A DNA stretch of 64,000 nucleotides from positions 310,001-374,000 of the IMG/VR virus record IMGVR_UViG_3300049215_000771, one strand, 5' to 3'. The translations under genes and the position numbers were made by a program. Shown one piece after another: positions 1-64,000 of the stretch (positions within the stretch are counted from its first letter, which is position 1; the number at the start of each line of letters is the position of its first letter). The notes beneath the pieces were generated by a model, which saw nothing but the letters and a program-made list of their open reading frames with translations, had not been told where the DNA came from and searched no databases.

Positions 1-1
1 C

Positions 2-244
2 ATGAGTAACATCAATGAAGTTTCGCCGCCTGGCTGGGCCGGCACCGTCAAGGCCATGAAGAAACACAAGGACATCGACAATCCTTTCGCCCTTGCGTGG
101 AGCATGAAGAACAAGGGTGACACTGCGCATTATAAGGACAAGAAGAAAGGAAAACCCGAAAAGAAAACCAAATACAAGCATGAAGAAATTGAGAGGAAAA
201 CCTTCAAACAATTCCTCGAAGAAAAGGGCTGGAAGCCTCAGTAA
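2..244 (+). CDS. Lys-rich hypothetical protein (possibly 5'-truncated by window edge) with KTFKQFLEE motif
   Basis: 80-aa ORF at window start; C-terminal KTFKQFLEE resembles the T4 capsid-targeting sequence. Confidence 0.6.
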   Translation: MSNINEVSPPGWAGTVKAMKKHKDIDNPFALAWSMKNKGDTAHYKDKKKGKPEKKTKYKHEEIERKTFKQFLEEKGWKPQ

Positions 245-1287
245 CCAAAAAAATTCGTCCAGTCCGCCCCTGCCTGGTACGGGAACTGGTAGGAAATTGG
301 TTTAGCAAACTTCTTGATGAACCCGTGGACGATAACCGGGCCTTCCTTGACGTACATCTCATTCCAGTCCTTGTAGGGTTTCGGGGGACGTACAACAAAC
401 AACTTGTCCTTGTGCTTGGAAGTCGTCTGCACCAGCGACAAAGCATCACTCATGACCGTAGTTCCTACCTTTCCCGCTTTGTCACGGTCGAGACACAACA
501 CCAACCTGTAGTCCGCCAGCATGATGGCCTGCTTATCATTCATGTTCTTACCACCACACGCAGCAGCGTTCAAGTCAGAAAACGCCAGACTCATGGCGTT
601 GAACTCACCTTCGCACAAATGCACGAGTTCGCCAGCCCTGGGCCACTTGCCTCCCGGCATGTAAATGACATCACCTTTGCCGACCCCTACCTCCTTGGGC
701 GGGCCGAGGTAGCGAATCTTTGCCTGGGGAAAGATATGTCGCCCGTTCCAGTAAATCAACTTCCCGGTCCTGTCGTAATACGGGATGATGATGCGTGACT
801 TGTAGGGGTGTTCCGTGCAGATGTACAAACCCGTTGTCGGAATCTTACGCCCTTCCAGGTACTCTTCCGCCTTCTGCTTCCACCACTTATTCTTCAGTTC
901 GTCGATCAAGTAGGTGCCATAAGGCAGCAACAGATCAGGCGGGGGCGGCTCGACTTCTTCGGGTTGTTGTTTGGCGAAGAACTCTTCCAGGGCCACTTCC
1001 AGGTCACGAACTGTTGGCTCGCCCTTCAAAATGGCGAGAGCGTCTTCACGGTCGCAGTGGTCGATGAGTTGGACGAAGTTGATGAGGCTGCCCTTGCGGT
1101 CAGTCTTGAAGCAGTGGAATACCCCATACTTGCGGCGTTTCTTTCCACCAACAGGTGACAACCATAGATGATGGCCGTCATCGTCCGGCTCGAAGATGCT
1201 GTTGATGCGGATTTCCGTACCTTTCACGATCACGTCGTCGAAGCGTCGTTCTACCCAGCGTCGGAATCGGTCGAAATCTACAGCCAT
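238..1287 (-). CDS. DNA primase (DnaG/TOPRIM)
   Basis: RIIIPYYDRTGKLIYWNGR, TOPRIM CEGEFNAMSL and LCLDRDKAG motifs; start moved to MAVDF (ATG 1287). Confidence 0.88.
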   Translation of the reverse strand: MAVDFDRFRRWVERRFDDVIVKGTEIRINSIFEPDDDGHHLWLSPVGGKKRRKYGVFHCFKTDRKGSLINFVQLIDHCDREDALAILKGEPTVRDLEVALEEFFAKQQPEEVEPPPPDLLLPYGTYLIDELKNKWWKQKAEEYLEGRKIPTTGLYICTEHPYKSRIIIPYYDRTGKLIYWNGRHIFPQAKIRYLGPPKEVGVGKGDVIYMPGGKWPRAGELVHLCEGEFNAMSLAFSDLNAAACGGKNMNDKQAIMLADYRLVLCLDRDKAGKVGTTVMSDALSLVQTTSKHKDKLFVVRPPKPYKDWNEMYVKEGPVIVHGFIKKFAKPISYQFPYQAGADWTNFFGY

Positions 1288-1362
1288 GCTCTGTTCTATA
1301 TATTGGACTGGCTTATCATTGAATATCGGGTTAAAATACCCAACGATATTGGAGACTACACA

Positions 1363-2124
1363 ATGGACATCGAACACATCAGCGTATCACGAAAACAAAC
1401 CTGGGACACCTGCCAGCAACAATATAAATACCGTTACCATTTGAAGATGTACCCGGAAGGCCCACAACCCATCTACCTTTCCTACGGAAAAACCGTCCAC
1501 AAGGTCGCCGAGGAATACGTCCGGGCACAGGGCAAACGCAAAATCGAGGATATTGCCAAGGACGTTCTCTCCGGGCATATTCTACTCGAACATGGCGTTG
1601 CTGCACCACCCCTGGATCGGGAATACAAGAAAAAATTCCCGCAGCACTGCCGGCATATCAAAGAACTGACCGACAAGATCGGCTACGACGGCGAACTGGA
1701 GTACCAGTTCCACTACGACCTGGACCCGCCGCACGGACGCTTCGTCACAGGCTTCATCGACCGTCTCATCGTCCGGGGCGACAAGTATTTCATCCTCGAC
1801 TACAAGACCACCAAGAAAGGCTTCTGGCGCAAGAACTCAAACACCATCAAGAAAGACCTCCAGTTGGCTGCTTACGGTCGGGTTGTACAACGCACATTCA
1901 ATGCGAAGGCTGAAAACATCCGGGCAGCCTTGTTCTATCTGGAAGGAAACGAACTCGTGTCGGTTCGTTTCAACGACGAGATGTTGTTGAAGGCCGAGCA
2001 GGAGTTGTTGCAGGCGCACATCGACATTTCTACAACCAGCCCTGACGACGCCTATGGGCGAGTTGGCGATCACTGCCGCCGTTGTGATTACCGGCAGGTT
2101 TGTCCTTTTTATTCACTGACATGA
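1363..2124 (+). CDS. PD-(D/E)XK RecB/Cas4-like exonuclease
   Basis: SVSR..TWDTC, YGKTVH, GFIDRL, ILDYKT, QLAAY, C-terminal CRRCDYRQVC; GGAGA RBS before ATG 1363. Confidence 0.88.
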   Translation: MDIEHISVSRKQTWDTCQQQYKYRYHLKMYPEGPQPIYLSYGKTVHKVAEEYVRAQGKRKIEDIAKDVLSGHILLEHGVAAPPLDREYKKKFPQHCRHIKELTDKIGYDGELEYQFHYDLDPPHGRFVTGFIDRLIVRGDKYFILDYKTTKKGFWRKNSNTIKKDLQLAAYGRVVQRTFNAKAENIRAALFYLEGNELVSVRFNDEMLLKAEQELLQAHIDISTTSPDDAYGRVGDHCRRCDYRQVCPFYSLT

Positions 2125-2696
2125 TTCGTTGCATAGAAGACTTGAAGCGTCCGCCTCGTGTTGGCACGAAGTACAAAGTGCCATGCGTGTTCGGTAAAAT
2201 CGCCAACATTGGCCCGCATTCCATTCCTCCTGATTGGTGGCCGGTACTTCGTCCGTCCCATCAGGACAGTAAATATGCCCCACGCCATCGCACTGTTTGG
2301 AAGAAAACGGATTGCGGCTACGACGGAGTTGACGAAGTTTACTACGAAGACGATCCAACGACACCCCACCACATGCACGTCGATCCGAGGTTCACCCCGG
2401 AATCAATGTACACACCCTGGGAAATCCACAACCGAAGCTGGCACTCGACCATTGTGGCCGAGTCAGACCTGGAGTGGCGGGTGTTGGTATGTGTCCGCAA
2501 AATGCCGATCCAAAGGCTATTCACTGGTTTTGGCCAACTTTTCATTGAAGATCACAAAGATAAATTCATCAAGTGTGGTCGCTGTCCGCACAAGGGGACT
2601 TTGCTGACATCGTGTCCAAGTGAGCGGGGTGTTGTAACCTGCCCCGCTCACGGACTACGATTCAACAAGAAAACTGGTGCCTGCCTAACAACTTAA
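2100..2696 (-). CDS. Protein with C-terminal Rieske [2Fe-2S]-like domain
   Basis: CPHKG-x13-CPAHGLRFNKKTGAC matches the Rieske CxH...CxxH boxes; N-terminal domain unknown (HHMHVD). Confidence 0.7.
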
Positions 2697-3649
2697 CGCC
2701 CTCCAGGTAGCGGAATGTAGTTTTGTGGAAACTGTTGTGGAGGCCCATTGCGGTTGATGATGGGAAGTTGCCGGGCAGCAGACCCCATGAAGGGCGGTTG
2801 GTTCAGAAGGAACTCATACCCCCGCTGCTGTCGCCAATACTCATGGATGACGTTGATTGGTGTGAAGTAACCAATTCCACTACCATCAATTCTGGATGTT
2901 CCCCAGCAGGTTCCGATGTAGTAGCCATCATCCGTCATCAATCCGCCCCCGGATCGTCCTGGGCGTGGGCTGTTGTACTTCGTAATCAAGTCCTTGCCTT
3001 CCGGCCCGACAATCTCCACGTCATAATGGGCCACTTCCCGCCCGCCATCACATCCACACGAATGCTGATGTGAACCAGGAGGAATCTGGTAACTCAAAGG
3101 GGCAATAGGGTAGTACGTCGGCACCCAATCTGGCTGGAAAGTAATCAAGCCCGTGTCACAGCCGCTCCTGTGACTGTAGAAAATGACCTTGGCCGGGTAC
3201 TCCTTCGTCGAGTCCAGCTTCTTCTCATTCTGATACCAGGTGATGACTTTGCACGTCATGTTTTTTCTTTCTCCTTCTTCGGCGGACATCGCCCCGTTAT
3301 TCCACAAGTGGCCGCAAGTGGCAACATAGGCAATGTTTCTGGAGGAGTCGTAGTAGCAAATCGTACCGGAACCAGAAGCTCCAGTCACGGAGATTTTCAC
3401 GGAGGCGCAAAGCCAGCGCCTGAACTCTTCCCCACGTTGTTCAACAGGTGGCGCTTGGTTGGAAACCAGTTCGCCGTAACCGCCGCCAATAATAGGCATA
3501 TTGTCCAGCGGATCAGTCCCGATGATGTGACGTTCGGAAAGTTGGATAAGTTGGTGGGTTTCTCGCTGTTGGGTGGGTGTTCCTACACTTAGAATCAAAC
3601 CTGTAGCAATAACAAACAGTGCGAGAAGGACTAAGGAAAATCTGCGCAT
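2693..3649 (-). CDS. Membrane-anchored/secreted trypsin-like serine protease (S1)
   Basis: Hydrophobic N-terminus; ATCGH (His), DTGLI (Asp), PGRSGGGL (Ser). Confidence 0.8.
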   Translation of the reverse strand: MRRFSLVLLALFVIATGLILSVGTPTQQRETHQLIQLSERHIIGTDPLDNMPIIGGGYGELVSNQAPPVEQRGEEFRRWLCASVKISVTGASGSGTICYYDSSRNIAYVATCGHLWNNGAMSAEEGERKNMTCKVITWYQNEKKLDSTKEYPAKVIFYSHRSGCDTGLITFQPDWVPTYYPIAPLSYQIPPGSHQHSCGCDGGREVAHYDVEIVGPEGKDLITKYNSPRPGRSGGGLMTDDGYYIGTCWGTSRIDGSGIGYFTPINVIHEYWRQQRGYEFLLNQPPFMGSAARQLPIINRNGPPQQFPQNYIPLPGGR

Positions 3650-3690
3650 TTCACTCCTTTGGGCATGGTCGTCCTGGGAGTATATATTGC

Positions 3691-3999
3691 TCAGAAGGGT
3701 ATCTTGCCCCTACAGATGTCGTAGAGCATCATCCAATCAGAAAGTTTCGCCATCCAGGGATTGCGAAACGCCGCTGGTTTGTTATGCTCAAATATGAAGT
3801 GTCCAGTCCAGGCGAATGGGTACACAATGAAGGGCATGAACACCAACAGTACCAGGAACCACCAGCTTGAAACAACACACAAAGTCAGAACGAGTCCGAG
3901 GTACAATAGAGTGGCAATTTGCCCCAGGACATGCAGACGACGACACCACTTGTTCTGGTGTAAACTCAAATAGTGTTGATAGTAGTCGTTGAATTTCAT
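3691..3999 (-). CDS. DUF962/Mpo1-like membrane protein
   Basis: YLSLHQNKWCRRLHVLG, hydrophobic helix, AWTGHFIFEHNKPA. Confidence 0.8.
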   Translation of the reverse strand: MKFNDYYQHYLSLHQNKWCRRLHVLGQIATLLYLGLVLTLCVVSSWWFLVLLVFMPFIVYPFAWTGHFIFEHNKPAAFRNPWMAKLSDWMMLYDICRGKIPF

Positions 4000-4019
4000 G
4001 ATGGTATATAGGAGGAAAT

Positions 4020-4502
4020 ATGCTCACTCTTGTCGTATCTCACGTCATCGGACTTACCAGGGAGCAACGGTATGATCTTCACGCCGGCAAACCCGTCGAT
4101 GTCGTTGGCGTCAGTGTGCCAGTTTGGTTCGAGAAAGGCAGCACTTCCGAGCCGGCCAACGAAGTGTTTGTCAACTACAAGCTAACGAACAAGAAAGAAT
4201 CATTCCCGATTAAGATGACCAAGTGTGGCTTCGAGATCAACATCCCCCAGGCCAACCCGGAAGCCGAGGCTGAGATCAAACAACTGCCCAAAGACGCCCT
4301 AGAAATTGTAGGGGTAAACACCAATTTTCCAAACTCTACAAACCTGCTCGATCTCAAGGACGGCGGGTCTGAGTTTCTGCAATTCCGTCAATATGCAAAA
4401 ACCAATTTGATTGCAGACGGGCAAGTAACTCGCAAACCTTTGAACATTGTTCATTGCGTCGAGATCAGGCCAATCGAAGATGTGATTCAGACGTTAAGTT
4501 AG
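4020..4502 (+). CDS. Hypothetical protein
   Basis: GGAGG RBS and TATATAG motif upstream. Confidence 0.65.
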   Translation: MLTLVVSHVIGLTREQRYDLHAGKPVDVVGVSVPVWFEKGSTSEPANEVFVNYKLTNKKESFPIKMTKCGFEINIPQANPEAEAEIKQLPKDALEIVGVNTNFPNSTNLLDLKDGGSEFLQFRQYAKTNLIADGQVTRKPLNIVHCVEIRPIEDVIQTLS

Positions 4503-5003
4503 TGGGGCATCTCGAAGCGACAAAGACATGCGCATGTTGATGCTGTCACCTGAGTTGAGTGTGACTTCTTGGGACAAAATAACGCTGGCAAGCAACACGC
4601 CTGAGTTATCGCTGGTTGTTGTCATGAACAAATTATTCACTGGCCCCCATGACCCACCATTCGCCTGGAAGGTAATAATGCTGCCAATGGCCTGGTAGAT
4701 GTTGGTTTCATTGATTGTAACTTGTTGAATGTTCCAGCCAGAACTACTGCTCACTTGTTGTCGCAAGTAACCATTGGCAGTGGGTTCATCAACCAGGCTT
4801 TCCATCGTGTCATCGACGGTGATGGTCCCTCGATTATCGAGGCCCATGAAATAGTTGGCGGGCGGCGTGACCCCACCGAAAAGAACACTCAGGAAATACT
4901 GCTCGGCGAGTGTGTGCAGGGTGTTGTAGAGATTTTTATCCTCCCAAATCACTTTCCCATCTCGAATATGCTGTATCTCAATGACTTTCAGGAGATGCTT
5001 CAT
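4494..5003 (-). CDS. Putative virion structural (tail fibre/baseplate-type beta) protein
   Basis: EPTANGYLRQ...ITFQANGGSWG...VTLNSGDS resembles phage tail-associated domains; T/S/N-rich. Confidence 0.5.
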   Translation of the reverse strand: MKHLLKVIEIQHIRDGKVIWEDKNLYNTLHTLAEQYFLSVLFGGVTPPANYFMGLDNRGTITVDDTMESLVDEPTANGYLRQQVSSSSGWNIQQVTINETNIYQAIGSIITFQANGGSWGPVNNLFMTTTSDNSGVLLASVILSQEVTLNSGDSINMRMSLSLRDAPLT

Positions 5004-5569
5004 TTTGCCCCTATCTTGATCTTGGTTCTGGTGCCTGTTTTCGAGGAAAAGATAAGTTCGGCGGGGCTGAAAGTCTCTCCTTTGAACACTTCTTCGCCGA
5101 CGAACTTATCTGCTTTGCCTTTCTTCACATAAGCGATGGTGACGTGTGGGATGTAGGACGGATAAGCATCGGTAGCCGGCAAGTTGTTGCTCAAAGTCTT
5201 GTGCAGTTTGTGCAACATCTCGCTTTCTACTTCAATCTTCAACACATCAAACTTGTCATTTGACGTGAACAAGGACATCCTCCCAAGCACCACTTCGCCA
5301 GTTCGCTCGTTGTGAAGCACCTTCTCGACCGGGCGATGATCGGAAGAATGCAGCCCATATAACACAGTAATGTGCGGTTCTTCTTCACGACCGAAGGTTG
5401 GGTCGTCCGGGTTTGTGTACAACATGGAATCAGGAACGTGATGGTCGCTCCATTCCAGGATGTTTTGGGCCAATTTATCTGGCAAGTTTACTTGTGTCGA
5501 TGAGTATTGGTATATTACATCATATCCATCAACCAAAAATTGCCTGAATGTTGTCGTCTTCCCCCTCAT
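5000..5569 (-). CDS. 2H phosphoesterase (2'-5' RNA ligase fold; Acb1/T4 gp57B-like)
   Basis: Two HxT motifs: EPHITVLY and YIPHVTIAY. Confidence 0.8.
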   Translation of the reverse strand: MRGKTTTFRQFLVDGYDVIYQYSSTQVNLPDKLAQNILEWSDHHVPDSMLYTNPDDPTFGREEEPHITVLYGLHSSDHRPVEKVLHNERTGEVVLGRMSLFTSNDKFDVLKIEVESEMLHKLHKTLSNNLPATDAYPSYIPHVTIAYVKKGKADKFVGEEVFKGETFSPAELIFSSKTGTRTKIKIGAK

Positions 5570-5885
5570 ATTCGGAGTTCTTTCTTCTTCGCTGGTGAAT
5601 TTCTTCGATTTTCTTTTTCTCCACAGCGATCATCTCGTCGATCAAGTCGATGGTTTGTTTGACAGCGAAGGGGTTGACAACCTGACCATTGATAACCGGC
5701 CAGTTGTTGGTTTGTGCCGGTTGTTTCTGCCATTGTTCACGCCGCTCACGCTTTGTTTCAATCCGCTCCAGTCGTTCGAGAGCCGCCCGGATTTGAGCCT
5801 TGACTTCCGCCAAGGCGAAATCTTCTGGTACGTTTCTATAAGCCTGCGACAACAGGCTTTTTACTTCTTGTGTGTTATGCTTCAT
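5529..5885 (-). CDS. Hypothetical coiled-coil protein
   Basis: Coupled ORF in the minus-strand operon downstream of terminase. Confidence 0.6.
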   Translation of the reverse strand: MKHNTQEVKSLLSQAYRNVPEDFALAEVKAQIRAALERLERIETKRERREQWQKQPAQTNNWPVINGQVVNPFAVKQTIDLIDEMIAVEKKKIEEIHQRRRKNSEYEGEDDNIQAIFG

Positions 5886-6829
5886 TATTCTGCCTTTCTA
5901 AACAGATCGAGCCAACGGATAGGTGCCTCGCTGATCTCGCTCATTAGTTTGTTGTTTTTCAACTTAACCCGCCACACATCCATTCCCGGCGAGTCGGGAG
6001 CCTCCTCCCGCAATACCGACCCAACAGGCAAAGAAGACTCAATGCCCAGGGCGATCTCACGCTTCACCTGCTCAAACCTGTGACGATCTTTGGGATGCGC
6101 CACAACGTACAAGACCTGAAACGCTGATCTTGGTTTCGTTCCCTGGAGAGAACGAACCAACTGCGTGTAATCTTCTTGAACACTCATCGGAAATCCATCT
6201 ACATCCTGAATATCGTACAATTCCAAACCTGTAGGTTTGGTATTGTTGCACATGAAAGTCATGGATGGTGGTTGCCCAACAAGCACCTGGCCCTCATTAG
6301 ATACCCAGGAAGCATCCGGCATGAGAGCCTGGAAAATTACACTACTGCCGTTCCATTTGTGGACCCGGCCAATAGCCCGTTCGATAAGTTCCACCATCTT
6401 CGCTGCATTCTTCTGAGTTTCAGCAAGAATTGACTCTACAACTCGGTTGGCGGTTTCTTTGGAGAATTGAATCTCCTTGCCGTAGAGGTAACTGCGGCAC
6501 TCGAACAAACCATTCTCGATCACCCCGACTATATCGGGGTCTTTTCCTCTCGCCCAGGCAGTGAACTGCTCGTGCGCCCGCCTAATTTTGGCCGGATCAC
6601 GGGCAGCCACAGCCATGAGCATTTCTTCCATTCTCGGATACGTCAGCTTGACCAAATTCGGGCGCAAGTCTAGTATCTCGGCCAAGTGCGTAAGGAAACA
6701 TTCACCCCGCTTGAGTGGATCAAGCAAAGTGTCATAAACATCACGCTCCAGCGACTCCTTGTAGTGATCCAAGGAGAGTTCGACGGCTGGACGCTTCTTA
6801 GATTCCAGATACTTGGCAAACGACGACAT
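5885..6829 (-). CDS. Hypothetical protein (MSSFAKYLES leader)
   Basis: ORF directly after the terminase stop; start at ATG 6829. Confidence 0.65.
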   Translation of the reverse strand: MSSFAKYLESKKRPAVELSLDHYKESLERDVYDTLLDPLKRGECFLTHLAEILDLRPNLVKLTYPRMEEMLMAVAARDPAKIRRAHEQFTAWARGKDPDIVGVIENGLFECRSYLYGKEIQFSKETANRVVESILAETQKNAAKMVELIERAIGRVHKWNGSSVIFQALMPDASWVSNEGQVLVGQPPSMTFMCNNTKPTGLELYDIQDVDGFPMSVQEDYTQLVRSLQGTKPRSAFQVLYVVAHPKDRHRFEQVKREIALGIESSLPVGSVLREEAPDSPGMDVWRVKLKNNKLMSEISEAPIRWLDLFRKAE

Positions 6830-6830
6830 A

Positions 6831-8711
6831 TCACCACCCAAATTCTTTGAGGAGTTTGTCGTATCTACGCTGGACTCCGAACATTACTGCTGGCATGATA
6901 CTATCCTTGCCGGGAGCCAAGATGTCTACGTTTTCCTCATCAGTAAGCAAATCTTCCGGCTTGCCTTCCATCAACTCCCGCTTGATTTCTTCGTACAAGT
7001 CCGTTTTGAATGTGTTTGTCAGTTCCTTGGGGACATCGGCACCCATTGGGATATTGCGAACGAGAGCATCACGCACATACAAAGCCATACACATCGCCAT
7101 GATAGCGTCATCGTGCTGGCCCTTCTGCGCCTCAGCTTTCTTCGTCACCGGGTTGTACTCGAACGTGTGCAACTCAGTTACAAACCGGAAGCTGTTGACA
7201 CGCATCGTGTTGTCAATCAAGCGATTCTGAAGTGCCTGAAGATACAAAGGTCGATTTGTGCTGTTCAGCTTGATGCCAGGTTTTGTAGCTGCTATACCTT
7301 TCGTTCCCTCATAGTGCAAGTTGTCGTAGAACAACGTGTGCTGGAGGTAATTCAACACGGACCCGCCTGGACCCATGTTTTCAACAACCACCAAGGCGTT
7401 GTTGTAGTAGATCGCCACTTCGTTCAGAACTTGAGCAAAAATGTGTGGCGGAATGGTGTTGGAGTAAAATTCGGCAACCTGTTCCAAAGTTGCTGTGTTG
7501 AGAACCTGGAACACGGAATTGTCGTTGTTCTCGCATTGACCTTCGGCCACGTCCACACCGATGATGTACTCCTGGCCGTCTTCTGGTTCCTTCCAAAGCC
7601 AAAGGGCACCCTTGTTGTGTTCATCCTCGATCTGCGACACACGCCCGGCCCGGTTACACCACTTGGAGAACATCTTGCGTGTCGGGTAGTTGTTCATCGT
7701 CTGCTCATGCAGGCGACGGATGACGTTTTCTTTGAAGTAGGTGTCACCAGAACCCAGGAACTCACGCAAAACTTCCTGGAGCAGACCCTTCTCGCCAAGT
7801 TGTTTCTTCTGATCGTCGAACCATTCCTCGTTGTTGTAATCCGGGTGTTCCCAATAGTCCAAGTCAATGACGTGGAACTTGTTACGTTTCTCCTTGCCGT
7901 CGATGTAGGTCTGATGATACCAGTTACCCAAACCGTTGACTGTAGAAACCAAGGTGCAACCACCACCCGTGGACAGTACCGGCCACATAGCCTTCCAGTG
8001 AGTGTCCATGTCAGGAATGAAAGCTGCTTCGTCAACGATCAGGAACGTAACAGACTTACCACGAGCAGCTTCCGGGGAGTAGAACTTCAGAGCGCCGCCT
8101 GTTTGTGTGAATACCTTCAAGTGGTCATTCCATTTGCTGTCCTTTGGTGGCTTCAGCCATTCCGGGAAGTTCTCGATGGCACGGTCGGCCATCATGCCGA
8201 TGTCTGTAGCTTCACGGTCAGTTTTGGACAGTAACATCACTTGCTGATCGGTATCGAACATGCAGCGCCATAGCCCCCACAGGAGGGTTACGGTTGTCAG
8301 ACCACCCTGACGGAACTTGGAAATGATGTTGAAACGAAAATTCTCGTAGTCATTGATGACACGCCGCTGGTATCCATACAATATGAATGGAATGAGGCCA
8401 CGCAGGGGGTGCAAAATCTTTACATACTTGTGGCAAAAATAGGCAAAGCTATTGGTGCATTTGATGATCTCCCGCTGCTGACGAACCTTGTCGTAGCTCT
8501 CGATGCTTGCCATTGGCTCGTCGGGGTCGATCTCAAGTTCGTATTTGTCAAACGTGTAGTACGGGACTAACTTGCCCGTCGCTTTGTCTGTGTAAGTCTC
8601 GTCGTACTCGCCAGCATAGTAGTCCTTGAGTGTTTTGTACTTGCTACGCCAGACTGAATCTGCTTTACTTTTGAAGAACACCTGTGGTGGTGCTTTGATT
8701 TCTTGGTCCAT
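6831..8711 (-). CDS. terL: Terminase large subunit (T4 gp17-like)
   Basis: SKFRQGGLTT (Walker A region), FLIVDEAAF (Walker B), YIIGVDVAEG and HDDAIMA nuclease motifs; AAAGGA RBS before ATG 8711. Confidence 0.95.
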   Translation of the reverse strand: MDQEIKAPPQVFFKSKADSVWRSKYKTLKDYYAGEYDETYTDKATGKLVPYYTFDKYELEIDPDEPMASIESYDKVRQQREIIKCTNSFAYFCHKYVKILHPLRGLIPFILYGYQRRVINDYENFRFNIISKFRQGGLTTVTLLWGLWRCMFDTDQQVMLLSKTDREATDIGMMADRAIENFPEWLKPPKDSKWNDHLKVFTQTGGALKFYSPEAARGKSVTFLIVDEAAFIPDMDTHWKAMWPVLSTGGGCTLVSTVNGLGNWYHQTYIDGKEKRNKFHVIDLDYWEHPDYNNEEWFDDQKKQLGEKGLLQEVLREFLGSGDTYFKENVIRRLHEQTMNNYPTRKMFSKWCNRAGRVSQIEDEHNKGALWLWKEPEDGQEYIIGVDVAEGQCENNDNSVFQVLNTATLEQVAEFYSNTIPPHIFAQVLNEVAIYYNNALVVVENMGPGGSVLNYLQHTLFYDNLHYEGTKGIAATKPGIKLNSTNRPLYLQALQNRLIDNTMRVNSFRFVTELHTFEYNPVTKKAEAQKGQHDDAIMAMCMALYVRDALVRNIPMGADVPKELTNTFKTDLYEEIKRELMEGKPEDLLTDEENVDILAPGKDSIMPAVMFGVQRRYDKLLKEFGW

Positions 8712-8775
8712 ATACCCATCCTTTCTAATTAAGGCCATAATTGGCATGGGTATATAGCCACTTTGGGAGGAAAAC

Positions 8776-9921
8776 ATGCGGAAACTCACACTCCTGGCGT
8801 TGACCCTCGCAATCCTGATCGGCGTGGTGTATGTGGCGAAAAAGCAGCCCGGCCCGCAAAAACACCAACCAATTGTTCAAAACCCCTGGCCTAAGCAGAA
8901 AGAAGAAAAGCCCCCGCAACCACCCCAGCCCAAACCAGAAATTACCTTCGAGCAAGCCATCGGCGAGATTACTGAAGCTGACTTGCTCAAACACATGAAC
9001 TACCTTTGCTCTCAGGAGAATGAAGGTAGGATGTCGGGCAAGGCCGGCAACAAAACCTGCGCTGTCTATGTTGAACAACAATTCACCGCAGCCGGCCTGA
9101 ACGTGATGCGACAGAAGTTTCCGATCTCACGAGCCAACCCCGGCCCCAAGAATGAAAATGGCGATGACTTCTCCGAAAACATCATCGCTTGGATTGACGG
9201 AAACGATCCGGCCCTGAAAAATGAAATAATGGTCGTTGGGGCGCATATGGATCACATTGGCTACGGCCCACAATGGAGTTCAGCACGGGGGCAGGGCTTG
9301 AAGATTCACCCTGGGGCAGACGACAATGCCAGCGGCACCACAGCCCTCATCGAGATTGCTCGTGCCCACGCCAAGTGCAAATCACAGGTGAAGCGAACAA
9401 CCATCTTCATGGCTTTTTCCGGCGAGGAGATGGGATTGGTTGGCAGTCGTTACTACTGTAACAATCCCGTATTTCCGAAGAACGGGCCATCCATGTCCAA
9501 GCATATTTTTATGCTCAATATGGATATGATTGGATATTTGAACAAGGGCAGGCTGATGGCCGATTGGGGCGATGCCGAGAAAGTGACGCCAGACCTGAAA
9601 GGGATCATGAACGACCTGAGCGGCAAGTACACGTTCGCAAGATCAATTACCAGCAGTGGTTCTGGCGGAAGCGACCACGCTAGTTTTGCGGCCAAGAATG
9701 TGCCCGTTTGTATTTTGCATACCGGCCAGCACCCTCAATATCATACGCCGCAAGATACGGTGGACCGTATCAATATGCCTGGCATGACGCAAGTGACCAA
9801 ATACGCAACCGAGTTGGCATGGCGTATTGGGCACGCTCCCCGTTTCGCAAGTTACTACGGTGGGGAGTTGAAGAAGTCCGAGTTCGATCACGACTCGATT
9901 CAATTTGGAGGAACGAAATGA
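8776..9921 (+). CDS. M28 family aminopeptidase, N-terminal membrane anchor + Pro-rich linker
   Basis: GAHMDH, GADDNASG, SGEEMG, NMDMIG, SDHASF, YHTPQD. Confidence 0.92.
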   Translation: MRKLTLLALTLAILIGVVYVAKKQPGPQKHQPIVQNPWPKQKEEKPPQPPQPKPEITFEQAIGEITEADLLKHMNYLCSQENEGRMSGKAGNKTCAVYVEQQFTAAGLNVMRQKFPISRANPGPKNENGDDFSENIIAWIDGNDPALKNEIMVVGAHMDHIGYGPQWSSARGQGLKIHPGADDNASGTTALIEIARAHAKCKSQVKRTTIFMAFSGEEMGLVGSRYYCNNPVFPKNGPSMSKHIFMLNMDMIGYLNKGRLMADWGDAEKVTPDLKGIMNDLSGKYTFARSITSSGSGGSDHASFAAKNVPVCILHTGQHPQYHTPQDTVDRINMPGMTQVTKYATELAWRIGHAPRFASYYGGELKKSEFDHDSIQFGGTK

Positions 9922-10358
9922 CGTTGAATGATATGATCGCCCTGCTCAATGGGGACTTGATGAACGAATGGAAGCATTTGCGCTTCTACCTGGCGAATGC
10001 CAGCCTGATGACTGGCCTGCACGCCCATGAGTACAAGGAGTTTCTGCTGAAGGCTGCTGAGGGGGAAATGGCCCATGTTGTTGCCTTCCAAGACCTGATT
10101 ATTGGACTTGGAGGGATGCCTACAACAGATAGCAACCCTTTCCTGACCACTTCTGACCCGACCGAGGTTGTAAAATTGGCCTTGGCGATGGAAGATGAGG
10201 TAGTGAAGAACTATGTACAACGGCAGGACGACGCCCGGAAGCTGGCGGCGACTGATCCGGTCAATGGGGGCTGGATTGATGTGTTCATGGACGGGCAAAT
10301 CCAAGACAGCAGGGAAGATGCTGACCATTTGCGGCAGATTTTGAAAGGCATCAAGTAA
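9918..10358 (+). CDS. Ferritin-like (bacterioferritin/Dps-type) protein
   Basis: NE..H..Y, EGEMAH, LGGMP, MEDEVV, EDADH diiron pattern; GGAGG RBS before ATG 9918. Confidence 0.8.
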   Translation: MTLNDMIALLNGDLMNEWKHLRFYLANASLMTGLHAHEYKEFLLKAAEGEMAHVVAFQDLIIGLGGMPTTDSNPFLTTSDPTEVVKLALAMEDEVVKNYVQRQDDARKLAATDPVNGGWIDVFMDGQIQDSREDADHLRQILKGIK

Positions 10359-10369
10359 AGGAGGGGTTC

Positions 10370-10912
10370 ATGCCGACCGAGAACGAACGCAAGTACGTTC
10401 TGAACGCCAAGTGCGAACGGGCCGTCGCTGACATGGCGATTCAGAAGTACGAAATCTCACAAGGTTATCTGATCGCCACACGAGGCATCACGGTGCGTGT
10501 GAGAAAGTCAGTTCCCGTATACGCCAACGGCAACAACAAAGGCGGATATTTCTTCACCATGAAAGTGAATACGGGCGGTCGGTGTGTGGAAGTAGAAAAC
10601 AAACTCGATAAGCGGGATTTTGATGACTTGTGGGCCATCTCCCTCAACAAGCTGGAGAAGATTCGCTATGATGTGCGGGCCGGCAAGTACCTGTGGGAGT
10701 GCGACTTCTTCAAGGACTACAAGGCTCAAACGTACATCGCTATTGCTGAGATCGAACTCCCCGAAGGCCAGATGGAACCCGATTCACTGCCTCCCTTCAT
10801 CAAGGACAACCTTCTATATCGAGTTGCATTGACAGACACAAGGTTCTCGAATAAGCTATTAGGTGATGCGAGGTATGCAGCCGATCTGCTTACCGAAATC
10901 ACCAAGAAATGA
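10370..10912 (+). CDS. CYTH domain protein (triphosphate tunnel metalloenzyme)
   Basis: ENERKY (ExExK), ISQGYL, VRVRK, EKIRY, WECDFF, AEIEL. Confidence 0.88.
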   Translation: MPTENERKYVLNAKCERAVADMAIQKYEISQGYLIATRGITVRVRKSVPVYANGNNKGGYFFTMKVNTGGRCVEVENKLDKRDFDDLWAISLNKLEKIRYDVRAGKYLWECDFFKDYKAQTYIAIAEIELPEGQMEPDSLPPFIKDNLLYRVALTDTRFSNKLLGDARYAADLLTEITKK

Positions 10913-10919
10913 GAACCCC

Positions 10920-11222
10920 ATGAAATACAACCTTGTACGAAACATGCCCGTGGCCCGTTTTTGGTACAAAGGGCATCACACCCATCCCGTGCGCCGGACC
11001 ATCCTGGTCATTGAATCGACCCCGCACCTGTTTGTCGGATATGAAGTCCGTGAAGGAAGGATTCTTCGTAAGTTGCAAGATGCTCCAATCAAAAGCTACA
11101 GGAAGGACAAGATCGCCAACACCTACTCGTTGCGCCCGGATGCGCCACTCCGTAGGGAGAACCCCAACGCCAGCACCCTCAAACGAGAGAAGTTGCTTAG
11201 TTTGATCGAAACCGGCTTCTAG
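10920..11222 (+). CDS. Hypothetical protein, WYL/SH3-like
   Basis: FWYKG...VRRTI..IE...VGY...IKSYRKDKI loosely resembles WYL domains. Confidence 0.4.
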   Translation: MKYNLVRNMPVARFWYKGHHTHPVRRTILVIESTPHLFVGYEVREGRILRKLQDAPIKSYRKDKIANTYSLRPDAPLRRENPNASTLKREKLLSLIETGF

Positions 11223-11235
11223 TCTTTCCGCAAGA

Positions 11236-11277
11236 AAACTGCTCGGCTCACTCCTACATAGGTGAGCCGAGCAGTTT
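11236..11277 (+). promoter_or_regulatory. Perfect 16-bp inverted repeat with TACATAG in the loop
   Basis: aaactgctcggctcac-tcctacatag-gtgagccgagcagttt, 6 nt before ATG 11284. Confidence 0.7.
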
Positions 11278-11283
11278 CGTTTA

Positions 11284-12399
11284 ATGAAGGAAAGAAAGAT
11301 GCCGTTTTACCAAAACCCGTTTGATGAAGATTTCCGTGGCAACTGGATTCTGGACGACCGCCAGTTGTCCTTGACGTTCAAATGCCCAGGGAACCGAAAC
11401 CAAACGAACCTAGCTGTTTGTTGGAATTTTGAACCTTACGATCTGTCCACGTTCAACACGCTTACTATCTACTACGCCTTCGACCGGGCAGACCTGGTTC
11501 CAACCCAGCCTGGAGGTTTGTCGGCGGGGAGTGGTATTGCGCAGCGGGCATTTGTAAATTGGGCCTCCTTGCCCATTAACATAGCAGGTGCCAATCCTTC
11601 GGCAACACTGGCCGCTGAAATAGTCGCCATCCTGAATGCCAACACGACATTTTCAGATCATCTGGTTGCCAGCCTGGACAATTTCCAGCGTGGCACCAAC
11701 CAGCCGACCATGCGTGTAGTCATCAAAGGGAAGAAACCAAAACACGCTTTCAAGTTCTATTTTGACAATGGTGGAGCCGAGCAAAAGTTGAAATTCAACA
11801 AATATGCCGGCGTCTCCGACCTTCCTTCATACTTCGACCGCCACACCATCGCCAATCGTTTCCAGTACAACGACAGCGTTGGTCTACTTGTCCGTTTGTC
11901 ACAATCAATTTCAGGTATCAGCGCCGCCAACCCCACGGTGGTCACAACTGTCAACCCCCACGGACTAACCACGGGCGATGTAATTTACGTTGACAATTCT
12001 GATTCTAATCCGGTCATTGACGGGCAACAAACCGTAACAGTTACGGGTGCCAACACTTTCACAGTACCAGTCAATGTATCCACGGCGGGCACACGGGGCG
12101 AGTTCTTGACCACACAAAACTACAACGTGGTCAAAGACTATGGCCTTGACCCATTGTCAATGAAACAAGATTGGGAACAGTTGTCGGGTGGTTCCCAATC
12201 CTTCATGTTCACAAGTCAAACTTTTGACAGTAATAGTCCGCCACGGATGACACAACAGATTCTATACCATGCTGGTTCGGTTGCTGGCGACTTGGCGGTA
12301 AAAACGATCTATGTATACAGCGGAACGAACACCCAGCCGATTCAAATCTTCCAGATTCCGTATCAGTTGCAGACTGCCGACCTGATTACTCCACCGTAA
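11284..12399 (+). CDS. Putative virion structural protein with E1-FCCH-like beta domain
   Basis: ISAANPTVVTTVNPHGLTTGDVIYV...GANTFTV typical of the FCCH-like domain in phage tail proteins. Confidence 0.6.
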   Translation: MKERKMPFYQNPFDEDFRGNWILDDRQLSLTFKCPGNRNQTNLAVCWNFEPYDLSTFNTLTIYYAFDRADLVPTQPGGLSAGSGIAQRAFVNWASLPINIAGANPSATLAAEIVAILNANTTFSDHLVASLDNFQRGTNQPTMRVVIKGKKPKHAFKFYFDNGGAEQKLKFNKYAGVSDLPSYFDRHTIANRFQYNDSVGLLVRLSQSISGISAANPTVVTTVNPHGLTTGDVIYVDNSDSNPVIDGQQTVTVTGANTFTVPVNVSTAGTRGEFLTTQNYNVVKDYGLDPLSMKQDWEQLSGGSQSFMFTSQTFDSNSPPRMTQQILYHAGSVAGDLAVKTIYVYSGTNTQPIQIFQIPYQLQTADLITPP

Positions 12400-12513
12400 A
12401 ATCGTGATGAGTCCAGAAAGCTGCTGATTTGGATAAGTCGTAGAACGAACGTACAACCCGTGTTTCCTTGGGAGGCACGGGTTGTTTTGTATCTTCAATC
12501 ACTTCCACGGAAT

Positions 12514-12546
12514 AAAAAGGGCGGTTGTGAAGTTCCACACCCGCCC
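12514..12546 (-). terminator. Rho-independent terminator (minus strand)
   Basis: Minus strand gggcgggtgtg-gaactt-cacaaccgccc followed by T5. Confidence 0.65.
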
Positions 12547-12587
12547 ATTCGTGCATTAGTTCTTGCCATGTTTCTGGCGGCATTGTT

Positions 12588-13193
12588 TTACATACCGAAG
12601 ATTACATACCCCAAACCAACAACAAGGGCTGCGATGACACCCCACAGGATCAAGTTCATAGTCGGGTTCGGCTGAGTGTTGCCACCAACACGACGACCGA
12701 TTTCATCTGCCAGGCTACCTGGAACCGGCGTTGGCTGAACCGGCTGAACTGGCTGAACCGGGGCCGGCGCAGGCTGGGGTGCTGGCCTTACGTCGTCCTT
12801 CACCGCTTTCATCGCAGCGACAATCGCCTCGATCATTTCTTCCCTGGTAACGTGGCAAGGGTTGTCGTCTGTCTGCTGGTCAGTGCTGAGAGATCGAACC
12901 GATGGTTCTGCAACCAAATGTTCAACCAACTGCATCTGTACTTTCGGCTCGATAGACTCGACTTTTTTCTCAACCACTGCACCAGTTTTGTCGATGGTGT
13001 GGATTTCCCTCTCGTAAACGAAGGGCTTCCTTTTTTCTACAACTCGCTGCGAAAGGCGAAGTGGTCGCTCATCTTCAACGTGAAGTTCTACAACCCGTTC
13101 CGCCTCTCCGTTAGGATTCACATTCTCCGTGACCCGACGCTCGGCCCTGCGGCCATCTTCAAGCGTCCACTTTTCAGATTTGAAGTCGTCCAT
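12588..13193 (-). CDS. Membrane protein with C-terminal TM helix
   Basis: AGGAG RBS; charged N-terminus, Pro/Gln linker, LILWGVIAALVVGLGYVIF. Confidence 0.7.
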   Translation of the reverse strand: MDDFKSEKWTLEDGRRAERRVTENVNPNGEAERVVELHVEDERPLRLSQRVVEKRKPFVYEREIHTIDKTGAVVEKKVESIEPKVQMQLVEHLVAEPSVRSLSTDQQTDDNPCHVTREEMIEAIVAAMKAVKDDVRPAPQPAPAPVQPVQPVQPTPVPGSLADEIGRRVGGNTQPNPTMNLILWGVIAALVVGLGYVIFGM

Positions 13194-13261
13194 AATAGTT
13201 CTCCTTATAGAGACGGTCTAGGAGTATGTATCCAGCAGCAATGGAAATCTGAAGGAGACTA

Positions 13262-13549
13262 TTAGCACTTTGGCCGTACCTTGACCTCTCGGATGTCCAC
13301 GCCGGGACCACCCAATATCTTCTCGGCGATTTCTGTCGCTTCTGCCCTCGCTTCTTCAATGGTTGTAGCTTGAATAACAGGAAGGTTCTTGTACTCGATT
13401 CCAAGTCCCCTGTCATAACGAACGATTGCAACGAACTCGCCAATAACCGGCTTCTTCGTCTTGGCATCCTGCAAAGCACGATAGACGATCTCGACAGCCT
13501 CCTCGAAGCTGTGCCCTTTGGCGATGAGTTCCTGAAGTAGATTTTCCAT
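13262..13549 (-). CDS. Hypothetical protein
   Basis: ORF starting MENLL (ATG 13549). Confidence 0.55.
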   Translation of the reverse strand: MENLLQELIAKGHSFEEAVEIVYRALQDAKTKKPVIGEFVAIVRYDRGLGIEYKNLPVIQATTIEEARAEATEIAEKILGGPGVDIREVKVRPKC

Positions 13550-13596
13550 AGGATGGACCCTTTGTATATAGGAGCAATATCTTGATTTTACCCTGG

Positions 13597-14148
13597 CTAG
13601 ATGCCCCACTTCAACCGCATCTCCTGTAGAAATTCGGCCTGCTCCCTTCGGGCCTCACGGTTGACAACTTTCGCTTGTGCCTTCCTGTTTGTTCTTTCCT
13701 TCTTCTTGCAAGACTCAAACAAGTTCTCAACAACCTTCTCCCACTCGTGACCAGGAACGTACCCATCGAGTTCGTTGGCAAGTTCCCTGTAGACCAGGTG
13801 TCCCTGCCAATAAGTCTTCAAGTCCCTCGTTTCTTCGTTCCAGCTAATCTCCAAATGAATCCCCCGGCGCAGCCCATCAAAATGCCAACCAATAAGATGG
13901 GTTACTTCTTCCTCATCGAAATAAGGAATAGCATCTTCATCAGGAATTTCATCGAAATCAGGAAGAAAATTCTGCTCGAAGTTAGCAGAACCTTGACGCA
14001 CCATTGGCTCTCCGAAGGTTTTAGCAATGCGTGCCAGTTTTCCTTCACCGCCCATATAGCCATTCTTCATGGCCTCAATCGTGCGATGTTCTCGAATTGT
14101 TTGTTCTTTCCGAAGGAACAAAGCGGGATGTTCTTTTCGTTGATTCAT
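13597..14148 (-). CDS. Hypothetical protein
   Basis: 183-aa ORF preceded by TATATAG. Confidence 0.65.
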   Translation of the reverse strand: MNQRKEHPALFLRKEQTIREHRTIEAMKNGYMGGEGKLARIAKTFGEPMVRQGSANFEQNFLPDFDEIPDEDAIPYFDEEEVTHLIGWHFDGLRRGIHLEISWNEETRDLKTYWQGHLVYRELANELDGYVPGHEWEKVVENLFESCKKKERTNRKAQAKVVNREARREQAEFLQEMRLKWGI

Positions 14149-14186
14149 ACACTATATACCCACGTCTTCCACAATAAAGGAGTGTT

Positions 14187-15881
14187 ATGCCTATCCCAGC
14201 CAACAGATCGAAGATTGTTATCGGCAAAAACCTGCCGGTCCCTCGCCCACCCCGTCCAATCAATCAAGGTCCAGTACATTACTTCTATGACGATCCATCC
14301 ACCCCCGATCTCGTAGACGACGTGCCAATTGGTCCAACCCCACTGCCCGTCGCTATTCAGGGCTATATGGGCGGTGGACAACCAGTGGGATCGCTGTCGT
14401 GGCAAGCATCTACCAGCGCTGTTACCATCGGCAATGCCATGAGGTACATTACATCTCGTTGTAGCAGAAGGGCGATTGTCCGTTGGGCTGCAACCAACAC
14501 CTTGATGATTTTGGTCCGTGCTGGTGAGGATTTGAATGCTTACTACGACCGCCAGGCACTCAGGTTCTTCTACATCAAAGACCCTGTAACCAACCAGATT
14601 GTTTTTGCCTGCGATGCCGCCAGCGTAGTCGCCCACGAGTTGGGTCACGCTGTATTGGATATTCTACGCCCTGACTTCTGGAATACGCAGTCCCTTGAGA
14701 TTTTTGCTTTCCACGAAGCGTTCGGTGATTGCCACGCCCTGTTGGAGATTATGCAGCATGACAAGGTTCTCCAGTACGCATTGAACGAGACAGGCAACAA
14801 CCTGCTCCAAAGCAACGTCATCAGCCGACTCGCCAAGCAGATGGGAGCATGTGCCTATCATATCGCTCCTCCGTCCGCAGGATATAACCCCAACTACCTG
14901 AGAAACGCCGTCAACGACTTCAAGTACGTTCTGCCGGAAACTCTCCAGGAAGATACGCCAGATACAGTGTTGAGCAAGGAACCCCACAACTTCAGCCGTA
15001 TTTGGACTGGAGCATGGTGGGAGATCGTGGCAAAAATTCACCAGAAACTCATGGGCAGCATGGACCCACTGTCGGCTTTGCGCCAGGCTCGTGACACAGC
15101 CTGTGACTTGCTGGTAAATGCCGTGATCGACGTGCCCAATACACCACGCTTATACGACGCCTTGGCACGCCAGATGCTTGTGGTCGATGGACAGAATGGA
15201 GGCGCTTACAAAGACATACTCACCGAGGTATTCAACAACAGGAATATCCTCCTGAACAGGGTCACAGCGATGAGCGCAGTCGAGCAAGACACCATTGCCG
15301 CCATGCCAAACGCAAACGTCGTTCTGCACCCGATGGGCAAAAGCGTGTACCTCAGAAACAACAAAAAACTAAAAATGATGGATCACACCGTTTCTGCTCT
15401 TGCCAATGGGCGGCAGAATCCGTTGTATGGAGTTCATGTGGAAGTTCCGATGGAGAGTGCCTACCATTTCAATCATCAAGGTGTTATGGTAGACAGCCAT
15501 GAGGCTGATGAGGGGGAAGCCATCGAGTCAGCCCGGCACTGCCTGGACTTCCTGCACAATCACCGGATGGTCAGTCCTGATCCCAAAACGGCGTTCGAGA
15601 TCAAGGACAACAACCTGGTGCGCACTCACGCTTGCGGTGCTTGGTGTCCGAAGTGTAACAGAAACAATGCTTGCATTCCGGGTTCACCGGAATATCAGAA
15701 AGGATACAAGGCCAACAACAACGCCGGTTGCGGGTGCAAAGGGTGCGGTAACATCCCGGTGTGCGATTGTGATGGACCACCACCAGGACCAAGGCAAAAA
15801 CTAGGTTGCTTCACTACGGTTAAAACGGGTGGTGCAGCCAGATATAGCCACGGGCAGAACGCTTCAAGGAAAGTTTGCTAA
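14187..15881 (+). CDS. Gluzincin metallopeptidase (M36/M4-like) with Cys-rich C-terminus
   Basis: NAYYD, VAHELGH (HExxH), HEAFGD, EPHNFS; AAGGAG RBS. Confidence 0.85.
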   Translation: MPIPANRSKIVIGKNLPVPRPPRPINQGPVHYFYDDPSTPDLVDDVPIGPTPLPVAIQGYMGGGQPVGSLSWQASTSAVTIGNAMRYITSRCSRRAIVRWAATNTLMILVRAGEDLNAYYDRQALRFFYIKDPVTNQIVFACDAASVVAHELGHAVLDILRPDFWNTQSLEIFAFHEAFGDCHALLEIMQHDKVLQYALNETGNNLLQSNVISRLAKQMGACAYHIAPPSAGYNPNYLRNAVNDFKYVLPETLQEDTPDTVLSKEPHNFSRIWTGAWWEIVAKIHQKLMGSMDPLSALRQARDTACDLLVNAVIDVPNTPRLYDALARQMLVVDGQNGGAYKDILTEVFNNRNILLNRVTAMSAVEQDTIAAMPNANVVLHPMGKSVYLRNNKKLKMMDHTVSALANGRQNPLYGVHVEVPMESAYHFNHQGVMVDSHEADEGEAIESARHCLDFLHNHRMVSPDPKTAFEIKDNNLVRTHACGAWCPKCNRNNACIPGSPEYQKGYKANNNAGCGCKGCGNIPVCDCDGPPPGPRQKLGCFTTVKTGGAARYSHGQNASRKVC

Positions 15882-16327
15882 CGATTAAGCAATTTGAGGC
15901 GTTGTCCCTTGATTGGTCGCCCCCTATCAAACTCAACCGTGTCAACGTAATTGTCCGTGGTCCGGTAGACGAGTTCTGCAAAGTCCTTGTCGCCCATGAA
16001 ATTAACACGGATGTTTACTTTGGTGATATGGGGGCGAATTGTCAAAACATGAATCTTGAAACGATCCTTGTCCCCGGCAATAATGTAGAACCCGTCTTTT
16101 ACCGGCTCGTCCTTGGTGATGGGAAGGTTGAGTTCTTTTAAGGCAGACTTGACGGAGCGGTGCATTGTAGGCATTTCTTCGTCATAGTATTTATGAGCCT
16201 CACCTTCCTTCCACATGATGACGCCGGTTACAATAGGACTGGCGAGGTTAAAAGGGCTGATCGGCGAGCAGCCCTGTGCGGCCAAAACCGCAAATAAAAG
16301 AGCAAAAAAGAGCGTGAATTTTTTCAT
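15878..16327 (-). CDS. DUF3568-like lipoprotein
   Basis: Signal peptide with lipobox AQG-C; ...KVNIRVNFMGD; GGAGG RBS; start ATG 16327. Confidence 0.7.
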   Translation of the reverse strand: MKKFTLFFALLFAVLAAQGCSPISPFNLASPIVTGVIMWKEGEAHKYYDEEMPTMHRSVKSALKELNLPITKDEPVKDGFYIIAGDKDRFKIHVLTIRPHITKVNIRVNFMGDKDFAELVYRTTDNYVDTVEFDRGRPIKGQRLKLLNR

Positions 16328-16378
16328 GACCTTCCTCCTCTCTATGTATCGCTGTGGACCCGAAAAAGGAGAACCATC

Positions 16379-16705
16379 ATGAGCCGTTACGACGAATGGG
16401 GCAGCACGGCCCGCAAACAGTACGACGACGATGAAGAAAACCAGGACATCATGGATGTCGATGACGAAGACATCGACGAAGATGACCTGGACGACGAAGA
16501 CGATCTCGACGATGACGACGATCTCGACGATGACGACTTCGACGACGATGACGACGAAGATTGGGACGACGATGACGACGACCTCGACGATGACGACTTC
16601 GACGACGATGACGATGACGAAGACGACTTCGACGATGACGATGACGACGATGACTTCGACGACGATGATGACGATGAGGATTTCGACGACGAGGACGAGG
16701 ACTAA
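16379..16705 (+). CDS. Extremely acidic poly-Asp protein
   Basis: AAGGAG RBS; C-terminal ~90 aa almost all D/E with periodic L/F/W. Confidence 0.7.
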   Translation: MSRYDEWGSTARKQYDDDEENQDIMDVDDEDIDEDDLDDEDDLDDDDDLDDDDFDDDDDEDWDDDDDDLDDDDFDDDDDDEDDFDDDDDDDDFDDDDDDEDFDDEDED

Positions 16706-17386
16706 GTGCATCTGGCTATCGAGTATCTTGCAAGGAAAAAGCTGTTCCGTGAGTGGTTCAACATCCCTTGCTCGCTGTTTGTGCAAGAAAGGGGAACGCA
16801 AAACAAGATCGCAGTAACAATCAACGAGGAGTTCAAACCTTCGGAGTTGTACTGCGTCAAGCACTGGCATATTTGCAAGTGTAAGCGCTCCCAGGCACTT
16901 CCGTCTTTCACCGAGTTTAGAGTCCCCAAATCTGAAGTGTTTACGCATCAGGCGGTGGTCCTATCAGGTCATCGCCTGATGCCTTACCACGCCTGCCCGA
17001 TCCCATTTCAAGAAAATGGCACACATCACCCGATGTCGGAAGAAATCTACACCTTCTTCTATGACAACTATTTAGACACTTTCAAGCACCGAGAGGCGAA
17101 GGTGAACTGGCTTTGGACCGAGTTCATCATGACCTATCTCCCTCAATTGTGCAGTCGTTCTCTCTATATACCGTTGTACAAATCTGATGCGGAAATCGCC
17201 TCAGACCAGCGTAGCATGGTGGCGACTGTGTACTCCGAAGTATGGCAGTGCTGGATCAAGTGGTGCAAATACATGCTCTACCTTGATGGCGTCCCCGGCG
17301 AACTGGTCTTCCTGGGCGAGTACCAACAAGGAGGTTTATGGACCGAAATAGCGCCTCAGTTGTCATTGTCTCGCTTCTTACACTGA
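16706..17386 (+). CDS. Hypothetical protein
   Basis: 226-aa ORF, GTG start abutting the previous stop. Confidence 0.6.
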   Translation: MHLAIEYLARKKLFREWFNIPCSLFVQERGTQNKIAVTINEEFKPSELYCVKHWHICKCKRSQALPSFTEFRVPKSEVFTHQAVVLSGHRLMPYHACPIPFQENGTHHPMSEEIYTFFYDNYLDTFKHREAKVNWLWTEFIMTYLPQLCSRSLYIPLYKSDAEIASDQRSMVATVYSEVWQCWIKWCKYMLYLDGVPGELVFLGEYQQGGLWTEIAPQLSLSRFLH

Positions 17387-18108
17387 TCCTTGCCTTTCTG
17401 CCCTCCAAGCAGGCCGCTCAGGTTCCAGTTGTTGAAAACAACCAGCCACCTGTTCGCATGGACCGGCTGTACCCCGACCCGGAACAACCTCATGTTCCTA
17501 ACCCCGTCGCTGCCTACGAAGGTACGCCGGACGACGAAGAAGAACTGAAAAATTGCCAAGTCCCCATCCCCATGAAGGATCGGGTATTCAACCGCACCGG
17601 CATTCAATGTGTTTGGTGTTCCATTGAATGCCTGGGGCGTTGGGCCGAAGAAAAAAAACTTGTCGGCCCGCCTTGCATGACTGACTGGCCGGATTGCAAA
17701 AGCTACTCCGGGCCGGGCAGCGCCGGCAGCAAATTACGAGAGATCAAAGTCCGCTTCGAGCAAGTTACCGACAAGACCAAAGGGCGAGAACTGATTCGCA
17801 GGTGTGTCGTCCAGGAACGCCGTGGCGTATTGTTCTCCGTTCCTGGACATGCTATGAACCTCGTACACTACGACGAACAAAACAAAATCGTCAAGTATAT
17901 CAATAACTCCGACAAAACGCTGAAGGTTCGGACCTGGACGATGGATGAGTTCGAGAAACGCTGGGAAGGTTGGGTGCTGGCGATCTACGCCGACAATGAC
18001 ATCATCCCCTTCAAGTTTACCCCGCCCGCTTGCTTGATCCCCATTGTGGACCGCATGGGCAACGGCGTTTTTGATCCCAAGCAGTACATCTTGATTCCTG
18101 GCAGGTAA
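17338..18108 (+). CDS. Secreted papain-like (C39-like) cysteine peptidase
   Basis: Signal peptide; GIQCVW (Q-C), PGHAMN (His), YINNSD; GGAGG RBS. Confidence 0.6.
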   Translation: MDRNSASVVIVSLLTLILAFLPSKQAAQVPVVENNQPPVRMDRLYPDPEQPHVPNPVAAYEGTPDDEEELKNCQVPIPMKDRVFNRTGIQCVWCSIECLGRWAEEKKLVGPPCMTDWPDCKSYSGPGSAGSKLREIKVRFEQVTDKTKGRELIRRCVVQERRGVLFSVPGHAMNLVHYDEQNKIVKYINNSDKTLKVRTWTMDEFEKRWEGWVLAIYADNDIIPFKFTPPACLIPIVDRMGNGVFDPKQYILIPGR

Positions 18109-18255
18109 CGGATATGATAAAACATCGTGAGCAACAGAGTTCCTGTGAATAATCACAGGCAAACGCTTTCTCACAACATCTAGCGAGCAAAAGAGTTCCT
18201 ACGAGCAATCGCAGGCAAATCCTTTCTCGCTAGATTTTTCATTGGGAGTACCTTC

Positions 18256-18999
18256 ATGGACACAATCGTAACATTTTCTGGCGCTGGATTGTCGAACGAA
18301 TCCGGCATCCCCACGTTCCGAGATTCCAATGGCTTGTGGCACAACCACAAAGTCGAGGACGTTGCCGACCACAAAGCCTGGGAACGACCCGATAATCGTC
18401 AACTCATGCTGGACTTCTACGCCGAGAGGTTCAACAACATTCACTCAGTCCAACCCAATGCCGCCCACTATGCCCTGGCGAAGTTGGAACAGAAATACAA
18501 AGTAATCAACATCACACAGAACATTGATGATCTGTTGGAGAGGGCTGGTTGTACGAATGTCTGGCACCTGCATGGCAGCATCAACTCTCGTAAATGTGAG
18601 TGGCACAAGTCGATCACCAATTTGGATGGCGACATCAACTTCAAATGCGACTATCAAACTGTTCACACGGAGCCGGTCAAGCTGGGTGATTTGTGCCCCA
18701 AATGTGGTGGGCAGTTGCGCCCGGATGTTGTTTGGTTCGGCGAAGCCGTTGACATGAAGTACAAAGAACTGGATGAACTGGCTGCAATCGCCAAGGTTTT
18801 CATCGGCATCGGCACTAGCGCTCAGGTACAACCGGCTGCGGGGTTGTTGTTCACTTTCAGGGTCGCCGAGAAGAAGTATTTCATCGACCTGAAGCCGCCG
18901 TTGAGATTACACAGCTTCACCAGGTTGGAAGGCAAAGCCGGCGACCACATGCCGCCGCTGGCGGAAGAGTTACTTCTTCTTGCTGAAAATAGGACGTGA
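18256..18999 (+). CDS. cobB: Sirtuin (NAD-dependent deacylase, CobB-like)
   Basis: GAGLSNESGIPTFRD, TQNIDDL, HLHGS, CPKCGGQLRPDVVWFGE, GTSAQV. Confidence 0.93.
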   Translation: MDTIVTFSGAGLSNESGIPTFRDSNGLWHNHKVEDVADHKAWERPDNRQLMLDFYAERFNNIHSVQPNAAHYALAKLEQKYKVINITQNIDDLLERAGCTNVWHLHGSINSRKCEWHKSITNLDGDINFKCDYQTVHTEPVKLGDLCPKCGGQLRPDVVWFGEAVDMKYKELDELAAIAKVFIGIGTSAQVQPAAGLLFTFRVAEKKYFIDLKPPLRLHSFTRLEGKAGDHMPPLAEELLLLAENRT

Positions 19000-19185
19000 C
19001 TTCTCCCTGCCCCCGTTCTTCCTAGTCGGGGGCAGTTCTTTTGGATTGATCCCATCCATTGCGGGATGCGGGTGATTCTTCAACACCTGCTCTATCCCGT
19101 CACCTTCGTCATCGACTTGAGACGGACTCACTGGCCCGACAAGTCCACCTGACTCCCTCAGTCTCCACTCACGGTATGAAATCAT
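18970..19185 (-). CDS. Small protein with MISYREWRLRES leader
   Basis: GGAGG RBS before ATG 19185. Confidence 0.55.
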   Translation of the reverse strand: MISYREWRLRESGGLVGPVSPSQVDDEGDGIEQVLKNHPHPAMDGINPKELPPTRKNGGREKSRPIFSKKK

Positions 19186-19235
19186 AAAGCCTCCAGGGTA
19201 TATAATCCTGCACGTTTCAATTGCAACGGAGGCGT

Positions 19236-20309
19236 ATGAACCAACGGACTGACCCAAGGGGATGGCTTATCGCTGGACTGGCAGCCATAATCCTCCTGGT
19301 CGGCGGCTACAAGCTGGAGAAGAAATATCACCCGGCTCGGCCCGAAATGCCGACTCCAAGGACGGAGATAATCCCTCCTCCCCCGCCTCAGCCGGAACCT
19401 CCAAAAACGCCGGCCACTCCCAACATTTCAACAGCGATCCCGGCGTTTGCCCAATACCCAGGCATCGTAACCCAGCTTCAGAAATGGAACCAGGAAGCGC
19501 CGGACCTGACCGAAGTAGGCACCTACGGCAAGTCCCGTCAGGGCAAAGACTTAACCTACATTCGTGTAACCAACAAATTCGACAGTAGCCCCAAACCTGT
19601 CGTGTTGATCCACGGCTGCATCCACGGCAATGAGCCGCACGCCACAACAACCGTCATGGCCCTCATCGGGACCATGCTGGCAAACTATGGCAAAGATCAG
19701 GAGGTCACGACCCTCATCAACACACGGGACATCTACTTCGTACCTGTCATGTGCGTTGATAGTTATCCAAACTCCCGACACATTGACGGCGTGGACCCGA
19801 ACCGTGATTACCCGTGTCCGAAATACCCGAACAAAACTTCAACACCATGCGTGAAGGCCATGCAGGACTTCTTCACGAAGATCAAACCCAAGGCGGTGAT
19901 GAGTTGCCATACGTTCGGACGAGTGTTCTTGTGCCCGTGGGGAGATCAGATGCAGACCTGTCCGAATTGGAGCGACTACCAGCGCATCATCGGCAAGATT
20001 TCTACAATGTGCCAGTACCGCATCGACCGGGCTTGCAATATGTACGGCCAGCCAATTCATGGCGGCGAACTTGACTGGTACTACCGTCGTGGAGCCTTCT
20101 CGGTCGTCATGGAAATCGGCACACACCAACACCCGCCGTCCATGCAAGAAATCCAGTCGGAGTTCCAAAGAACCTACAAGGGTTTGCTGTGCTTCATCCA
20201 GGAAGCCCCAACCGTCAACATCCAGCCCGTGTCATTTATAGAAGACCAATGGCTGCGAACGGAGAAAATGATAGTACCGATTAAATGCCACGTCAGCATG
20301 ACGAACTAA
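19236..20309 (+). CDS. M14 zinc carboxypeptidase, membrane anchor + Pro-rich linker
   Basis: IHGNE (HxxE), DPNRDY, SCHTFG, GGELDW, MEIG; GGAGG RBS; TATAAT at 19201. Confidence 0.9.
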   Translation: MNQRTDPRGWLIAGLAAIILLVGGYKLEKKYHPARPEMPTPRTEIIPPPPPQPEPPKTPATPNISTAIPAFAQYPGIVTQLQKWNQEAPDLTEVGTYGKSRQGKDLTYIRVTNKFDSSPKPVVLIHGCIHGNEPHATTTVMALIGTMLANYGKDQEVTTLINTRDIYFVPVMCVDSYPNSRHIDGVDPNRDYPCPKYPNKTSTPCVKAMQDFFTKIKPKAVMSCHTFGRVFLCPWGDQMQTCPNWSDYQRIIGKISTMCQYRIDRACNMYGQPIHGGELDWYYRRGAFSVVMEIGTHQHPPSMQEIQSEFQRTYKGLLCFIQEAPTVNIQPVSFIEDQWLRTEKMIVPIKCHVSMTN

Positions 20310-20861
20310 TTCGAGGGGGACCAGATTCGTGCTGGCCCCCTTCTTCATTGGCATCATTTCCAACGGCTGCTTCAAGCCCAAATACCTTTCCACCAGCGGC
20401 AGCCCTCGTCCTGTCTCAATGTCCTCCCACGTCAACAATACCGCCCCTGGAGTTCGCTTCGCCATTTCACACATCCGACGCAGCCTGTAGCAGTAGTAGT
20501 TACAAGCCGCCTGGGGCTTGTAGATGCGCACCAGTTCATTTAAGGTTTGCTCAGGCGGACGTATGACATAGATGAACTTGCAGTGCTTGTAGGCGTCCTT
20601 TGTCTGTAGCCAGAAATTGTACAACAACTCGTCCATGTAAATTGCCGCCTGGTTGTCCAGCTTGTGACGTTGCTGGGTCAAGGCCAAGATGGTGGGCATG
20701 TCGTAGTAGGGAAAACCCGACCGGAAACCCTGTACTCGTGGGTTCTGGTCCAGGATGTGATACAACACGTCCGAACCAGACTTCAAATGACTCGTAAGGA
20801 ATAGAACTTTTTTCATGTCGTCTGGAAGGAAAAAATCAACATCTCCCATATCTACCTGCAA
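20232..20861 (-). CDS. Sulfotransferase-family protein
   Basis: HLKSGSDVLYHILDQNP (5'-PSB-like loop) and YVIRPP; start could be ATG 20816. Confidence 0.6.
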   Translation of the reverse strand: MQVDMGDVDFFLPDDMKKVLFLTSHLKSGSDVLYHILDQNPRVQGFRSGFPYYDMPTILALTQQRHKLDNQAAIYMDELLYNFWLQTKDAYKHCKFIYVIRPPEQTLNELVRIYKPQAACNYYCYRLRRMCEMAKRTPGAVLLTWEDIETGRGLPLVERYLGLKQPLEMMPMKKGASTNLVPLELVRHADVAFNRYYHFLRSQPLVFYK

Positions 20862-20902
20862 GTGTCTTCGGACACCTGCTTAATTAGAAAGGGAGAATAA
20901 CA

Positions 20903-23470
20903 ATGCCTATTTGGAGTGACTTCTTCAAGTTGTTCACTTATGCCGGCGAGAAAGACCCGCTGGCTAAGAAGAAGGATACACGAAACCTACAAGGTGCCGG
21001 TATCGGTCAACCTGACGTGTATCCAACGCTTGGCGGTGAAGGCCAGGCGGGTGGTGCTGGTGGGGGCCAGGGTCAAGCCCAGCTTCGCCAGTCCTATGAC
21101 ATGATCGACACCACGACTTTGACAAACCGCTCCATGCGGTACAAAGAGTACGAGCGTCTTCGCAACGTCCCGGAAATCGAAATGACCATGACGGTACTGG
21201 CCGATGAAGCCTGTGTAGCAGGCAGTACCCCGATTGCCACACCATTCGGTTTCCAAACCATCGAATCATTGGCTGCCAAGTACAAACCGGAAGAACGCTT
21301 CCTTTGTTACTGCTGGGACAGCCACACTCAAGATTACACGTTAGGCTGGGCCTATCACCCACGCCTAGTCAAAAGAGCGCCAACCGTCACAGTTATACTG
21401 GACGACGGCCACACTTTCACTGTGACCCACGACCACCGCATCATGCGGAAGAATGGTGCCTGGGTTCAGGCTGGCGAGATAGTACGAGGCGATGAATTGA
21501 AGCCTTTCTACCGCCTGCCCGCCAGTTACCGACACACCAAGCAAAAAGCCAAACAATTCCCACGCATCTTCTCCACCAACAAAGGCTGGATCACTGAACG
21601 CCAGTTGTTGGAAGAATGGAAAACCGGCAAGGAAGACCCAAAGCTGGAGAAGGTCAATCGGGCGATGCGCATGATCTGCGGCGGCTTGAACGTCCGTCAG
21701 ATTGCCAGATTGATGGAATATGACTGGCAAACCATTGAGAATTGGCTTCGGGCCGAGGGCTTCTCCCATCGAGAAGTCAAGATTCTATCGAAGCATCGTG
21801 AGTCTCGCCGGGTAGTCGGCGTTCACGAAAGCCCTGAGATGGACGTTTACGATATGTCCGTCGAAGAACACAAGTGTTTTGCCACAGATTGTGTCATCAT
21901 GCACAACTGCCAGAAAGATGAAGAAGGCAACGTATTCAAGGTAATTTGCAGCAGTGCCGCCGCCAAGAAAGAAGTTGAGTTCCTGTTGCGTCATCGGAAC
22001 ATGCTCAACCTGAATCGTTTGTCATGGACCTGGTTCAAGAACTTGTGCATCATGGGCGATTTCTTTGTAGAAACCGTCATCAACCCGGACAGCCCCAAGG
22101 AAGGCATCTACAAGGCCGTGCCACTCCCACCGGAGAGCATGTACCGGATCGAAACAACCAAGGGCAAGCTGATTGAGTTCCAGCAGTCTAAGGAAGGCCC
22201 GGACTACCAGGCTATCGTGCGTGCGCCGATGGTTTCTCAGGCGGGCGAGGCCGAATTGAACCAAAGCATGGCAATTCGCTTTGCCAACAACCAGATCGTA
22301 CACTTCAGGATTGGTGACGACCGCAAAACTTTCTACCCATACGGACAATCCCTCATCGAGCCGGCTCGTAGCCCCGCCCATCAACTGAGGTTGATGGAAG
22401 ATGCTATGGTCGTGTATCGACTTACCCGTGCCCCTGAACGTAGGGTGTTCTATGTGGACGTTGGACAGTTACCTCCGTTCAAGGCTGAAGCCTTCATTGA
22501 AAGGTTGAAGGATCAGTTCAGGAAGCGTAAGATAGCACAGAATAGGGGAGTTCCTGGGGCCAACCAAGTTGAAGAAAGGTGGCAGCCACCCGCCCAGGAC
22601 GAAGATTACTGGTTGCCTATTAGACCGCAAAGCCAGACAAGGATTGAAACGCTTCCGGGTGCGCAGAACCTTGGAGAGATCGACGATGCGATTTACTTCA
22701 GGAACAAGTTGTTTACGGCATTGAACTTCCCAAAAAATTACTTCGCCAACGAAGACCCTGGTGCGACTAGAATTACATTGTCGGCTCAGGATGTGAAGTT
22801 TGCCCGTATGGTGGAGAGGCTTCAAAGCCACTTCGAGGACGGACTGTTGGAATTGGCCGAGAGGCATCTTCAGTTGCGTGGCTACCCGGAGGAAGCCTAC
22901 GAGGATTTGAAGATCAAGATGACCCCACCTTCCGACTGGAGGGAGTTGTCCAGGGCTGAAGTCGTCAACGGACGTTATGGCAATGCGACCACACTCAAGT
23001 CTGGTCAGTTGATGGCTGATTGGGACATCATGGTGAAGATTCTCAAGTTCACGGAAGACGAAGCTGAGGAGATGTTGAGCCGCTTGAAGATTCAGAAGTT
23101 GGAAGACCTGAAGCTACAGGTACTCGCTCAGAACCCACAGTTGTTGGGTATCGGTATTCCTGGACAAGACCCGCAACCCGGACAGGAACTTGGTTCCGAG
23201 CCGGGCGGTCCAAGTCCGAATCCGTCGCCCGATGGCGGCGGTCAGCAGCCGCCTCCCGATCAGGGGGCACCGCCTGCTGCTCCTGGCGGGGACCAACCGC
23301 CTCCAGGTGGCGATCAAGGACCGGCTCCCGCTGGCGCATCGCCTGCTGAGGGAAGTCCGCTACCGGAAGTCGAGCCTGAAGATGTCAAGAAGTTCGATCT
23401 TGAGATTCAGGACTACGAGACAGAGCAGGACGAGGAAGACATCGACCACAGCATAGGTGAAGACAAGTGA
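20903..23470 (+). CDS. gp20: Portal protein (T4 gp20-like), intein-containing, Pro/Gly-rich C-terminal extension
   Basis: RYKEYERL, YGQSLIEPAR, EDAMVVYRLTRAPERRVFYVDVG, EDYWLP, IETLPGAQNL. Confidence 0.93.
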   Translation: MPIWSDFFKLFTYAGEKDPLAKKKDTRNLQGAGIGQPDVYPTLGGEGQAGGAGGGQGQAQLRQSYDMIDTTTLTNRSMRYKEYERLRNVPEIEMTMTVLADEACVAGSTPIATPFGFQTIESLAAKYKPEERFLCYCWDSHTQDYTLGWAYHPRLVKRAPTVTVILDDGHTFTVTHDHRIMRKNGAWVQAGEIVRGDELKPFYRLPASYRHTKQKAKQFPRIFSTNKGWITERQLLEEWKTGKEDPKLEKVNRAMRMICGGLNVRQIARLMEYDWQTIENWLRAEGFSHREVKILSKHRESRRVVGVHESPEMDVYDMSVEEHKCFATDCVIMHNCQKDEEGNVFKVICSSAAAKKEVEFLLRHRNMLNLNRLSWTWFKNLCIMGDFFVETVINPDSPKEGIYKAVPLPPESMYRIETTKGKLIEFQQSKEGPDYQAIVRAPMVSQAGEAELNQSMAIRFANNQIVHFRIGDDRKTFYPYGQSLIEPARSPAHQLRLMEDAMVVYRLTRAPERRVFYVDVGQLPPFKAEAFIERLKDQFRKRKIAQNRGVPGANQVEERWQPPAQDEDYWLPIRPQSQTRIETLPGAQNLGEIDDAIYFRNKLFTALNFPKNYFANEDPGATRITLSAQDVKFARMVERLQSHFEDGLLELAERHLQLRGYPEEAYEDLKIKMTPPSDWRELSRAEVVNGRYGNATTLKSGQLMADWDIMVKILKFTEDEAEEMLSRLKIQKLEDLKLQVLAQNPQLLGIGIPGQDPQPGQELGSEPGGPSPNPSPDGGGQQPPPDQGAPPAAPGGDQPPPGGDQGPAPAGASPAEGSPLPEVEPEDVKKFDLEIQDYETEQDEEDIDHSIGEDK
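21212..21907 (+). mobile_element. Intein (232 aa) in portal, with internal HTH and no recognisable endonuclease
   Basis: A|CVAGST block A; VTHDHRIM block B; VYDMSV block F; IMHN|C terminus. Confidence 0.88.
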
Positions 23471-23487
23471 TTCTAGGCACTTACAAC

Positions 23488-23727
23488 ATGCCGAAATTTG
23501 CAATCAACAACCGGCGAGAAATTGAGAGTTCAACTCTCGCCGGTTGTTTCTACTGTTTGGCTACTTTCAAACCTGAAGAAGTCAAGGATTACACAGATGG
23601 GGACAAGACTTGTATTTGTCCCCGCTGTGGTATTGATGCCGTTGTTGGCAATCTTGGCCTTGAGGAAGAAGTAACCGAGGAGAAATTGCGCAAAGCGCAA
23701 TTCTACTGGTTCAAGAAGAAAGATTAA
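23488..23727 (+). CDS. Small zinc-binding protein
   Basis: GCFYC...CPRCGIDAV. Confidence 0.7.
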   Translation: MPKFAINNRREIESSTLAGCFYCLATFKPEEVKDYTDGDKTCICPRCGIDAVVGNLGLEEEVTEEKLRKAQFYWFKKKD

Positions 23728-24653
23728 ACATCATCTTCTTTCCGGCTGTGGAAGTAGCCTTTGATGGCATCGTGCATTCCTTTCTTGCGACTGGCCCATT
23801 CGTACACGTTGCCATACAAAACAATGTCGTTCATGGGGTCATAATCGTACTCCAGAACGATGTCATGTCGATCCATGTACGCCCGGTTCTTGAGGCTGCC
23901 GTGCCACAAATGCCAGATGTCAATGGGCAGGTAGTCCAATCGAGGCTCCAACTCCTTCAACTTTCTGGCGTAAGCCATCATGTGATCTTTCATAGCGGGC
24001 GTGAACTTCTTCGCAAATCCATGAATGTCCCAGGAGTTGAAGTAGCAGTCCACCAGGAAGGTGTCGCCGCTACCAATGATGTTTTTATCATAGATGCCGT
24101 TAAGGGGCGTGTCGAAGAAGAAGTCCCTACGGGCTGCCCAGGCAAAACCTGGGGCCGAGAAGGGTAGCTGATGAGCCATCCTCCTTTGTAGCCAATTGCG
24201 GTGAATCATCTTTTGCCAGACGACTCCCTGAATCATCATCAGCTTGTCTTTACCGTTGAAATGGGTATGCCCTTTCGGAAGGTAAATCACTTTCTTGAAA
24301 AGCTGGATGATGTCGTTTTTCTTTAGTTTTTCAACAGCTATTTTCGCCCAATCTTTGTTGGTGAAAATGATGTCGCAGTCAAGCCAGGCAAAGTATTTGC
24401 ATTCTGGCGGTAGTTTGGAAACAGCGTAATTGATGAGCCGTTCTTTTTGCCACATGATGCTGTTCGATCTCAAGTGGAAAACGGTCTTACTTTCTGGAAT
24501 TTGGAACTTGTCATTATTGAACGCACATTCAACAGTGATAAGTTTTACGCCTTGAAGACGTAGATTTTCAGCGAAAACGTGGTAGTTGTTCAGCAAAGAA
24601 TCAAACTTCGCCGGATTGAAGAACGTAGTGACGGCACAAAACTCATTAGTCAT
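23724..24653 (-). CDS. GT-A-fold glycosyltransferase-like protein
   Basis: WQKERLIN, AWLDCD (DxD), PGFAWAARR, HLWHG; paralog of 38252-39232. Confidence 0.6.
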   Translation of the reverse strand: MTNEFCAVTTFFNPAKFDSLLNNYHVFAENLRLQGVKLITVECAFNNDKFQIPESKTVFHLRSNSIMWQKERLINYAVSKLPPECKYFAWLDCDIIFTNKDWAKIAVEKLKKNDIIQLFKKVIYLPKGHTHFNGKDKLMMIQGVVWQKMIHRNWLQRRMAHQLPFSAPGFAWAARRDFFFDTPLNGIYDKNIIGSGDTFLVDCYFNSWDIHGFAKKFTPAMKDHMMAYARKLKELEPRLDYLPIDIWHLWHGSLKNRAYMDRHDIVLEYDYDPMNDIVLYGNVYEWASRKKGMHDAIKGYFHSRKEDDV

Positions 24654-24738
24654 AGCTCCCTCTCTGTGACAAAGCTGGTAGGCTTCGATATATAGCCACA
24701 GAGTCAAGCCATTTCAATTTAGAACTTCACCGGATTCA

Positions 24739-25083
24739 TCAAGTGTTAGGCATTTCTCCGTGCGCCGAGTCCGCACTGTTCGGAACTACCACGTCACCAT
24801 CACCATGATCGAACCCATGACCGAAGGACGCTCCCATGCGTGGCTTCTTCTTGCTGGGCTTCGGGTGGGCGTTCTTGTGATTCATCTTGTCCAGTTCGAT
24901 CTGAATGTCCGGGTCTTGTTTGGCAAGACGTTGTAGAAACGAGACTACTTCGGAGTGATATTTCTCGGCGGCGTGCTGAAGCGCCTTCATGATACCACTT
25001 TCTTCCCCATCCTTGTCGTCGGCCTGATCGACATCCAGAAAGCTATTTTCCTTCAAACCTACGAACTGACTGAATGTTTTCAT
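24739..25083 (-). CDS. Small protein with MKTFSQF leader
   Basis: GAGGG RBS, TACATAG upstream. Confidence 0.65.
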   Translation of the reverse strand: MKTFSQFVGLKENSFLDVDQADDKDGEESGIMKALQHAAEKYHSEVVSFLQRLAKQDPDIQIELDKMNHKNAHPKPSKKKPRMGASFGHGFDHGDGDVVVPNSADSAHGEMPNT

Positions 25084-25257
25084 AATCCCTCGCTGTTTTT
25101 GCATCTCACTGCATACCTATGTAGTGAGGGACACTGAATTTGAAGGCCCAACCCCGAAGAATTAAAGGGGTCGTTAATATATACCTCTATATGCGGGGGC
25201 ATCCGAGTTGTTGGAATGATTCGGAGAACAACACACAGCACTAGGGAGTCGCAAACT

Positions 25258-27207
25258 ATGAAAAGAAAACTCATCAGCTTCGATGTCTTCAAGAAGATCG
25301 AGGAAGGCTCAATTTCCACCGCCCAGCACGAGTTGGCCGGTGCGGAAGAAGTGTTGTCCAAGACCTTGGGCGTCGATGAACTGAGGCTGCACTGCTTTGG
25401 AGAATCGGATGTAACTTACCAGAGCTTGGACGGCAGCTTCGTTCATGCAAATTACAAGATCAACAAGAACCAGCTTGTACTTGAGAACATCGAGTCGTTG
25501 GTCATTGAGGAAGAAACCGAGAAGAAGAAAGCTCGTGACGTACTCACCAGCATGGTGGAATCCCTGCTGGACAACAACGAAGCTAAGGCATCCGAACAAT
25601 TCGAGAATTACCTTTCTTTGCCCGTCGTTCGCCGGGATTTGATCGTTTCTGAAGCCTTTGATGTTTCAGTATCCAAACCATCTGGCAAACATTCTTCCCT
25701 GTACGGCAAGAAACAAGATCGTGGCCTAGTTGCCAAGCGTATCCGTGAGATGAAGAAGACCAAGAAGAAGCTAACTGCTGCTCCAAGTCTTCGTGCATCC
25801 GTCGCCAAGAAACGTGCCAACGCCGCCAAGAAGCTCGGCGGGGCCAACAATCCACGGTGGCGCACTTACGCCCGCAAGGTGAAGCCGACAACCATGAAGG
25901 AATGGTCGGTGATGTGCGAACACATCATGGACTACCTGGATTACAAAGAATTCGGCCCAACCATCAAGGAATCCCTCGTTCAGAACGATGAGAAGGGTAA
26001 TGTCGTAGCGGTCGCCATGCCGACTATCCAGAAGCGTAACGAAGGCAAGATTTTGTCCTTCAACTGGAAGACTTTGGATCACGAAGTAAAAACCCAGCGA
26101 GCCAAGATCAAGCGGCTTGCCGAGGACACGAACTTCTGCAAGGCGATGGCCGATCTGAAGCGTTACAACAACATTTCCGACAATACAGCACTTGAAGAAA
26201 CGCTGGAGAAGATTGTCTCCATGTGGCCTGATGTTTTGTATCTGACTCAGACCGAGTTGGCAGAACAGATCGGCGCTGCTTTGGAAACTGCGGCTGTCAA
26301 GAATTACGACGACCAGACCTGTGAGTTCATGGCGGAAGGCATCTTGAGGATGGCTCACCACGCCTACACGGATCGGGTTCGCAAGATTTCCAGCATGGCT
26401 GGCGTTTCCCCGGAAGCAACTACCGAAAGCACTGAGGAGAAGGACGCTTACGCCAACTTCGCCAAGGTGTGTGCCGACTTCTACCCACAGTTGGACGAGT
26501 CGGATCAGGCCGAGTTGAGGGTTTTTGCTGATCTCTACAAGGCTTTGCACGAAGTCTTCCGCATTGCATCTGAAACTGGCGATGAAGCTACTCGTAGTGA
26601 GGTTGCCAGCTACTTGAACAATTGCGAAGCGATCTTGAACCGTGAAAGCCAGCCAGATTTGAGTCTGGCCGAAACAATTGCCAATTATTTGTACGACCTG
26701 GCGGAAGCCAATGTGGAAGGGGCCAAGGACACTTGGGACGTTTCCAACAGTGACGTTCACACCACGGTCAGCGGCGATCACCCACGCATGTCTTGGGCTG
26801 CGAAGGTAACAAATGCTGTTCCTTCCAACTTCCCAGGCGATTGGGGCGGCAAGGCTCCAGTTTCGGACGGCAAGAGCTACCGCAATGGCCTCGAAGACGA
26901 AATGAGGAGCCGTTCGTGGAGCCAGTACGCCAGCGGTGAAACTTACCCGGATTTGAAGAACCCATATGTTCCGAAGTCTCCGTGGGATGTTGGCAATTAC
27001 AAGATGAAGGGTGAGGAAAGCGCTGCAACCGCTGGAACAAGCGATTGGAGCCGTTGGCAGTCGAAAGATACCTGGCCAAACCTCCAGAATCCATACGTTC
27101 CTGACTCGCCTTGGGATAAGAGCAAGTACAAGGCCACCATCGACAAGGGCAACCTGGTTGTGGACAAGGGCGAGACGAAGCAGGGCAGCGTAAAAAACCA
27201 CTTCTAA
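25258..27207 (+). CDS. Putative prohead core/internal head protein with C-terminal PxLxNPYVP repeats
   Basis: Position between portal and protease (T4 gp67/68 locus); helical and charged; GGGAG RBS. Confidence 0.6.
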   Translation: MKRKLISFDVFKKIEEGSISTAQHELAGAEEVLSKTLGVDELRLHCFGESDVTYQSLDGSFVHANYKINKNQLVLENIESLVIEEETEKKKARDVLTSMVESLLDNNEAKASEQFENYLSLPVVRRDLIVSEAFDVSVSKPSGKHSSLYGKKQDRGLVAKRIREMKKTKKKLTAAPSLRASVAKKRANAAKKLGGANNPRWRTYARKVKPTTMKEWSVMCEHIMDYLDYKEFGPTIKESLVQNDEKGNVVAVAMPTIQKRNEGKILSFNWKTLDHEVKTQRAKIKRLAEDTNFCKAMADLKRYNNISDNTALEETLEKIVSMWPDVLYLTQTELAEQIGAALETAAVKNYDDQTCEFMAEGILRMAHHAYTDRVRKISSMAGVSPEATTESTEEKDAYANFAKVCADFYPQLDESDQAELRVFADLYKALHEVFRIASETGDEATRSEVASYLNNCEAILNRESQPDLSLAETIANYLYDLAEANVEGAKDTWDVSNSDVHTTVSGDHPRMSWAAKVTNAVPSNFPGDWGGKAPVSDGKSYRNGLEDEMRSRSWSQYASGETYPDLKNPYVPKSPWDVGNYKMKGEESAATAGTSDWSRWQSKDTWPNLQNPYVPDSPWDKSKYKATIDKGNLVVDKGETKQGSVKNHF

Positions 27208-27219
27208 TTAGGAGCCGAG

Positions 27220-27906
27220 ATGAACAAAGAAGAGTTGCAACTACTCATTGAATGTTGCTCAGTTCCCGGCTGCTACATGGAAATGAATCTGCACGAGTCA
27301 TCTGACAGGAAGTCGGGATTGACTAGGTTCAGGGGAAAATTTCAGGAAGCCGAGGCTGTCAACAAAAACAAACGGATGTACCCACACGCCGTCCTTGACG
27401 AAAACGTGAAGAAATTACAAGAAGTGGTTTCTGCGAAAGGTCTGGTAGGCGAGTTGGACCACCCAACGGACAGCATCATCCATTTTGAGAAGGCGTCCCA
27501 CGTCGTCACTAGATTGTGGTGGGAAGGCAACAACTTGATGGGTGAAGGCGAGATACTACCTACGCCATGTGGTGAGATTCTAAACGCTCTCATTAAAAGC
27601 GGCGTGCGAGTCGGTATCAGCAGTAGGGGAGTCGGCAGTGGAAAAGTTGATGAGAATGGAATTCTCGTCATCAGTGATAGCTACAAGCTAATCACTTTCG
27701 ACGCCGTGGCCGATCCTAGCACCTTCAACGCTTTTCAGGCGAAGATAGGTGGAAAGAGCGAAACTTACATTCCCACTCAAAATACCAGAAGTGCTGCGAA
27801 AAACGAAAGTAGCAGCATACATAAGGTAAATAAGGACGCACTAATTGCTTGTTTGGGTGGGATCATCACTAAGGAAACTAGCACAATCAAAGCGAGGTTA
27901 GGCTAA
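27220..27906 (+). CDS. gp21: Prohead protease (T4 gp21-like)
   Basis: NKNKRMYP, GELDHP, SHVV, TPCG, GISSRGVGS, FDAVADPS. Confidence 0.95.
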   Translation: MNKEELQLLIECCSVPGCYMEMNLHESSDRKSGLTRFRGKFQEAEAVNKNKRMYPHAVLDENVKKLQEVVSAKGLVGELDHPTDSIIHFEKASHVVTRLWWEGNNLMGEGEILPTPCGEILNALIKSGVRVGISSRGVGSGKVDENGILVISDSYKLITFDAVADPSTFNAFQAKIGGKSETYIPTQNTRSAAKNESSSIHKVNKDALIACLGGIITKETSTIKARLG

Positions 27907-28805
27907 TGGACAAGATTGTAGAAGCACTGAAGAAGCTACTGCCTGATTCCGAGGTTAGCGAAGTTGCCGGTGCGGTGAAGGATATGTTGGAGGCAGCGAA
28001 GGCTGAACTCGAAGCTGAGTACAACGCAAAGTTGGAAGAAGCCTACACCGAGCTATCCACCGAACTTGCAACAGCCGAGAAGACCGCCGAAGCAGGCTAT
28101 CAGGAAGCGTACTCCATTATTGGAGAGTTGCGCAATCGCCTGGAGCTTCAGGGTGAGGAATACAAGCACGCACTGGAAGAAGGCTACGAAGAAGCCTACC
28201 AGATGCTCAAGGGTGAACGTGACAAGAACAACACCCTCGAAGTCGAAATGTACGAGGAGTACGACCGCAAGCTGGCCGAGATGAAGGAATACATTGTCGA
28301 TAAGGTCGATCAGTTCCTTCGGTTCAAGGGCGGCGAGATTTATGAGCAGGCCAAGCGAGACATTTTGAATGACCCACGCATGGCTGAACACAAGGTCGCA
28401 CTCGACAGAATTGTGGACATCACTTCTCAGTATCTTTCTGATGAAGATTTCAACGGCGCTACTTCTTCTAAGCTAGACGAAGCAATGAAGGCTGTTGAAG
28501 AAATGAAGGGACAACTCCGAATTATGGAGGCCCGGAACATCAGACTTTCAACAGAGAATACTAAGTTGAATGAGACTGTCCGCCAGGCTCAGGAATTGAT
28601 TACTGAGTCCCGTAGGACTGCTTCTTCCGAGAAGAAGGAAGCCGTCATTACAGAACAGAAAGAAAGAGCGCAGAAAGCAAAGAACGTAACGGGGAGCGGA
28701 CATACCGTCGATAAGACGGATGGGGTGGTTATTGCGGAATATGCCAACCCCGATCACGAGATGAACGATTTGCTCGTTCTCTCTGGAGTTAAGAAGACCC
28801 AATAA
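27906..28805 (+). CDS. gp22: Prohead scaffold protein (T4 gp22-like)
   Basis: Acidic coiled coil between protease and capsid genes. Confidence 0.85.
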   Translation: MDKIVEALKKLLPDSEVSEVAGAVKDMLEAAKAELEAEYNAKLEEAYTELSTELATAEKTAEAGYQEAYSIIGELRNRLELQGEEYKHALEEGYEEAYQMLKGERDKNNTLEVEMYEEYDRKLAEMKEYIVDKVDQFLRFKGGEIYEQAKRDILNDPRMAEHKVALDRIVDITSQYLSDEDFNGATSSKLDEAMKAVEEMKGQLRIMEARNIRLSTENTKLNETVRQAQELITESRRTASSEKKEAVITEQKERAQKAKNVTGSGHTVDKTDGVVIAEYANPDHEMNDLLVLSGVKKTQ

Positions 28806-28842
28806 CGGGCCAACCTACAGATAGGAAACAAAAAGGAAATAG

Positions 28843-30279
28843 ATGAACGCAAATTCCAAATTCCTGAACGAAGCTAGAGAGTTGGAAGGTCGTTGGGGCA
28901 AGACTGGCCTCTTGGAAGGCATTGAAGATCGCTACATCCGATCCGCCACCGCCGTTCTGCTTGAAAACCAGCGCCTCATGAACGAAGTTTCGACCGACAC
29001 TGGCGACATCGCTCAGTTCAAGCGTATCAGCATCCCGTTGGTACGTCGTATTTACCCGCAGCTAATTGCTAACAAGATTGTATCTGTTCAGCCATTGCTC
29101 GGCCCAACAGGTTTGGTGTACTACCTGCGCTTCCGGTACTCGTCCAACAAGGGCGCTACTCGTGGAGCGGACAACAACGGCGGCTTCCCGGCTGACGATG
29201 TGAACACCCTCATGCAGTTGGCTGATGGTACTGCCAACTTGGACATTTTCTACACGCACCAGTTCGTGCAGAACGAGTCCACCAGCACCGACAACGGTGG
29301 CAACGTCACTTCGGCGTACAGCCCGTTGGAACACACCCCGATCCTGGCCGGCACCATCACGGGCACGATCTATGACGGCTCCCTCGCAGTGCAGACCTTC
29401 GTGGTTTCCTCGACCGGAACCTTCACCTTCTCCAACATCGGTAGCCCAGCTACCTACGTCACCGCTGGTTCTTTGAACCTGACGACTGGCGAGTTGGTGT
29501 TGACTTGGAACTCGGCCCCAGGCCCGAACCACGCTGTACTTTCCTACGAGTACAACATGGAATGTCAACAAGATTTGCCGGAAATCAACTTGGTCATTGA
29601 GTCGGAAGAAATTGCCGCCAAGACCCGCAAGTTGAAGGCTGTATGGTCCTACGAAGCGCAGCAGGACTTGCGCTCGCAGCACAACCTCGACGCCGAGGCT
29701 GAGTTGACGGCTGTATTGGCCCAGGAAATCAACCTCGAAATCGACCGTGAAGTGTTGACGGACCTCCGTAACAACAGCGGTACGGTAGCGGCATGGGATT
29801 TCAACACGGCATTGGGCGAAACCATCAAGGAGAAGTATGAGTCGCTGTATGTGAAGGTTGTTGAAATCAGCAACGTCATCCACAGGAAGACTCTTCGTGG
29901 TGGTGCAAACTGGATGGTAACTTCCCCTGAAGTTGCTTCCATCTTCGAGACGGCAACCGCTGGTTTCGCACCGGCTCCATCTGAGACGTTCACTTCGTCG
30001 CTGGGTATCCAGTACGTCGGAACCGTCAACAACAGGTGGCGGTTGTACAAAGACCCGTTGTTCCCATCGAACCAGATTCTCATGGGGTACAAGGGTGATT
30101 CTTACATGGATTCGGGTTACTTCTATTGCCCCTACGTCCCGCTCACGCAGACGCCTGTGGTTTTGGACCCTGAGTCCTTCTGTCCGAGGAAGGGTATCCT
30201 TACACGTTACGGGAAGAAACTGTTGCGTGAAGGGGCCAAGTTCTACGCCAGGATGTCCATCGCCAACTTCGTCATCTAA
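28843..30279 (+). CDS. gp23: Major capsid protein (T4 gp23-like)
   Basis: LLENQ, IPLVRR, VQPLLGPTGLVYYLR, RKLKAVWS.E..QDL, LDAEAEL, YCPYVPL, GILTRYG. Confidence 0.97.
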   Translation: MNANSKFLNEARELEGRWGKTGLLEGIEDRYIRSATAVLLENQRLMNEVSTDTGDIAQFKRISIPLVRRIYPQLIANKIVSVQPLLGPTGLVYYLRFRYSSNKGATRGADNNGGFPADDVNTLMQLADGTANLDIFYTHQFVQNESTSTDNGGNVTSAYSPLEHTPILAGTITGTIYDGSLAVQTFVVSSTGTFTFSNIGSPATYVTAGSLNLTTGELVLTWNSAPGPNHAVLSYEYNMECQQDLPEINLVIESEEIAAKTRKLKAVWSYEAQQDLRSQHNLDAEAELTAVLAQEINLEIDREVLTDLRNNSGTVAAWDFNTALGETIKEKYESLYVKVVEISNVIHRKTLRGGANWMVTSPEVASIFETATAGFAPAPSETFTSSLGIQYVGTVNNRWRLYKDPLFPSNQILMGYKGDSYMDSGYFYCPYVPLTQTPVVLDPESFCPRKGILTRYGKKLLREGAKFYARMSIANFVI

Positions 30280-30307
30280 ACATGACAAGTTGATGGCAGC
30301 TTGAAAC
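30249..30307 (+). repeat. Direct repeat copy 1 (last codons of MCP + 3' UTR)
   Basis: caggatgtccatcgccaacttcgtcatctaaacatgacaagttgatggcagcttgaaac. Confidence 0.95.
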
Positions 30308-30345
30308 AAAGCCCTGGAGATTTTTCTCCAGGGCTTTTTCTTTTC
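30308..30345 (+). terminator. Terminator after MCP
   Basis: aaagccctggaga-tttt-tctccagggcttt + T tract. Confidence 0.85.
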
Positions 30346-30433
30346 CTTCTCCTGCATCAACCTGCGTCCGCTCCCTGGACCGGAAAACCTCTCGAAAGCC
30401 TGGAAATACGATGCGGGAAAGTTCCAAGAGTGG

Positions 30434-31237
30434 TTAAAAGACCTCATCTAACGTAGAATACCAGATTTTTTCATCAACCTCACAGATTGGATTCTGATGC
30501 AGATAATCTGGATACTTGGCGCATGGGGGCAAATCTCTGCTGCGAGCGAAAGCAAAATCGGTAATGCAGCCGGTCCTCAAGTAAAGACTCACTGCGAAAA
30601 TGTCCTGAGAATCAAATCTACAACTACTTGTAGAATGATGTTTGGATTTGGTGTGGATTAGTCGGGCGTATTTGGTGTTTGTTCCCCATAATGACTTGAT
30701 CTCGACTTTCTTTTTTGTGTCATTTTTGGATACAGCGAAATCGAAATTGTAGTATCTTCCAATGTGTTTTGCACAATCTCCTGGCATCTTTTTAACCTTG
30801 AAATTGTTACAACGACAATACCGAACAAATTCGTGTTCGACAAGGCCGCTCAAAAAGGAACCGCTTGTTCCATAACGATCTATTTCCAGCAAATCGCCAA
30901 CCTGGAGATGAGTGAGAGCCTGCGACAAATCATCTTTCTTGTTACTGCCTACATATATTTCTCCTTCCGCTAGATTGTTGGAGACAGCAATTATTCGCCC
31001 TTTTGCCAATTCCTTCCACTGCATTGTTTCAACAAAATTGCTACGAACAAATTTGCCGGTCTGTCCTGGAACCAACAATTCGTCATCTGTAGCATCTAAA
31101 ACAAACGAAGCTGTCCATTGCGTTCCATTCTTGCGAAGCGTCTTATCAATTCGCAAGATCGGAATGTAAGCAGGAAGTAGTACAGATTTCAAAGAATCTT
31201 GCGTCAGTCCCTTGTATTTTGCTTGTAACAGACCCAT
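30434..31237 (-). CDS. Putative PD-(D/E)XK restriction-like endonuclease (AT-rich cargo)
   Basis: VEHEF...NFDF...VEIKS catalytic-like pattern; ORF from ATG 31237 lies wholly between the repeats. Confidence 0.55.
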   Translation of the reverse strand: MGLLQAKYKGLTQDSLKSVLLPAYIPILRIDKTLRKNGTQWTASFVLDATDDELLVPGQTGKFVRSNFVETMQWKELAKGRIIAVSNNLAEGEIYVGSNKKDDLSQALTHLQVGDLLEIDRYGTSGSFLSGLVEHEFVRYCRCNNFKVKKMPGDCAKHIGRYYNFDFAVSKNDTKKKVEIKSLWGTNTKYARLIHTKSKHHSTSSCRFDSQDIFAVSLYLRTGCITDFAFARSRDLPPCAKYPDYLHQNPICEVDEKIWYSTLDEVF

Positions 31238-31260
31238 GCTTAATGATATGTCAATAAGCA

Positions 31261-31320
31261 CAGGATGTCCATCGCCAACTTCGTCATCTAAAACATGACA
31301 AGTTGATGGCAGCTTGAAAC
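31261..31320 (+). repeat. Direct repeat copy 2
   Basis: Identical to 30249-30307 except one extra A. Confidence 0.95.
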
Positions 31321-31323
31321 GAC

Positions 31324-31358
31324 AAAGGCCAGGCATTTCTGCCTGGCCTTTTTCTTTT
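31324..31358 (+). terminator. Terminator after repeat copy 2
   Basis: aaaggccaggca-tttc-tgcctggccttt + T tract. Confidence 0.8.
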
Positions 31359-31381
31359 GTGTCAAGTGCATACAATTCGAT

Positions 31382-32044
31382 ATGACTACATCACTACAAA
31401 TCTGTGGCTCTTGCAACGAGGCCAAACCACCAGAAGAATTCTACCCACCTACTTCCCATGAAAAACGCTGTCGCTCTTGCGCCAAATTAGAACAACACGC
31501 CAGGGTGAAAGCGGCCCACGCAGCAGGAATGACTCGCCGCCAGTGGGTCAGAAATGTTTCTGCCGAGGCTCGGAGCGAGGCTCTAGCCTTCTGGCGATCT
31601 ACACTCCTTCAAATTCAAACAAACACTCCGAAGGAGCAACCAAAAAAGAAAGCGCCCAAAGCTACATTCGATCATCTTGCTCTGCAAACCAGAGAACACA
31701 GCCGGTCGATGAAGAAAAAGATCAAGGAAGAACGGGCGAAACTGAACAACAAGCAAATAGACATCAAGGAAGGATTCATCTACGCAATCGTCAACCCGAA
31801 CATGAGTGAAGTTAGCCTGGGCATGACGCTTTCCTATGAAGATAGACTGAAAACCTATCAGCGCTACGATCCACACAAACGATTCTCTGTGGCGTATGCA
31901 AGGTTTGTCAAAAACAGGAGCAAGGCCGAGGCCAGGCTACATGCCGCCTTCAAAAAAGCCAGACTCTACGATGACGCAGAATGGTTCGCCATCACTGTAG
32001 AAGAAGCCATCAAAGTGATGGATGAAATAGCTGAAACAAGTTGA
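31382..32044 (+). CDS. GIY-YIG/T5orf172-like putative homing endonuclease with N-terminal Zn finger
   Basis: CGSC...CRSC; GFIYAI...SLGMT...RL...AEARLH...EWF. Confidence 0.75.
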   Translation: MTTSLQICGSCNEAKPPEEFYPPTSHEKRCRSCAKLEQHARVKAAHAAGMTRRQWVRNVSAEARSEALAFWRSTLLQIQTNTPKEQPKKKAPKATFDHLALQTREHSRSMKKKIKEERAKLNNKQIDIKEGFIYAIVNPNMSEVSLGMTLSYEDRLKTYQRYDPHKRFSVAYARFVKNRSKAEARLHAAFKKARLYDDAEWFAITVEEAIKVMDEIAETS

Positions 32045-32055
32045 TACATATCTGC

Positions 32056-32229
32056 ATGAAGAAAAAGAAGAAAGGCGATCTAAAAACAGTGTTCGATGAC
32101 GAAGGCGAGCCTGTCGTCGTCGCAATGCCGAAAGGCAATTCACAGAAGAAAGAAAGCATCGAATCAAAAGTGAAAACATTCAAGGGGTGGCTGTTGGACA
32201 ACCACCCCTTGGATGAAGCTCTTACTTGA
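32056..32229 (+). CDS. Small Lys-rich protein with KTFKGWLLD motif
   Basis: Short ORF carrying the recurring motif. Confidence 0.45.
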   Translation: MKKKKKGDLKTVFDDEGEPVVVAMPKGNSQKKESIESKVKTFKGWLLDNHPLDEALT

Positions 32230-32674
32230 CGATGTATTTCGTGCCTTCAACGATCAGCCAGGAGATGGTCCTGTGATCGACCTGACGGACTCGGCCACGC
32301 AGATCGCCCGTTTCAGGAACGATGTCCAATTCCTCAACCATCGAGCGGCCCAGGAGTGGTTCCGCCTTGATGAGTCGCCCACGCAAAGTGCGCTGGCTTT
32401 TGTCGGACTTCTCGAACGAGACAGTGAATGGACGGTTGTGAGATGTGACAAGGATTTCAGCCGCCTTGGTTTTGGAAACTTTTTCTTCCTTGTCGTATTG
32501 GTCAGCCGAGAAAGCCCGTTCAACCAGTTCCTTGCCCGTGACCTTCATGCCCTTGCCGGGTTGGTCAACGTCATCTCCCCAAAACTCATGAGAGATTGGG
32601 TTGGAACCTTTCACCTTGATATAGTGCATAACGGCCATGATGTCGCCGTCTTTGATCTTGTTTGCGTCTGCCAT
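32222..32674 (-). CDS. Hypothetical SH3/WYL-like beta-barrel protein
   Basis: FTVSFEKSDKSQRTLRG...RQVDHRTI. Confidence 0.55.
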   Translation of the reverse strand: MADANKIKDGDIMAVMHYIKVKGSNPISHEFWGDDVDQPGKGMKVTGKELVERAFSADQYDKEEKVSKTKAAEILVTSHNRPFTVSFEKSDKSQRTLRGRLIKAEPLLGRSMVEELDIVPETGDLRGRVRQVDHRTISWLIVEGTKYIVK

Positions 32675-32736
32675 AAGTCACCTGAAGGTTAAATGTTGTA
32701 GTTCTACAATAATATCGACACATCGTCGCTATTCCT

Positions 32737-33066
32737 TTAGCTCACTTGCCGTCCCAGGTCATGAGGAGCGATGCTGGTCTTCGACCCGTTCGGCAACCTT
32801 ACCAACACCTTTCCATCCCTTTCTTCCAAGACCTGAACCAAGATGGTATGCGTTGGATGCCACGCCTCGCCTTGTTGTTCGTAGTGGGCAATACGCTGCT
32901 TGTCAGCCAAGATTTCTTTCTTGGTCTTGTTCGCTTCCCGCTTTGTGCAGCAGAAGATAACATCGAGCAAACGTGGTTTTTCACCTTGTAAATACTCTTC
33001 CGGTAAATCCCAAACCATTACGTCGAAACCTGCCGGTTGATGGATTCTCACTTGAAGGTCGATCAT
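32737..33066 (-). CDS. Hypothetical protein
   Basis: ATGA coupling with the upstream gene. Confidence 0.55.
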   Translation of the reverse strand: MIDLQVRIHQPAGFDVMVWDLPEEYLQGEKPRLLDVIFCCTKREANKTKKEILADKQRIAHYEQQGEAWHPTHTILVQVLEERDGKVLVRLPNGSKTSIAPHDLGRQVS

Positions 33067-33566
33067 TTGCCATATCCCTTGACGTAATCCTTCGGCTCGA
33101 CCCAATTGATGTCGCCAAACCCACCGATGTACTGGATTTGTGCGGCCTCCATCCTGTAGAAGTTGAAGTCCTCAAAGTCGATGTATTGTTCGGTGTTCGG
33201 ATTGGCCTTCAGATAAATGTCCCGCAGCTTCTTGCGGTCCTTGGCGTCCGTCACCTTCGCCAATTTGCCGGCAAACGTGATCCTGGCGCTGTTCGATACA
33301 TCTTCCTTGTCGATCTTCATCACCATCAGGCTGCATTTTGGATTCTTCTTGAGATTCTTGGTGTGCTGGGCCATGTCGCTGATGAACAAGAACGGCACCC
33401 CTTTGTCATCCAGAGCATAAACAACCAAGGTGCCAAATGGCGTACCTTTGAAGTCAGATGACAAAGTTGCGACTTTCTCGTTCTTCACCAGGTTGTACAT
33501 GGCGTCGTATTCCTTCTCGTCTGAGTGTGCAACGCACAAAGCAGTCAATAACATGAGTTGAAGCAT
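33063..33566 (-). CDS. Pyridoxamine 5'-phosphate oxidase-like FMN/heme-binding split barrel (HugZ/CREG-like), putative signal peptide
   Basis: ATLS...PFGTLV, ISDMAQHTKNL..NPKCSL, DFNFYR...IGGFG. Confidence 0.82.
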   Translation of the reverse strand: MLQLMLLTALCVAHSDEKEYDAMYNLVKNEKVATLSSDFKGTPFGTLVVYALDDKGVPFLFISDMAQHTKNLKKNPKCSLMVMKIDKEDVSNSARITFAGKLAKVTDAKDRKKLRDIYLKANPNTEQYIDFEDFNFYRMEAAQIQYIGGFGDINWVEPKDYVKGYGK

Positions 33567-33567
33567 T

Positions 33568-34098
33568 TTATTTCTTCTTTCTCCTGCGGCCTGGCGGCAA
33601 AAATGTTGTTTCGGACAAGTAGCGATCTTCCTCGATACAAGGGTCGCAAACGAACTTGTCCGTGCCGCTCCAATGACCTTCGCCCGCAGGTATTTCGTAC
33701 TTGCATAATATGCAGTACGTTGGGTCATGATGTGGAAAAATAACATGAAAGGGATGATGGATCAAGGCGAAAATATCGGGAACTGAGAAGTTGGAAGCCT
33801 GTGTTCGATCCGCCTCCACCCTGACGTGTAGGTTCTTGTCCCTGTCCGTCCACCAGGCCACGCCCAGCCTTGATGTTTGTCCCGTGGCGTAGCCGCCGTC
33901 CGCCTTGTCGGGAGCGCCGCCGTTCCATTGCAGCACGCCTTCTGGTTTCTGCCATATGGGTTCCAGCGTGTAGTTGTCCGGCATCTTGACCTTCCTTGAC
34001 CTCACTTGTTGTTGTACACCCTCAAGAAGTTCTTTGATGGCCAATCGAACCTTCTGAAGTGTGGGATTCGTGAGAACGAGCCAGTGCATGTTGCCCAT
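33568..34098 (-). CDS. Hypothetical protein with C-terminal CxxC...CxxC
   Basis: CILC...CDPC. Confidence 0.55.
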   Translation of the reverse strand: MGNMHWLVLTNPTLQKVRLAIKELLEGVQQQVRSRKVKMPDNYTLEPIWQKPEGVLQWNGGAPDKADGGYATGQTSRLGVAWWTDRDKNLHVRVEADRTQASNFSVPDIFALIHHPFHVIFPHHDPTYCILCKYEIPAGEGHWSGTDKFVCDPCIEEDRYLSETTFLPPGRRRKKK

Positions 34099-34226
34099 GC
34101 ACTATAGTAGTCCAGGTGTTTCAAACAACCAATTGTGAAGACTGGATGAGGCGCTTGACAAAAACTAATTCGTGGCGAAGAATTGGGTAGAAGAAGAAAA
34201 AAAATGTCCCTAGCAAAAGAGGAACT

Positions 34227-34844
34227 ATGGACGCAAAATGGTTGGAAATCCAGGCTGTGGACCTGGCGACGGTGAAGGAAAAATTCAAATGGCGGAAAGG
34301 TTGGTGGTGGTGCCTGTGGCACGACGCCGACAAGATCGAACAGGAGTATCGACAATTCCTGTATCTGATCGCAACAAACCCTGGGGAAATGGTGGTCCCC
34401 TGGACGCAAGACATGGACGACTTCTGGCACGAACACATCCTCGACACATCTAAGTATCAAGCAGACTGCAACACAATTCACGGCTCCTTCATTCATCACA
34501 ATCCGCACGTCCCGAAGGGGTCGGAAACGCACGACAAGGCATTCACCAAGACCAAAACTCTCTACAAAAACGCCTTCAAGGACAAAGCCGAGAAGAAACG
34601 TGACACCGGCAGCGCAGGCTGCGGTGGAGCGGGCTGTACGACCTTCATGCCCATCGTGTTCTGTGCAACCCACACTAGCTGTAGCTCTCACGGACATGAC
34701 GGCGGGCACCACGGAGGCGATACGGGTCATAGCTGCGGTCACGGAGGCGATGCGGGTCATGGCTGTGGTCACGGGTGCGGTGGCCACGGATGCGGTGGAG
34801 GAGGTTGTGGTGGAGGCGGCTGCGGGGGTGGATGTAGCAGCTAA
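34227..34844 (+). CDS. DUF1399-like glycine-rich-domain protein with His/Cys/Gly tail
   Basis: EYRQFL, VP...DDFWHEHIL, FIHHNP; HGGD.GH.CG repeats; GAGG RBS. Confidence 0.78.
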   Translation: MDAKWLEIQAVDLATVKEKFKWRKGWWWCLWHDADKIEQEYRQFLYLIATNPGEMVVPWTQDMDDFWHEHILDTSKYQADCNTIHGSFIHHNPHVPKGSETHDKAFTKTKTLYKNAFKDKAEKKRDTGSAGCGGAGCTTFMPIVFCATHTSCSSHGHDGGHHGGDTGHSCGHGGDAGHGCGHGCGGHGCGGGGCGGGGCGGGCSS

Positions 34845-34904
34845 GTAGGAATTTCATTACCCTCCTTACTCTGTTAGGTGACATCCCAACAAGTAAGGAG
34901 GGTA

Positions 34905-35423
34905 ATGAAATTCGATCTGTACAAGAAAAAGTACCGCTGGAAGTTCTCAGCGGACTTCCCTGGGGCAACTCTGGCCGAGCAATTCGTCAAAATCGACGAG
35001 CGCCCGACCCTTCACATCGTTGAAAAAGAAAACAGCGACGGCAGTTTCCGCATTGAGAAACAGTCCTGGGCACCACTCGTCACGACGTTCTACGATCCAG
35101 GCACAACTGGACCCCAGGAACTCAAATGCGATTTGACGGGGCTATACACACTTCTGGCCGGGTTCTACGACTTCGGCGCATGTCTTTTCAAAACGGACGA
35201 CCCTTCCGAAAAGCTGGAAGAAATCAAAGACAGGCTCGGAACTGGTAAAATCACCATGTACGACGGCGAGACGCCCATTGAAATTTGGGAACTCCGTGGC
35301 TTGTGGCCGCACTCCGTCAACTTCGGCGATTTGTGCTATTCCAGCAGCGACGAGACGGAAATCGAGATTACCTGGCGATTCAAGGAGTGCAGCTACCACA
35401 ATCTGCTAACCCCAGCTAAATAG
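34905..35423 (+). CDS. Tail tube protein paralog (T4 gp19-like)
   Basis: KKYRW, RP, W.PL..TFYD, E.WELRGLWP.SVNFGDLCYSS. Confidence 0.75.
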   Translation: MKFDLYKKKYRWKFSADFPGATLAEQFVKIDERPTLHIVEKENSDGSFRIEKQSWAPLVTTFYDPGTTGPQELKCDLTGLYTLLAGFYDFGACLFKTDDPSEKLEEIKDRLGTGKITMYDGETPIEIWELRGLWPHSVNFGDLCYSSSDETEIEITWRFKECSYHNLLTPAK

Positions 35424-35427
35424 GGGT

Positions 35428-36462
35428 ATGAGAATCGCATCATTCACCATGTTCGGCCAATACCCACATGGGATTGACCTTCATGTTCGCAACCTGAAGT
35501 GGGCGCTCACAAAAGACGACCATGTTTACATTGTCACGCTTCCGAAAATCATCGAGGATTTCAAACTGGAAAGTGGTGGCAACGTCACTTACATTCCGTT
35601 CCATCATATTGATGAAGGCGACTTCATCAATTTTTGGGCCGGGTTTCCGGGCATCATCAAGAACCTGAACATCAAACCGCAATGGTTTCAGTTCATGGAA
35701 GGCGACATCTGGTTCCACAAGAAGCCAGGGTTCGTGCCGAGAAACCCGAAGGAAATAGCCAACTACCTGCCGCTGCAAACCCACTACCATGCGGTCATGG
35801 CAGGCAACAAGCTGTTGCAGCCAAGGGTATGGGAAGGCGGCACGCTCGTTCATGGAGATGTCGTTCGTCGGGCCATCGACAACGACATCTCTTTTTCTTT
35901 CGTCAAGGAGTTCTTCTGCGAGTTCGATCCCGACTATTGGGAAGACCTGATGGGCGGTAGGATCAGCCTGCGCTATTTCAAGGCTCCAGACACATTCGAC
36001 GAGTTCAACCTCTACTGTGCCCTAATCGAAAAAAGCAAGATTTGCCACTTCGACCGGGCCGTTCATCTTCGAGGCCCGGAGAGTTTACACCGAAAATTTC
36101 CCCATCTCTACAACACTTGTACTGACGAACAATTGGTAGAACCATCGAAGGTTTTGCCCTACCTGTGTGTGTATGGCGCAATCGCACCGTACTACATTGA
36201 TGGTCACTGGAAAGGCATGATCCAGTGGCACAAAATGAAGCCTGAGTTTCAGAAGGAATTCGTGCGTTTACTGCCGACTGCGAGCGAATGGATGAAGCCA
36301 GAAGAATATGTGCGCCTGGTGGAGATCACAGAAGCGATCAGAAATAAGGATCACCCTTTGTCCAATCCAGCCCCAGCATCTCCTTCACTTTGGGTAAGAC
36401 CCTCCAAAGTTCGTAATCGTCGTATTCGTGGACGGTGGGCACCCAATCGCAAACATCTATGA
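35428..36462 (+). CDS. Hypothetical protein, possibly glycosyltransferase-like
   Basis: 344-aa ORF; aromatic-rich, EGDIWF in a DxD-like position. Confidence 0.45.
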   Translation: MRIASFTMFGQYPHGIDLHVRNLKWALTKDDHVYIVTLPKIIEDFKLESGGNVTYIPFHHIDEGDFINFWAGFPGIIKNLNIKPQWFQFMEGDIWFHKKPGFVPRNPKEIANYLPLQTHYHAVMAGNKLLQPRVWEGGTLVHGDVVRRAIDNDISFSFVKEFFCEFDPDYWEDLMGGRISLRYFKAPDTFDEFNLYCALIEKSKICHFDRAVHLRGPESLHRKFPHLYNTCTDEQLVEPSKVLPYLCVYGAIAPYYIDGHWKGMIQWHKMKPEFQKEFVRLLPTASEWMKPEEYVRLVEITEAIRNKDHPLSNPAPASPSLWVRPSKVRNRRIRGRWAPNRKHL

Positions 36463-37012
36463 AATGCTTTTCGGCTTTCTTGATGACTTCCTTGGCGACG
36501 GCTTTGGGGTCTTTCTCCTCAGCGCCGATGCCAAGGATTCGCATTTTGTTGGTGATTTCAACACTGTGAACATCTAGGTTGTCGATCAGCAACCACTTCC
36601 TGCCAGCCAGGTGATACTTCTCAGCAAGTTCGCCTGGCTTTGTTTCTTTGGCGCTGTGCATTCCCTTGACGTATTTCGACCAGCCCAACACTTCAACGAC
36701 TTTCTCAACGTAGTCGATGCGGCTGTGGCTCAAGATGATGAAATCGGCGAACTTGGAAATGGCTTTGACGAGGTTGGTCGCTCCGGGTCGTGGAAACAAG
36801 TACATATCCTGATCTTCGGCATGGATCAGGCGCACATCCGGGTAGGGCTTCTTGTTTGGAACGATCATTTTGGCAAATTCTTTGTTCTGTGGATGGTCCT
36901 TCAGCCAGCCAATTTCCATATTGTGAACGAGGGTTTCGTCCAGATCGGAGAACACGGCGGGGCGTCCACTTTCATTTTGTTCAAGCCAAAGGCCAAATTG
37001 CATGAGGTTCAT
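36338..37012 (-). CDS. HAD-superfamily NIF/FCP1-like phosphatase
   Basis: SDLDETL (DxDxT), RPGA..L, LLIDN. Confidence 0.8.
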   Translation of the reverse strand: MNLMQFGLWLEQNESGRPAVFSDLDETLVHNMEIGWLKDHPQNKEFAKMIVPNKKPYPDVRLIHAEDQDMYLFPRPGATNLVKAISKFADFIILSHSRIDYVEKVVEVLGWSKYVKGMHSAKETKPGELAEKYHLAGRKWLLIDNLDVHSVEITNKMRILGIGAEEKDPKAVAKEVIKKAEKHFIDVCDWVPTVHEYDDYELWRVLPKVKEMLGLDWTKGDPYF

Positions 37013-37047
37013 CGCAAGGTATTTATCGCTGCACCGTATATATTTGC

Positions 37048-37809
37048 ATGGTGAGTCTCGATGGTTTCACAGAGTATGTCTTCAACGAGAGCGTTGAAGT
37101 AATTGATGCAAAGAAGCAAGTCCGTGATATTCTCAAGCAAAAGCGGGCCACAAACAGGAAAGGTCTTCTTATTTGTTTCGAGGGTATCGACGGAGTAGGC
37201 AAAACTACGCAGGTTGACAAATTGATGGATTACCTGGACGGTAAGGGATACGAAGTCATCCACACCAAATGGAACTCTTCCCCCTTGCTCAAAAAACCCA
37301 TCAAGAAAGCCAAAGAAAAACATATGCTCACGCCGATCTTGTACTCGCTGCTGCACGCTGCCGACATGGTGGTGAGGTACGAGAACGAGATCGTGCCGGC
37401 CTTGAACGCCAACAAGATCGTAGTTTCCGATAGATATATCTATACATCTATGGCTCGTGACTCGGCGAGGGGCGTTGACACGGGCATCTTAGAGAAAATA
37501 TACGCCGATATTCGCCAGCCGGATATTTTGTTCCATTGCGTATTGCCCATCCATCGAGCCTTCCATCGCCTCGTCAAAGAAAAAGACCTGACCTACTACG
37601 GCGTCGGCATGGATTTGAACCTTGCGGACAACATGGAAGACAGCTACATTAAATACGAGAACCTGGTAGACAAGGCTTACCGGCGCATCCTGCCGAAAGT
37701 CACCAGCTACGTCAAACTCGACATGGGCAAAAGCATTGAAGAAATTGCCCTGGAAGTCGAGCGTGTTGTCAAAGAAAAAACAGGCATCGGCAAGTACAAG
37801 AAGGATTGA
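37048..37809 (+). CDS. tmk: Thymidylate kinase
   Basis: FEGIDGVGKTTQ, SDRYIYTS.A, PDILF. Confidence 0.9.
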   Translation: MVSLDGFTEYVFNESVEVIDAKKQVRDILKQKRATNRKGLLICFEGIDGVGKTTQVDKLMDYLDGKGYEVIHTKWNSSPLLKKPIKKAKEKHMLTPILYSLLHAADMVVRYENEIVPALNANKIVVSDRYIYTSMARDSARGVDTGILEKIYADIRQPDILFHCVLPIHRAFHRLVKEKDLTYYGVGMDLNLADNMEDSYIKYENLVDKAYRRILPKVTSYVKLDMGKSIEEIALEVERVVKEKTGIGKYKKD

Positions 37810-37812
37810 AAT

Positions 37813-38118
37813 ATGACTGTGTACGTCGATCCACTTAGAGAGGTTGATCCCAGGCCCGGCTGGAAGTGGAATACAGCCTGCCACCTGATTGCAGACTCAC
37901 TTGACGAGTTACATGCCTTTGCTGCCCGCCTGGGCTTGCGGAGGGCATGGTTCCAACCACATCGCATATTTGACCACTACGATCTTCACTTGCGGAAGCG
38001 AAAACTGGCTGTTAAGCTGGGAGCAGTGGAGGTTGATATGACTTGGCTCAAAAATCGCATCAGGGCCAAACAAAATGAGCGAGCCAAAGTTTCAGGTAGG
38101 TCAACAGTTGATTGTTAG
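37813..38118 (+). CDS. DUF4031 family protein
   Basis: MTVYVD, CHLIADS.DELHAFAARLGLRRAWFQ, HYDL. Confidence 0.85.
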   Translation: MTVYVDPLREVDPRPGWKWNTACHLIADSLDELHAFAARLGLRRAWFQPHRIFDHYDLHLRKRKLAVKLGAVEVDMTWLKNRIRAKQNERAKVSGRSTVDC

Positions 38119-38362
38119 ACACGGCAGCGGAAGTTTTCTGCACGTTGTCGTTAAGAAGGTCATCAAATCTGCGAAAAAATACTGGTACGAGTTTGTAGAA
38201 ACAGAAGAACAGTTTCCGATGTTTTTGTCGGAAACTGTTCTGTTGAAGATTTTACATCCTGTTCTCGGTCAGGTCGTGGTCGATACTATCCTCATTCCGG
38301 CTGCGGAAGTAGGCACGAAGATCATCTCTCAACTTGATATTATGATCGGTCAAAGCCCATAG
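38075..38362 (+). CDS. Hypothetical KOW/SH3-like protein
   Basis: PKFQVGQ.L.V; 3' end overlaps the convergent gene. Confidence 0.45.
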   Translation: MSEPKFQVGQQLIVRHGSGSFLHVVVKKVIKSAKKYWYEFVETEEQFPMFLSETVLLKILHPVLGQVVVDTILIPAAEVGTKIISQLDIMIGQSP

Positions 38363-39232
38363 ACCCTGCCAATCTTTCTTGAGATCGAGCAGTGGGTGGT
38401 ACTTGTTGTCAATAAGAATCTGCCATCGTTCCTTGTACTTTCTGTCACGTTTCTTTCCATGCCAGTGATGTAACACAGTCCCAGGCATATATCCCACATT
38501 CCTGTGGATATGGGTTTCGGCCCGCTCCTGCCATCGCATCAACTCTCCCATGTACGCCGGGTCCAGCTTGTCGCCGGGCAACGATTGTTCGATCTTGCCG
38601 ATCAATCCGAAAGCCATATGACGGTCGGCAGCGCCCAAGATGGCAATGTCGATCAAACCGCCCAGGTGGTCGATGGCTTCACGACGGGCTGCCCAGGCAA
38701 AACCAGGGTGCCAATTGGAGTAACACTTCGTCGGTGGAAAACCGTGCAAATAGCTGTAGACAAAACCACGGTGACGCTGGAAGGTTTCGTGATTGGGGCA
38801 CAAGTCTTGCGCCGTCGAGAACATCTGGATAACATGGTAATGCTGAAGCTGGTTCAGTGTTTCACGCACCCAATCATGGCGGGCGAAAGAAATATCGGCG
38901 TCAATCCAGGCGACGTACTCCCAATCGGAAGGCAAGCGAGAAATAGCGACGTTAATCATGTTTTCTTTGTGCCAGATTTCCGAACGGGTGCGCAGTTGGA
39001 TGTGCCGAGGGTTATTGGCTTCAGTTACAGCGAACGGGCGATGCCCGAAAGCCACTTCGACAGTGTAGAGTTCTGCGCCGGCATCACTACACATCTTGGC
39101 GAAGTCTTCGTACAACTTGTAGCGAGTACGATAACGACAAGGGTTTGTAATAGGCGCAATCACATACAACTTAGCATTGTCCGGGTGCAACCTATTGGAC
39201 AGCGGGTGAGTAACGTGCATCGAATGGCTCAT
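38252..39232 (-). CDS. GT-A-fold glycosyltransferase-like protein (paralog of 23724-24653)
   Basis: WHKENMIN, AWIDAD, PGFAWAARR, HHWHG; AAGGAG RBS before ATG 39232. Confidence 0.65.
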   Translation of the reverse strand: MSHSMHVTHPLSNRLHPDNAKLYVIAPITNPCRYRTRYKLYEDFAKMCSDAGAELYTVEVAFGHRPFAVTEANNPRHIQLRTRSEIWHKENMINVAISRLPSDWEYVAWIDADISFARHDWVRETLNQLQHYHVIQMFSTAQDLCPNHETFQRHRGFVYSYLHGFPPTKCYSNWHPGFAWAARREAIDHLGGLIDIAILGAADRHMAFGLIGKIEQSLPGDKLDPAYMGELMRWQERAETHIHRNVGYMPGTVLHHWHGKKRDRKYKERWQILIDNKYHPLLDLKKDWQGLWALTDHNIKLRDDLRAYFRSRNEDSIDHDLTENRM

Positions 39233-39333
39233 GGGAGACAACTCCTTTTGTTGTAGAATTCAACCTATCTAGTCTTTCCGTTCCCCTTTCTTTTTAGACC
39301 TTTGTACCTGCCGTCCATTGAAAGGAGAATGCG

Positions 39334-39915
39334 ATGGTAATAACCGACAAGTTTGAAATTGATGGGAAGGAAGTTACAGGTCATTTCAGCCTGGAATATC
39401 TGCAAGATGCAGAAATCCAAATGCGGCTTTTGGGAAAATTCCGCACCACCGAGATCACGGATGAGGAAATCGCCATCTGGAAGGCTATATCCTTCGGCAT
39501 TGACCGCACACCGAGCGGCGAATTGGATCAATCACCCGAAGCTGTAACCTGGCGTGAGCTATTGGGATGCGACGGGCCGGGGTTCCGTTGCCCCATTTTG
39601 ACCGGCGAGATCACCCAGCAAGAGATCAACGAGTGGGGCGTCGAGTACGAAAAACTGAAAAAGATAGATTTCGAGGCCGTGAAAAAGAAGTATAATGTAA
39701 AGTTCGAGTCCGACCACGAGCCGCCGTACCCGGAGTACGATACTTCCACGCCTGGAGATTGCTGGCCTCCGTTTCAGCCTACTGCGCCGATTCAATGGCC
39801 TGCCGAGTCAACGATTTTCCCGTGGGTGGAAGACACAAGGCCGAAGGCAAACAACATCCTGGACTCGTTCCTGAACTTTTTCTCGAATCCAGATACCTAT
39901 GGACCTCGTAGTTGA
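39334..39915 (+). CDS. Hypothetical protein
   Basis: AAGGAG RBS, 193 aa. Confidence 0.6.
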   Translation: MVITDKFEIDGKEVTGHFSLEYLQDAEIQMRLLGKFRTTEITDEEIAIWKAISFGIDRTPSGELDQSPEAVTWRELLGCDGPGFRCPILTGEITQQEINEWGVEYEKLKKIDFEAVKKKYNVKFESDHEPPYPEYDTSTPGDCWPPFQPTAPIQWPAESTIFPWVEDTRPKANNILDSFLNFFSNPDTYGPRS

Positions 39916-40774
39916 AACCGACGTAGGACATGACCCCGATGACCTGTTTGCTCTCTGTTACCTCGTTGCTGCTGGGGTCAATGTCCGAACCATCCTGATC
40001 TCTCCTGGTGATCCCGACCAAATCGCCATAGCCCGGTACTTCTGTGATCGGGTTGGGTTGAAAATACCAATCGGGGTCGCCCAGGAGGGCAGGATGAAAC
40101 TCTCTTCCGGCTCGATTCACCATGAACTGCTCAAGCGAGCCAACCTGCCACTGGAAGCCAAGGCTGATGGCCTGGGAGTAGACATTCTCCAAGATGTGTT
40201 CAAGAACTATCCAGACTCCGAACTTTTCATCATTGGTCCCGTGACCAGCATCGGCACTTACCTTGGCAAAACTGGTCGCAAGGTGAAGCGGGCAACGATG
40301 CAGGGCGGATTTCTCTCCTATCGCTACCACGCCCCGATGAAACGAGAGCCGAAGTTTGAGGACAAAACCTGGATGCCGACCTTCAACCTCAACGGGGATC
40401 GCAAGGCTGGCGTGAAATTTCTGGAGGCCGACATCGAAGAACGTCGGATGGTCGGCAAAAACGTCTGCCACACGGTTGTTTTTAACCAGGAACGATACGA
40501 ACAAATCGAGGTACAACGAACGAACGTCAACGGTGCCGCCGCCATGCTGTTCGACTACGCTGCTGGTTTGTATCTTGACAAACATGAAGGCAAGAAATTC
40601 CACGATCCGACTGCCGCCTGTCTCCACCTGCACCCGGAGATCGGGACATGGGTAAGGGGTAGAACAGTGAAGATGGAATCGGGCTGGGGAACTGAACTCG
40701 ATCCCGATGGAGATTACATCTGCGCCGACGTGGATCACGACAAATTGTGGCGATACATTCTGAACCAGAAATAG
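39899..40774 (+). CDS. Inosine/uridine-preferring nucleoside hydrolase family
   Basis: ETDVGHDPDD, GPVTSI, MQGG, FN...D, FHDP. Confidence 0.85.
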   Translation: MDLVVETDVGHDPDDLFALCYLVAAGVNVRTILISPGDPDQIAIARYFCDRVGLKIPIGVAQEGRMKLSSGSIHHELLKRANLPLEAKADGLGVDILQDVFKNYPDSELFIIGPVTSIGTYLGKTGRKVKRATMQGGFLSYRYHAPMKREPKFEDKTWMPTFNLNGDRKAGVKFLEADIEERRMVGKNVCHTVVFNQERYEQIEVQRTNVNGAAAMLFDYAAGLYLDKHEGKKFHDPTAACLHLHPEIGTWVRGRTVKMESGWGTELDPDGDYICADVDHDKLWRYILNQK

Positions 40775-40840
40775 TAGATACCACCATGACAAACTTCAGG
40801 AGTGGCTTCCGTTAGGTTCCCCAACCTAACAGGAGGCCAC

Positions 40841-41020
40841 ATGAGCCACAGACGAATCAGACTCCCACGAGTCGCCCAGGAGAAACGAAACAACCAAGAA
40901 GGCTGGAATCGAGCCAGCCGCAGCCCCATCCATCTTCCTGACCATTGGTCTGAGGAACAGTGGGTTCGGGATCAGCGAAGCTGGAAGAAGTTTCGCAAGA
41001 CACAATACAAGCCGAAATGA
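40841..41020 (+). CDS. Small basic protein
   Basis: AGGAGG RBS; ...RSWKKFRKTQYK; small hairpin 40811-40830 just upstream. Confidence 0.6.
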   Translation: MSHRRIRLPRVAQEKRNNQEGWNRASRSPIHLPDHWSEEQWVRDQRSWKKFRKTQYKPK

Positions 41021-41022
41021 TG

Positions 41023-41060
41023 AACCGAGCCGCACTAGATAGGTGCGGCTCGGTTTTTTT
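41023..41060 (+). terminator. Terminator hairpin whose loop is TAGATAG
   Basis: aaccgagccgcac-tagatag-gtgcggctcggtt + T run. Confidence 0.85.
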
Positions 41061-41096
41061 GTTGATCGAACTTACAATTCATCAGGAGGAAACATC

Positions 41097-41372
41097 ATGT
41101 CATACGAATCAATGGCTAATTTCTTGGTCCACAAGATAAAGCGTGTAAGTGTGTCGGAAAGCGCTGACCCGAACAAGTGGCCGACAAACAACTCGTGGGG
41201 CAACACACCGAGCGGCGGCTGGCCCCGGTTGGACAATCCCTACGTCCCCAAGCAGAACAACAACTCAAGCTGGAAGGCTTCGGACACGGGGATCGTGACC
41301 GAGGAAGAAATGCAGAAGAAGCAGGCCACAAAGAAGTACAGGAGCATTGACGACCCGTGGGAAGAATCATGA
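41097..41372 (+). CDS. Mini-protein: core-protein repeat fragment + YRSIDDPWE tail
   Basis: AGGAGG RBS; SW...SG.WPRLDNPYVPK matches the repeat in 25258-27207. Confidence 0.75.
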   Translation: MSYESMANFLVHKIKRVSVSESADPNKWPTNNSWGNTPSGGWPRLDNPYVPKQNNNSSWKASDTGIVTEEEMQKKQATKKYRSIDDPWEES

Positions 41373-41617
41373 AAAACCCGCTCGGTCGGCCCAATCAAAT
41401 CTTGATGGCCTACCGTGGCGATTCGATGATGGACGCAGGCTATTTTTACGCACCCTACATCCCCCTTCAGTCTACACCAGTGGTAGGAATTCCGCCGCCC
41501 GCTGTTCCATCGGTTCCATCGCCAGAAGAAGAAAACGACACGGTGATCCCGGAGTGGGCAAGGAAAACAGTCTACCGTTCCATCGACGATCCCTGGGAAA
41601 CTTCCACTCCTGACTGA
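41369..41617 (+). CDS. Mini-protein: MCP C-terminal fragment + YRSIDDPWE tail
   Basis: ATGA coupling; 26/38 aa identical to MCP residues 403-440. Confidence 0.8.
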   Translation: MKNPLGRPNQILMAYRGDSMMDAGYFYAPYIPLQSTPVVGIPPPAVPSVPSPEEENDTVIPEWARKTVYRSIDDPWETSTPD

Positions 41618-41700
41618 AAATTTCCCTTGACGCAACTCCTATGCCGACAAGCAGTTCTTCCACCGACATCTCGTCTGGTTGTACAATCCGAGAAAACTAC

Positions 41701-41730
41701 TTGACAACTGGCCTTGACCCGTAGTAGTAT
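41701..41730 (+). promoter_or_regulatory. Sigma70-like early promoter
   Basis: TTGACA-N18-TAGTAT upstream of 41805. Confidence 0.55.
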
Positions 41731-41804
41731 AGCTCTCAGACAAGACGCAGCCGACTGTCGGCGGCGGCAACAAACGAGTTGATCCTTATTGTGAAGGGGA
41801 AACG

Positions 41805-42500
41805 ATGAGCGACAAGAACAAGGGTGGGAAGCCGGCAGCGGACGTTCAGCCCGTGGCGGCGCAACAGGTGAATCAGACGGCTCAGGTCGAGGAGGAGGCG
41901 GTCCCGGACGAACGTGACCAGGCCGAACTCGCAGCGGCACGGGAGGCGGACGCTCAGGCGCAGGCACAACCGGCCCAGCCGGAACCGGAGCCGGAAGCCC
42001 CGGAAGCCCCGGAAGCCCCGGAAGTTCTGGCGATTCGTCAGGCGTTCGCCGCCTTCGAGGATCGCATCACGGCCTACGAACGGGAGAACGAACAGAAGCG
42101 TGCCGAGATCGAGGCGAACGAGGAAAAGATCAACGAGCTTCGCTCGACGCTCCGCACCAAGTTCGGTGGCTTGTTCGGTCAGTCGGCATCACCAGTCCGT
42201 TCGGCCCCGACCAAGAAGCAGGCCAGCAACGGCAGCGCCAAGAAGTCGGTCAGCAAGCCCGCCGCCAGCAACGGCAACGGCAGCCGCACCCGGACGAACT
42301 ACGGCGACGGCAACAGCACGGGCGACCTGATCGCCGCCTGTCTGAAGAAGGCGAAGAAGCCGGTCAACTCCGAGCAGTTGACGGCGTACCTGAAGCAGCA
42401 CGGCAACACCACCAACCCGTCCGTGGAACTGTCCCGGATGGTCGCCAAGGGACTCGTGGTCCGGCCCAGCCGGGGCTTCTACGAGTGGGCGGGCGAGTAA
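41805..42500 (+). CDS. Putative nucleoid-associated/DNA-binding protein (disordered - coiled coil - winged HTH)
   Basis: C-terminal DLI...LKKAKKP.N...L...L...NPSVELSRMV.KGLVVR..RGFY. Confidence 0.65.
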   Translation: MSDKNKGGKPAADVQPVAAQQVNQTAQVEEEAVPDERDQAELAAAREADAQAQAQPAQPEPEPEAPEAPEAPEVLAIRQAFAAFEDRITAYERENEQKRAEIEANEEKINELRSTLRTKFGGLFGQSASPVRSAPTKKQASNGSAKKSVSKPAASNGNGSRTRTNYGDGNSTGDLIAACLKKAKKPVNSEQLTAYLKQHGNTTNPSVELSRMVAKGLVVRPSRGFYEWAGE

Positions 42501-42531
42501 ATCCATCGCCGGGCAGACGTGGCTAGATGGT

Positions 42532-42565
42532 GAACACAGCCGGGAGTAAAATCCCGGCTGTGTTC
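42532..42565. terminator. 14-bp stem hairpin after 41805 gene
   Basis: gaacacagccggga-gtaaaa-tcccggctgtgttc; no U tract. Confidence 0.55.
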
Positions 42566-42579
42566 GTCTACATACCTAC

Positions 42580-42822
42580 ATGAAGACATTTCTCGAATGG
42601 CTGAAATTACGAGAAGAAGGCGGCTTGTTCGGCAACCCAGGCACACCCTATCCCGATGGCTTGACGCCCACCACTTCTAAGAAACTTGGCCCCAACAAAG
42701 GCAAACTCGACAATTCCGGCATGAGCGGCGGTCCTGGTCGCAAAAGTGCTGGTGGAATGCCTGCGGCTGGTGGTGCGCCCATTCCTCCCGCTGGTGGAAA
42801 TACCCCTGCACCACCTAAATAG
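42580..42822 (+). CDS. Small Gly/Pro-rich protein with MKTFLEWLKLREE leader
   Basis: Leader motif. Confidence 0.7.
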   Translation: MKTFLEWLKLREEGGLFGNPGTPYPDGLTPTTSKKLGPNKGKLDNSGMSGGPGRKSAGGMPAAGGAPIPPAGGNTPAPPK

Positions 42823-42826
42823 GGGT

Positions 42827-43429
42827 ATGATTAGTTTCAGGACATGGCTTGAAGAACATGATGATTTTGAGGCAGAAGCCGGACCCCACATCAAAGTGCT
42901 GCTGCCGAGCGTTAAACAAAGCAGCAACTACGACTGCGGTGCTGCTGCGCTTCGTGCCATAGCGGAATACTTCAAAGTCGGCCCTGAGAAGGAAGCCGAC
43001 TTCATCAAGGCTTGTAAAACCACCAAGAAGGACGGCACCGACCCGGATGGCATCATCAGGGCGGCTCATGCCTTCGGCCTCAACACCAGGGCCAAGGCGG
43101 GGATGTCCATTGAGGAATTGAAATCCTTCCTAGACATGGGCAGGCCCATCATGTGTCTGATTCAAGCCTACGGCGAGCCAGACGAGTACCACAAGCCACA
43201 AAGCGGGCACTACGTCAATGCCATCGGTTACGACGGCAATCACATCTATTTTGAAGACCCGTCAATGAAAGGCAACCGTGGGATGTTGCCTTTCAAGGAA
43301 TTCAAGAAACGCTGGCATGACAAAGGCGAGGGAGGCAAAAGCTACACCCGCTGGGGCGTCGTCATCTGGAAGCAGTCCGACGAAGGAACTGATCGAGAAT
43401 ACGTTCCCCAGGCGAAGAAGATTCCATGA
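42827..43429 (+). CDS. C39-like cysteine peptidase with MISFRTWLEE leader
   Basis: VKQ...DCGAAAL, GRPI, GHYV..IGYD...Y..DP. Confidence 0.85.
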   Translation: MISFRTWLEEHDDFEAEAGPHIKVLLPSVKQSSNYDCGAAALRAIAEYFKVGPEKEADFIKACKTTKKDGTDPDGIIRAAHAFGLNTRAKAGMSIEELKSFLDMGRPIMCLIQAYGEPDEYHKPQSGHYVNAIGYDGNHIYFEDPSMKGNRGMLPFKEFKKRWHDKGEGGKSYTRWGVVIWKQSDEGTDREYVPQAKKIP

Positions 43430-44063
43430 CCGGGCACTTGATGATCCACTCATCCGGCATCTTCCATTCTTCCTTCGTTGCCATGATGCCTTCCCATTGT
43501 GGCTCGTAGCCCGGAACGCCAGGGCAGTGGCTTTTGTACTCAACCTTTGAGTAGCGCATTGTCAACTCTATCGTTACTTCTTCCGAGGACGTGTAGTCTA
43601 GCTCGCCAAAGTTGATTGCCGTAATCGAGCAGTTGCTCATCTTCCACTCCTCCATGACATTGCCACACCCATCGTACAACTTCAGAATGGAATCACATGG
43701 ATTGGTTGCTTGCGAGAGAAGGTCTTTCGGAAATGGCGACTGAGGGTTGTTGTACTGCCAGGCCAAAAACTCCCACAAATCTTTCGTGTTCTGGTCATTG
43801 GTACTGATGCCATAATAAGTGATGGTCATTTCTTCCCAATTGGTTTTACCAGGAACCCACATTTTGTTGTTGAGAAAATCTATCTCAGTTTCTTCGACAC
43901 TAAGATTGGGCCGTGCGGCTACCTTCACGAATTGAGGTTGAACGATAGTTGCGCAGGTCGATGGGTCTAGTAGCTCCAGTGTCCAGCGAAACTTTCTCTT
44001 TATGAGGATGTTGGAATTTCCCAACACCCCTAGTTGTCCGATTCCCATTTGGCTTACACTCAT
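43362..44063 (-). CDS. Tail tube protein paralog (T4 gp19-like) with C-terminal extension
   Basis: KRKFRW, AARP, GKTNWEEMTITYY, LKLYDGCG.VMEEW, INFGELDYTS...IELTMRY. Confidence 0.8.
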   Translation of the reverse strand: MSVSQMGIGQLGVLGNSNILIKRKFRWTLELLDPSTCATIVQPQFVKVAARPNLSVEETEIDFLNNKMWVPGKTNWEEMTITYYGISTNDQNTKDLWEFLAWQYNNPQSPFPKDLLSQATNPCDSILKLYDGCGNVMEEWKMSNCSITAINFGELDYTSSEEVTIELTMRYSKVEYKSHCPGVPGYEPQWEGIMATKEEWKMPDEWIIKCPVMESSSPGERILDQFLRRTASR

Positions 44064-44145
44064 TGATCTCCTTGTTCCATTATATGCCTGAAATTACAGG
44101 CGTTCGGGATAAATAGTTATGTTCGTTATTGTTACGGAGGAAGGT

Positions 44146-44568
44146 ATGAACAACAGCAACAACACCATCGGCATCATCGTTGTCGGTCTTATCGCATTCC
44201 TCGCCATTGTCGTAACTGGCAAATGGCTGTTGGATAGGCATCACGACCATTACCATGAGCCACGAGCGGAGATGGCAGCACCACCTGCGACTCCTGCGAC
44301 ACCACAACAACCAGGCGTAATTGTTGTGCCTGGGGCACCTGGGCCATACCCCTACTACGTTCCAGCCTGGCACAACAACCAACATTTTTGGGCTGGCTAT
44401 AATGACGGCTGGAATGCAATCGGTCGTCGTCTAGCAACGCCGGAATATCTGAAAGGATATGAGATCGGCGAACACGACAGGAGATTGGGTCGTCACTACT
44501 ACTACGACCACTACTACCCGCCAGGGTTCAGCCTACGTTTGCCAGGTTTCCACCTGAACATTCGTTAA
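44146..44568 (+). CDS. Membrane-anchored Tyr/His/Pro-rich protein
   Basis: GGAGG RBS; N-terminal TM helix. Confidence 0.65.
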   Translation: MNNSNNTIGIIVVGLIAFLAIVVTGKWLLDRHHDHYHEPRAEMAAPPATPATPQQPGVIVVPGAPGPYPYYVPAWHNNQHFWAGYNDGWNAIGRRLATPEYLKGYEIGEHDRRLGRHYYYDHYYPPGFSLRLPGFHLNIR

Positions 44569-44575
44569 ATGAGTC

Positions 44576-44603
44576 AAAAGCCCACAGAAATGTGGGCTTT
44601 TTT
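44576..44603. terminator. Bidirectional terminator
   Basis: aaaagcccaca-gaaa-tgtgggctttt between convergent genes. Confidence 0.85.
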
Positions 44604-44605
44604 CA

Positions 44606-45307
44606 TTACGTCGTCAAATCAGTGTAGATTGACACATCGTCGAAGTGATGAAGGACAACTTCTCCATTTTTCACAACCAGATAAGTGCAAGGACGTTCCG
44701 TCCAGCACCCACTGTTGTAGTAACTGATTTTGCCTGGGTCTTCCAATTCCAGATGCGTATGCCCGCAACACACAATATCGCAATCTTTCTTGCAGGCATA
44801 TTCCTTTGCTTTCATCTGTACAATTTCTGAGCAGCGCAAGAAGGTTTTGCTGTATTTTTTGGCGTGCTTGGCCCAATAGATGTGGATTTTCTGCATCAAG
44901 TAGTAAATCCAATCACCGACCCATGTAATGATGGGATGGTCGGTGAGGAACTTGTCAAAACGATCACCGTGCAGAACAAGCACACGTTTTGTAGCTGTTT
45001 GGAATATGTATTCCTCAGCCACGTCAACGCCGATGAGATGAGAAATGATCTCGGCAGGCCCGTCGTGGTTGCCGTTGAGCCAAATGGTGTGGACGTGATC
45101 CGAGATGGAACGGAGTTTCGACAACACCTTCCAGTGTAGTTTGTGCAGGCGTCGGAAGTCCCACGAATCGAAGACATCCCCATTCAAAATCAAGTGACGA
45201 GTTTGAATCTCACCACTATTGATCTGATCGAGAAAGTCTACAATTAACTTGGCCTGGCAAACGTAACTTCCCAGGTGCAAGTCTGAGAGGATTACGGCAT
45301 CATTCAT
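44606..45307 (-). CDS. Calcineurin-like metallophosphoesterase (LpxH/UDP-2,3-diacylglucosamine hydrolase-like)
   Basis: SDLHLG, GDVFD, GNHD, HGD, GHTH, NSGCW. Confidence 0.88.
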   Translation of the reverse strand: MNDAVILSDLHLGSYVCQAKLIVDFLDQINSGEIQTRHLILNGDVFDSWDFRRLHKLHWKVLSKLRSISDHVHTIWLNGNHDGPAEIISHLIGVDVAEEYIFQTATKRVLVLHGDRFDKFLTDHPIITWVGDWIYYLMQKIHIYWAKHAKKYSKTFLRCSEIVQMKAKEYACKKDCDIVCCGHTHLELEDPGKISYYNSGCWTERPCTYLVVKNGEVVLHHFDDVSIYTDLTT

Positions 45308-45342
45308 TACCGTATGGTACTGGATAGCGGGAGAAAAATGCA

Positions 45343-45753
45343 GTGGTAAAATCAAAACTTCACAAAACAATCATGCTTGATCCACATATCACAGAATTGA
45401 ACAAGAAAACCGAGGAAGAAGGCGGCATCAACGTATCGAAGCTGAAGCCCGGAACGAGAGTCATCGTCAAGACCAAGAACAGCATCTATGAAATGACGGT
45501 CATCAACGGAAACAGGATATGGCTGAAAGGGGGCAAGTATTTCCCCGAATTCGTCGAACGCTATTTCTTGGGGTCCACCTGGGGCGGCTCGTGTCTCAAA
45601 TTGCATTGGGTCGGCTACGACATGCGAATGGAATTCACAAACTCACACAACGGAGTTGTCGAAACCATTCGCACCAGTCGTGTCGAAGCCGCCACAATTT
45701 GCGGTGAAGGTTGGTCCTATGACCTCGATTGGCCTAGTCGTACCGATCCATGA
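45343..45753 (+). CDS. Hypothetical protein
   Basis: 136-aa ORF. Confidence 0.55.
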   Translation: MVKSKLHKTIMLDPHITELNKKTEEEGGINVSKLKPGTRVIVKTKNSIYEMTVINGNRIWLKGGKYFPEFVERYFLGSTWGGSCLKLHWVGYDMRMEFTNSHNGVVETIRTSRVEAATICGEGWSYDLDWPSRTDP

Positions 45754-46306
45754 TGAACTTCGGCATACGATGAACAATCGTGTGCAAGAACTCATACGCT
45801 CCACGGTTGCTGAACACGATTTCATGCCGACCCCGACAAAGATGCGCAGCACAATCGCAATCCAACGAGTTGAAGTATTCGCAGATAATCTTTGTTCCTT
45901 CCTCGCCGAACTTGTGCGTCCGTAGATAAGCCTTTCGCTTGCTTTTGCGTCCGGCATCCACGAACCAAATCATCCAGGCCACGTCATTGAGAATTTCCAA
46001 CGTCTCAGGCGTGATGATCTTCTTACCATCTTTGTAGAAACTTTCATACAATTCGTTGAATACAGGGTAAGCTATCGAGTAGCACCTGAAGGTGTTCTTG
46101 TCCCGTTTGATGACGTTTTCATCCATCTTGAAGAATTCATGCAGCCCAGCCGTTTTGTACAACAGCCAGTCGTAATCCCGATCACGCATCGCAAGATAGC
46201 AATTTTTTCCTCGTTCTGGTTTGATGATCGACGAACCGCCCAAAATCGTTCCGTACAACACCTGCTTCTGGTTGTTTTTCAACTCTGGTCCCAATTGATA
46301 TGTCAT
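45734..46306 (-). CDS. Free-standing LAGLIDADG homing endonuclease
   Basis: QVLYGTILGGSSI and IWFVDAG motifs; GGAGG RBS. Confidence 0.8.
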   Translation of the reverse strand: MTYQLGPELKNNQKQVLYGTILGGSSIIKPERGKNCYLAMRDRDYDWLLYKTAGLHEFFKMDENVIKRDKNTFRCYSIAYPVFNELYESFYKDGKKIITPETLEILNDVAWMIWFVDAGRKSKRKAYLRTHKFGEEGTKIICEYFNSLDCDCAAHLCRGRHEIVFSNRGAYEFLHTIVHRMPKFIMDRYD

Positions 46307-46430
46307 ATTCTCCTCCTGCTTGTATATAAGCGTTTCGCAACATTTTTTCCGATTACTATGTGAGAAAAAACGGGTGGTGCATACCTACATGAGAACATCG
46401 TAGTTCATTTGAACAAGGAGATAAAACAAC

Positions 46431-46805
46431 ATGGGTGCAACAAGCGTCACTGGTGTTTCTGGTCCAGGTACAGTTGCAGGAAAGCAACGTGGCTCAGAAC
46501 ACATGAGTCTGTCGGTCAAGAAACTTATCGGCCCGCACATCGTTGCGGCTGGTACTGTTACTTTGAGCGGCACGACTGGTGTAGTTGAAATCCCGGCCCC
46601 TGGTATGCCAGGCGAAGCCTACGACGGCAACTACAACCCGGACTCTGTGTCCAACTACTCCGTCATTCTGACTTCCTCGACCGCCACTGCGCCGTATGTC
46701 TCGGTTGCCTTGGCTGCGGTTGCTTTGACCAACACATGGAATTTCACCATCACTGCTGGAAACAACGCAACGGTATCTTGGCTCGTCGTGAAGAACGGCC
46801 TGTAA
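46431..46805 (+). CDS. Putative virion structural protein (T/S/G/A-rich)
   Basis: AAGGAG RBS; beta-rich, low-charge composition. Confidence 0.55.
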   Translation: MGATSVTGVSGPGTVAGKQRGSEHMSLSVKKLIGPHIVAAGTVTLSGTTGVVEIPAPGMPGEAYDGNYNPDSVSNYSVILTSSTATAPYVSVALAAVALTNTWNFTITAGNNATVSWLVVKNGL

Positions 46806-46817
46806 TCGAATTACATG

Positions 46818-46848
46818 AAAAAACCCGTCACTAGGAAGTGACGGGTTT
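46818..46848. terminator. Terminator between convergent genes
   Basis: aaacccgtcact-agga-agtgacgggttt. Confidence 0.75.
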
Positions 46849-46909
46849 AGCGAGCCAGACGCTCTAAAATCTGGAAACAGAAAGGGTTTGACTCATCCTT
46901 TTAGCCTTT

Positions 46910-47350
46910 CTAATTAAGCAGAGGTAGCTCGACAGTTGTGTGGCTGTCGAGCTTCCTTTGTTTACGGAGACTGTAGATTTCTCTAATCGTCTTCGCAAGC
47001 ATCAGTTTTTCGCCAAATGTATATATGCTGTTGAACGTAATGTTACAAGGCCAACAGCAAGGTACGCAATTTTCTTTGCTGTAGAACGGCTCGTTGTCCT
47101 TCCTGTCCAAACCGCTACCAGTCTCGTTGAGCGGCCCCAAACAGTAGAAACAAACATTCTCCTGGATGATTTGGGCGTACTCCTCCAGCGTTAAGTCGAA
47201 CGTAAACTTCCGGCTCGCCGCAGATGCTTTTGCGGACCTGTATCGACCCGACACAGACCTGGCTTTTTTTCTGAGTCGCTTCTTGTTCTCTTCTTTATGG
47301 GCCTGGAAGTAATCCTTCAGGTACTTGGTTCTGGCTGTTTTATTCCTCAT
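46910..47350 (-). CDS. HNH endonuclease
   Basis: CFYC...GLDRKDN...Y...NCVPCC..CN. Confidence 0.85.
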   Translation of the reverse strand: MRNKTARTKYLKDYFQAHKEENKKRLRKKARSVSGRYRSAKASAASRKFTFDLTLEEYAQIIQENVCFYCLGPLNETGSGLDRKDNEPFYSKENCVPCCWPCNITFNSIYTFGEKLMLAKTIREIYSLRKQRKLDSHTTVELPLLN

Positions 47351-47865
47351 TAGTGAATAGCCAGTTTGCGAAGTGACGAAGCACTGCCGGACTTGTTATC
47401 CATGCTGATGCCGCCATTCTTGACACGTTCCTTGTCACGTTTCTTCTGGTTTTCAATCTCGGCAGTGGTGCGTTTACGACGCACCAACGGCTGGAAAACG
47501 TAAACACCTGGCGGAACTTTTGCCTGGCGGACTGCGTTGTTCGCCCTTGCCCATTTTCCGCCAGCATCGTCGAACTCCTTGGCAATGCTTTTCATTTCGC
47601 CATTTTCATCCATGTACTTCGGCGTGCTGTACGCATAGACGTGCCGGCCCTTGACGATGAAAGTCATCCTCCAGCCAACTCGAATTTCATCGTAGTTGTA
47701 GTCGGCATCCTGAAACGCTTGCGACAAAGCACATTTTTTGGCATCATCGCAAACGGCATGTCGCAGATGAGTGTCGCCAAGGTATACAGACTTCGGCAAC
47801 ATTTTGGGATCATTATCCCCAAAATGGATTTGTTTTCCAGGGAACATCAGATCGTATTTGCTCAT
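47350..47865 (-). CDS. Hypothetical protein
   Basis: AGGAG RBS; coupled to the HNH gene. Confidence 0.65.
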   Translation of the reverse strand: MSKYDLMFPGKQIHFGDNDPKMLPKSVYLGDTHLRHAVCDDAKKCALSQAFQDADYNYDEIRVGWRMTFIVKGRHVYAYSTPKYMDENGEMKSIAKEFDDAGGKWARANNAVRQAKVPPGVYVFQPLVRRKRTTAEIENQKKRDKERVKNGGISMDNKSGSASSLRKLAIH

Positions 47866-47952
47866 TTTGTTCTCCTTTCAAGAGTATTGAGCAGTAAGGT
47901 TTCCCTTACCTTGATAATATATGAGGTAAGGGAAGCCTTATCAAGATCAGAT

Positions 47953-48513
47953 TTACTCACTTCCGGGGCTGTGGAACTTGATGTTTTTGTCAGCCCATTC
48001 GATTGCCATGTGAAGACCACGAGCGAGCAAGCCAACAAGTTGGGTGGGGTTGCCACTTCCCTCGATGGCGATGTTATCTCGTTCATTGTCTTCGATCCAA
48101 ACCAAAGCGAAGCACAAGTTATCTCGTTTCTTGAGTTCGCCGGCCATCTGGCGGATTGTAGTGAGTGACAGATCGGGCAAACCAAGTTCTTTCTGCTTGG
48201 CTTTCGCCAAAGTTCCTGTTTCCTGGATGGTAACGAACATCTTGGTCAGCACTTGGCAGCAACGAATACGAGACTCCTCATCCCCCTCTATAACAAGGTG
48301 GTAAGTCACGATTTCGGGGTTATTTTGGTCAGGGAAAGTCAGCAACTTGCAGCCATGTGTTTCAGTTATTTCAGTCACGAAGGAAGAAATAGCGGAAACA
48401 ATAGCTTGTCCATTGCATCGAAATGTAACATAGGTATCATTGTCGGAATCGGTTACGGTCAATCCTTGGAACCGTCCGATGGTTTCCAACAGAATGTCAA
48501 AATCCTTCATCAT
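47953..48513 (-). CDS. Hypothetical protein
   Basis: GGAGG RBS before MMKDF; ATGA coupling. Confidence 0.6.
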   Translation of the reverse strand: MMKDFDILLETIGRFQGLTVTDSDNDTYVTFRCNGQAIVSAISSFVTEITETHGCKLLTFPDQNNPEIVTYHLVIEGDEESRIRCCQVLTKMFVTIQETGTLAKAKQKELGLPDLSLTTIRQMAGELKKRDNLCFALVWIEDNERDNIAIEGSGNPTQLVGLLARGLHMAIEWADKNIKFHSPGSE

Positions 48514-49046
48514 CCCTCCAATAGACCGGCGTGGTCGAGCGATTGTACCAATTTGATTAGGTGCTTGCACATTCCCGGCATTTCCAGCGGGTTTGCCGGT
48601 GGTCCTCCCGCAGCTTCGTACCTTCTTCGCTTGCTTCCGTACAGCGACCGATCCAGGTGGTCATAGTAATTGAATCTCCACCTGAAATCAGCGCAGTCAC
48701 ATCTCAACAGTACGTCGTTTTCTGCATAGCTCAATCGTTCAAGCACATAATGCAATCCATCACTGGCTACAATCTCGACCCAATCCTGATGCTCCTTCTC
48801 AGGATGGTAGCGGACTTGTTTGAACAATACCATCGGCTGGTACACTTTCCCTGACTCACCACTCTCAGCAGTGCCCTTGATGAACAAAGTTTTCACGCCA
48901 ACGAACGGAGTCCAAGATAGCTCCACAATCTTCACAGGGTCTATGGCATGTTGCCTTTTTGTTGTGCGAGGAAACGCTGCCACCGTACTCTGGTAAAGAT
49001 CATTGAGAGAGGATTCGTCCAAGTGCATCCAGTCGATGAACCGCAT
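48510..49046 (-). CDS. SWIM zinc-finger protein with MRFIDW leader
   Basis: RCDCADF...CKHL. Confidence 0.7.
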   Translation of the reverse strand: MRFIDWMHLDESSLNDLYQSTVAAFPRTTKRQHAIDPVKIVELSWTPFVGVKTLFIKGTAESGESGKVYQPMVLFKQVRYHPEKEHQDWVEIVASDGLHYVLERLSYAENDVLLRCDCADFRWRFNYYDHLDRSLYGSKRRRYEAAGGPPANPLEMPGMCKHLIKLVQSLDHAGLLEG

Positions 49047-49089
49047 GAAGATATGTATCCCAGGTAACTACAATACTGGTAGGAGGAGT

Positions 49090-49401
49090 ATGAGCGAAAT
49101 TATCCAGTTTCCCGGACAACCGCAAGAATCCAAGCGCCCGGAAGGGAAGAAGAAGTTTGAAGTGAAGATGCGCAAGGCCAAGGGCGGCGGCATTGAGAAA
49201 GCCATCTTCATTGACGACGAACAACTTGATTGGGAGATCGACATGAACTCCTACATCGAGGCCATGAAGATGGGACCAATGTACCGTCGTGCCGTTCAGA
49301 AAGACATCGAGAAACATTTCATCGAAAGCCTCTCGGATTTCCTGGGCCGCAAGGTTACAATGGAAGAAATCAAAACAGCGATCAAAACAGGTTGGATTTG
49401 A
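49090..49401 (+). CDS. Hypothetical protein
   Basis: AGGAGG RBS. Confidence 0.65.
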   Translation: MSEIIQFPGQPQESKRPEGKKKFEVKMRKAKGGGIEKAIFIDDEQLDWEIDMNSYIEAMKMGPMYRRAVQKDIEKHFIESLSDFLGRKVTMEEIKTAIKTGWI

Positions 49402-49404
49402 TAT

Positions 49405-50670
49405 ATGATGAACCCAAACGAAGTCCACGAGGTAATGCGTGAGTATACCATCGGGGATGGAGAGCATATTGTAATCGACAGGGACCGTAGCTTGGGTTCA
49501 TACATGGCTGATGCTCGCACGGGTCGTCGCTACTTAGACTGCGCTTCGCAATTCGCCAGTCAGCCCCTTGGTTGGAACCATCACAAACTCAACGATAAAT
49601 GGAACTACCTGGGCCGGGCCGCAGTTCACAAATACGCCAACTCGGACTTCTACAGCACCGACCTCGCCGAGTTCGTTTTGGAATTCGCCAACATTACTCC
49701 CGACTTCAAATACCACTTCTTCATCGAAGGCGGCACCCTTGGCGTAGAGAATGCCCTCAAAGCAGCCTTCGACTGGAAAGCGCAAAAGCTGGGATTGTCG
49801 GAAGAACAAGCCAACGACCTGGATGTGATTCACTTCAAGCAAGCCTTCCACGGACGCAGTGGCTACACGCTCTCCCTTACCAACACCACGCCCAACAAAA
49901 CAGCGCTATTTCCGAAGTTCAAATGGACCAGGGTACTCAACCCAAAGATTCACTTCCCGATGGTAATTGAAGATGTGTTGGCTGCCGAGAAGGAAAGCAT
50001 CTATCAGATACTCACAGGCATAACTCGCAACTGCAAGAAAACAGCAGCTATTGTTGTCGAAAGCATCCAGGCCGAGGGCGGCGACAACCACTTCCGCCCG
50101 GAGTTCTTCAGGGAACTGCGCAAGATCGCCGATGCCCATGATGTCATGCTCATCATGGACGAAGTACAAACAGGGCTGGGACTCACGGGACAATTCTGGT
50201 GCTACCAGCATTACGGCATGGTGCCCGATATGATTTGCTTCGGGAAGAAAACGCAGGTGTGCGGTTTTTGTTCTACGGAGCGAATCGACGAAGTTGAAAA
50301 CAACGTGTTCCACGTTTCCAGTCGAATCAACTCGACATGGGGCGGCAACATCGTTGACATGGTTCGGGCTAAATACATCATCGACATCATCCTTGAAGAT
50401 GGTCTGACTGCTAATGCAGCAAACGTAGGAAGATTGTTCCTCAATAAACTTCAGAATATCCCAAGGATTACCAATGTGCGAGGGCGGGGCTTGTTCCTCG
50501 CCTTCGACTTGGAATCAGATGCAAGTCGCAACGACGTGCTGCATCTGATGAGCGATAAAATGATAGCGATGAAATGTGGGGAGCGCTCCATACGACTACG
50601 GCCCCACCTGACGTTCTCGGATGAGGACGCTGATGAGGCCGTGAAAATCATTACCGAAGCTGTAGTTTAG
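49405..50670 (+). CDS. lat: L-lysine 6-transaminase (class III PLP aminotransferase)
   Basis: FHGRSGYTLSLTNT, QAEGGDNHFR, DEVQTG, FGKKTQVCG, SRINSTWGGN. Confidence 0.92.
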   Translation: MMNPNEVHEVMREYTIGDGEHIVIDRDRSLGSYMADARTGRRYLDCASQFASQPLGWNHHKLNDKWNYLGRAAVHKYANSDFYSTDLAEFVLEFANITPDFKYHFFIEGGTLGVENALKAAFDWKAQKLGLSEEQANDLDVIHFKQAFHGRSGYTLSLTNTTPNKTALFPKFKWTRVLNPKIHFPMVIEDVLAAEKESIYQILTGITRNCKKTAAIVVESIQAEGGDNHFRPEFFRELRKIADAHDVMLIMDEVQTGLGLTGQFWCYQHYGMVPDMICFGKKTQVCGFCSTERIDEVENNVFHVSSRINSTWGGNIVDMVRAKYIIDIILEDGLTANAANVGRLFLNKLQNIPRITNVRGRGLFLAFDLESDASRNDVLHLMSDKMIAMKCGERSIRLRPHLTFSDEDADEAVKIITEAVV

Positions 50671-52493
50671 GCCCAAGTCCTGGGTCGCTTGTCTTTCCTG
50701 TAGGGCTTCAAAATCGACTCAAAGAAATCTTTGTCGCCACGATAAATTGTGTGATCCCTGCTGGTGTTCATATCGTTGCGATGTTGCTGCGCAAGGATGG
50801 CGGCAATCTTTTCGTGCTTTTGTTGATCGTTCAGGTTTTGATCCCTGTGAATCTTGGTGATCTCTGCCTTGGCGTCATCACTGATGCTCTTGTCCTGGAT
50901 GCCGCCGTTATCTATCGCCCAACGTAGTTTTCCGACATCTTCGGGACTCCAATCATTTGTAGTATCTGGTGCCGGTTGCGTACCGCCATTGGTTGTCGCA
51001 CCCGTCGAACCTGGGGCGGCGGGCGGCAATTTCCAAATACCACGCTGCCGCCAATCATCGAGTTTCTTTTCCATGTCATCAACCGAATTGATGCTGGAAG
51101 CCCATTGAGCAAGTTTATTTTTGGGAGCGTTATCCCAAATAATTCGAGCCAATTCTTTGCTATATTGCTGCGGATTGCCCCCATGTTTTTGCGCTAACTG
51201 AACTACAAAATCATTCAGTTTTTTCCCTTCTGGAGTTTCAAGATTCTTCATCTTGGCTTCGTCCTCCTCCGTACTGAGTTGCTGCGCAATAGCATGTCCA
51301 GGAGTGGATTGTGATTGCGCCCCAGGAGTGGATTGTGATTGCGCTGATGTATCTGGCCCGCCGATTGCTTTCATGATGGACTGAACATGCTTCATGAAGT
51401 CGGGGCCAAAATGTTGCAATTGCTGCTGATTATGCAGCAAAGCGGTCAACGCTTGGATGGCCTGGTTCTTGGCGTCTGTTTGAATTCCTTGTGCGGCCCT
51501 ATTCCAACCAGCACCGAATCCGCCCTGGCCGAATATGTTGCTGACACCACCCCACAATTTCTTACCCCAATCCCATTCGCTGATAACATCCTGGAACTCA
51601 TCAGGAGTAAGATACCGACCCTGCTTGATGTACCAATTGGCAAATGCCGCTGGATCGTGGCCGGTTTCGGCGAGCCTGTTACAAAGACGACGAATCTTCT
51701 GCTCAATCAACACATGCTGCAAGAACGGATTTTCTTGTGGGTTGTAATGCGATTTCTGAACCTGTGGTGCTGCTTGTGGTGCTTGTGGTGGTGCTTGTGG
51801 TGCTTGTGGTACTTGTTGTGGTGCTTGTGGTGGTGCTTGTGGTGGTGCTTGTGGTGCCGCTTGTGGCGGATTCTGCAACATGCCAATTACTGCATGAAGT
51901 GATCCGACAAAGGCTTGATTGTTTTTCAAATCATCGGGCAATTTCCCCGAAAGATTCTGCAACGCTTGCATGGCGTTACTGATTACACCTTGAATGGCCT
52001 GGTTCTGTTGTGGAGCCTGTCCAGCGGCACCTTGTTGCCCACCAGCTTGCCCGCCTCCCGCTTGCCCAGCGGGTTGACCAGAAGCATCTTGTCCTCCACC
52101 AAGGCCGAGGCCCGCTTTAGCGCCGCCCAACAAATGCCCACCTGCTGTGCCCAATGCACCACGAATAGCCCCACCACCAAGAGCCATAGCAGCACCGGGA
52201 ACAGCAGCAAGATGGCCGGCACCCGTCCCAACAGCCTGTCCTAACTGAGCAAAATTATCGTAGTTGACGTTTTTCTTCCACCAGTCGAGGACACGATTTT
52301 CGACCAGTAGCAATTCTTGCTGAAGCCATTGTTTGGATTGTTCGGGTGCATCTTCCTTGTAGAGAATGCCTTCCGTGGCAAACCACTCGACGAATTTGCG
52401 AGGGTTTACGCCACGGGAGGCCATCAAGGTGAAGGCTGTTTCAGCTAGATTATTCAGCCGTCGAGAGCCGATGTGTTGGGCAAAAGACCGCAT
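50667..52493 (-). CDS. Large Gln/Gly/Ala/Pro-rich protein, putative internal virion protein
   Basis: MRSFAQH leader; duplicated domain; low-complexity repeats. Confidence 0.65.
   Translation of the reverse strand: MRSFAQHIGSRRLNNLAETAFTLMASRGVNPRKFVEWFATEGILYKEDAPEQSKQWLQQELLLVENRVLDWWKKNVNYDNFAQLGQAVGTGAGHLAAVPGAAMALGGGAIRGALGTAGGHLLGGAKAGLGLGGGQDASGQPAGQAGGGQAGGQQGAAGQAPQQNQAIQGVISNAMQALQNLSGKLPDDLKNNQAFVGSLHAVIGMLQNPPQAAPQAPPQAPPQAPQQVPQAPQAPPQAPQAAPQVQKSHYNPQENPFLQHVLIEQKIRRLCNRLAETGHDPAAFANWYIKQGRYLTPDEFQDVISEWDWGKKLWGGVSNIFGQGGFGAGWNRAAQGIQTDAKNQAIQALTALLHNQQQLQHFGPDFMKHVQSIMKAIGGPDTSAQSQSTPGAQSQSTPGHAIAQQLSTEEDEAKMKNLETPEGKKLNDFVVQLAQKHGGNPQQYSKELARIIWDNAPKNKLAQWASSINSVDDMEKKLDDWRQRGIWKLPPAAPGSTGATTNGGTQPAPDTTNDWSPEDVGKLRWAIDNGGIQDKSISDDAKAEITKIHRDQNLNDQQKHEKIAAILAQQHRNDMNTSRDHTIYRGDKDFFESILKPYRKDKRPRTWA
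51298..51344. repeat. 24-bp tandem repeat (AQSQSTPG x2)
   Basis: ccaggagtggattgtgattgcgc twice. Confidence 0.85.
51763..51866. repeat. Coding low-complexity repeat (PQA/PPQA)n
   Basis: (g)gtgcttgtg array. Confidence 0.85.
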
Positions 52494-53283
52494 TCTGTTC
52501 TCCTACTGGTTCGTAATACTTCAGGCGTAGCGTAGCGAACGCCATAACCGGCATTTTTTCCTTTCGGTTATATACGAACCCCAATGCGTTATTTAGCCCG
52601 TCGTCCCAGGTTTTGAACCAAGACATCGGAACGTAGTAAGAACGACTAAAAATCGGTGGAGCAAATGGCGCAGGCGGGACACGGTATCTAACAGCAACGC
52701 CGATGACCTCGTTGTGTTTGTTGAAAAGCGGCCCTCCTGAATCTCCAGGAAGAATACAACAAGAAGTACGAATGAGTCCCTTGTTCATTGCCGGCGTTCT
52801 GGTGTATACTCCTGTGATCTTTCCATCATCAAAACAAGGGTCATCGGCCATAGCAAAACCAACTCTTTTCACAGGTTCGCCAAACTTCAATTGGTAACTG
52901 AACAAAGCAAGTTTCGCTACCTCCAGCCTATCTTTGCTTTCAAACAAAACAACAGCTAAATCTTTTTCTTGGCTGTGGGCGTAAACCGTGGCCGGGTAGC
53001 GAGTGAAACCCATCAATTTGCCATTTTTGTCATAGCTCATGACGTACACAGAAAATTCACTACTTTCAGCGGTGATGTGTTGACAAGTGATAGCGACGTT
53101 ACGATATTTTTCTCCGACAAGTTCAGACCTAACAACGAAGGCAGTGCCGTGTCCTCCTTCATTATCTACCAGCTTAACAACTGGCTTGAGGGTTTGCCTC
53201 AGTAGTTTTTCGGGAGCATCGCCACTAAATACTGGTGAAGTTGAGAGCAATAGCAAGAAGCTGCAAGCAAGATATTTCAACAT
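52450..53283 (-). CDS. Secreted trypsin-like serine protease (S1)
   Basis: Signal peptide; GTAFVV, TCQH, DLAVV, PGDSGGPL. Confidence 0.85.
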   Translation of the reverse strand: MLKYLACSFLLLLSTSPVFSGDAPEKLLRQTLKPVVKLVDNEGGHGTAFVVRSELVGEKYRNVAITCQHITAESSEFSVYVMSYDKNGKLMGFTRYPATVYAHSQEKDLAVVLFESKDRLEVAKLALFSYQLKFGEPVKRVGFAMADDPCFDDGKITGVYTRTPAMNKGLIRTSCCILPGDSGGPLFNKHNEVIGVAVRYRVPPAPFAPPIFSRSYYVPMSWFKTWDDGLNNALGFVYNRKEKMPVMAFATLRLKYYEPVGEQNAVFCPTHRLSTAE

Positions 53284-53306
53284 TGGTTTTCCAAGTTAAG
53301 GAGGAC

Positions 53307-53582
53307 ATGATGGAAAGGAACCATCTTTACGTCCTGATTTTGATTTTGGGCACGGCCCTGGGCGTAACCTACGTCAGCAAGACGAAGGGCGGAATCGACA
53401 AGATTTTCACCCCGTCAGCGCCGGCAAGGGATAGTTGGATGCGTGACGATCCAGGTTGGGATAGGATGCCACAACCGGCTCCTACTCCACCGGCTCCAGT
53501 TCCGCCAACGAATCCCACACCGCCGCCGACACCACCGACGCCGCCCCCGCAACAGCCACAACCAAGGCAATCACCTGGCTGA
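53307..53582 (+). CDS. Small membrane-anchored Pro-rich protein
   Basis: AAGGAGG RBS; TM helix + Pro tract. Confidence 0.6.
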   Translation: MMERNHLYVLILILGTALGVTYVSKTKGGIDKIFTPSAPARDSWMRDDPGWDRMPQPAPTPPAPVPPTNPTPPPTPPTPPPQQPQPRQSPG

Positions 53583-53668
53583 AGGGTTTGATCCATATTC
53601 GCAGTTGCGAATTCGACACCAAATCCTATATGATACTATAGTGAAGATCAACCACGAGGGTCAATATC

Positions 53669-54934
53669 ATGGGGATGTTAGAAGAAGCAAAAAAGCAGCT
53701 TGATGCTGCGGCCCAATATGCAGAAATCGACCCTGAAAGTTGGGAAAGACTTCAATATCCGCAAAAAACCCTAAATGTCGTAATCCCAATGCGACATGAT
53801 GACGGAACGCTGAAGATGTATAAAGCGTACCGTTGCCAATACGACACAACGCTCGGCCCGGCGAAGGGAGGTATTCGTTACCATCCCAACGTCTGTCGGG
53901 ATCACTGCGAGGCGTTGGCGTTCTGGATGACATTCAAATGCGCTGCCTTGAAGCTCCCCTTCGGGGGAGCCAAAGGCGGCATTTGTGTTGACGCCACGAA
54001 ACTTTCACATCGAGAGTTGGAGCGTCTGAGCAAATCATACATCATTGCCTTCGCCGACTTCATCGGTCCCGACGAAGACATCCCTGCTCCTGATCTATAC
54101 ACAGATGAAAGGATCATGGGCTGGATGTACCAACAATATCGCCAGATCAAAGGCGGGCACCCGAAAGACATCGTAACCGGCAAACCAACGGCTTTGGGTG
54201 GAATCGAGGGGCGAAATTCGGCGACAGGTTACGGCGGGTACTACTGCCTGGAAACGATATTGAACTCAAATATGGGTCCGCCCAATATCCCTCCCAATCT
54301 CGACGATATTCGAGTTGCCATCCAGGGCTTCGGCAAAGTGGGATATTGGTTTGCCGAGAAATGTTTCCGACAAGGGTTGAAAGTCGTCGCCCTCAGCAAT
54401 GAGTTCGGCGGCTGCTACTGCGAACACGGCATCAATGTCGCCGCCGCTCGCAAATGCCTGGATGAGAGTGGAGGCAAGGAGTGGGGGCAGGGAGACAAGC
54501 TAACCAACGATGAACTCCTTCAAATGAACGTGGATTTGTTGGTTCCTGCCGCCATTGAGAATGTGTTGACCAAAGATAATGCTGGCAAGGTGCAAGCAAA
54601 GATGATTTTGGAATTGGCGAACGGCCCTACTACAAATGAGGCCGACGCCATTTTGAATGACAAAGGGGTATTTGTCATTCCCGACATCCTGGCGAACGCC
54701 GGGGGAGTCGTTGTTTCTTACTTCGAGTGGCTTCAGAACAGGACGGCTCGCAACTGGACTTTGGAGCAGGTAGATGATGACTTGAAGAAGATGATGGACT
54801 ATGCCACAGAAAAAACTCTGGCCTACAAAGTGAAGCACAAAATCTCGGCCAGAACAGCGGCATATGTACTGGCCTTGAGGCGAATCAATGCGGCCAACGC
54901 CTGTCTTGGGAACAAAGGTTATTTTCAGCGTTGA
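53669..54934 (+). CDS. gdhA: Glu/Leu/Phe/Val dehydrogenase (glutamate dehydrogenase)
   Basis: GPAKGGIRYHP, GGAKGG, DIPAPD, QGFGKVG, ANGPTT, PDILANAGGVVVSYFEW. Confidence 0.95.
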   Translation: MGMLEEAKKQLDAAAQYAEIDPESWERLQYPQKTLNVVIPMRHDDGTLKMYKAYRCQYDTTLGPAKGGIRYHPNVCRDHCEALAFWMTFKCAALKLPFGGAKGGICVDATKLSHRELERLSKSYIIAFADFIGPDEDIPAPDLYTDERIMGWMYQQYRQIKGGHPKDIVTGKPTALGGIEGRNSATGYGGYYCLETILNSNMGPPNIPPNLDDIRVAIQGFGKVGYWFAEKCFRQGLKVVALSNEFGGCYCEHGINVAAARKCLDESGGKEWGQGDKLTNDELLQMNVDLLVPAAIENVLTKDNAGKVQAKMILELANGPTTNEADAILNDKGVFVIPDILANAGGVVVSYFEWLQNRTARNWTLEQVDDDLKKMMDYATEKTLAYKVKHKISARTAAYVLALRRINAANACLGNKGYFQR

Positions 54935-55545
54935 ACAGCATATGGGCTAAACTGGTTCTCATCGCCTTGTTGTGTGGGTGTGGATACCTCATTCTCACCA
55001 ACCTGCCAAAAACCGTCGTGGAATCTTCCAAAACGGCAGAGTTTGTCATGAATTGTCCTTTCAAGACCATTCAGAAAGGTCTGAAGCAAGGGAAGTTTGA
55101 AAAAGAAACCCTGCGCATCAATGGAGCGGTCATCTTGGAGAAGAAATGGATTGACCAACAATTTCACATCGAGAGGATTCTACACAAGGACAGGTATTGG
55201 GAGTTCCGGGGCCAACTCCTTGCCAAAGTTCAAGTAGACAATCCGAAAGCAGGCAAGCTGACTGTTGATTTGGTAGAAGAAATCGAGTTCGCCATCGACC
55301 ATATCACCATCAAAACCACGCTGGCGAAACCCCTGGAAATTGGCTTGACGGACATGAAAGAAACAATATCCATTGTGCCGCAAGGCGACAATCAAACCAG
55401 GGTGAAGCTAACAACTTACCTGAAACTACACAGGTGGATTCCCAAGTCCTGGAAGTCATTCGCCCAGGAACAAATGGACGGGGCGGCGAATGAGGCCATT
55501 GAAAACATGACGACGGCGATCAATTCCCTTGGCGGTAGACAGTGA
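54931..55545 (+). CDS. Membrane-anchored protein, possible START/SRPBCC fold
   Basis: N-terminal TM; beta-sheet + long C-terminal helix pattern. Confidence 0.45.
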   Translation: MNSIWAKLVLIALLCGCGYLILTNLPKTVVESSKTAEFVMNCPFKTIQKGLKQGKFEKETLRINGAVILEKKWIDQQFHIERILHKDRYWEFRGQLLAKVQVDNPKAGKLTVDLVEEIEFAIDHITIKTTLAKPLEIGLTDMKETISIVPQGDNQTRVKLTTYLKLHRWIPKSWKSFAQEQMDGAANEAIENMTTAINSLGGRQ

Positions 55546-55873
55546 CGGTAATGCTGAAGTGCGAAATCTCCCCCGTTGGGGTCTGGTAGTCGATACAAAC
55601 AACGCCGGACATCGGGTCGAAGCTGGTAATTGTCCACTGATTTCTTGAATTCACCAGCCAACTGCGTGGATTTGCTCGTTCTATACGCTGCCACACTCCA
55701 TTATTCACATTCGCCGTGATTACGTTCTGCGCAACGCCAGTGATGTTGACTAACTGTTGTGTTCCCACCAGAACTACGAATTGCGGGTCGATATTCGACG
55801 GCAATAAGGCAAGAAGCGTTGCCTGGGACATCGGCGACTGGACGCTACAGGCTTGTCGTTGGAAAGTTGACAT
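55520..55873 (-). CDS. Hypothetical protein
   Basis: ATG 55873 preceded by TATATAC. Confidence 0.5.
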   Translation of the reverse strand: MSTFQRQACSVQSPMSQATLLALLPSNIDPQFVVLVGTQQLVNITGVAQNVITANVNNGVWQRIERANPRSWLVNSRNQWTITSFDPMSGVVCIDYQTPTGEISHFSITVTVYRQGN

Positions 55874-55894
55874 ACAAGTATATAGGTGAACCAT

Positions 55895-56101
55895 ATGGAC
55901 AACGCTCCTGAGAACTGTTATTTTTGGATAGACAACACCGTGCCGGAAGAGCAACGGATGATGAACGTCATGTGCGTAGAGTGCCACGACAAAAATCACC
56001 CCGACCTCGAAGCCTGGTTTTGGGAAGGGATAAAAGGCTACGGCCCCTACGACTTCATTTGCGACAAGTGCGGCAAAGTAATACACAAGGCTAATAGGTG
56101 A
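55895..56101 (+). CDS. Small zinc-binding protein
   Basis: CVEC...CDKC; TATATAG upstream. Confidence 0.6.
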   Translation: MDNAPENCYFWIDNTVPEEQRMMNVMCVECHDKNHPDLEAWFWEGIKGYGPYDFICDKCGKVIHKANR

Positions 56102-56195
56102 TTATTTCTCGCCTCTGGTGAGCGTGTCGCATAAATACCAAATGGGAGCCGTTCCCTGAAAGAAAACCGAGCGAAACGAGAACAGAGGCGGAAAA

Positions 56196-56999
56196 ATGAG
56201 CAGAATTAGACCAGCTTTCAAGTGTCATGGTGGGAAATACTACCTGTCCGAGTGGATTATCTCACATTTCCCTGAGAACTACAAAGACTACACCTACATC
56301 GAGCCTTACTGCGGTGGGGCCAATATCCTCATCAACAAGGAAAAATCGCCCCTTGAGGCCATTTCCGACACCGATCTCACTGTCATTCAAATCTTTCGGG
56401 CTTTGCGAGACGAGCCGAAGGAATTTGCACGCCGTTTGAACCTGATGAAATACTGTCAGGAAACCTTCGACCGGGCGGTAAAACGTCAAAATGGACCGTT
56501 TGACGATTATCTCGATCAAGCGATCAACGAATATGTCTTGCGGCGCATGTCCCGTGGTGGCTTGCGAAAGGCTTTTGCCTGGAGCAACCGGCTACGAGGA
56601 GGGCAGCCCGGAGATGTAAATGCGTGGAAAACGGCTTTGGCCCAGCTTCCGATCCTGGCCGAGCGTATGAAGGAAGTTTACATTTTCAACAAGCCTGCAC
56701 TGGAGGTTATCAAAACCTTCAACACGAAAAACGTGCTGGTCTATGCTGATCCACCGTACCTACATGACACCCGGCACAGCAAGAATGTTTACGCCAACGA
56801 GATGACCATCGACGATCATATCGAACTGTCCAGGGTTCTCAACACCTTCGCCGGGAAAGTTGTTCTCAGCGGCTACCCATCTCCGTTGTACACCAGGCTT
56901 TATCAGAACTGGAATTGCGAGAAGAAGAAGGTCGCCAACCACTCGTCTCAAGCCAGGGCGAAGGAAGTCAAGACTGAGATGATCTGGAAGAACTTCTGA
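56196..56999 (+). CDS. dam: D12-class N6-adenine DNA methyltransferase (Dam-like)
   Basis: GGK..L, YIEPYCGG, SD, YADPPY, SGY. Confidence 0.92.
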   Translation: MSRIRPAFKCHGGKYYLSEWIISHFPENYKDYTYIEPYCGGANILINKEKSPLEAISDTDLTVIQIFRALRDEPKEFARRLNLMKYCQETFDRAVKRQNGPFDDYLDQAINEYVLRRMSRGGLRKAFAWSNRLRGGQPGDVNAWKTALAQLPILAERMKEVYIFNKPALEVIKTFNTKNVLVYADPPYLHDTRHSKNVYANEMTIDDHIELSRVLNTFAGKVVLSGYPSPLYTRLYQNWNCEKKKVANHSSQARAKEVKTEMIWKNF

Positions 57000-57030
57000 C
57001 AGAAATCCATTCCTAAAGACTACATAGTTC

Positions 57031-57258
57031 ATGCGACTATCCTTCAAGGATTGGCTTCATGAGGCAGATTCTTTCTCGAATACACCAGATGGTGCGGGAG
57101 AGATATGGGATAACAATTCCAACGCCGACCGTGGCTTCGGGCGCTCAGGTGCGAAAAGCAAAAACGTGAGCAAAGGAGTCACACCGGAACGAGCGGATTT
57201 CGACCCGGACGAGCTATACCTTGGCAAACAGCAGAAGAAGGGCTGCAAAAAGAAGTAA
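57031..57258 (+). CDS. Small protein with MRLSFKDWLHE leader
   Basis: TACATAG 3 nt upstream. Confidence 0.7.
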   Translation: MRLSFKDWLHEADSFSNTPDGAGEIWDNNSNADRGFGRSGAKSKNVSKGVTPERADFDPDELYLGKQQKKGCKKK

Positions 57259-57275
57259 GCAGCATAAGGAGATAA

Positions 57276-58160
57276 ATGTCTATTCAACCCAATTACCCAC
57301 TGTTCGACCCGGCATTCAACGCCAGTGTTACGGGTGAAAGCTACGAGAACCCGACGAACACGGTCTACACTCCTCCGGTGCTAGGTACTGGCAACCCCGA
57401 TCCTGTGTATGACCCTGCGTTCGCCGAATATGTAGAAGGAACTCCGTATGAGGACGCTCCCAATGGTCCCGCCATTGTTCCTTACTACAGCCCGGACTAC
57501 AACCAGAAGAAAACAGGTAACGCCTACCAGACGCAGGGTACGGTTTACAATCAGCCGCCAGCCCAGCCTTCGGCACAGCCAACTGGCGTGTACGGACCAG
57601 CGTTTTTCAGTGCCAACTTGCATCAGTCCTACCAGGCAGCAGGCCAGCAGTATAACACTGTAACTGGTCAGTCTACGGGCGACCCGGACCCGGTGTATGG
57701 CCCGGCATTCGCTGCGGCTGCTACGCAGCAGTCGTACCAGCCGGATGGTCAGGTAAACGACAGCCAGGTTGTCAGCCCGGTCATTACCTTCCAGGTCAAT
57801 CTGCTCAATCCGTTGCTTCCAGGTGGAGATTTGCCGCCTAACAGGACCAGCTTGGATGGAAACGAAATTGTTTCGGAAGCGAACAACCAATTGGCTACAA
57901 GGACCGTTTGGTTCCCGGATATGGTCGTCAACAGCGACGGCAGCACTGGTGGTTCACCGGCTGTTGAAGGTATTGGTGGAATTTTCGCCGGACAAAATGG
58001 CAACGGGCAAAACGGCGCAAGCTACAACCACCCGCAGGGCTACCTGCATCACGGTTCGCTATTCACTGTCAAGGGGCAAAGGGCTATGTACTTGAAGAAC
58101 CTCTTCGTGTCGAATCCGCCAGCACCGGCTGATTTACTCATCGTTGTTTCTCAGTCGTAA
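57276..58160 (+). CDS. Putative structural protein with PVY[DG]PAF repeats
   Basis: AAGGAG RBS; PLFDPAF, DPVYDPAF, GVYGPAF, DPVYGPAF. Confidence 0.65.
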   Translation: MSIQPNYPLFDPAFNASVTGESYENPTNTVYTPPVLGTGNPDPVYDPAFAEYVEGTPYEDAPNGPAIVPYYSPDYNQKKTGNAYQTQGTVYNQPPAQPSAQPTGVYGPAFFSANLHQSYQAAGQQYNTVTGQSTGDPDPVYGPAFAAAATQQSYQPDGQVNDSQVVSPVITFQVNLLNPLLPGGDLPPNRTSLDGNEIVSEANNQLATRTVWFPDMVVNSDGSTGGSPAVEGIGGIFAGQNGNGQNGASYNHPQGYLHHGSLFTVKGQRAMYLKNLFVSNPPAPADLLIVVSQS

Positions 58161-58181
58161 CCTCTAGCCAAAGGTGGTGGA

Positions 58182-58544
58182 ATGGCCGTGTCGTTTCAAA
58201 AACTATGGGAAAGCATGGAGTCCGCCCGCAAGGGCGGACACCACCTTGATGACAAGGCGATGGAAGCCATTCGCAACGGTATCAACGTCCGGGAGGATTT
58301 TTGGGAAGACTTTATGTTAGTCATCAACAACTCCGGGGCGATGTCGGTATTGCTCGATGTGCCGGTCACTAAAATCGGCGCTTGGCATCAAAGGGTGAAA
58401 GAAGCACTGGACAAGGTGAAAGCCGCTGACACGGTGCCGGACCCGAAAGACAAAAGCAACCTGATGAAAACAGGAATGCCGAAAGAAGATGACGAAACCG
58501 ATCCGAAGGTTACTGTCCTCAATCAAATGGGTGGAGAAGAATGA
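58182..58544 (+). CDS. Hypothetical protein (MAVSFQKLWE leader)
   Basis: Operon position. Confidence 0.65.
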   Translation: MAVSFQKLWESMESARKGGHHLDDKAMEAIRNGINVREDFWEDFMLVINNSGAMSVLLDVPVTKIGAWHQRVKEALDKVKAADTVPDPKDKSNLMKTGMPKEDDETDPKVTVLNQMGGEE

Positions 58545-58915
58545 AATCGCTATGTGAATGGCGTCTCGCCAACTCCGACCCGGATTGGGAGAAAGTAAAA
58601 AGTACATGGGGTGGTGGAAAGAAGACTCTCGATCCGAATCTCGTCAACAAGATGAGAGTCAAGATCGAAGGAATCAAGGAATGGTTTGTGCGTGAACTTG
58701 GAGAGCCAAAAATCACCAGCTTCCGTGACGTTCCGCCCAACATGCGTGATTCCTTGGCTCAAGCTATCGTGGCGGCAACGATGAAAGTCTTCTACACAGA
58801 AGGTGGGGATGTGCCGGGCATGGCAACCATCGACCAGACAAAAAGTCAACAACCAAATGTTCCAGCCCCGCAACCACAAAATCAAACAAGCGCACCAGCG
58901 GGATGGAAGGGATAA
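58541..58915 (+). CDS. Hypothetical protein (MKSLCEWRL leader)
   Basis: ATGA coupling. Confidence 0.65.
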   Translation: MKSLCEWRLANSDPDWEKVKSTWGGGKKTLDPNLVNKMRVKIEGIKEWFVRELGEPKITSFRDVPPNMRDSLAQAIVAATMKVFYTEGGDVPGMATIDQTKSQQPNVPAPQPQNQTSAPAGWKG

Positions 58916-59295
58916 TGATGAGAAAGTTTCACGAATGGGTTAATCTGCGTCTTCGAGAAGATGGTACTGTTCCAGGCACTCCACAGATGAGTCCTGGCGG
59001 AAATACACCAATGCCTTTGGGACACGCTCACGGCGATCCAAATCCTGGTTCTGGAGGCGCTGGGGCTGCGGGTGGGCCTCCACAAAACAACCAGGGCCAA
59101 AGTGGTAGCGAAGACGAATCCGTACTTACTGGCAATTTGGAACGCCACTTCAATATGCTCATGACCGATCTTAGCAAACTCAACAGAATGAACAAGGCGA
59201 AAGCCGGCGAGATTTTGAATCACATCATGCAGGCCATGTCGCAACTCGGCGTACAAAAAAACGTCGCAACTAACGCCGTTAAACAAAACTTCTAA
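58915..59295 (+). CDS. Hypothetical Gly/Pro-rich protein (MMRKFHEWV leader)
   Basis: TAATG coupling. Confidence 0.65.
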   Translation: MMRKFHEWVNLRLREDGTVPGTPQMSPGGNTPMPLGHAHGDPNPGSGGAGAAGGPPQNNQGQSGSEDESVLTGNLERHFNMLMTDLSKLNRMNKAKAGEILNHIMQAMSQLGVQKNVATNAVKQNF

Positions 59296-59310
59296 CCGTT
59301 CATACAACAA

Positions 59311-59360
59311 ATACCGCCCGTGCATTCTCTACCTATTATGATGCACGGGCGTATTTTTTT
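59311..59360 (+). terminator. Terminator
   Basis: gcccgtgcat-15 nt-atgcacgggc followed by T run. Confidence 0.7.
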
Positions 59361-59369
59361 GGAGCAAGC

Positions 59370-61391
59370 ATGGCAGAAGAAGAAAGAATTGTAAACCGCA
59401 ATACCAGGCAATCCTACCATGACAAAATCAAGGCAGCGTTGGCAAAAAAACCAACTTCCGCTATGATAAACAATCGTGCGATGCCAGTGCAAGAACTGAA
59501 CAAGATAATTACCAACCAAACACCGACCGTCGAGCCGGTGCAACCAGTTCAGCGTCGAGTCATAAGAAATGTAAGAAAGAAAAGGGCTATGGAACGCCGT
59601 CCGGCAACAGCCATAATGCCCTACACAGAAGCGAAAAGTGATCCGGCCCCTATGCCAGAAGCCTATCTCTACAGTGTGCCAGAATGGTTCACACCAAAAA
59701 CGAAACCGAAAATTTCGGTAATCATTCCGTTGTTCAAAAGCAACGCTGTAGTGACCGATCAAATCAAAACGTGGATTCATGAGAAAGACATTGACGTAGA
59801 AATCATCTATGTCGATGACAACTGCCCCACCAACTCCAAAGCCACTGTACTGAAGGCGTGGGAAGATCGTGGCGAGAAGAAACCAGTAGGTAAAATCGTA
59901 GCAAACCGTGAGAATGTGGGCTACGGACGAGCGTGCAACGTCGGGGCACTTCATGCTAGTGGCGATTATCTTATCTTCCTCAACTCAGATACCAAAGTTA
60001 CTGAGGGGTGGATCAAACCTATGCTCGATTTGTTCGACAACCCCAAAGTAGGGATCGTCGGCAACTTGCATCTGAAGGAAGGTGGGCCGCACCACAACAC
60101 TGTGGACAGTGCTGGTTCTGCCTGGAACTGGTCAAGCATGTATTTTGAACACATCGGGCGGCATCATTACAAAGGCGCTCACCTATCCCAACCCTTCGCT
60201 TATCCAAACCTACCAGAAGACCTGCGTGGCGTCAGCGAACGTGAGATGGTAACTGGTTGTTGCTTCATGACTCCCGCCAAAGTGTTCAATGAAGTAGATG
60301 GTTTCGATCCGAGGTATCGAATCGGGTATTGGGAAGATTCGGACTTGTGCATGAAAGTCCGAGAATTAGGTTACAAGATTTTGTTTCAACCAAGGAGCAT
60401 CATATGGCACAAGTTGTCACACTCTGGAGCGGCGGGCCACGCTCACTACCGAGAAAACACAGACTTCTTCCGCAATCGTTGGTACAACAGCGGGAGAGTG
60501 GACAAACTCCTGTTCACGCCAAGGCCAGGCGGTCCTCCCGTGGTCAAAAACATCCTGGTCAAACGAATTGCGGCCAACGGAGATGTGCTGATGGCAACAT
60601 CAATCCTTCCGGCCCTCAAGAAGAAATGGCCTAAAGCAACGATTACTTTCTGGACGGGATGTGAACAAATTTTGTTTGGGCACCCAATGATCGACAAGAT
60701 CGTATCGTTCAATCCCAAGCAACAGTTCGATTACGTCGTCAACCTCGATCTTGCTTACGAGTATCACCCAACCTGGTCCATTCTCAAAAGCTATGCTTTC
60801 GAGGCCGGTGTTCCAGTTGAAGATTGCAAAGCGTACATGGCTACTAAACCATTGCGTTGGCAACTTCCCAAACCCTACATCGTAATGCACGCCAAGCGAG
60901 AAGAAGGATTTGGTTGGGCTGGGCGCAACTGGAAGGGAGATCGCTTCACTGACATCGCCGACCGGCTGCGGAAAGAAGGACACAACATTGTCCTAGTCGG
61001 CGGGCCTGGAGATTGGCAGTTGCCCCACGACCTAGACCTGCGTGGCCGGACAAATCCACAAGAACTTGCAGCAATCATGAAGGATGCCAGCTTCTTTGTC
61101 GGGATGGATTCCATGCCAATGCACATGGCACAAATTTTTGGCGTCCCTGGCGTCGTATTCTTTGGGAGCATATTGCCAAAATACAGGCTAACAGGAAGTA
61201 GGCTTCACCCGATCAATGCAACGCACCTGGACTGTCTTGGGTGTCACCACAAATCCAAACCACCCTCGATAGGAACGAGTTCATGCGCCAGGGGCGATTT
61301 CGCTTGTGAATATGACATCACTGTTGATATGTTCTGGAACAAAATCAAGGAAGTAATGAACGGTAAGAAAACATGGCTACCAGTGGTATGA
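59370..61391 (+). CDS. Fused GT2 + GT9 (heptosyltransferase-like) glycosyltransferase
   Basis: ISVIIP, VDD, N.GY..ACN, FLNSD, EDSDLC (GT2); GDVLMAT..L.ALK, GMDS.PMH.A...GVP.V..FG (GT9). Confidence 0.9.
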   Translation: MAEEERIVNRNTRQSYHDKIKAALAKKPTSAMINNRAMPVQELNKIITNQTPTVEPVQPVQRRVIRNVRKKRAMERRPATAIMPYTEAKSDPAPMPEAYLYSVPEWFTPKTKPKISVIIPLFKSNAVVTDQIKTWIHEKDIDVEIIYVDDNCPTNSKATVLKAWEDRGEKKPVGKIVANRENVGYGRACNVGALHASGDYLIFLNSDTKVTEGWIKPMLDLFDNPKVGIVGNLHLKEGGPHHNTVDSAGSAWNWSSMYFEHIGRHHYKGAHLSQPFAYPNLPEDLRGVSEREMVTGCCFMTPAKVFNEVDGFDPRYRIGYWEDSDLCMKVRELGYKILFQPRSIIWHKLSHSGAAGHAHYRENTDFFRNRWYNSGRVDKLLFTPRPGGPPVVKNILVKRIAANGDVLMATSILPALKKKWPKATITFWTGCEQILFGHPMIDKIVSFNPKQQFDYVVNLDLAYEYHPTWSILKSYAFEAGVPVEDCKAYMATKPLRWQLPKPYIVMHAKREEGFGWAGRNWKGDRFTDIADRLRKEGHNIVLVGGPGDWQLPHDLDLRGRTNPQELAAIMKDASFFVGMDSMPMHMAQIFGVPGVVFFGSILPKYRLTGSRLHPINATHLDCLGCHHKSKPPSIGTSSCARGDFACEYDITVDMFWNKIKEVMNGKKTWLPVV

Positions 61392-61635
61392 TTGTTGCCG
61401 CCGTGACTCCACCACGATGCGGTCAAGTCGGACAATCTCCGTTCCGCTGATGGAGCAGGCATTCACCCCTTCTGGCTCTCAGCACCTACAAACGAAGAAG
61501 CGTTCTTGAAGCACGGCGACAACAATCAAAGCGTTTCAAGAACGCATGGCAAGTTGTTGGGTTTTCATGTGAACTCCTGATTTCAGCCCACCCACCCTAT
61601 ATACGAGTGTCCGATTCAACACAAGGAGGAGAATC

Positions 61636-61887
61636 ATGACGAACTTTTGGAACTGGTTGATGGGCGTTCTTGGACTGGCACCAACAGTGCTGGCCGATGT
61701 CAAGCCAATCGTTGACGACGGCGAGGCTATTGTTGTCGCTCTGGAGAAAGTCATCAGCGACATTAAGACAAGGAACTTCACGTCTGTCGTCGCCGACACG
61801 CAGGCTCTCGCAACCGATGTTCAGACTTTCGCAACCGAAGTTCAGGCTGTAATCACTCAGATTCAGTCTAGCAACACCACCAAGTAA
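61636..61887 (+). CDS. Small amphipathic-helical protein
   Basis: AGGAGG RBS. Confidence 0.6.
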   Translation: MTNFWNWLMGVLGLAPTVLADVKPIVDDGEAIVVALEKVISDIKTRNFTSVVADTQALATDVQTFATEVQAVITQIQSSNTTK

Positions 61888-61898
61888 ATAGCTGCCTT

Positions 61899-62351
61899 AT
61901 GGCTGCAACGAAACGTAAATTAACAGCGTTAGACATTAACGCCATACTGAAGAAACTGGACGATTACCTTGTTTCGCTACAGAAACAGTGGGACGCCCAA
62001 CCACATTCTCCATCTAGTTGGTGGAGACTGAACAGGGTGCGCTTCTCGCAAGGCGTCCAGTTCCTCATCGAATGCTTGGACAAGTTGGTTTTGTTCGTAG
62101 AGGACTTGATCCCGGCTGGTACGGATAAAAAAGCCGCCGTTATCTCGCTCCTGGACAAGTTGTTCGATTACGTTGTTACACCATGTTTACCGATCTGGCT
62201 GAAACCATTCGCCCCGATCATCAAAGACATCGTGATTAACTTCGTGATCTCCAGCATTATCGACTTGATTGTGTCCAAGTACAACAAAGGCATTTGGAAA
62301 AAGGATGTGACATATGCCAAGACGAAGACCTACTACCTCCCACGCAGATAA
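61899..62351 (+). CDS. Hypothetical helical protein (weak holin-like features)
   Basis: GTDKKAAVISLL, hydrophobic C-terminal helix; TAAATAG upstream. Confidence 0.55.
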   Translation: MAATKRKLTALDINAILKKLDDYLVSLQKQWDAQPHSPSSWWRLNRVRFSQGVQFLIECLDKLVLFVEDLIPAGTDKKAAVISLLDKLFDYVVTPCLPIWLKPFAPIIKDIVINFVISSIIDLIVSKYNKGIWKKDVTYAKTKTYYLPRR

Positions 62352-63285
62352 GTTTCATTGCAAACTCCTGCCGTATGTACGGGAAGACCTACTTACGATG
62401 CAGGATGTGCAAAAACAAGTTGGCTGGGAAATTACAGCTTTCAACTTGCCATTGGCCTGGAACTACTCGCAAGGCGAGGGCGTCAAAGTCGCCGTCATCG
62501 ACAGTGGTGCCGACCTAGACCACCATGACCTTGTAGAAAACCTGCTGCCCGGCAAAAACTTTGTCGATCCAACCAAGACCCCGGAGGACGACTGCGGCCA
62601 CGGTACGCACGTCACAGGCATCATCTGCGCTAAAAACACCGAGATGGGTATGGTGGGTGTTGCCCCGAAATGCAAAGTCATTCCGGTGAAGGCTTTGAAC
62701 AACAAGGGAGTCGGGGATTTGCGAAACGTCGCTGAGGCTATTCGCTGGTCAGCAGATCAGGGTGTAGACTTCATCACGATGTCGCTTGGCTCCCCCGCAC
62801 CACTTCAACAAGTACGCAAGGCTTTGCAGTATGCGGTATCGAAAGGTGTTGTGATTTTCTGTGCAGCCGGCAACGCTGGCACGACACGGGAGATTTTCTA
62901 CCCTGCGGCTTACCCGGAAGCAATTGGCGTAGGAGCAATTGACGAAAAATTCGAGCGTGCAAACTTCAGTTGCACAGGCAATGACCTGGACTTCCTGGCC
63001 CCTGGCGTCCGCATCCTGAGTACGGTCCCCGACAACTGGTACGCCGTGATGTCTGGTACAAGCCAGGCGAACCCGTTCCTGGTGGGCGTGGCAGCCCTGC
63101 TACTGTCCTACAAGCGGGCACGCAACCTGGACTTGAAGCTGGACACGAATGATGATTACTGCAATGCTTTGAAACAGTACACGATCCCGTTGGCCGATCC
63201 GCAATTTGCCGGCAACAGATTCTTCCAGGGCTTTGGAATCATTGATCCACGGAAGATGGAGGAGTGGGCGGCGGCGCACCAGTAA
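62314..63285 (+). CDS. S8 subtilase, intracellular serine protease (ISP) type
   Basis: VAVIDSG, GHGTHVTG, AAGN, SGTSQA.P; N-terminal LLPY; no signal peptide or prodomain. Confidence 0.92.
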   Translation: MPRRRPTTSHADKFHCKLLPYVREDLLTMQDVQKQVGWEITAFNLPLAWNYSQGEGVKVAVIDSGADLDHHDLVENLLPGKNFVDPTKTPEDDCGHGTHVTGIICAKNTEMGMVGVAPKCKVIPVKALNNKGVGDLRNVAEAIRWSADQGVDFITMSLGSPAPLQQVRKALQYAVSKGVVIFCAAGNAGTTREIFYPAAYPEAIGVGAIDEKFERANFSCTGNDLDFLAPGVRILSTVPDNWYAVMSGTSQANPFLVGVAALLLSYKRARNLDLKLDTNDDYCNALKQYTIPLADPQFAGNRFFQGFGIIDPRKMEEWAAAHQ

Positions 63286-63907
63286 GCTGGGCTTGAAGCG
63301 ATTCAATCTGCTTCTTCAGTGCCCCTGCTGCCTCGTAGTTTTCAATCTCAATGGCTTTCGCCATTTTCAGCCTGTAAGATTTGATGCGTTCCTCAATGGA
63401 AGCGTTCTGATCCACAGGCTGTTCTGTTTTTGGAACAGGCTTGTTGACTTTGGGCGACTTGCCGACATGCTGCGTGGCCCCTGCGTGGGAATGCTTGGCA
63501 ACTATCTTCAACTCCTCGCTGAAGTGTTCCCAGCACGTTGCGCAGCCAACCTTGCCATTCTCGGCAAGTTTTCTGACAGTCATGCCACATGATGGGCATG
63601 GCGGTTTGCCAGCGTTTCTAAGTTGAGATTTTGGTTGTTGGGGTTGTTGCATCGTTTTAGCCAACATAGCGCCAAGTAATGCGGTCAAGAAACTAGACAA
63701 TAAAGTGGGAGCAGGCGGCGCAGGAGGCGGCTGTGGGACCGCCTCCTGTTTTACCTGTTTCGTTGTTTCTGGAGCCATATCCATATATTTGGCAGAACAA
63801 TCCTTGCACAAATGCAACTCCACGAACGACCCATCTGGCTTCAGTTCTGTGATATGAGTCGTCCTGCGTTTTGGACAGGGCTGACCAGAAAACGGGCAGA
63901 GGTCCAT
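63239..63907 (-). CDS. mcsA: McsA-like protein (CxxC zinc motifs + UVR domain)
   Basis: HLCKDC, CPSCG...GKVGCATCWEHF, H.G...H.GK.P, AIEIENYEAAG.LK. Confidence 0.85.
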   Translation of the reverse strand: MDLCPFSGQPCPKRRTTHITELKPDGSFVELHLCKDCSAKYMDMAPETTKQVKQEAVPQPPPAPPAPTLLSSFLTALLGAMLAKTMQQPQQPKSQLRNAGKPPCPSCGMTVRKLAENGKVGCATCWEHFSEELKIVAKHSHAGATQHVGKSPKVNKPVPKTEQPVDQNASIEERIKSYRLKMAKAIEIENYEAAGALKKQIESLQAQLTGAPPPTPPSSVDQ

Positions 63908-64000
63908 TATTTTTTCCTTTCGATGAGATTGTTCTCATCGTTGAAATCACGGACTTCTTTCAAGTATAGCTCACGTTCCTTCTCAGGAATCTCATCCTTG
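63907..64000 (-). CDS. Partial CDS (3' end) coupled to mcsA-like gene
   Basis: Open frame ...KEVRDFNDENNLIERKK* with TAATG overlap. Confidence 0.5.
   Translation of the reverse strand, partial: KDEIPEKERELYLKEVRDFNDENNLIERKK

What the first reader, a model, noticed from the sequence alone, without database searches (positions are those of the whole stretch)
2..59295. T4 capsid-targeting-like leader on about 15 proteins, including enzymes
Seen: M-[KR/IS]-[TS]-F/Y-x-[EQD]-[FW]-[LV]-x(1-4)-E-type segments in 5000 (TFRQFLVD), 5885 (SFAKYLE), 18970 (SYREWRLRE), 24739 (KTFSQF), 36338 (QFGLWLE), 37048 (GFTEYVFNE), 42580 (KTFLEWLKLRE), 42827 (SFRTWLEE), 48510 (RFIDWMHLDE), 50667 (RSFAQH), 57031 (SFKDWLHE), 58182, 58541 and 58915, plus near the C-terminus in 2..244 (KTFKQFLEE) and 32056 (KTFKGWLLD). 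Established: the T4 internal-protein CTS (MKTYQEFIAE) directs packaging and is removed by gp21 after Glu. Inference: the virion may carry and inject an enzyme kit (2H phosphoesterase, Tmk, NIF/HAD phosphatase, C39 peptidase, SWIM protein) that acts before phage transcription starts.
Basis: partly seen in the sequence, partly recalled or inferred. Interest (0 to 1): 0.8.

Follow-up and report, generated by a model that had tools for sequence, protein, structure and literature searches.

The report
T4-type capsid-targeting leaders, huge phage
A roughly 530-kb uncultivated phage with T4-like head genes puts a short tag, almost identical to the T4 signal that loads proteins into the capsid for injection, on about ten unrelated proteins in this window, so its injected protein set can probably be read from sequence.

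Summary
A model trained only on relatives gives nine top hits in the window's 85 proteins. Seven start at residues 2-6 (genes at 42580, 24739, 57031, 42827, 58915, 5000, 36338). Two lie near C-termini (2..244, 32056). Eight N-termini score at least 6 bits, against 0.13 in shuffles. 48510 and 37048 are supported by orthologues. 5885 and 18970 are borderline. 50667, 58182 and 58541 are unsupported.

The window comes from a 532,729-bp viral contig with a T4-type head module: gp20 portal, S77 gp21-like protease and gp23 capsid protein. The leader (M-K-T-F-x-E/Q-W/F-L, often then L/I/F-x-E) matches T4 IPI (MKTFKEF) and IPII/III (MKTYQEFIAE). Its two near-invariant aromatics sit at residues 4 and 7, the mapped T4 targeting determinants. 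Residue 8 and the Glu match the processing determinants.

A 595-kb relative has 35 or more such genes. Their products are unusually basic. In the C39 peptidase family F and W are as conserved as the catalytic Cys, and nine homologues lack the leader altogether.

Best reading is capsid targeting with frequent protease removal (0.72). Packaging, cleavage and injection are inferred, not shown. It is a new variant of a known kind.

The parts
42580..42615 (+). Leader MKTFLEWLKLRE|EGGLF of an 80-aa basic, Gly/Pro-rich protein (gene 42580-42822). A TACATA box starts 11 nt before the ATG and there is no SD.
   Evidence: Best N-terminal hit of the independent HMM (13.3 bits, 16.9). Orthologues keep it: LR756511 (V)KTFREFLQVREGGGL and L130 MTFKEWLRFSEEGGG. 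Mature pI is 9.9.
25048..25083 (-). Leader MKTFSQFVGLKE|NSF of a 114-aa protein (gene 24739-25083) encoded inside the head module, between the portal and the protease operon.
   Evidence: Scores. In 13 diverged orthologues the leader M-K-[TS]-F-x-x-[FY]-[IVL]-x-[LVM]-[KR]-E is the best-conserved part, together with a C-terminal DVVxPNxADS motif.
42827..42856 (+). Leader MISFRTWLEE|HDD of a C39-family cysteine peptidase (gene 42827-43429).
   Evidence: The Pfam C39 domain starts at residue 27. 44 of 53 homologues carry the leader, with F 44/44 and W 41/44. Nine start directly at the domain. AF2 gives a helix at 4-10, a low-pLDDT linker and a confident domain from about residue 21.
57031..57063 (+). 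Leader MRLSFKDWLHE|ADS of a 75-aa protein (gene 57031-57258). A TACATA box starts 10 nt before the ATG.
58915..58959 (+). Leader MMRKFHEWVNLRLRE|DGT of a 126-aa Gly/Pro-rich protein (gene 58915-59295).
   Evidence: 8.0 bits.
5531..5569 (-). Leader-like MRGKTTTFRQFLV of a 2H/Acb1-like phosphoesterase (gene 5000-5569). Moderate support.
   Evidence: 7.7 bits. Pfam 2_5_RNA_ligase2 at 4.6e-11 and Acb1 at 2e-8. The orthologue MMTTTTYRPFTDKG is only partly conserved.
36980..37012 (-). Leader MNLMQFGLWLE(QNE|S) of a NIF/HAD-type phosphatase (gene 36338-37012). Moderate support.
   Evidence: 7.7 bits. The NIF domain starts at residue 22. The LR756511 HAD protein starts MNLNFRQYVEG.
49014..49046 (-). 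Leader MRFIDWMHLDE|SSLNDLY of a 178-aa protein (gene 48510-49046). A TACATA box starts 11 nt before the ATG.
   Evidence: Low score (3.5 bits) because F is at residue 3. Orthologues keep F-x-x-W-[LMI]...[LN]-x-E|SSLNDLY despite length changes (LR756511, L130).
37048..37089 (+). Weak leader-like MVSLDGFTEYVFNE|S on thymidylate kinase (gene 37048-37809), which has a 43-aa extension before the kinase domain.
   Evidence: The Pfam Thymidylate_kin domain starts at residue 44. 3.2 bits. The L130 orthologue reads MVSLQGFTEYVLKE|N.
197..220 (+). The same motif, KTFKQFLE, near the C-terminus (residues 66-76 of 80) of a very basic protein (gene 2-244).
   Evidence: Top hit of both independent models. 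The LR756511 counterpart also has SNFADFVAQRD near its C-terminus.
32173..32217 (+). The same motif, KTFKGWLLDNHPLDE|ALT, near the C-terminus (residues 40-54 of 57) of the small protein 32056-32229.
   Evidence: It resembles the N-terminus of LR756511 415543 (MKTFAEWIVEKHPLDEG). The gene has a TACATA box 11 nt before its ATG.
27220..27906 (+). Prohead protease, a T4 gp21 homologue (Peptidase_S77) and the presumed leader-removing enzyme.
   Evidence: Pfam 2.1e-28. 35% identity to T4 gp21, with GELDHP and GISSRGVGS conserved and the N-terminal QLLIE (T4 'LIE-9' site) conserved (PMC9026906).
27906..28805 (+). Glu-rich 299-aa protein in the gp22 (scaffold) position. Presumed scaffolding core and candidate docking partner.
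   Evidence: Assigned by position and composition only. BLASTP against T4 gp22 gives E=2.6. Conserved in 80 of 80 related loci.
28843..30279 (+). Major capsid protein (Gp23 family), with a candidate maturation site RLMNE|VSTDTG.
   Evidence: Pfam 6.6e-86. In the alignment the site falls in the same columns as the T4 gp24 N-terminal ...LLRE|S sequence.
20903..23470 (+). Portal protein (T4 gp20 family) interrupted by an intein.
   Evidence: Pfam Portal_T4 at 6.7e-75. The Intein_splicing match (residues 157-335) scores 33.7 bits, just under its 35.8-bit cutoff.
25258..27207 (+). Conserved 649-aa protein in the gp67/gp68 position. Its N-terminus is MKRKLISFDVFKKIEE. Possible prohead core component.
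   Evidence: Present in 71 of 80 related loci. The N-terminus is conserved in LR756511. No family hit.

Best explanation
The leaders are the huge-phage version of the T4 capsid-targeting sequence.

Proposed mechanism: a 7-12-residue amphipathic helix (M-K-T-F-x-E/Q-W/F-L...) docks the protein onto the scaffolding core while the prohead assembles. The key contacts are the aromatics at residues 4 and 7. In many cargos the gp21-type S77 protease then cuts after a Glu in a hydrophobic-x-E motif, most often 6 or 8 residues after the first aromatic. This leaves the mostly small and basic mature protein, or an enzyme, trapped with the DNA and available for ejection into the next host.

Shown here: the motif, its confinement to protein termini, its conservation and modularity, the T4-type head genes, and the in-register match to the T4 determinants.

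Inferred: docking, cleavage, presence in virions, and injection.
For: 1. Position-specific enrichment with a model trained on other genomes.
2. T4 sequences read from NC_000866: IPI MKTFKEF..., IPII/III MKTYQEFIAE|A. 66 of 85 leaders have aromatics at exactly residues 4 and 7, and 62 also have L/I/V/M at 8. T4 suppressor mapping puts targeting at residues 4 and 7 and processing at 8 and 10 (PMC9026906).
3. The commonest Glu position is F+6, as in T4 I-A-E|A. The commonest following residue is Ala, then Asn.
4. The head module is T4-type, with an S77 protease 35% identical to gp21 and a conserved QLLIE.
5. Modularity: enzyme domains start 17-43 residues downstream. In the C39 family F is 44/44 and W 41/44, the linker is variable, and 9 homologues have no leader. 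AF2 shows a detached helix.
6. LR756511 has 35-43 such genes, and all 43 six-frame hits fall in called genes. Their mature parts are basic, with median pI 8.5 against 6.1, p=6e-7. T4 IPs are likewise 'highly basic' (PMC8442874).
7. One leader protein is encoded inside the head module, and its leader is the conserved part.
8. An IMG/VR scan for MKTFxEWL[DE] found 26 stretches where I estimate (not computed) under one by chance. Many are on 140-570-kb contigs, and neighbouring genes also carry leaders.
Against: - No virion proteomics or any experiment exists for this clade.
- The leader HMM ranks T4 IPI first in 32 kb of T4 but at only 8.1 bits, and IPII/III at about 1 bit. The match to T4 is therefore one of pattern and register, not a strong profile hit.
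- Only 51-72% of leaders have a hydrophobic-x-E within residues 5-18, against 25-28% background. In some C39 homologues the leader abuts the domain with no plausible site, so cleavage cannot be universal.
- The scaffold candidate shows no detectable similarity to gp22.
- Another huge phage with a gp23-type capsid protein (LR756508, 150 kb scanned) has none.
- Packaging a thymidylate kinase has no obvious rationale.
- C-terminal copies have no direct T4 CTS precedent. T4 only has C-terminal propeptides on gp21 and Alt.
Confidence: 0.72

Rival explanations
1. The motif is a short linear docking peptide for some other shared partner, such as a phage chaperone, a hub protein, a compartment or secretion receptor, or a degradation adaptor. 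It would then have nothing to do with the capsid.
For: - It occurs at C-termini as well as N-termini.
- Many leaders lack an obvious cleavage site.
- Cargos include ordinary-looking cytoplasmic enzymes: Tmk, a PolyA_pol/CCA-type enzyme and HAD.
- LR756508, which also has a gp23-type capsid protein, lacks the motif in the 150 kb scanned.
Against: - The residue-by-residue register matches the T4 CTS, including the mapped determinants.
- It co-occurs with a gp21-type protease.
- One carrier is encoded inside the head module.
- The carriers are basic.
Confidence: 0.17
2. The conserved N-terminus reflects a translation or RNA-level requirement of leaderless mRNAs, because many of these genes have a TA[N]ATA box ending about 5 nt before the ATG and no Shine-Dalgarno sequence.
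For: In LR756511 21 of 35 leader genes have the proximal box, against 62 of 922 other genes (odds ratio 21, p=4e-15). The window genes 42580, 48510, 57031, 32056 and 37048 have the box at -10 or -11.
Against: - The leader DNA is not conserved, and different codons encode the same residues.
- The conserved residues are F, W and L at i, i+3 and i+4, which is a helix face and not a codon bias.
- Leader genes with a normal SD exist (24739, 58915, 18970).
- The same peptide occurs near C-termini.
- Leaderless-type genes without the peptide also exist.
Confidence: 0.05
3. The leaders are double-glycine-type export or processing leaders cut by the phage C39 peptidase, whose gene (42827) lies directly after 42580.
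For: A C39 'double-glycine peptidase' is conserved in the clade. Some leaders are followed by GG: 42580 REEGG, 18970 RESGG, LR756511 123745 KEMGG.
Against: - GG within residues 9-30 occurs in only 11 of 85 leaders, against 8% of other proteins.
- By my reading of the canonical leader (from memory, not run), the hydrophobic register of double-glycine leaders at -4, -7 and -12 is not met.
- No ABC exporter domain is attached.
- The peptidase itself carries the leader.
Confidence: 0.03
4. The pattern is a chance or compositional artefact of N-termini.
For: The generic M-K-T/S start is common in bacteria.
Against: Shuffle and internal-window controls, six-frame controls, and conservation across orthologues at 35-90% identity.
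Confidence: 0.01

Closest known systems
T4 and T-even capsid-targeting sequence (CTS) of internal proteins IPI, IPII, IPIII and the polymorphic Ip family (Mullaney & Black 1996, as cited in PMC9026906; PMC12373910)
   Same: - An N-terminal tag of about 10-20 residues, M-K-T-[YF]-x-E-F/W-[IL].
- Aromatics at residues 4 and 7, a hydrophobic residue at 8, and Glu at or near 10, often followed by Ala.
- Shared by otherwise unrelated, mostly small and basic proteins.
- The genome encodes a gp21-type protease, a gp20 portal and a gp23 capsid protein.
   Different: - Trp is preferred at residue 7, and the distance to the Glu varies (+5, +6 or +8).
- About ten carriers lie in 64 kb, and 35 to roughly 55 in a 595-kb relative, against three in T4.
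- Carriers include recognisable enzymes: C39 peptidase, HAD/NIF, 2H esterases, and in the relative NADAR and a PolyA_pol/CCA-type enzyme.
- Copies also occur near C-termini.
- The genes are scattered and often have a TA[N]ATA box immediately before the ATG. T4 ip genes have an SD instead.
- The profile similarity to IPII/III is weak.
Propeptides of phiKZ, 201phi2-1 and SPN3US inner-head and ejection proteins, processed by gp21-related proteases (PMC5694885, PMC9026906)
   Same: Giant phages with a gp21-type protease that cuts after Glu. Many internal proteins are thought to be targeted by N-terminal propeptides.
   Different: Those propeptides are mostly over 100 residues long and share no short consensus. 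Here the tag is short and has a consensus, as in T4.
Double-glycine leaders processed by C39 peptidases
   Same: Short N-terminal leaders on diverse small peptides, with a C39 peptidase present in the genome.
   Different: There is no GG requirement, no exporter, and a different register.

Membership tests
T4-type capsid-targeting sequence (CTS) | A short (about 10-20 aa) tag at the extreme N-terminus, shared by otherwise unrelated proteins | tested here: met
   Seven of the 9 top HMM hits start at residues 2-6. Carriers have unrelated Pfam domains or none. Two extra copies lie near C-termini, which is outside the classical definition.
T4-type capsid-targeting sequence (CTS) | Targeting determinants at residues 4 and 7 (Tyr/Phe4 and Phe7 in IPIII/IPI) | tested here: met
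   Aromatics at exactly residues 4 and 7 in 66 of 85 leaders. F 44/44 and W 41/44 in the C39 family.
T4-type capsid-targeting sequence (CTS) | Processing determinants: a hydrophobic residue at 8 and Glu at 10, a gp21 site of the L/I-x-E type | tested here: inconclusive
   L/I/V/M at residue 8 in 62 of 66. Glu exactly at 10 in 15, and at 9, 10 or 12 in 53. Hydrophobic-x-E occurs within residues 5-18 in 51-72% of leaders, against 25-28% background. Some leaders have no candidate site.
T4-type capsid-targeting sequence (CTS) | The genome encodes a gp21-type (S77) prohead protease and a T4-type prohead (gp20, gp23, scaffold core) | tested here: met
   Pfam Peptidase_S77, Portal_T4 and Gp23. 35% identity to gp21 with conserved motifs. 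The scaffold is assigned by position only, with no similarity to gp22.
T4-type capsid-targeting sequence (CTS) | Significant sequence or profile similarity to the T4 CTS itself | tested here: inconclusive
   T4 IPI ranks first of 282 ORF starts in 32 kb of T4, but at 8.1 bits. IPII/III score about 1 bit. LR756511 37675 begins MKTFKEF, identical to the first 7 residues of IPI.
T4-type capsid-targeting sequence (CTS) | Carrier proteins are present in virions with the tag removed, and the tag suffices to package a foreign protein | not testable with these tools
   This needs virion mass spectrometry and fusion experiments. No cultured member of the clade was found.
Double-glycine leader / C39 system | The leader ends in GG (or GA/GS) at the cut site | tested here: not met
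   GG within residues 9-30 in 11 of 85 leaders, against 78 of 927 other proteins.

The most novel reading that the evidence does not exclude
A whole clade of 0.5-0.9-Mb uncultivated phages uses a conserved terminal tag that works at either end of a protein. The tag loads about 4-6% of the phages' gene products into the capsid. The load includes counter-defence-type enzymes: 2H/Acb1-like esterases, NADAR, RNA-repair-type HAD and nucleotidyltransferase, and a C39 protease. New cargo would be recruited through a portable cassette of promoter box, leaderless ATG and tag. If so, the injected proteome of hundreds of uncultured huge phages could be read directly from sequence.
Probability: 0.4. Interest if true: 0.85.

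Novelty: new variant of a known kind. Interest (0 to 1): 0.66.

Why it matters
In T-even phages the CTS marks injected anti-restriction proteins. It is also the basis of T4 protein-delivery engineering.

Finding the same tag in register in very distant huge phages with T4-type head genes has three consequences:
- The targeting mechanism would be ancient.
- There would be a sequence-only way to list candidate injected proteins, probably first-strike counter-defence factors, in phages that cannot be cultured.
- The cargo would extend from small inhibitors to enzymes.

The tight link with a promoter-like box directly at the ATG also hints at how new cargo genes are recruited.

Tried and rejected
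- Megablast of 20 kb of the window against the phage collection found nothing. There are no tRNAs in the window.
- My first codon-score gene caller mis-called several genes and printed a long upstream string by mistake. It was replaced and curated by hand.
- The first PSSM, from LR756511 only with small pseudocounts, was too harsh: Tmk, 18970 and T4 IPII/III scored low. I replaced it with an HMM trained on 75 leaders from LR756511 and IMG/VR.
- BLASTP of the scaffold candidate against T4 gp22 showed no similarity.
- A search for a T4 gp55 late-sigma homologue in LR756511 and the window, to date the TA[N]ATA boxes, found nothing. The temporal class of the leader genes stays unknown.
- Intersecting the contigs of the leader-pattern hits with the contigs of capsid-protein relatives failed. 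The 80-locus list was saturated by relatives at or above 83% identity.
- The double-glycine idea was tested and rejected.
- The literature search found no paper containing MKTF-type leaders outside T4. The library holds only open-access papers, so earlier reports in subscription journals cannot be excluded.

Full report
**What the window is.** The capsid gene of the window is 100% identical to IMG/VR contig IMGVR_UViG_3300049215_000771, which is 532,729 bp long. The nearest GenBank record is the 595,163-bp uncultured phage LR756511.1. Its capsid protein is 81% identical, and most other proteins are 30-60% identical.

The window carries a T4-type head module:
- TerL at 6831-8711 (-).
- A gp20-family portal at 20903-23470 that contains an intein.
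- A conserved 649-aa ORF at 25258-27207.
- A Peptidase_S77 (gp21-type) protease at 27220-27906.
- A Glu-rich, scaffold-like ORF at 27906-28805.
- A Gp23-family capsid protein at 28843-30279.

The protease is 35% identical to T4 gp21. It keeps the GELxHP and G(I/V)SSRGxGS blocks and the N-terminal QLLIE. That N-terminal sequence is the 'LIE-9' site noted for gp21 in PMC9026906.

A reader-style pattern starts within the first 10 residues 12 times, against 1.3 expected, but that pattern was chosen after seeing the data. I therefore trained a model only on other genomes. It uses 75 leaders from LR756511 and from IMG/VR loci, with the initiator Met excluded.
- On the window's 85 proteins the nine best hits are seven N-terminal ones (42580, 24739, 57031, 42827, 58915, 5000, 36338) and two near C-termini (2..244 and 32056). 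Noise begins after that.
- Eight N-termini score at least 6 bits. Shuffled N-termini average 0.13 and internal windows 0.36.
- In a six-frame scan, all hits of at least 6 bits are gene starts.
- The DNA encoding the leaders is not conserved, so selection acts on the peptide.

48510 and the Tmk gene 37048 are rescued by orthologue conservation. 5885 and 18970 are borderline. 50667, 58182 and 58541 are not supported.

**Relatives.**
- LR756511 has 35 genes with a strong leader and 43 at a looser cut. All 43 six-frame hits fall in called genes. Many further sub-threshold cases appear among genes that share the same upstream box.
- A degenerate DNA pattern for MKTFxEWL[DE] found 26 IMG/VR stretches, where I estimate (not computed) under one match by chance. 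Many lie on contigs of 140-570 kb, and neighbouring genes carry non-identical leaders. About half of these loci share genes with LR756511 or the window.
- Another huge phage with a gp23-type capsid protein, LR756508, has none in the 150 kb scanned.
- A Kyanoviridae genome has one clear case (MKTFKEFLEES, 17.1 bits), two more at 6-8 bits and weaker candidates below that. In T4, IPI ranks first.
- The tag is therefore shared across some branches of T4-like phages and is strongly amplified in this clade.

**Comparison with the T4 CTS.** Sequences were read from NC_000866: IPI is MKTFKEFTST..., and IPII and IPIII are MKTYQEFIAE|A. PMC9026906 summarises the amber-suppressor mapping. Targeting depends mainly on residues 4 and 7, and processing on residues 8 and 10.

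Among 85 leaders from the window, LR756511 and IMG/VR:
- 66 have aromatics at exactly residues 4 and 7.
- 62 of those also have L/I/V/M at residue 8.
- 53 have Glu at residue 9, 10 or 12.

The commonest Glu position is six residues after the first aromatic, which is the T4 register. The commonest residue after it is Ala, then Asn. The capsid protein has a candidate site, RLMNE|VSTDTG, in the same alignment columns as the T4 gp24 N-terminal ...LLRE|S sequence.

The profile itself matches IPII/III only weakly. The likeness is one of pattern and register.

**Modularity and selection.**
- Enzyme domains begin after the leader: C39 at residue 27, NIF at 22, Tmk at 44, and the 2H matched stretch at 53, at profile position 15.
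- Of 53 C39 homologues at 35-90% identity, 44 carry the leader. F is invariant (44/44), W is 41/44, and the linker varies in length. Nine begin directly at the domain.
- AF2 models residues 4-10 as a helix of low confidence, then a disordered linker, then a confident fold from about residue 21.
- The 114-aa protein encoded within the head module keeps the leader as its most conserved part across 13 diverged orthologues.
- Leader-bearing proteins of LR756511 are markedly basic once the first 12 residues are removed: median pI 8.5 against 6.1, p=6e-7. T4 IPs are likewise described as highly basic (PMC8442874).
- Pfam hits among the 35 LR756511 carriers are few: PolyA_pol, NADAR, HAD_SAK_1, C39, tRNA_lig_CPD, DUF5661 and a KOW domain. 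The Toprim and DnaG zinc-ribbon hits probably belong to a false positive.

**Mechanism proposed.** The helix docks cargo onto the prohead core. The S77 protease removes it in many cases. The cargo stays with the DNA and is ejected on infection. Only the sequence-level steps are shown here.

Points against or open:
- Not all leaders have a site.
- The scaffold candidate is not detectably related to gp22.
- C-terminal copies have only an indirect T4 precedent, namely the C-terminal propeptides of gp21 and Alt.
- There are no experimental data for this clade.

**Rivals.**
- A docking tag for some other shared partner cannot be excluded (0.17).
- A translation or leaderless-mRNA explanation is unlikely because codons vary, C-terminal copies exist, and SD-bearing leader genes exist. 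It is worth noting that 21 of 35 leader genes in LR756511 have a TA[N]ATA box 9-15 nt before the ATG, against 62 of 922 others. The window shows the same arrangement.
- The double-glycine/C39 idea fails on GG frequency.

**Novelty.** CTS-tagged internal proteins are established for T-even phages (PMC12373910; PMC9026906). Giant phiKZ-like phages use long propeptides without a consensus (PMC5694885). I found no open-access paper that mentions this leader in huge phages. I rate it a new variant of a known kind. It has a far larger cargo set, enzymatic cargo, copies at either terminus, and a promoter-proximal arrangement.

Noticed in passing
window, e.g. 42564-42579, 57016-57030, 49047-49062, 32040-32055, 37032-37047, 25174-25200, 8712-8775: A promoter-like TA[TC]ATA box is strongly enriched upstream of genes (TATATA before 16 of 85 genes against 0.8 expected). 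On several leader genes it starts 10-11 nt before the ATG with no Shine-Dalgarno, which suggests leaderless mRNAs. In LR756511 21 of 35 leader genes have such a box against 62 of 922 others (p=4e-15). Some boxes read TATAAATA, like T4 late promoters, but no gp55 homologue was found.
   Followed up: partly
window 20903-23470 (+): The gp20-type portal gene appears interrupted by an intein. The Pfam Intein_splicing match (residues 157-335) scores 33.7 bits, just under its 35.8-bit cutoff, and weak sub-threshold HTH matches lie at residues 248-284. The Portal_T4 domain resumes at residue 366.
   Followed up: no
L130 (ENA ERZ25039540 contig_19076, 914450-933350): A close, syntenic relative (C39 protein 90% identical) sits on a 933,350-bp contig. 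That would be larger than the largest published phage genome I recall (about 735 kb, from memory) if it is a single non-redundant genome rather than a concatemer or mis-assembly. Its Tmk gene is split by an intein/LAGLIDADG insertion (607 aa).
   Followed up: no
window 24739-25083 (-): Besides the leader, this head-module protein family has a conserved C-terminal motif, D-V-V-x-P-N-x-A-D-S-x-x-G, of unknown role.
   Followed up: no
window 25258-27207 (+): A 649-aa ORF with no family match occupies the gp67/gp68 position and is conserved in 71 of 80 related loci. Its N-terminus, MKRKLISFDVFKKIEE, is conserved in LR756511 and loosely resembles the leader pattern (F-x-x-F...I-E-E).
   Followed up: partly
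window 5000-5569 (-): The 2H phosphoesterase also matches Pfam Acb1 (anti-CBASS, 2e-8). In T4 the ORF next to ipI (57B, annotated RNA ligase) is, from memory, the Acb1 gene.
   Followed up: no
window 45734-46306 (-): This is a likely LAGLIDADG homing endonuclease, since its orthologue in L130 has PF03161. It has a TATATA box 22 nt upstream.
   Followed up: no
LR756511 248220-248951, 474464-474877, 544812-545360: Further copies of the motif lie at or near C-termini or at internal positions in the relative (KKFRDYLEDKS*, HSFKEWLSQRI*, KGFKEWLEENH). The tag is therefore not strictly N-terminal.
   Followed up: partly

What the first reader, a model, noticed from the sequence alone, without database searches (positions are those of the whole stretch)
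2693..63285. Arsenal of eight non-morphogenetic peptidases from six families
Seen with catalytic motifs: S1 (2693, 52450), M28 (8776), M36/M4-like (14187), papain/C39-like (17338, 42827), M14 (19236) and S8 (62314), besides the gp21 protease. Five have a signal peptide or membrane anchor, often with a Pro-rich stalk, and cover endo-, amino- and carboxypeptidase activity. Inference: this density is unusual for a phage. It suggests an extracytoplasmic proteolysis programme, such as nutrient release, receptor removal (superinfection exclusion) or breakdown of a protein-rich envelope at lysis.
Basis: partly seen in the sequence, partly recalled or inferred. Interest (0 to 1): 0.8.

Follow-up and report, generated by a model that had tools for sequence, protein, structure and literature searches.

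The report
Conserved exported peptidase set in megaphages
A roughly 670-kb uncultivated phage carries eight intact protein-cutting enzymes beside its capsid protease; five of them sit in a gene backbone shared by many related giant phages, and five of the eight are built for export into the host cell envelope, where their role is still unknown.

Summary
All eight ORFs are peptidases with intact catalytic residues. Six pass Pfam or come close: M28, M14, S8, C39 and S1b pass, and S1a falls just below threshold. The two without any Pfam hit fold as thermolysin/fungalysin (14187) and as a C39 papain-like peptidase (17338). Five have an N-terminal signal or anchor, and three of those also have a Pro-rich spacer.

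The set is very unusual against 50,697 GenBank phage records, where seven of the eight families match 0-6 records each. It is not private to this phage, though. S1a, M28, the M4-like enzyme, the C39-like enzyme and M14 belong to a conserved backbone (primase-S1a...TerL-M28...M4L-C39L-M14-portal) found in dozens of related metagenomic contigs. These genes carry the same conserved upstream TATATA element as TerL and the head operon.

Three enzymes have no export signal and are probably cytoplasmic: the M4-like enzyme, the standalone C39, and an S8 of the intracellular-subtilisin type with a LIPY-type propeptide.

S1a and C39L are unrelated enzymes that share a 25-residue C-terminal tail, which points to common docking or control.

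My best reading is a clade-wide periplasmic proteolysis programme co-regulated with the head genes. Its purpose is unproven; amino-acid salvage and envelope loosening are both open. Host and expression timing are unknown.

The parts
2693..3649 (-). S1a: anchored PA-clan (trypsin-fold) serine endopeptidase, 318 aa, with the shared C-terminal tail
   Evidence: Trypsin_2 25 bits, below the 27.6 cut-off. H114 and S233 invariant, D165 >=90% in 36 homologs. N-in/C-out charge bias in 20 of 23 homologs. 69 distinct syntenic IMG/VR loci.
8776..9921 (+). M28 aminopeptidase with N-terminal anchor and Pro-rich spacer, divergent from TerL
   Evidence: PF04389 2.9e-41. Closest solved structures are bacterial leucyl aminopeptidases. 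Metal and catalytic residues kept in >=97% of 31 homologs. 46 IMG/VR loci, one of them the window's own genome, the rest 44-54% identical.
14187..15881 (+). M4/M36-like gluzincin metalloendopeptidase (M4L), no export signal, Cys-rich C-terminus
   Evidence: No Pfam hit. Fold match to fungalysin and thermolysin. HExxH + E177 + D181 + H267 invariant in 41 sequences. At least 487 homologs. Only 1 of 120 homologs has a hydrophobic N-terminus.
17338..18108 (+). C39-like papain-fold cysteine peptidase (C39L) with N-terminal anchor, Pro-rich spacer and the shared C-terminal tail
   Evidence: No Pfam hit. Fold match to C39 peptidase domains. Q90, C91, H171, D179 invariant in 37 sequences. 99 of 119 homologs have a hydrophobic N-terminus. 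84 of 89 have N-in/C-out charge bias.
19236..20309 (+). M14 zinc carboxypeptidase with N-terminal anchor and Pro-rich spacer, just upstream of portal
   Evidence: PF00246 2.5e-31. Closest solved structures are carboxypeptidases A, T and D; MpaA is insignificant. Zinc, substrate-binding and catalytic residues invariant in 36 sequences. Anchor in 108 of 118 and Pro-rich spacer in 86 of 118 homologs.
42827..43429 (+). Standalone C39 cysteine peptidase, no export signal
   Evidence: PF03412 9e-12 and PF13529 4.6e-11. Solved-structure hits to ComA and PCAT peptidase domains. Homologs in LR756511 (45% identity) and LR756501/LR756503 (31%). Q31, C37, H128, D144 invariant in 3 sequences.
52450..53283 (-). 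S1b: secreted trypsin-fold serine endopeptidase with a short signal peptide
   Evidence: Trypsin_2 1e-20. Its LR756511 homolog (31.5% identity) keeps the signal peptide and H/D/S.
62314..63285 (+). S8 subtilase of the intracellular-subtilisin (ISP) type
   Evidence: PF00082 7.6e-48. Near full-length matches to intracellular subtilisins 2x8j and 7y6m. N-terminal LLPY fits the ISP propeptide motif [LVI][IFLV]P[YFH] (PMC6220982) and the motif is kept in 4 relatives. No hydrophobic N-terminus.
27220..27906 (+). gp21-type prohead maturation protease; with TerL 6831-8789(-), portal 20903-23470(+) and MCP 28843-30279(+) it is the morphogenetic context
   Evidence: phrog_207 8.6e-49; TerL, portal and MCP PHROG hits.
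2696..2773 (-). Shared C-terminal tail on S1a (motif ...LPIINRNGPPQQFPQNYIPLPGGR)
   Evidence: Tail consensus and profile-profile match to the C39L tail: prob 98.3%, E 1.9e-14.
18034..18105 (+). Shared C-terminal tail on C39L (motif LIPIVDRMGNGVFDPKQYILIPGR)
   Evidence: These are the only two tail-bearing ORFs in the window.
8751..8756 (.). TATATA promoter-like element in the TerL/M28 divergent region. Others lie at 3681 (S1a), 14153 (p183/M4L), 17165 (C39L), 19199 (M14) and 25178 (head operon p663-gp21-scaffold-MCP)
   Evidence: GTATATA occurs 14 times against 1.2 expected. Orthologs keep TATATA within 80 nt upstream in 42-89% of cases against a 3.3% background.
49405..54934 (.). Amino-acid metabolism genes flanking S1b: aminotransferase 49405-50670(+) and glutamate dehydrogenase 53669-54934(+)
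   Evidence: phrog_2736 aminotransferase. ELFV_dehydrog 5e-64.

Best explanation
The window is the packaging and head region of a T4-like huge phage of about 670 kb. Shown: eight intact peptidases besides the prohead protease. Five of them (S1a, M28, M4-like, C39-like, M14) are conserved backbone genes of a broad uncultivated clade, in the order primase-S1a...TerL-M28...M4L-C39L-M14-portal. S1a, M28, C39-like and M14 have an N-terminal anchor and S1b a signal peptide; across homologs of the four with family data, the flanking charges favour a cytoplasmic N-terminus and an exported catalytic domain. Three have a Pro-rich spacer about 40 residues long. S1a and C39-like share a 25-residue C-terminal tail. 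Inferred: the exported enzymes are made together with the head genes, because they share the TATATA element. They sit tethered to the inner membrane with their catalytic domains in the periplasm. There the endopeptidases (S1a, S1b, C39-like) open periplasmic or envelope proteins and imported peptides, and M28 and M14 trim the fragments from both ends to free amino acids. The most likely pay-off is amino-acid salvage for a very large burst, possibly fed into the phage's own glutamate dehydrogenase and aminotransferase, with loosening of the envelope before lysis as a side effect or second purpose. The shared tail would dock or control the two endopeptidases jointly. The M4-like enzyme, the standalone C39 and the ISP-type S8 (self-inhibited by its LIPY-type propeptide) act in the cytoplasm and belong to other, unknown tasks. 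I put about 0.7 on the exported, co-regulated, clade-wide proteolysis part and about 0.35 on the salvage purpose.
For: Family, fold and catalytic residues. Anchors and spacers conserved in the families. Positive-inside bias toward N-in/C-out: C39L 84/89, M28 35/41, S1a 20/23, M14 66/104. Clade-wide homologs on contigs up to 693 kb. Synteny. TATATA within 80 nt upstream of orthologs: TerL 20/32, M28 18/31, p183 25/28, M4L 20/25, C39L 22/38, M14 14/33, p663 10/20, against 3.3% background. M28 resembles secreted nutritional leucyl aminopeptidases (LapA best in NCBIfam; solved structures), and M14 resembles digestive-type carboxypeptidases A and T. Glutamate dehydrogenase and aminotransferase flank S1b. 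Shared tail. A GT9 heptosyltransferase domain in the window suggests a host with LPS, hence a periplasm.
Against: There are no expression or localisation data. Topology rests on hydrophobicity and charge heuristics, since SignalP and DeepTMHMM were not available. The charge bias for M14 is weaker (23 ties, 15 opposite). The constant placement inside head or tail modules fits a virion or lysis role as well as co-regulation. The TATATA element also precedes non-structural genes such as thymidylate kinase and is not found at M14 or the tail genes in the distant loci L008 and L009. Auxiliary metabolic genes are usually variable rather than backbone genes. Exopeptidases are poor at attacking folded proteins. 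The host is unknown: the glutamate dehydrogenase gives no host signal.
Confidence: 0.45

Rival explanations
1. Late lysis accessory. The tethered peptidases reach across the periplasm on their Pro-rich spacers and cut the protein links between outer membrane and cell wall (Lpp-, OmpA- or Pal-type tethers). This would free the outer membrane at lysis, the job done by spanins or, in mycobacteriophages, by LysB.
For: Backbone position next to packaging and head genes, and the shared TATATA element. Anchor plus spacer of about 40 residues conserved in M14 and M28. Conservation across the whole clade suggests a core function. C-terminal basic residues are a typical carboxypeptidase target (own knowledge).
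Against: No M28 or M14 enzyme is known in phage lysis. No holin, endolysin or spanin was recognised beside them in the ORFs scanned against Pfam, about 58. M14 resembles carboxypeptidases A and T rather than the cell-wall peptidase MpaA. Exopeptidases make an odd lysis tool.
Confidence: 0.2
2. Virion-associated or morphogenetic proteins. Some of the enzymes, especially the M4-like enzyme without a signal, M14 and C39-like, would be packaged or tail-borne and act during entry or assembly. The hydrophobic N-terminus would then serve membrane insertion on ejection, or membrane-bound prohead assembly as in T4.
For: C39L has a head or packaging gene within 6 kb in 33 of 40 distinct loci. M14 lies between tail tube and baseplate genes in L008, L009 and L071-L074. 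M4L is always next to conserved unknown genes of the head module.
Against: The charge bias typical of Sec/YidC-inserted N-in/C-out proteins is conserved. S1b has an ordinary cleavable-type signal. No PHROG structural annotation for any of them. The M4-like enzyme has one BFVD fold match (A0A386K830, unnamed, E 9e-6) and thus no match to an annotated virion protein.
Confidence: 0.12
3. A proteolytic cascade that matures exported phage proteins. The shared C-terminal tail on S1a and C39L is a removable inhibitory or docking peptide. M14 and M28 trim precursors, and the real substrates are phage-encoded exported proteins rather than host proteins.
For: An identical tail sits on two unrelated endopeptidase families and on a third exported protein family beside M14. 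Tails often end in basic residues. C39 enzymes are classically leader-peptide processing enzymes.
Against: No precursor peptides or double-glycine leaders were identified. The tail's function is entirely untested. The AlphaFold model gives low confidence for the tail.
Confidence: 0.1
4. Superinfection exclusion or receptor removal. The periplasmic proteases would destroy receptors or the ejection proteins of incoming phages.
For: Al-Shayeb et al. 2020 (PMC7162821) note that huge phages encode membrane and surface proteins that may alter susceptibility to other phages. The enzymes are located in the periplasm.
Against: Exclusion genes are usually early and variable, whereas these are backbone genes sharing an element with head genes. 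Amino- and carboxypeptidases add little to exclusion.
Confidence: 0.08

Closest known systems
Secreted bacterial leucyl aminopeptidases of family M28 (Vibrio/Aeromonas proteolytica aminopeptidase, Streptomyces griseus aminopeptidase, Legionella LapA)
   Same: Pfam M28 at 142 bits. All co-catalytic zinc ligands and the catalytic Glu are present. Extracytoplasmic location.
   Different: Encoded in a phage head-module backbone. Tethered by an N-terminal anchor and a Pro-rich spacer rather than secreted with a propeptide. LapA equivalog score is far below its cut-off (72 against 600).
M14A/B carboxypeptidases (carboxypeptidase A2, T, D)
   Same: HxxE...H zinc site, N-R substrate-carboxylate site and catalytic Glu are all invariant. 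These are the best solved-structure matches.
   Different: No pro-domain, and membrane-tethered. Homologs are almost absent from sequenced phages (1 of 50,697 records). It is not the cell-wall-peptide subtype: MpaA scores E 0.05.
C39 peptidase domains of PCAT/ComA bacteriocin ABC transporters
   Same: Papain-like fold with a Gln/Cys/His/Asp set, for both the 42827 ORF (Pfam hit) and the 17338 ORF (fold only).
   Different: Both are standalone proteins, not N-terminal transporter domains. 17338 is exported with an anchor and has Gln adjacent to the Cys. No double-glycine substrates were found.
Thermolysin (M4) and fungalysin (M36) metalloproteases
   Same: Two-lobed fold. HExxH on the active-site helix, a NEAxxD-like HEAFGD motif supplying the third ligand, and a conserved His.
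   Different: No signal peptide or propeptide. Extra C-terminal domains and a Cys-rich tail. 10-15% identity, TM about 0.5-0.58, and no Pfam match. It is a family of its own, confined so far to huge-phage contigs.
Intracellular subtilisin proteases (ISPs) of Bacillus and relatives, and the S8 proteases of large Bacillus phages (phrog_3677)
   Same: S8 catalytic domain, no signal, short N-terminal extension with the LIPY/F-type motif. 121 phage records hold relatives. phrog_3677 at 2.5e-76.
   Different: Found in a huge phage with a probably Gram-negative-type host. The partner ORF 61899-62351 is co-conserved upstream. Function in phages is unknown.
Envelope-directed proteins of huge phages (Al-Shayeb 2020, PMC7162821; Yuan and Chen 2026 preprint, 10.64898/2026.10.24.761521)
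   Same: Huge phages encode proteins targeted to the host membrane or surface. Peptidases are listed among the broadly distributed auxiliary classes.
   Different: Those papers describe sortase B, PspA and outer-membrane proteins. Neither describes a syntenic exported peptidase set in the head module or the shared C-terminal tail.

Membership tests
Peptidase M28 | Pfam PF04389 above the gathering score | tested here: met
   141.8 bits against 21.3
Peptidase M28 | Two-zinc site (His, bridging Asp, Glu, Asp, His) plus catalytic Glu | tested here: met
   H157, D182, E218, D250, H323 and E217 kept in >=97% of 31 homologs; aligned to 2ek8
Peptidase M14 (carboxypeptidase A-like) | Pfam PF00246 above the gathering score; HxxE...H zinc ligands, Asn-Arg carboxylate site, catalytic Glu | tested here: met
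   109.8 bits against 21.6; H130, E133, H225, N189-R190 and E293 invariant in 36 sequences
Peptidase M14, cell-wall peptide subtype (MpaA / gamma-D-Glu-mDAP peptidases) | Sequence membership in the MpaA equivalog, or closest similarity to that subtype | tested here: not met
   NF007897 at E 0.05, 12.6 bits against a cut-off of 157. All 45 solved-structure hits are A-, B-, T-, D-, M- or N-type carboxypeptidases.
Peptidase S8, intracellular subtilisin subgroup | PF00082 above the gathering score, Asp-His-Ser triad, no signal peptide, N-terminal [LVI][IFLV]P[YFH] propeptide motif | tested here: met
   163.7 bits. D-H-S triad read from the sequence (VIDSG / HGTH / SGTS). Strict invariants in 5 sequences include H96 and S247/S250, and LLPY, LLPH or LLPF is present in all 5. 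ISP structures cover residues 14-303. Motif definition from PMC6220982.
Trypsin-like serine peptidase (Pfam Trypsin_2, PA clan): S1b | Gathering score plus His-Asp-Ser triad | tested here: met
   75.3 bits against 27.6; H69, D108, S182 kept in the LR756511 homolog
Trypsin-like serine peptidase (Pfam Trypsin_2, PA clan): S1a | Gathering score | tested here: not met
   25.0 bits against 27.6. However, H114 and S233 (in GRSGGG) are invariant and D165 is >=90% in 36 homologs. It works like a PA-clan serine peptidase without being a formal Pfam member.
Peptidase C39: ORF 42827-43429 | Pfam PF03412 above the gathering score; Gln, Cys, His, Asp | tested here: met
   45.4 bits against 22; Q31, C37, H128, D144 invariant in 3 sequences
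Peptidase C39: ORF 42827-43429 | N-terminal domain of a bacteriocin ABC exporter that cleaves double-glycine leaders | tested here: not met
   A standalone 200-aa protein. The NCBIfam transporter models score far below their cut-offs.
Peptidase C39: ORF 17338-18108 (C39L) | Sequence-profile membership | tested here: not met
   No Pfam, NCBIfam or PHROG hit. Similarity is at fold level only: 3zua and 6mpz, TM 0.68. Q90, C91, H171, D179 invariant.
Peptidase M4 / M36: ORF 14187-15881 | Sequence-profile membership | tested here: not met
   No Pfam hit for the window protein. A few homologs carry precomputed PF02128 or PF01447 hits.
Peptidase M4 / M36: ORF 14187-15881 | Gluzincin active site (HExxH plus a downstream Glu on the next helix) in a thermolysin-like fold | tested here: met
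   Invariant H150, E151, H154, E177, D181. The residues lie in helices 145-160 and 170-188. The top 15 PDB fold matches are all M36 or M4 enzymes.
Exported (Sec-type signal or signal-anchor) proteins | N-terminal hydrophobic segment with positive-inside orientation | tested here: inconclusive
   Heuristics agree, but no dedicated predictor or experiment was available.

The most novel reading that the evidence does not exclude
A large clade of megaphages carries, as part of its core late gene set, a self-contained periplasmic protein-digestion pathway. It consists of tethered serine and cysteine endopeptidases that share a dedicated C-terminal docking or control tail, plus an aminopeptidase and a carboxypeptidase. 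The pathway either converts the host envelope proteome into amino acids for the burst, or replaces spanins by cutting the outer-membrane tethers. Either would be a new kind of phage-host interface.
Probability: 0.25. Interest if true: 0.8.

Novelty: new variant of a known kind. Interest (0 to 1): 0.6.

Why it matters
Phage-encoded peptidases are normally either capsid maturation proteases or cell-wall hydrolases. This set is different. It is a syntenic group of exported amino-, carboxy- and endopeptidases fixed in the packaging and head backbone of many of the largest known phages, and it is nearly absent from the 50,697 sequenced phage records.

If the enzymes act in the periplasm, they define an unexplored step of huge-phage infection: resource salvage, envelope dismantling, or outer-membrane release.

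The analysis also turned up three items to add to the catalogue. Two are peptidase families without Pfam models, the M4/M36-like and the exported C39-like. The third is a C-terminal tail motif shared by unrelated enzymes. All of these can be tested directly by expression in E. coli.

Tried and rejected
- **T4 late promoter.** The consensus TATAAATA gave 1 match against 0.33 expected, so it is not used here.
- **Nearest GenBank relative.** The megablast search with window 20000-44000 against GenBank phages found nothing. The closest record, LR756511.1 (major capsid protein 81.5% identical), shares only M4-like, S1b and C39 with the window.
- **Single-sequence IMG/VR scans.** For M14, C39 and S1b these found only the window's own genome, because the word method is too strict. 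Alignment-based scans were needed.
- **Host inference from glutamate dehydrogenase.** The best bacterial matches are 46-51% identical and spread over cyanobacteria, Deltaproteobacteria, Latescibacterota and others, so there is no host signal. A Bacteroidetes host is only a literature prediction for other Mahaphage genomes.
- **PADLOC.** Only a generic subtilase model hit, so there is no sign that these genes are defence-system parts.
- **BFVD fold search for the M4-like enzyme.** One unnamed match, nothing informative.
- **Third tail-bearing ORF.** L073:6860-7804 looks by eye like a clan-CD His/Cys peptidase, but neither Pfam nor the PDB supports that.
- **Metagenome scan for the tail octapeptide.** Most hits were chance or out of frame; only 5 were true tails.
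- **TATATA element in distant relatives.** It is not seen at M14 or the tail genes in L008 and L009.

Full report
**What the window is.** PHROG profiles identify a large terminase (6831-8789, minus strand), a portal (20903-23470), a gp21-type prohead protease (27220-27906) and a T4-type major capsid protein (28843-30279). The exact protein of ORF 17338 is recorded on a 673,178-bp ENA scaffold. A 532,729-bp copy of the genome is in IMG/VR. The megablast search with window 20000-44000 found no match in GenBank phages. The nearest record is the 595-kb uncultured phage LR756511.1, with a capsid protein 81.5% identical. That record belongs to the LR7565xx series of uncultured huge phages, which I attribute from memory to the Al-Shayeb et al. 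2020 set. Most other shared proteins are only 30-60% identical.

**Checking the observation.** Pfam supports M28 (2.9e-41), M14 (2.5e-31), S8 (7.6e-48), C39 (9e-12) and S1b (Trypsin_2, 1e-20). S1a reaches 25 bits, just under the 27.6-bit cut-off. ORFs 14187 and 17338 hit nothing in Pfam, NCBIfam or PHROGs.

For those two I collected homologs (at least 487 and 214), aligned them and predicted structures (pLDDT 84.5 and 82.8).
- ORF 14187 matches only fungalysins (M36) and thermolysin-type M4 enzymes (top 15 PDB hits, prob 1.0). Its invariant residues are H150-E151-x-x-H154, E177, D181 and H267, on the expected helices.
- ORF 17338 matches C39 double-glycine peptidase domains (TM 0.68). Q90, C91, H171 and D179 are invariant, and the Cys sits at the start of a helix.

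The other active sites are also intact and conserved:
- S1a: H114, D165, S233.
- S1b: H, D and S kept in its LR756511 homolog.
- M28: both zinc sites and the catalytic Glu.
- M14: HxxE...H, N-R and the catalytic Glu.
- C39: Q31, C37, H128, D144.
- S8: D-H-S triad read from the sequence, with H96 and the Ser block invariant in 5 sequences.

S1a, M28, C39-like and M14 have an N-terminal hydrophobic segment, and S1b has a short signal peptide. M28, C39-like and M14 follow the anchor with a spacer that is 22-35% proline.

**How unusual it is.** tblastn of each enzyme against 50,697 GenBank phage records gives these counts: S1a 0, C39-like 0, M14 1, M4-like 2, S1b 3, M28 6, C39 6, S8 121. The S8 hits are mostly large Bacillus phages. 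Most of the few M14 and M28 hits are short gut-metagenome fragments. Nine peptidase genes among about 70 genes is far above what sequenced phages show.

**It is a clade trait, not a private arsenal.** The metagenomic protein collection holds hundreds of relatives of the M4-like, C39-like and M14 proteins at about 35-85% identity, on contigs up to 693 kb. IMG/VR holds 45 other M28 loci (44-54% identity), 36 other M14 loci, 53 other C39-like loci and at least 128 S1a relatives.

Local tblastn of all window ORFs against these loci shows a fixed order: primase, S1a, p160, Gp80-like ... TerL, M28 ... p371, p201, p183, M4L, C39L, (M14), portal, p86 ... p663, gp21, scaffold-like, MCP.
- Of 40 distinct C39-like loci, 33 hold a head or packaging gene within 6 kb, 24 hold M4L and 14 hold M14.
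- In more distant relatives, C39L sits beside the p663-gp21-MCP operon. M14 sits between tail-tube and baseplate genes.
- S8 has four IMG/VR relatives at 67-72% identity, one of them on the same 223-kb contig as M28, M14, C39L and S1a.
- C39 and S1b have homologs in LR756511, and C39 also in the 735-kb LR756501.

**Export is a conserved property.** A hydrophobic N-terminus is present in 108 of 118 M14 homologs and 99 of 119 C39-like homologs, but in only 1 of 120 M4-like homologs. The Pro-rich spacer is present in 86 of 118 M14 homologs. The flanking charges favour a cytoplasmic N-terminus and an exported domain in 84 of 89 C39L, 35 of 41 M28, 20 of 23 S1a and 66 of 104 M14 homologs.

The S8 is different. 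It aligns over nearly its full length with intracellular subtilisins. It carries LLPY at residues 18-21, which fits the ISP propeptide motif [LVI][IFLV]P[YFH] (PMC6220982), and the motif is kept in its relatives. So five enzymes are extracytoplasmic, and three (M4-like, C39, S8) are most likely cytoplasmic.

**Regulation.** The heptamer GTATATA occurs 14 times in the window against 1.2 expected, mostly 11-40 nt upstream of start codons. Sites include S1a, TerL/M28, p183/M4L, C39L, M14 and the head operon starting at p663.

In related loci, TATATA lies within 80 nt upstream of TerL in 20/32, M28 18/31, p183 25/28, M4L 20/25, C39L 22/38, M14 14/33 and p663 10/20 cases, against a 3.3% background. 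It is rare before portal (1/22) and MCP (1/8) and absent before gp21 (0/7), which follow other genes in apparent operons. This looks like a -10-only promoter of the T4-late type, though it is not TATAAATA. It ties the peptidase genes to the head genes.

The inference is moderate. The element also precedes thymidylate kinase, and it is missing at M14 in the distant loci L008 and L009.

**A shared tail.** S1a and C39L are unrelated folds, yet they end in the same module of about 25 residues. The consensus is lPIIDRNgpQGxYxKdYILqP for C39L and IPIiDRngpq..yp.dYIPxP for S1a. Profile-profile comparison of the two tail alignments gives prob 98.3% and E 1.9e-14.

In the window only these two ORFs carry the tail. 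In the IMG/VR loci, 43 of 44 tail-bearing ORFs are S1a or C39L homologs. The exception is a signal-peptide protein next to M14 (L073:6860-7804). A homolog of that protein is also among the 5 true tail hits in a metagenome-wide scan, the other 4 being S1a or C39L homologs. Pfam gives it no peptidase assignment. The tail suggests common docking, sorting or control of the exported endopeptidases.

**What it most likely does.** The evidence shows a conserved set of inner-membrane-tethered, periplasm-facing endo- and exopeptidases that appears to be co-regulated with the head genes. The enzyme types are digestive rather than cell-wall-directed:
- M28 is closest to secreted leucyl aminopeptidases.
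- M14 is closest to carboxypeptidases A, T and D, not to MpaA.
- C39L is closest to C39 peptidases and papain-like toxins, not to NlpC/P60-type enzymes.

Together the set can reduce proteins or peptides to amino acids. The window also encodes a glutamate dehydrogenase and an aminotransferase flanking S1b. I therefore favour amino-acid salvage from periplasmic and envelope proteins or imported peptides, with envelope weakening as a possible second effect.

Four rivals remain open: a spanin-like or LysB-like outer-membrane release function, a virion or assembly role suggested by the persistent placement in structural modules, a maturation cascade for exported phage proteins, and superinfection exclusion. 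None can be excluded without localisation, timing and activity data.

**Host.** The host is unknown. A GT9 heptosyltransferase domain in the window suggests an LPS-bearing host. Al-Shayeb et al. predicted Bacteroidetes hosts for the largest Mahaphage genomes. The glutamate dehydrogenase gives no host signal.

**Literature.** Al-Shayeb et al. 2020 mention membrane- and surface-directed huge-phage proteins but have no hit for 'protease' or 'peptidase'. A 2026 preprint on envelope-associated proteins of 7,187 huge phages lists peptidases only as a broadly distributed class and focuses on sortase B, PspA and outer-membrane proteins. No paper in the library combines jumbo phage, carboxypeptidase and aminopeptidase. 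Within the reach of these searches, the syntenic exported peptidase set and the shared tail appear undescribed.

**Verdict.** This is a new variant of a known kind, namely phage enzymes aimed at the host envelope. It is of moderate to high interest mainly because it is conserved, syntenic and testable.

Noticed in passing
window 2696-2773 (-) and 18034-18105 (+); L073:6860-7804 (-): Two unrelated exported endopeptidases (S1a, C39L) share a conserved C-terminal tail of about 25 residues (PIIDRNGPQG...YIPxP type). A third exported protein family beside M14 in relatives carries it too. M14, M28 and the M4-like enzyme lack it.
   Followed up: partly
window 3681, 4005, 8751, 14153, 17165, 19199, 25178, 37037, 46323, 52569 and others: A (G)TATATA element is 12-fold enriched and lies 11-40 nt upstream of many starts. 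It is conserved upstream of orthologous TerL/M28, p183/M4L, C39L, M14 and the head operon in related contigs. It is a candidate -10-only promoter.
   Followed up: partly
window 49405-50670 (+) and 53669-54934 (+): An aminotransferase and a full-length glutamate dehydrogenase flank the secreted S1b protease and an unknown 608-aa ORF (50667-52493, -) that overlaps the S1b 3' end. The nearest bacterial glutamate dehydrogenases are only 46-51% identical.
   Followed up: partly
window 18256-18999 (+): A SIR2-family protein (6.5e-43) is inserted between C39L and M14. It is present only in the closest relatives (5 loci), so it is a recent insertion into the conserved block.
   Followed up: partly
window 5000-5569 (-): A 2H phosphoesterase with Pfam hits to 2_5_RNA_ligase2 and to the anti-CBASS protein Acb1 (2e-8). 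It is a possible cyclic-nucleotide-degrading counter-defence gene, conserved next to TerL in 25 related loci.
   Followed up: no
window 59370-61391 (+): A 673-aa fusion of a GT2 glycosyltransferase and a GT9 (heptosyltransferase-type) domain. This hints at modification of LPS core and at a host with an outer membrane.
   Followed up: no
window 61899-62351 (+): A 150-aa ORF without family hits overlaps the start of the S8 gene and is co-conserved with it in related contigs. It may be a partner or regulator of the protease.
   Followed up: no
window 34878-35423 (+) and 43362-44063 (-): Two paralogous ORFs, the second with a weak T4 gp19 tail-tube hit, match repeated tube-like genes that lie just upstream of M14 in distant relatives (L008, L009, L071-L074). 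The C39 gene overlaps the 3' end of the second one.
   Followed up: partly
window 15878-16948 (-): A multi-pass membrane protein with a C-terminal DUF3568 (lipoprotein-type) domain sits between M4L and C39L. It is found only in the closest relatives, and its long 5' end overlaps ORF 16706-17386, which the source annotation calls on the other strand.
   Followed up: no
window 54931-55545 (+), 53235-53582 (+), 44119-44568 (+): Further small exported or anchored proteins: one has a lipobox-like LCGC, and two have single-pass anchors. Peptidases make up about half of the exported proteins recognisable in the window.
   Followed up: no
window 45734-46306 (-), 31382-32044 (+): A LAGLIDADG homing endonuclease and a T5orf172/GIY-YIG-like domain protein lie within the structural region.
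   Followed up: no
window 39779-40792 (-) / 39899-40774 (+): The longest ORF here is on the minus strand, but the plus-strand ORF carries a clear inosine-uridine nucleoside hydrolase domain (1.8e-14). The plus-strand ORF is the real gene.
   Followed up: no

What the first reader, a model, noticed from the sequence alone, without database searches (positions are those of the whole stretch)
5000..5569. Acb1-like 2H phosphoesterase with packaging-like leader in the terminase operon
Seen: two HxT motifs and an N-terminal TFRQFLVD segment. Established: T4 Acb1 (gp57B) is a 2H phosphoesterase that degrades CBASS cyclic oligonucleotides. Inference: candidate anti-CBASS/anti-type III CRISPR nuclease, possibly virion-delivered.
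Basis: partly seen in the sequence, partly recalled or inferred. Interest (0 to 1): 0.6.

Follow-up and report, generated by a model that had tools for sequence, protein, structure and literature searches.

The report
Capsid-targeted 2H phosphodiesterase of a huge phage
A 533-kb phage encodes, just after its DNA-packaging gene, a small phosphodiesterase related to the anti-CBASS enzyme Acb1 whose first 14 residues look like the phage T4 signal that loads proteins into the capsid for injection, and about 25 other proteins of the same phage carry that signal too.

Summary
Window 5000-5569 (minus strand) is a real 189-aa gene of the 2H phosphoesterase superfamily, with HIT at 66-68 and HVT at 142-144. 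It lies in a same-strand run of overlapping genes downstream of the large terminase, in a 532,729-bp phage from a moss metagenome.

Residues 7-14 (TFRQFLVD) match the phage T4 capsid targeting sequence at all four positions mapped by T4 genetics: two aromatics three residues apart, then an aliphatic, then an acidic residue. The genome has a T4-type portal, gp21 prohead protease, acidic scaffold and gp23 capsid gene.

The same leader opens about 22-30 unrelated ORFs, including NUDIX, C39 peptidase, NIF/HAD phosphatase and DUF3293 proteins. Conservation is at the peptide level. About a third of the 2H homologues carry the leader.

The 2H gene keeps its place between terminase and portal in relatives of 77-613 kb. 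Profile comparison puts Acb1 nearest among characterised families; fold comparison puts ThpR/LigT slightly ahead. Acb1's C-terminal lid (W147, E141) has no counterpart here.

Verdict: virion delivery is well supported circumstantially. The anti-CBASS substrate is plausible but unproven. I call it a new variant of known kinds.

The parts
5000..5569 (-). 189-aa 2H phosphoesterase gene: disordered leader at residues 1-16, globular domain at residues 20-189
   Evidence: ORF list. Pfam PF13563 43.4 bits and PF23474 Acb1 34.5 bits. AF2 model pLDDT 89. 2H structures at Z 12-16.
5528..5569 (-). Leader peptide, residues 1-14 (MRGKTTTFRQFLVD): a T4 capsid-targeting-sequence-like signal with F8 and F11 as the aromatics, L12 aliphatic and D14 acidic
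   Evidence: Compared with T4 IPI, IPII and IPIII N-termini and with the T4 genetics in PMC9026906. pLDDT is below 50 with a short helix at 8-15. About 35 of 120 homologues have it.
5366..5374 (-). First catalytic HxT motif (H66-I-T68)
   Evidence: Read directly from the sequence. H66 and T68 are invariant in 31 homologues.
5138..5146 (-). Second catalytic HxT motif (H142-V-T144), inside the extended motif AT..Y..Y.PHVTIAY that is shared with Acb1
   Evidence: Read directly from the sequence. Invariant in homologues. Aligned to the Acb1 stretch GATHDFDDYTPHITLSY.
5529..5885 (-). 118-aa ORF of unknown function, immediately upstream, overlapping the 2H start by 41 nt
   Evidence: ORF list. No family match. 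A 113-114-aa ORF sits in the same place, also overlapping, in relatives.
5885..6841 (-). 318-aa ORF of unknown function between TerL and the 118-aa ORF
   Evidence: ORF list. No family match. Present as 313-322 aa in the relatives. The more distant relatives have 240-307-aa ORFs here with the order of the two small genes swapped.
6831..8747 (-). Large terminase subunit (T4 type); its likely start is the ATG at 8747
   Evidence: Pfam Terminase_6N and 6C, PHROG 2 at E 2.7e-44. An ATG start three bases after CTATATA gives 638 aa, in line with 605-643 aa in relatives.
8751..8757 (-). CTATATA promoter-like heptamer three bases before the TerL ATG; candidate promoter of the operon holding the 2H gene
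   Evidence: Genome-wide CTANATA analysis. Inference only; no transcript start was mapped.
4494..5003 (-). 169-aa ORF downstream (4-nt ATGA overlap), weakly like the podophage fibre protein Gp80
   Evidence: Pfam PF23140 28 bits, cut-off 27. The same family follows the 2H gene in a relative.
20903..23470 (+). T4 gp20-type portal protein with an intein-like insertion
   Evidence: Pfam Portal_T4 252.9 bits; Intein_splicing 33.7 bits, which is below its cut-off. The same architecture occurs in relatives.
27220..27906 (+). T4 gp21-type prohead serine protease, the enzyme that in T4 removes capsid targeting sequences after L/I-x-E
   Evidence: Pfam Peptidase_S77 99.6 bits. 33-43% identical to gp21 of T4-like phages.
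27906..28805 (+). 299-aa acidic, Glu/Ala/Lys-rich protein between protease and capsid gene: candidate gp22-like scaffold, the presumed docking partner of the leader
   Evidence: Position and composition. No family match. Its role is inferred from T4 gene order.
28843..30279 (+). T4 gp23-type major capsid protein
   Evidence: Pfam Gp23 289.5 bits.
42827..43429 (+). Another leader-bearing gene (starts MISFRTWLEE): a C39-like cysteine peptidase, preceded by CTAAATA-N5-ATG
   Evidence: Pfam Peptidase_C39 46 bits.
42580..42822 (+). Another leader-bearing gene (starts MKTFLEWLKLRE), 80 aa, of unknown function, preceded by CTACATA-N5-ATG
36338..37012 (-). Another leader-bearing gene (starts MNLMQFGLWLEQNE): an NIF/HAD-type phosphatase
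   Evidence: Pfam NIF 35.3 bits.
57031..57258 (+). Another leader-bearing gene (starts MRLSFKDWLHE), 75 aa, of unknown function, preceded by CTACATA-N4-ATG
24739..25104 (-). Another leader-bearing gene inside the head module (MKTFSQFVGLKE from the internal Met at 25083), of unknown function

Best explanation
The gene encodes a metal-independent phosphodiesterase of the 2H superfamily whose catalytic tetrad is H66/T68 + H142/T144. It is made late, from the operon that starts with the large terminase. [quoted passage not shown] It docks the protein onto the scaffolding core of the assembling prohead, so the enzyme is enclosed in the capsid and ejected into the next host cell with the DNA.

In homologues the leader ends in Glu and would be clipped by the gp21-type prohead protease. 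In this phage it ends in Asp. In T4 an Asp at that position allows targeting but blocks clipping. Once in the host, the enzyme most likely removes a nucleotide-based alarm before phage genes are expressed. Candidate substrates are cyclic di- or oligonucleotides of CBASS or type III CRISPR type, 2'-5'-linked oligonucleotides, or 2',3'-cyclic phosphate ends.

Shown here: the gene, the fold, the catalytic motifs, the operon and its conserved place in the head module, the leader and its spread over about 25 proteins, and the T4-type head machinery. Inferred: docking, packaging, ejection and the substrate.
For: Enzyme:
- Pfam and PHROG hits.
- AF2 model at pLDDT 89, with Foldseek and VIA hits only to 2H enzymes, Z 12-16.
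- H66, T68, H142 and T144 invariant in 31 homologues.

Leader matches the T4 CTS:
- T4 IPI starts MKTFKEF; IPII and IPIII start MKTYQEFIAE.
- PMC9026906 reports that the first 10 residues of IPIII suffice, targeting depends on residues 4 and 7, processing on 8 and 10, gp21 cuts after L/I-x-E, and Asp at 10 blocks processing but not targeting.
- Ours reads F8..F11-L12-V13-D14 in that register.
- A five-position regex picks IPI, IPII, IPIII, gp61.1 and one unannotated ORF in T4. It picks 22 ORFs including ours in this genome (6.7 expected at most), 4 in KVP40 and 2 in S-PM2.
- Against shuffled genomes the count is 21 versus 0-4.
- Conservation is at the peptide level: five Leu codons and seven Lys/Arg codons are used.
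- Residues 1-16 are disordered in the model.

The leader is modular:
- It is present in about 35 of 120 2H homologues, absent in most, and C-terminal in 2-3.
- In this genome it is attached to NUDIX, DUF3293, C39 peptidase, NIF/HAD phosphatase and about 20 unknown proteins.
- The related 595-kb phage LR756511 has the same leaders.

Head machinery: gp20 portal, gp21 protease at 99.6 bits, acidic scaffold-like protein and gp23 capsid gene.

Context:
- TerL-x-x-2H...portal-protease-scaffold-MCP is conserved in contigs of 77, 164, 207 and 613 kb.
- The nearest 2H domain among cultured phages sits in a 1362-aa polyvalent protein (SprT, 2H, ART-PolyVal, GNAT) between connector and tail genes.
- The best BFVD neighbour is part of a protein of more than 1000 aa. 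'Capsid morphogenesis' and 'structural protein' fusions also appear.
- Iyer et al. 2017 predicted virion-delivered 2H domains that degrade defence nucleotides.

Acb1 relation: PF23474 above threshold. hhalign to the Acb1 family gives 96.5%, E 7e-10, against 17.8% for a ThpR profile.
Against: - No virion proteome, N-terminal sequence or activity exists for this uncultured phage.
- The leader is short. A PSSM trained on this genome ranks T4 IPI only 10th of 1580 candidates and does not rank IPII/III in the top 25.
- Two thirds of the 2H homologues keep the same place in the head module without any leader. The leader is therefore not needed for whatever conserved role the enzyme has.
- The complex prediction of scaffold plus enzyme gave no answer.
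- On substrate: ThpR/LigT structures score higher than Acb1 (Z 16 versus 13). A single-sequence hhalign favours E. coli ThpR (score 39.7 versus 32.0). Acb1's lid Trp147 and Glu141 have no counterpart.
- A conserved core gene is unusual for an anti-defence function.
Confidence: 0.5

Rival explanations
1. It is a cytoplasmic RNA end-healing enzyme, a ThpR/LigT-like 2',3'-cyclic phosphodiesterase. It would work with the phage's RNA ligases to repair tRNAs or other RNAs cut by host anticodon nucleases, and it would not be packaged.
For: The highest structural Z scores are to Thermus TT0787, E. coli LigT and Deinococcus CPDase (Z about 16). hhalign to the single E. coli ThpR sequence gives 80%. TIGR02258 scores 29 bits. 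The genome encodes an Rnl1-like ligase, three PF09414 ligase-like genes and an AAA_33 kinase. Iyer et al. 2021 assign jumbo-phage 2H enzymes to 2',3'-cyclic phosphate processing.
Against: TIGR02258 is far below its 65.7-bit cut-off. The ThpR family profile gives only 17.8%. The kinase-ligase cassette lies at 502-503.5 kb, about 187 kb from the 2H gene, and there is no Tpt1 or RtcB. The gene sits in the head module in every relative examined. Iyer et al. 2017 note that 2H domains of this virion-linked type never associate with RNA ligases. This reading leaves the leader unexplained.
Confidence: 0.2
2. The N-terminal motif is not a capsid signal. It could be a docking peptide for another hub. 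It could also be a by-product of how these genes are built: the promoter heptamer abuts the ATG, giving leaderless or near-leaderless mRNAs, and shared 5' cassettes could spread by recombination. The 2H enzyme would then act in the infected cell like T4 Acb1.
For: Most leader genes carry CTANATA exactly 5 nt before the ATG, so the promoter and the first codons could travel together. A few proteins carry the motif at the C-terminus. Leaderless homologues keep the same genomic place. T4 Acb1 itself is not known to be packaged.
Against: The 2H gene has the leader but no CTANATA of its own, because it lies inside the TerL operon. Codon usage shows selection on the peptide, not the DNA. The motif fits the four positions mapped for the T4 CTS, and the same regex finds the three known T4 internal proteins. 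T4 Alt also has a C-terminal propeptide cut by gp21.
Confidence: 0.15
3. It is a virion-delivered RNase rather than a signal eraser. The 2H domain would act like Usb1/Mpn1, trimming or cleaving host RNAs and leaving 2',3'-cyclic phosphates, as part of host takeover.
For: Usb1 structures are among the top matches (Foldseek ranks 2-7, Z 12-14). Iyer et al. 2017 give this as one of two likely roles for 2H domains fused to MuF or portal domains.
Against: Sequence identity to Usb1 is only 9-12%. The extended motif around the second HxT is shared with Acb1, not Usb1. No RNA-binding extension is present.
Confidence: 0.1

Closest known systems
Acb1 (phage T4 gp57B, Erwinia phage FBB1; Pfam PF23474), the anti-CBASS 2H nuclease
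   Same: Same superfamily and the same HxT/HxT tetrad. The query passes the Pfam Acb1 threshold (34.5 versus 27 bits). The profile-profile match is 96.5% over 137 columns. Both share RE..HxT..Y and AT..[FY]..Y.PH[IV]T[LI].Y. The aromatic residues W74 and F107 of Acb1 align with the invariant F101 and with Y137.
   Different: The core is about 170 residues against about 150. No C-terminal lid is present: W147 and E141 have no counterpart, and the chain ends in a beta-strand instead. The generic 2H model scores higher. Structural Z is 13, against 16 for LigT. This gene is a conserved member of the head module, not a gene of a variable region. It carries a CTS-like leader.
Capsid targeting sequences of the T4 internal proteins IPI, IPII and IPIII (Mullaney and Black 1996, as reviewed in PMC9026906)
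   Same: An N-terminal leader of 10-19 residues with two aromatics three residues apart, then an aliphatic, any residue and an acidic residue. It is shared by otherwise unrelated small proteins of one phage. It co-occurs with gp21 protease, scaffold and gp23 capsid. The T4 cargo has a counter-defence role.
   Different: The phage is a 533-kb uncultured phage rather than a T-even. There are about 22-30 carriers instead of 3. The cargo includes recognisable enzymes (2H, NUDIX, C39 peptidase, phosphatase). The second aromatic is often Trp, and the motif starts 1-7 residues after the Met. This protein has Asp at the cleavage position. Packaging is untested.
Polyvalent proteins and MuF/portal-2H fusions (Iyer, Burroughs, Anand, de Souza and Aravind 2017, PMC5512222)
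   Same: A 2H domain of the same branch lies in late or structural gene neighbourhoods and is predicted to be injected with the DNA. The nearest cultured-phage homologue is such a protein, Tunturi_5 gp321.
   Different: Here the 2H domain stands alone. Delivery would be by a short leader, not by fusion to a structural or multi-enzyme polypeptide.
ThpR/LigT RNA 2',3'-cyclic phosphodiesterases (TIGR02258)
   Same: This is the best overall fold match (Z about 16, rmsd 2.5-2.8 over 153-157 residues), with similar size and the same catalytic tetrad.
   Different: The equivalog score is 29 bits against a 65.7-bit cut-off. The second motif ends in Tyr, not the Arg of HITLLR. There is no link to an RNA ligase gene. 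The profile match is only 17.8%.

Membership tests
2H phosphoesterase superfamily | Two HxT/S motifs on two pseudo-symmetric lobes | tested here: met
   H66-I-T68 and H142-V-T144, invariant in 31 homologues. The model matches only 2H structures, Z 12-16.
2H phosphoesterase superfamily | Significant match to a curated 2H family model | tested here: met
   PF13563 43.4 bits (cut-off 27).
Acb1 (PF23474) | Score above the curated Pfam threshold | tested here: met
   34.5 bits against 27, although PF13563 of the same clan scores higher. hhalign to 14 Acb1 sequences gives 96.5%, E 7.4e-10.
Acb1 (PF23474) | Flexible C-terminal lid (residues 145-152) with W147 that closes over the ligand | tested here: not met
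   After the strand aligned to Acb1 133-140, the query has 12 residues with no aromatic. They are predicted as a beta-strand (181-185).
Acb1 (PF23474) | E141 contacting adenine N6 (invariant in the Acb1 alignment) | tested here: not met
   No conserved Glu at or near the aligned position. The family consensus there is FSSKxGxK.
Acb1 (PF23474) | Base-stacking aromatics Y12, W74 and F107 | tested here: inconclusive
   W74 aligns with the invariant F101, and F107 aligns with Y137 (Y/F/H in the family). The Y12 equivalent is ambiguous between sequence and structure alignments.
Acb1 (PF23474) | Cleaves 3'3'-cGAMP, cUA, cAAA and cAAG 3' of adenosine | not testable with these tools
   This needs an enzyme assay.
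ThpR/LigT (TIGR02258 equivalog) | Score above the equivalog cut-off | tested here: not met
   29.3 bits against 65.7. PF02834 scores 17.7 against 23.3.
ThpR/LigT (TIGR02258 equivalog) | Functional or genomic link to RNA ligation and repair | tested here: not met
   The ligase and kinase genes lie at 93, 102, 392 and 502-503 kb of the genome. The 2H gene lies at 315 kb, in the head module.
T4-type capsid targeting sequence (internal-protein leader) | N-terminal leader with aromatics at positions equivalent to 4 and 7, an aliphatic at 8 and an acidic residue at 10 | tested here: met
   F8, F11, L12 and D14 against Y/F4, F7, I8 and E10 of T4. Asp instead of Glu predicts targeting without clipping, by the T4 precedent.
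T4-type capsid targeting sequence (internal-protein leader) | Shared by several otherwise unrelated proteins of the same phage | tested here: met
   22 ORFs by a strict regex and about 27 by PSSM, with different Pfam families or none.
T4-type capsid targeting sequence (internal-protein leader) | gp21-type prohead protease, scaffolding core and gp23-type shell in the same phage | tested here: met
   Peptidase_S77 99.6 bits, Gp23 289.5 bits, Portal_T4 252.9 bits, and an acidic 299-aa protein between protease and capsid gene.
T4-type capsid targeting sequence (internal-protein leader) | The protein is found inside the capsid and the leader is sufficient for loading | not testable with these tools
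   The phage is uncultured and has no proteome. The complex prediction gave no answer.
Polyvalent proteins | Two or more disparate effector domains in one polypeptide | tested here: not met
   The query is a single 2H domain plus leader. Homologous domains do occur in such proteins.

The most novel reading that the evidence does not exclude
A clade of huge phages (about 0.5-0.6 Mb, T4-type heads) uses a T4-like capsid targeting leader on a repertoire of some 25-30 proteins per genome. These include a 2H phosphodiesterase, a NUDIX hydrolase, a C39 cysteine peptidase, an NIF/HAD phosphatase and a DUF3293/SAM-lyase-like protein. Most are transcribed from a CTANATA element set 5 nt before the ATG. 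The capsid would then carry a pre-made, sequence-predictable enzyme kit that is injected to disarm nucleotide-based and other host defences before any phage gene is expressed. The 2H enzyme would be its conserved core member.
Probability: 0.4. Interest if true: 0.8.

Novelty: new variant of a known kind. Interest (0 to 1): 0.66.

Why it matters
T4's three internal proteins are the textbook case of injected counter-defence. All three are now known to block type IV restriction enzymes (PMC12373910). If the same short address label works in uncultured half-megabase phages, their injected proteins can be read straight from sequence.

The list found here is larger than T4's and is enzymatic rather than made of inhibitors. 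A pre-loaded phosphodiesterase would also answer a timing problem. CBASS and type III CRISPR signals can be made before phage genes are expressed, and an enzyme that arrives with the DNA would already be in place.

The leader is only 14 residues long, and the T4 packaging system accepts foreign cargo. The idea is therefore directly testable in laboratory strains. The enzyme's substrate range would show whether the Acb1 activity extends to a lid-less, ThpR-sized branch of the 2H superfamily.

Tried and rejected
- **Alternative start.** The TTG at Leu33 (157-aa gene call P0002) was rejected. It removes conserved residues and strand 1 of the fold.
- **DNA or RNA element instead of a peptide.** Rejected. 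All synonymous codons are used at the conserved positions.
- **PSSM cross-check in T4.** A PSSM trained on this genome's leaders was applied to T4. The top hit is gp61.1 (MKTFKEFIKE), IPI ranks 10th of 1580, and IPII/III are not in the top 25. The PSSM is over-fitted to Phe/Trp/Leu, so I replaced it with a five-position regex.
- **T4 Acb1 as a CTS protein.** It starts MMEFKDFS and lies next to ipI. The idea was considered but not adopted, because the second Phe is not conserved in the Acb1 family.
- **Complex prediction** of the scaffold-like protein plus the 2H protein gave no answer (score 0.00). This is not evidence either way.
- **Sigma-70 promoter and terminator scan** of 3900-9000 showed no enrichment: 8 versus 4.8 +/- 2.3 and 8 versus 5.1 +/- 2.6.
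- **T4 gp55 late sigma factor.** A single-sequence search of the genome found no match, which is not conclusive. 'Late promoter' for CTANATA therefore stays an inference. The portal, protease, scaffold and capsid genes have SD-like sites and no CTANATA.
- **Literature.** Nothing was found on the Burkholderia phage BCSR5 phosphodiesterase (PDB 9q2g), or on capsid targeting in huge phages.
- **RNA libraries.** Contigs 100% identical to parts of the gene occur in moss and plant metatranscriptome runs. Contigs cannot prove transcription, so this is used only as a weak hint.
- **The large representative-protein search** was not used. The family scans and word searches had already settled the family.
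Full report
**1. What is there**

Window 5000-5569 holds a 189-aa ORF on the minus strand.
- Its translation has HITVLYG (H66, T68) and HVTIAY (H142, T144). These were verified on the DNA at 5366-5374 and 5138-5146.
- It matches Pfam 2_5_RNA_ligase2 (43.4 bits) and Acb1 (34.5 bits, cut-off 27), and PHROG 755.
- The only PDB sequence match is Acb1 of phage FBB1 (E 0.033), over the second motif.
- An AlphaFold2 model built on 31 homologues has mean pLDDT 89. Residues 1-16 fall below 50 with a short helix at 8-15, and residues 20-189 form a confident globular domain.
- Foldseek and VIA-align find only 2H enzymes.
- The gene is single-copy in its genome.

**2. Which start codon**

One gene call in the databases starts at a TTG (Leu33), giving 157 aa. 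The ATG at 5569 overlaps the upstream ORF by 41 nt. The long form is right for three reasons.
- Homologues align over 96-100% of the length.
- S23, S24 and P30 are nearly invariant.
- The first strand of the fold (23-28) lies upstream of Leu33.

Relatives show the same overlapping arrangement.

**3. The genome and the operon**

The window is bases 310,001-374,000 of a 532,729-bp virus record. The DNA occurs in moss metagenomes. Its best phage relatives are 484-642-kb uncultured phages.

Five genes lie on the minus strand with ends overlapping by 1-41 nt:
- the T4-type large terminase (6831-8747);
- a 318-aa ORF;
- a 118-aa ORF;
- the 2H gene;
- a weakly Gp80-like ORF.

The window also holds a T4-type head module: gp20 portal with an intein-like insert, gp21 prohead protease (99.6 bits), a 299-aa acidic Glu/Ala/Lys-rich protein in the gp22 position, and gp23 capsid protein (289.5 bits).

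The order ferritin | TerL - two small ORFs - 2H ... portal - protease - scaffold - capsid recurs in contigs of 77, 164, 207 and 613 kb. Their 2H proteins are only 42-62% identical to this one. The 2H gene is therefore a conserved member of the head and packaging module of this clade, not a floating accessory gene.

**4. The leader**

Residues 7-14 read TFRQFLVD. Taken from the T4 record, IPI starts MKTFKEF, and IPII and IPIII start MKTYQEFIAE.

A review of the T4 work (PMC9026906) reports the following:
- the first ten residues of IPIII suffice for loading into the capsid;
- targeting depends mainly on residues 4 and 7;
- processing depends on residues 8 and 10;
- gp21 cuts after L/I-x-E;
- an Asp at position 10 blocks processing but still allows targeting.

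The query has F8, F11, L12 and D14 in exactly that register. Close homologues read FLAE or FLTE. In this phage the leader may therefore stay attached.

**5. The leader is a shared, modular, peptide-level signal**

Spread within the genome:
- About 27 ORFs begin, within seven residues of an ATG, with [TSN]-F-[KR]-x-[FW]-L followed by acidic residues.
- A regex count gives 21 hits, against 0-4 in reversed or codon-shuffled genomes.
- PSSM scores above 8 bits occur at 6.5e-5 of internal positions of long ORFs, yet in about 27 N-termini.
- At the conserved positions all Leu codon types and seven Lys/Arg codons are used. Selection is therefore on the peptide.

Comparison across phages, using the five-position regex M-x(0-5)-[TSN][FY][KRQ]x[FW]:
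- in T4 it finds IPI, IPII, IPIII, gp61.1 and one unannotated ORF;
- in this genome it finds 22 ORFs, including the 2H gene (at most 6.7 expected);
- in KVP40 it finds 4, and in S-PM2 it finds 2, none convincing.

Carriers with a recognisable family:
- a NUDIX hydrolase;
- a DUF3293 protein with weak SAM-lyase similarity;
- a C39-like cysteine peptidase;
- an NIF/HAD phosphatase.

The rest have no Pfam match.

Distribution within the 2H family:
- about 35 of the 120 listed homologues have the leader;
- seven have a variant, T-[YSH]-R-P-F-[TM]-D;
- most start directly at the first strand;
- two or three carry a similar motif at the C-terminus instead.

T4 Alt also has a C-terminal propeptide cut by gp21. 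The related 595-kb phage LR756511 has at least nine ORFs with the same leader.

**6. How the genes are arranged**

- The heptamer CTANATA is under-represented in the genome: 85 sites against about 260 expected.
- 24 of those sites lie exactly 5 nt before an ATG that opens an ORF, and most of these ORFs start with the leader.
- LR756511 shows 17 such sites, against 2 for the reversed pattern.
- TerL has CTATATA 3 nt before its ATG.
- The 2H gene has none of its own, which fits its place inside the TerL operon.
- The portal, protease, scaffold and capsid genes have Shine-Dalgarno-like sites instead.

I read CTANATA as a promoter-like element that may give leaderless mRNAs. No start site was mapped, and no gp55 homologue was found by a single-sequence search.

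**7. Which 2H enzyme**

Sequence profiles place Acb1 nearest among characterised families.

| Comparison | Result |
|---|---|
| Pfam Acb1 (PF23474) | 34.5 bits, above its 27-bit cut-off |
| TIGR02258 (ThpR) | 29.3 bits, cut-off 65.7 |
| PF02834 LigT_PEase | 17.7 bits, cut-off 23.3 |
| hhalign vs 14 Acb1 sequences | 96.5%, E 7.4e-10, 137 columns |
| hhalign vs 13 enterobacterial ThpR sequences (a less diverse profile) | 17.8% |
| hhalign vs single E. coli ThpR | score 39.7 |
| hhalign vs single T4 Acb1 | score 32.0 |
| VIA-align, ThpR/LigT-type structures | Z about 16 |
| VIA-align, Acb1 | Z 13 over 134 of 137 residues |

Shared with Acb1:
- RE..HxT..Y around the first motif;
- AT..[FY]..Y.PH[IV]T[LI].Y around the second motif;
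- the invariant F101 aligned with W74, and Y137 aligned with F107.

Not shared with Acb1:
- the C-terminal lid with W147;
- E141, which reads adenine. Here the chain ends in a strand with no aromatic or conserved Glu.

This is therefore a separate branch of the superfamily. It is Acb1-like in its motifs and ThpR-like in its size. Its substrate cannot be read from the sequence.

**8. Independent hints of virion delivery**

- The nearest 2H domain among cultured phages (34% identity) lies inside Tunturiibacter phage Tunturi_5 gp321. This is a 1362-aa protein with SprT-like, 2H, ART-PolyVal and GNAT domains, encoded between the head-tail connector and tail genes.
- In BFVD the best structural neighbour (30% identity, TMq 0.79) is a segment of a protein of more than 1000 aa. 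Proteins named 'capsid morphogenesis' and 'structural protein' also match, and Acb1 ranks 22nd.
- Iyer et al. 2017 described such polyvalent proteins as injected with the DNA. They noted that their 2H domains, and solo versions of them, never sit with RNA ligases. They proposed either an RNase role or degradation of defence nucleotides.

**9. RNA repair as the rival**

The genome has an Rnl1-like gene, three PF09414 ligase-like genes and an AAA_33 kinase. It has no RtcB and no Tpt1. The kinase-ligase pair lies at 502-503.5 kb, about 187 kb from the 2H gene. This weakens the repair reading but does not exclude it.

**10. Expression**

Contigs identical to 5133-5299 and 5502-5654 occur in moss and plant metatranscriptome libraries. 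The second stretch spans the start codon and the leader. Contigs from RNA libraries cannot prove transcription, so this is only a hint.

**11. Verdict**

The best explanation is a late-expressed 2H phosphodiesterase, loaded into the capsid by a T4-type targeting leader and ejected with the DNA. Its most likely role is to erase a nucleotide-based defence signal or a cyclic-phosphate product. My rough odds for the separate steps are:
- a 2H phosphodiesterase: about 0.95;
- the leader is a capsid signal: about 0.6;
- the substrate is an immune cyclic oligonucleotide: about 0.3-0.35.

Both components are known kinds. The combination is new as far as the searched literature shows: the extension of the CTS principle to half-megabase uncultured phages, the size and enzymatic nature of the leader repertoire, and a lid-less Acb1-related enzyme fixed in the head module.

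Noticed in passing
Genome-wide. In the window: 42568-42582, 42815-42829, 57020-57033, 35416-35430 (+); 4005-4011, 8751-8757, 55879-55885 (-): The heptamer CTANATA is three-fold under-represented in the genome (85 sites), yet 24 sites lie exactly 5 nt before an ATG that opens an ORF. This is a promoter-abutting-start-codon layout that suggests leaderless mRNAs. Most such ORFs begin with the capsid-targeting-like leader. The same layout occurs in the 595-kb phage LR756511, but not in S-PM2 and barely in KVP40.
   Followed up: partly
window 11244-11272 and 41025-41062 (+): Some CTANATA heptamers sit in the loop of a perfect GC-rich hairpin. At 41035 the hairpin is followed by a run of T, like a terminator. 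This suggests a second, RNA- or DNA-structure role for the heptamer.
   Followed up: no
window 20903-23470 (+): The T4-type portal gene is 855 aa and carries an intein-like insertion with a helix-turn-helix region at about residues 157-335. The same intein-plus-portal architecture is called in relatives of 207 and 613 kb.
   Followed up: no
Phage T4 NC_000866: 18966-19130 (gene 61.1) and 73952-74410 (57B/acb1), loci L054 and L005: T4 gp61.1, a 54-aa protein of unknown function, starts MKTFKEFIKE, a near-perfect internal-protein leader. T4 Acb1 starts MMEFKDFS, with aromatics at 4 and 7, and lies directly beside ipI. However, its second Phe is not conserved across Acb1 homologues.
   Followed up: partly
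window 2-244 (+): A small basic ORF ends with ...ERKTFKQFLEEKGWKPQ. That is the leader motif near a C-terminus rather than an N-terminus. Three 2H homologues (P0023, P0036, P0058) likewise carry F..F[MF]E.F at their C-termini.
   Followed up: partly
Tunturiibacter phage Tunturi_5 PP885688.1 261501-265589 (locus L035:3432-7520): gp321, annotated as a MutT/NUDIX hydrolase, is really a 1362-aa polyvalent protein with SprT-like, 2H, ART-PolyVal, GNAT and DUF3990 matches. No NUDIX hit appears at E <= 0.01. It lies between connector and tail genes.
   Followed up: partly
G000 502315-504430 (outside the window): An AAA_33 kinase gene and a PF09414 RNA-ligase-like gene form a repair-type pair. They sit directly beside a leader-bearing gene of unknown function, 503663-504430, which starts MWSFRKFLVE.
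   Followed up: no
window 3691-3999 (-), 8776-9921 (+), 19221-20309 (+): Unusual cargo for a phage sits around the packaging genes: an Mpo1-like (PF06127) 102-aa membrane protein with its own CTATATA-N5-ATG, an M28-type peptidase divergent from TerL (also next to TerL in relatives, together with a ferritin-like gene), and an M14 zinc carboxypeptidase.
   Followed up: no
window 4400-9000: The phage DNA is held at full or near-full word share by four moss-metagenome runs. Short identical contigs occur in moss and plant metatranscriptome libraries. The habitat therefore appears to be moss-associated microbial communities.
   Followed up: partly
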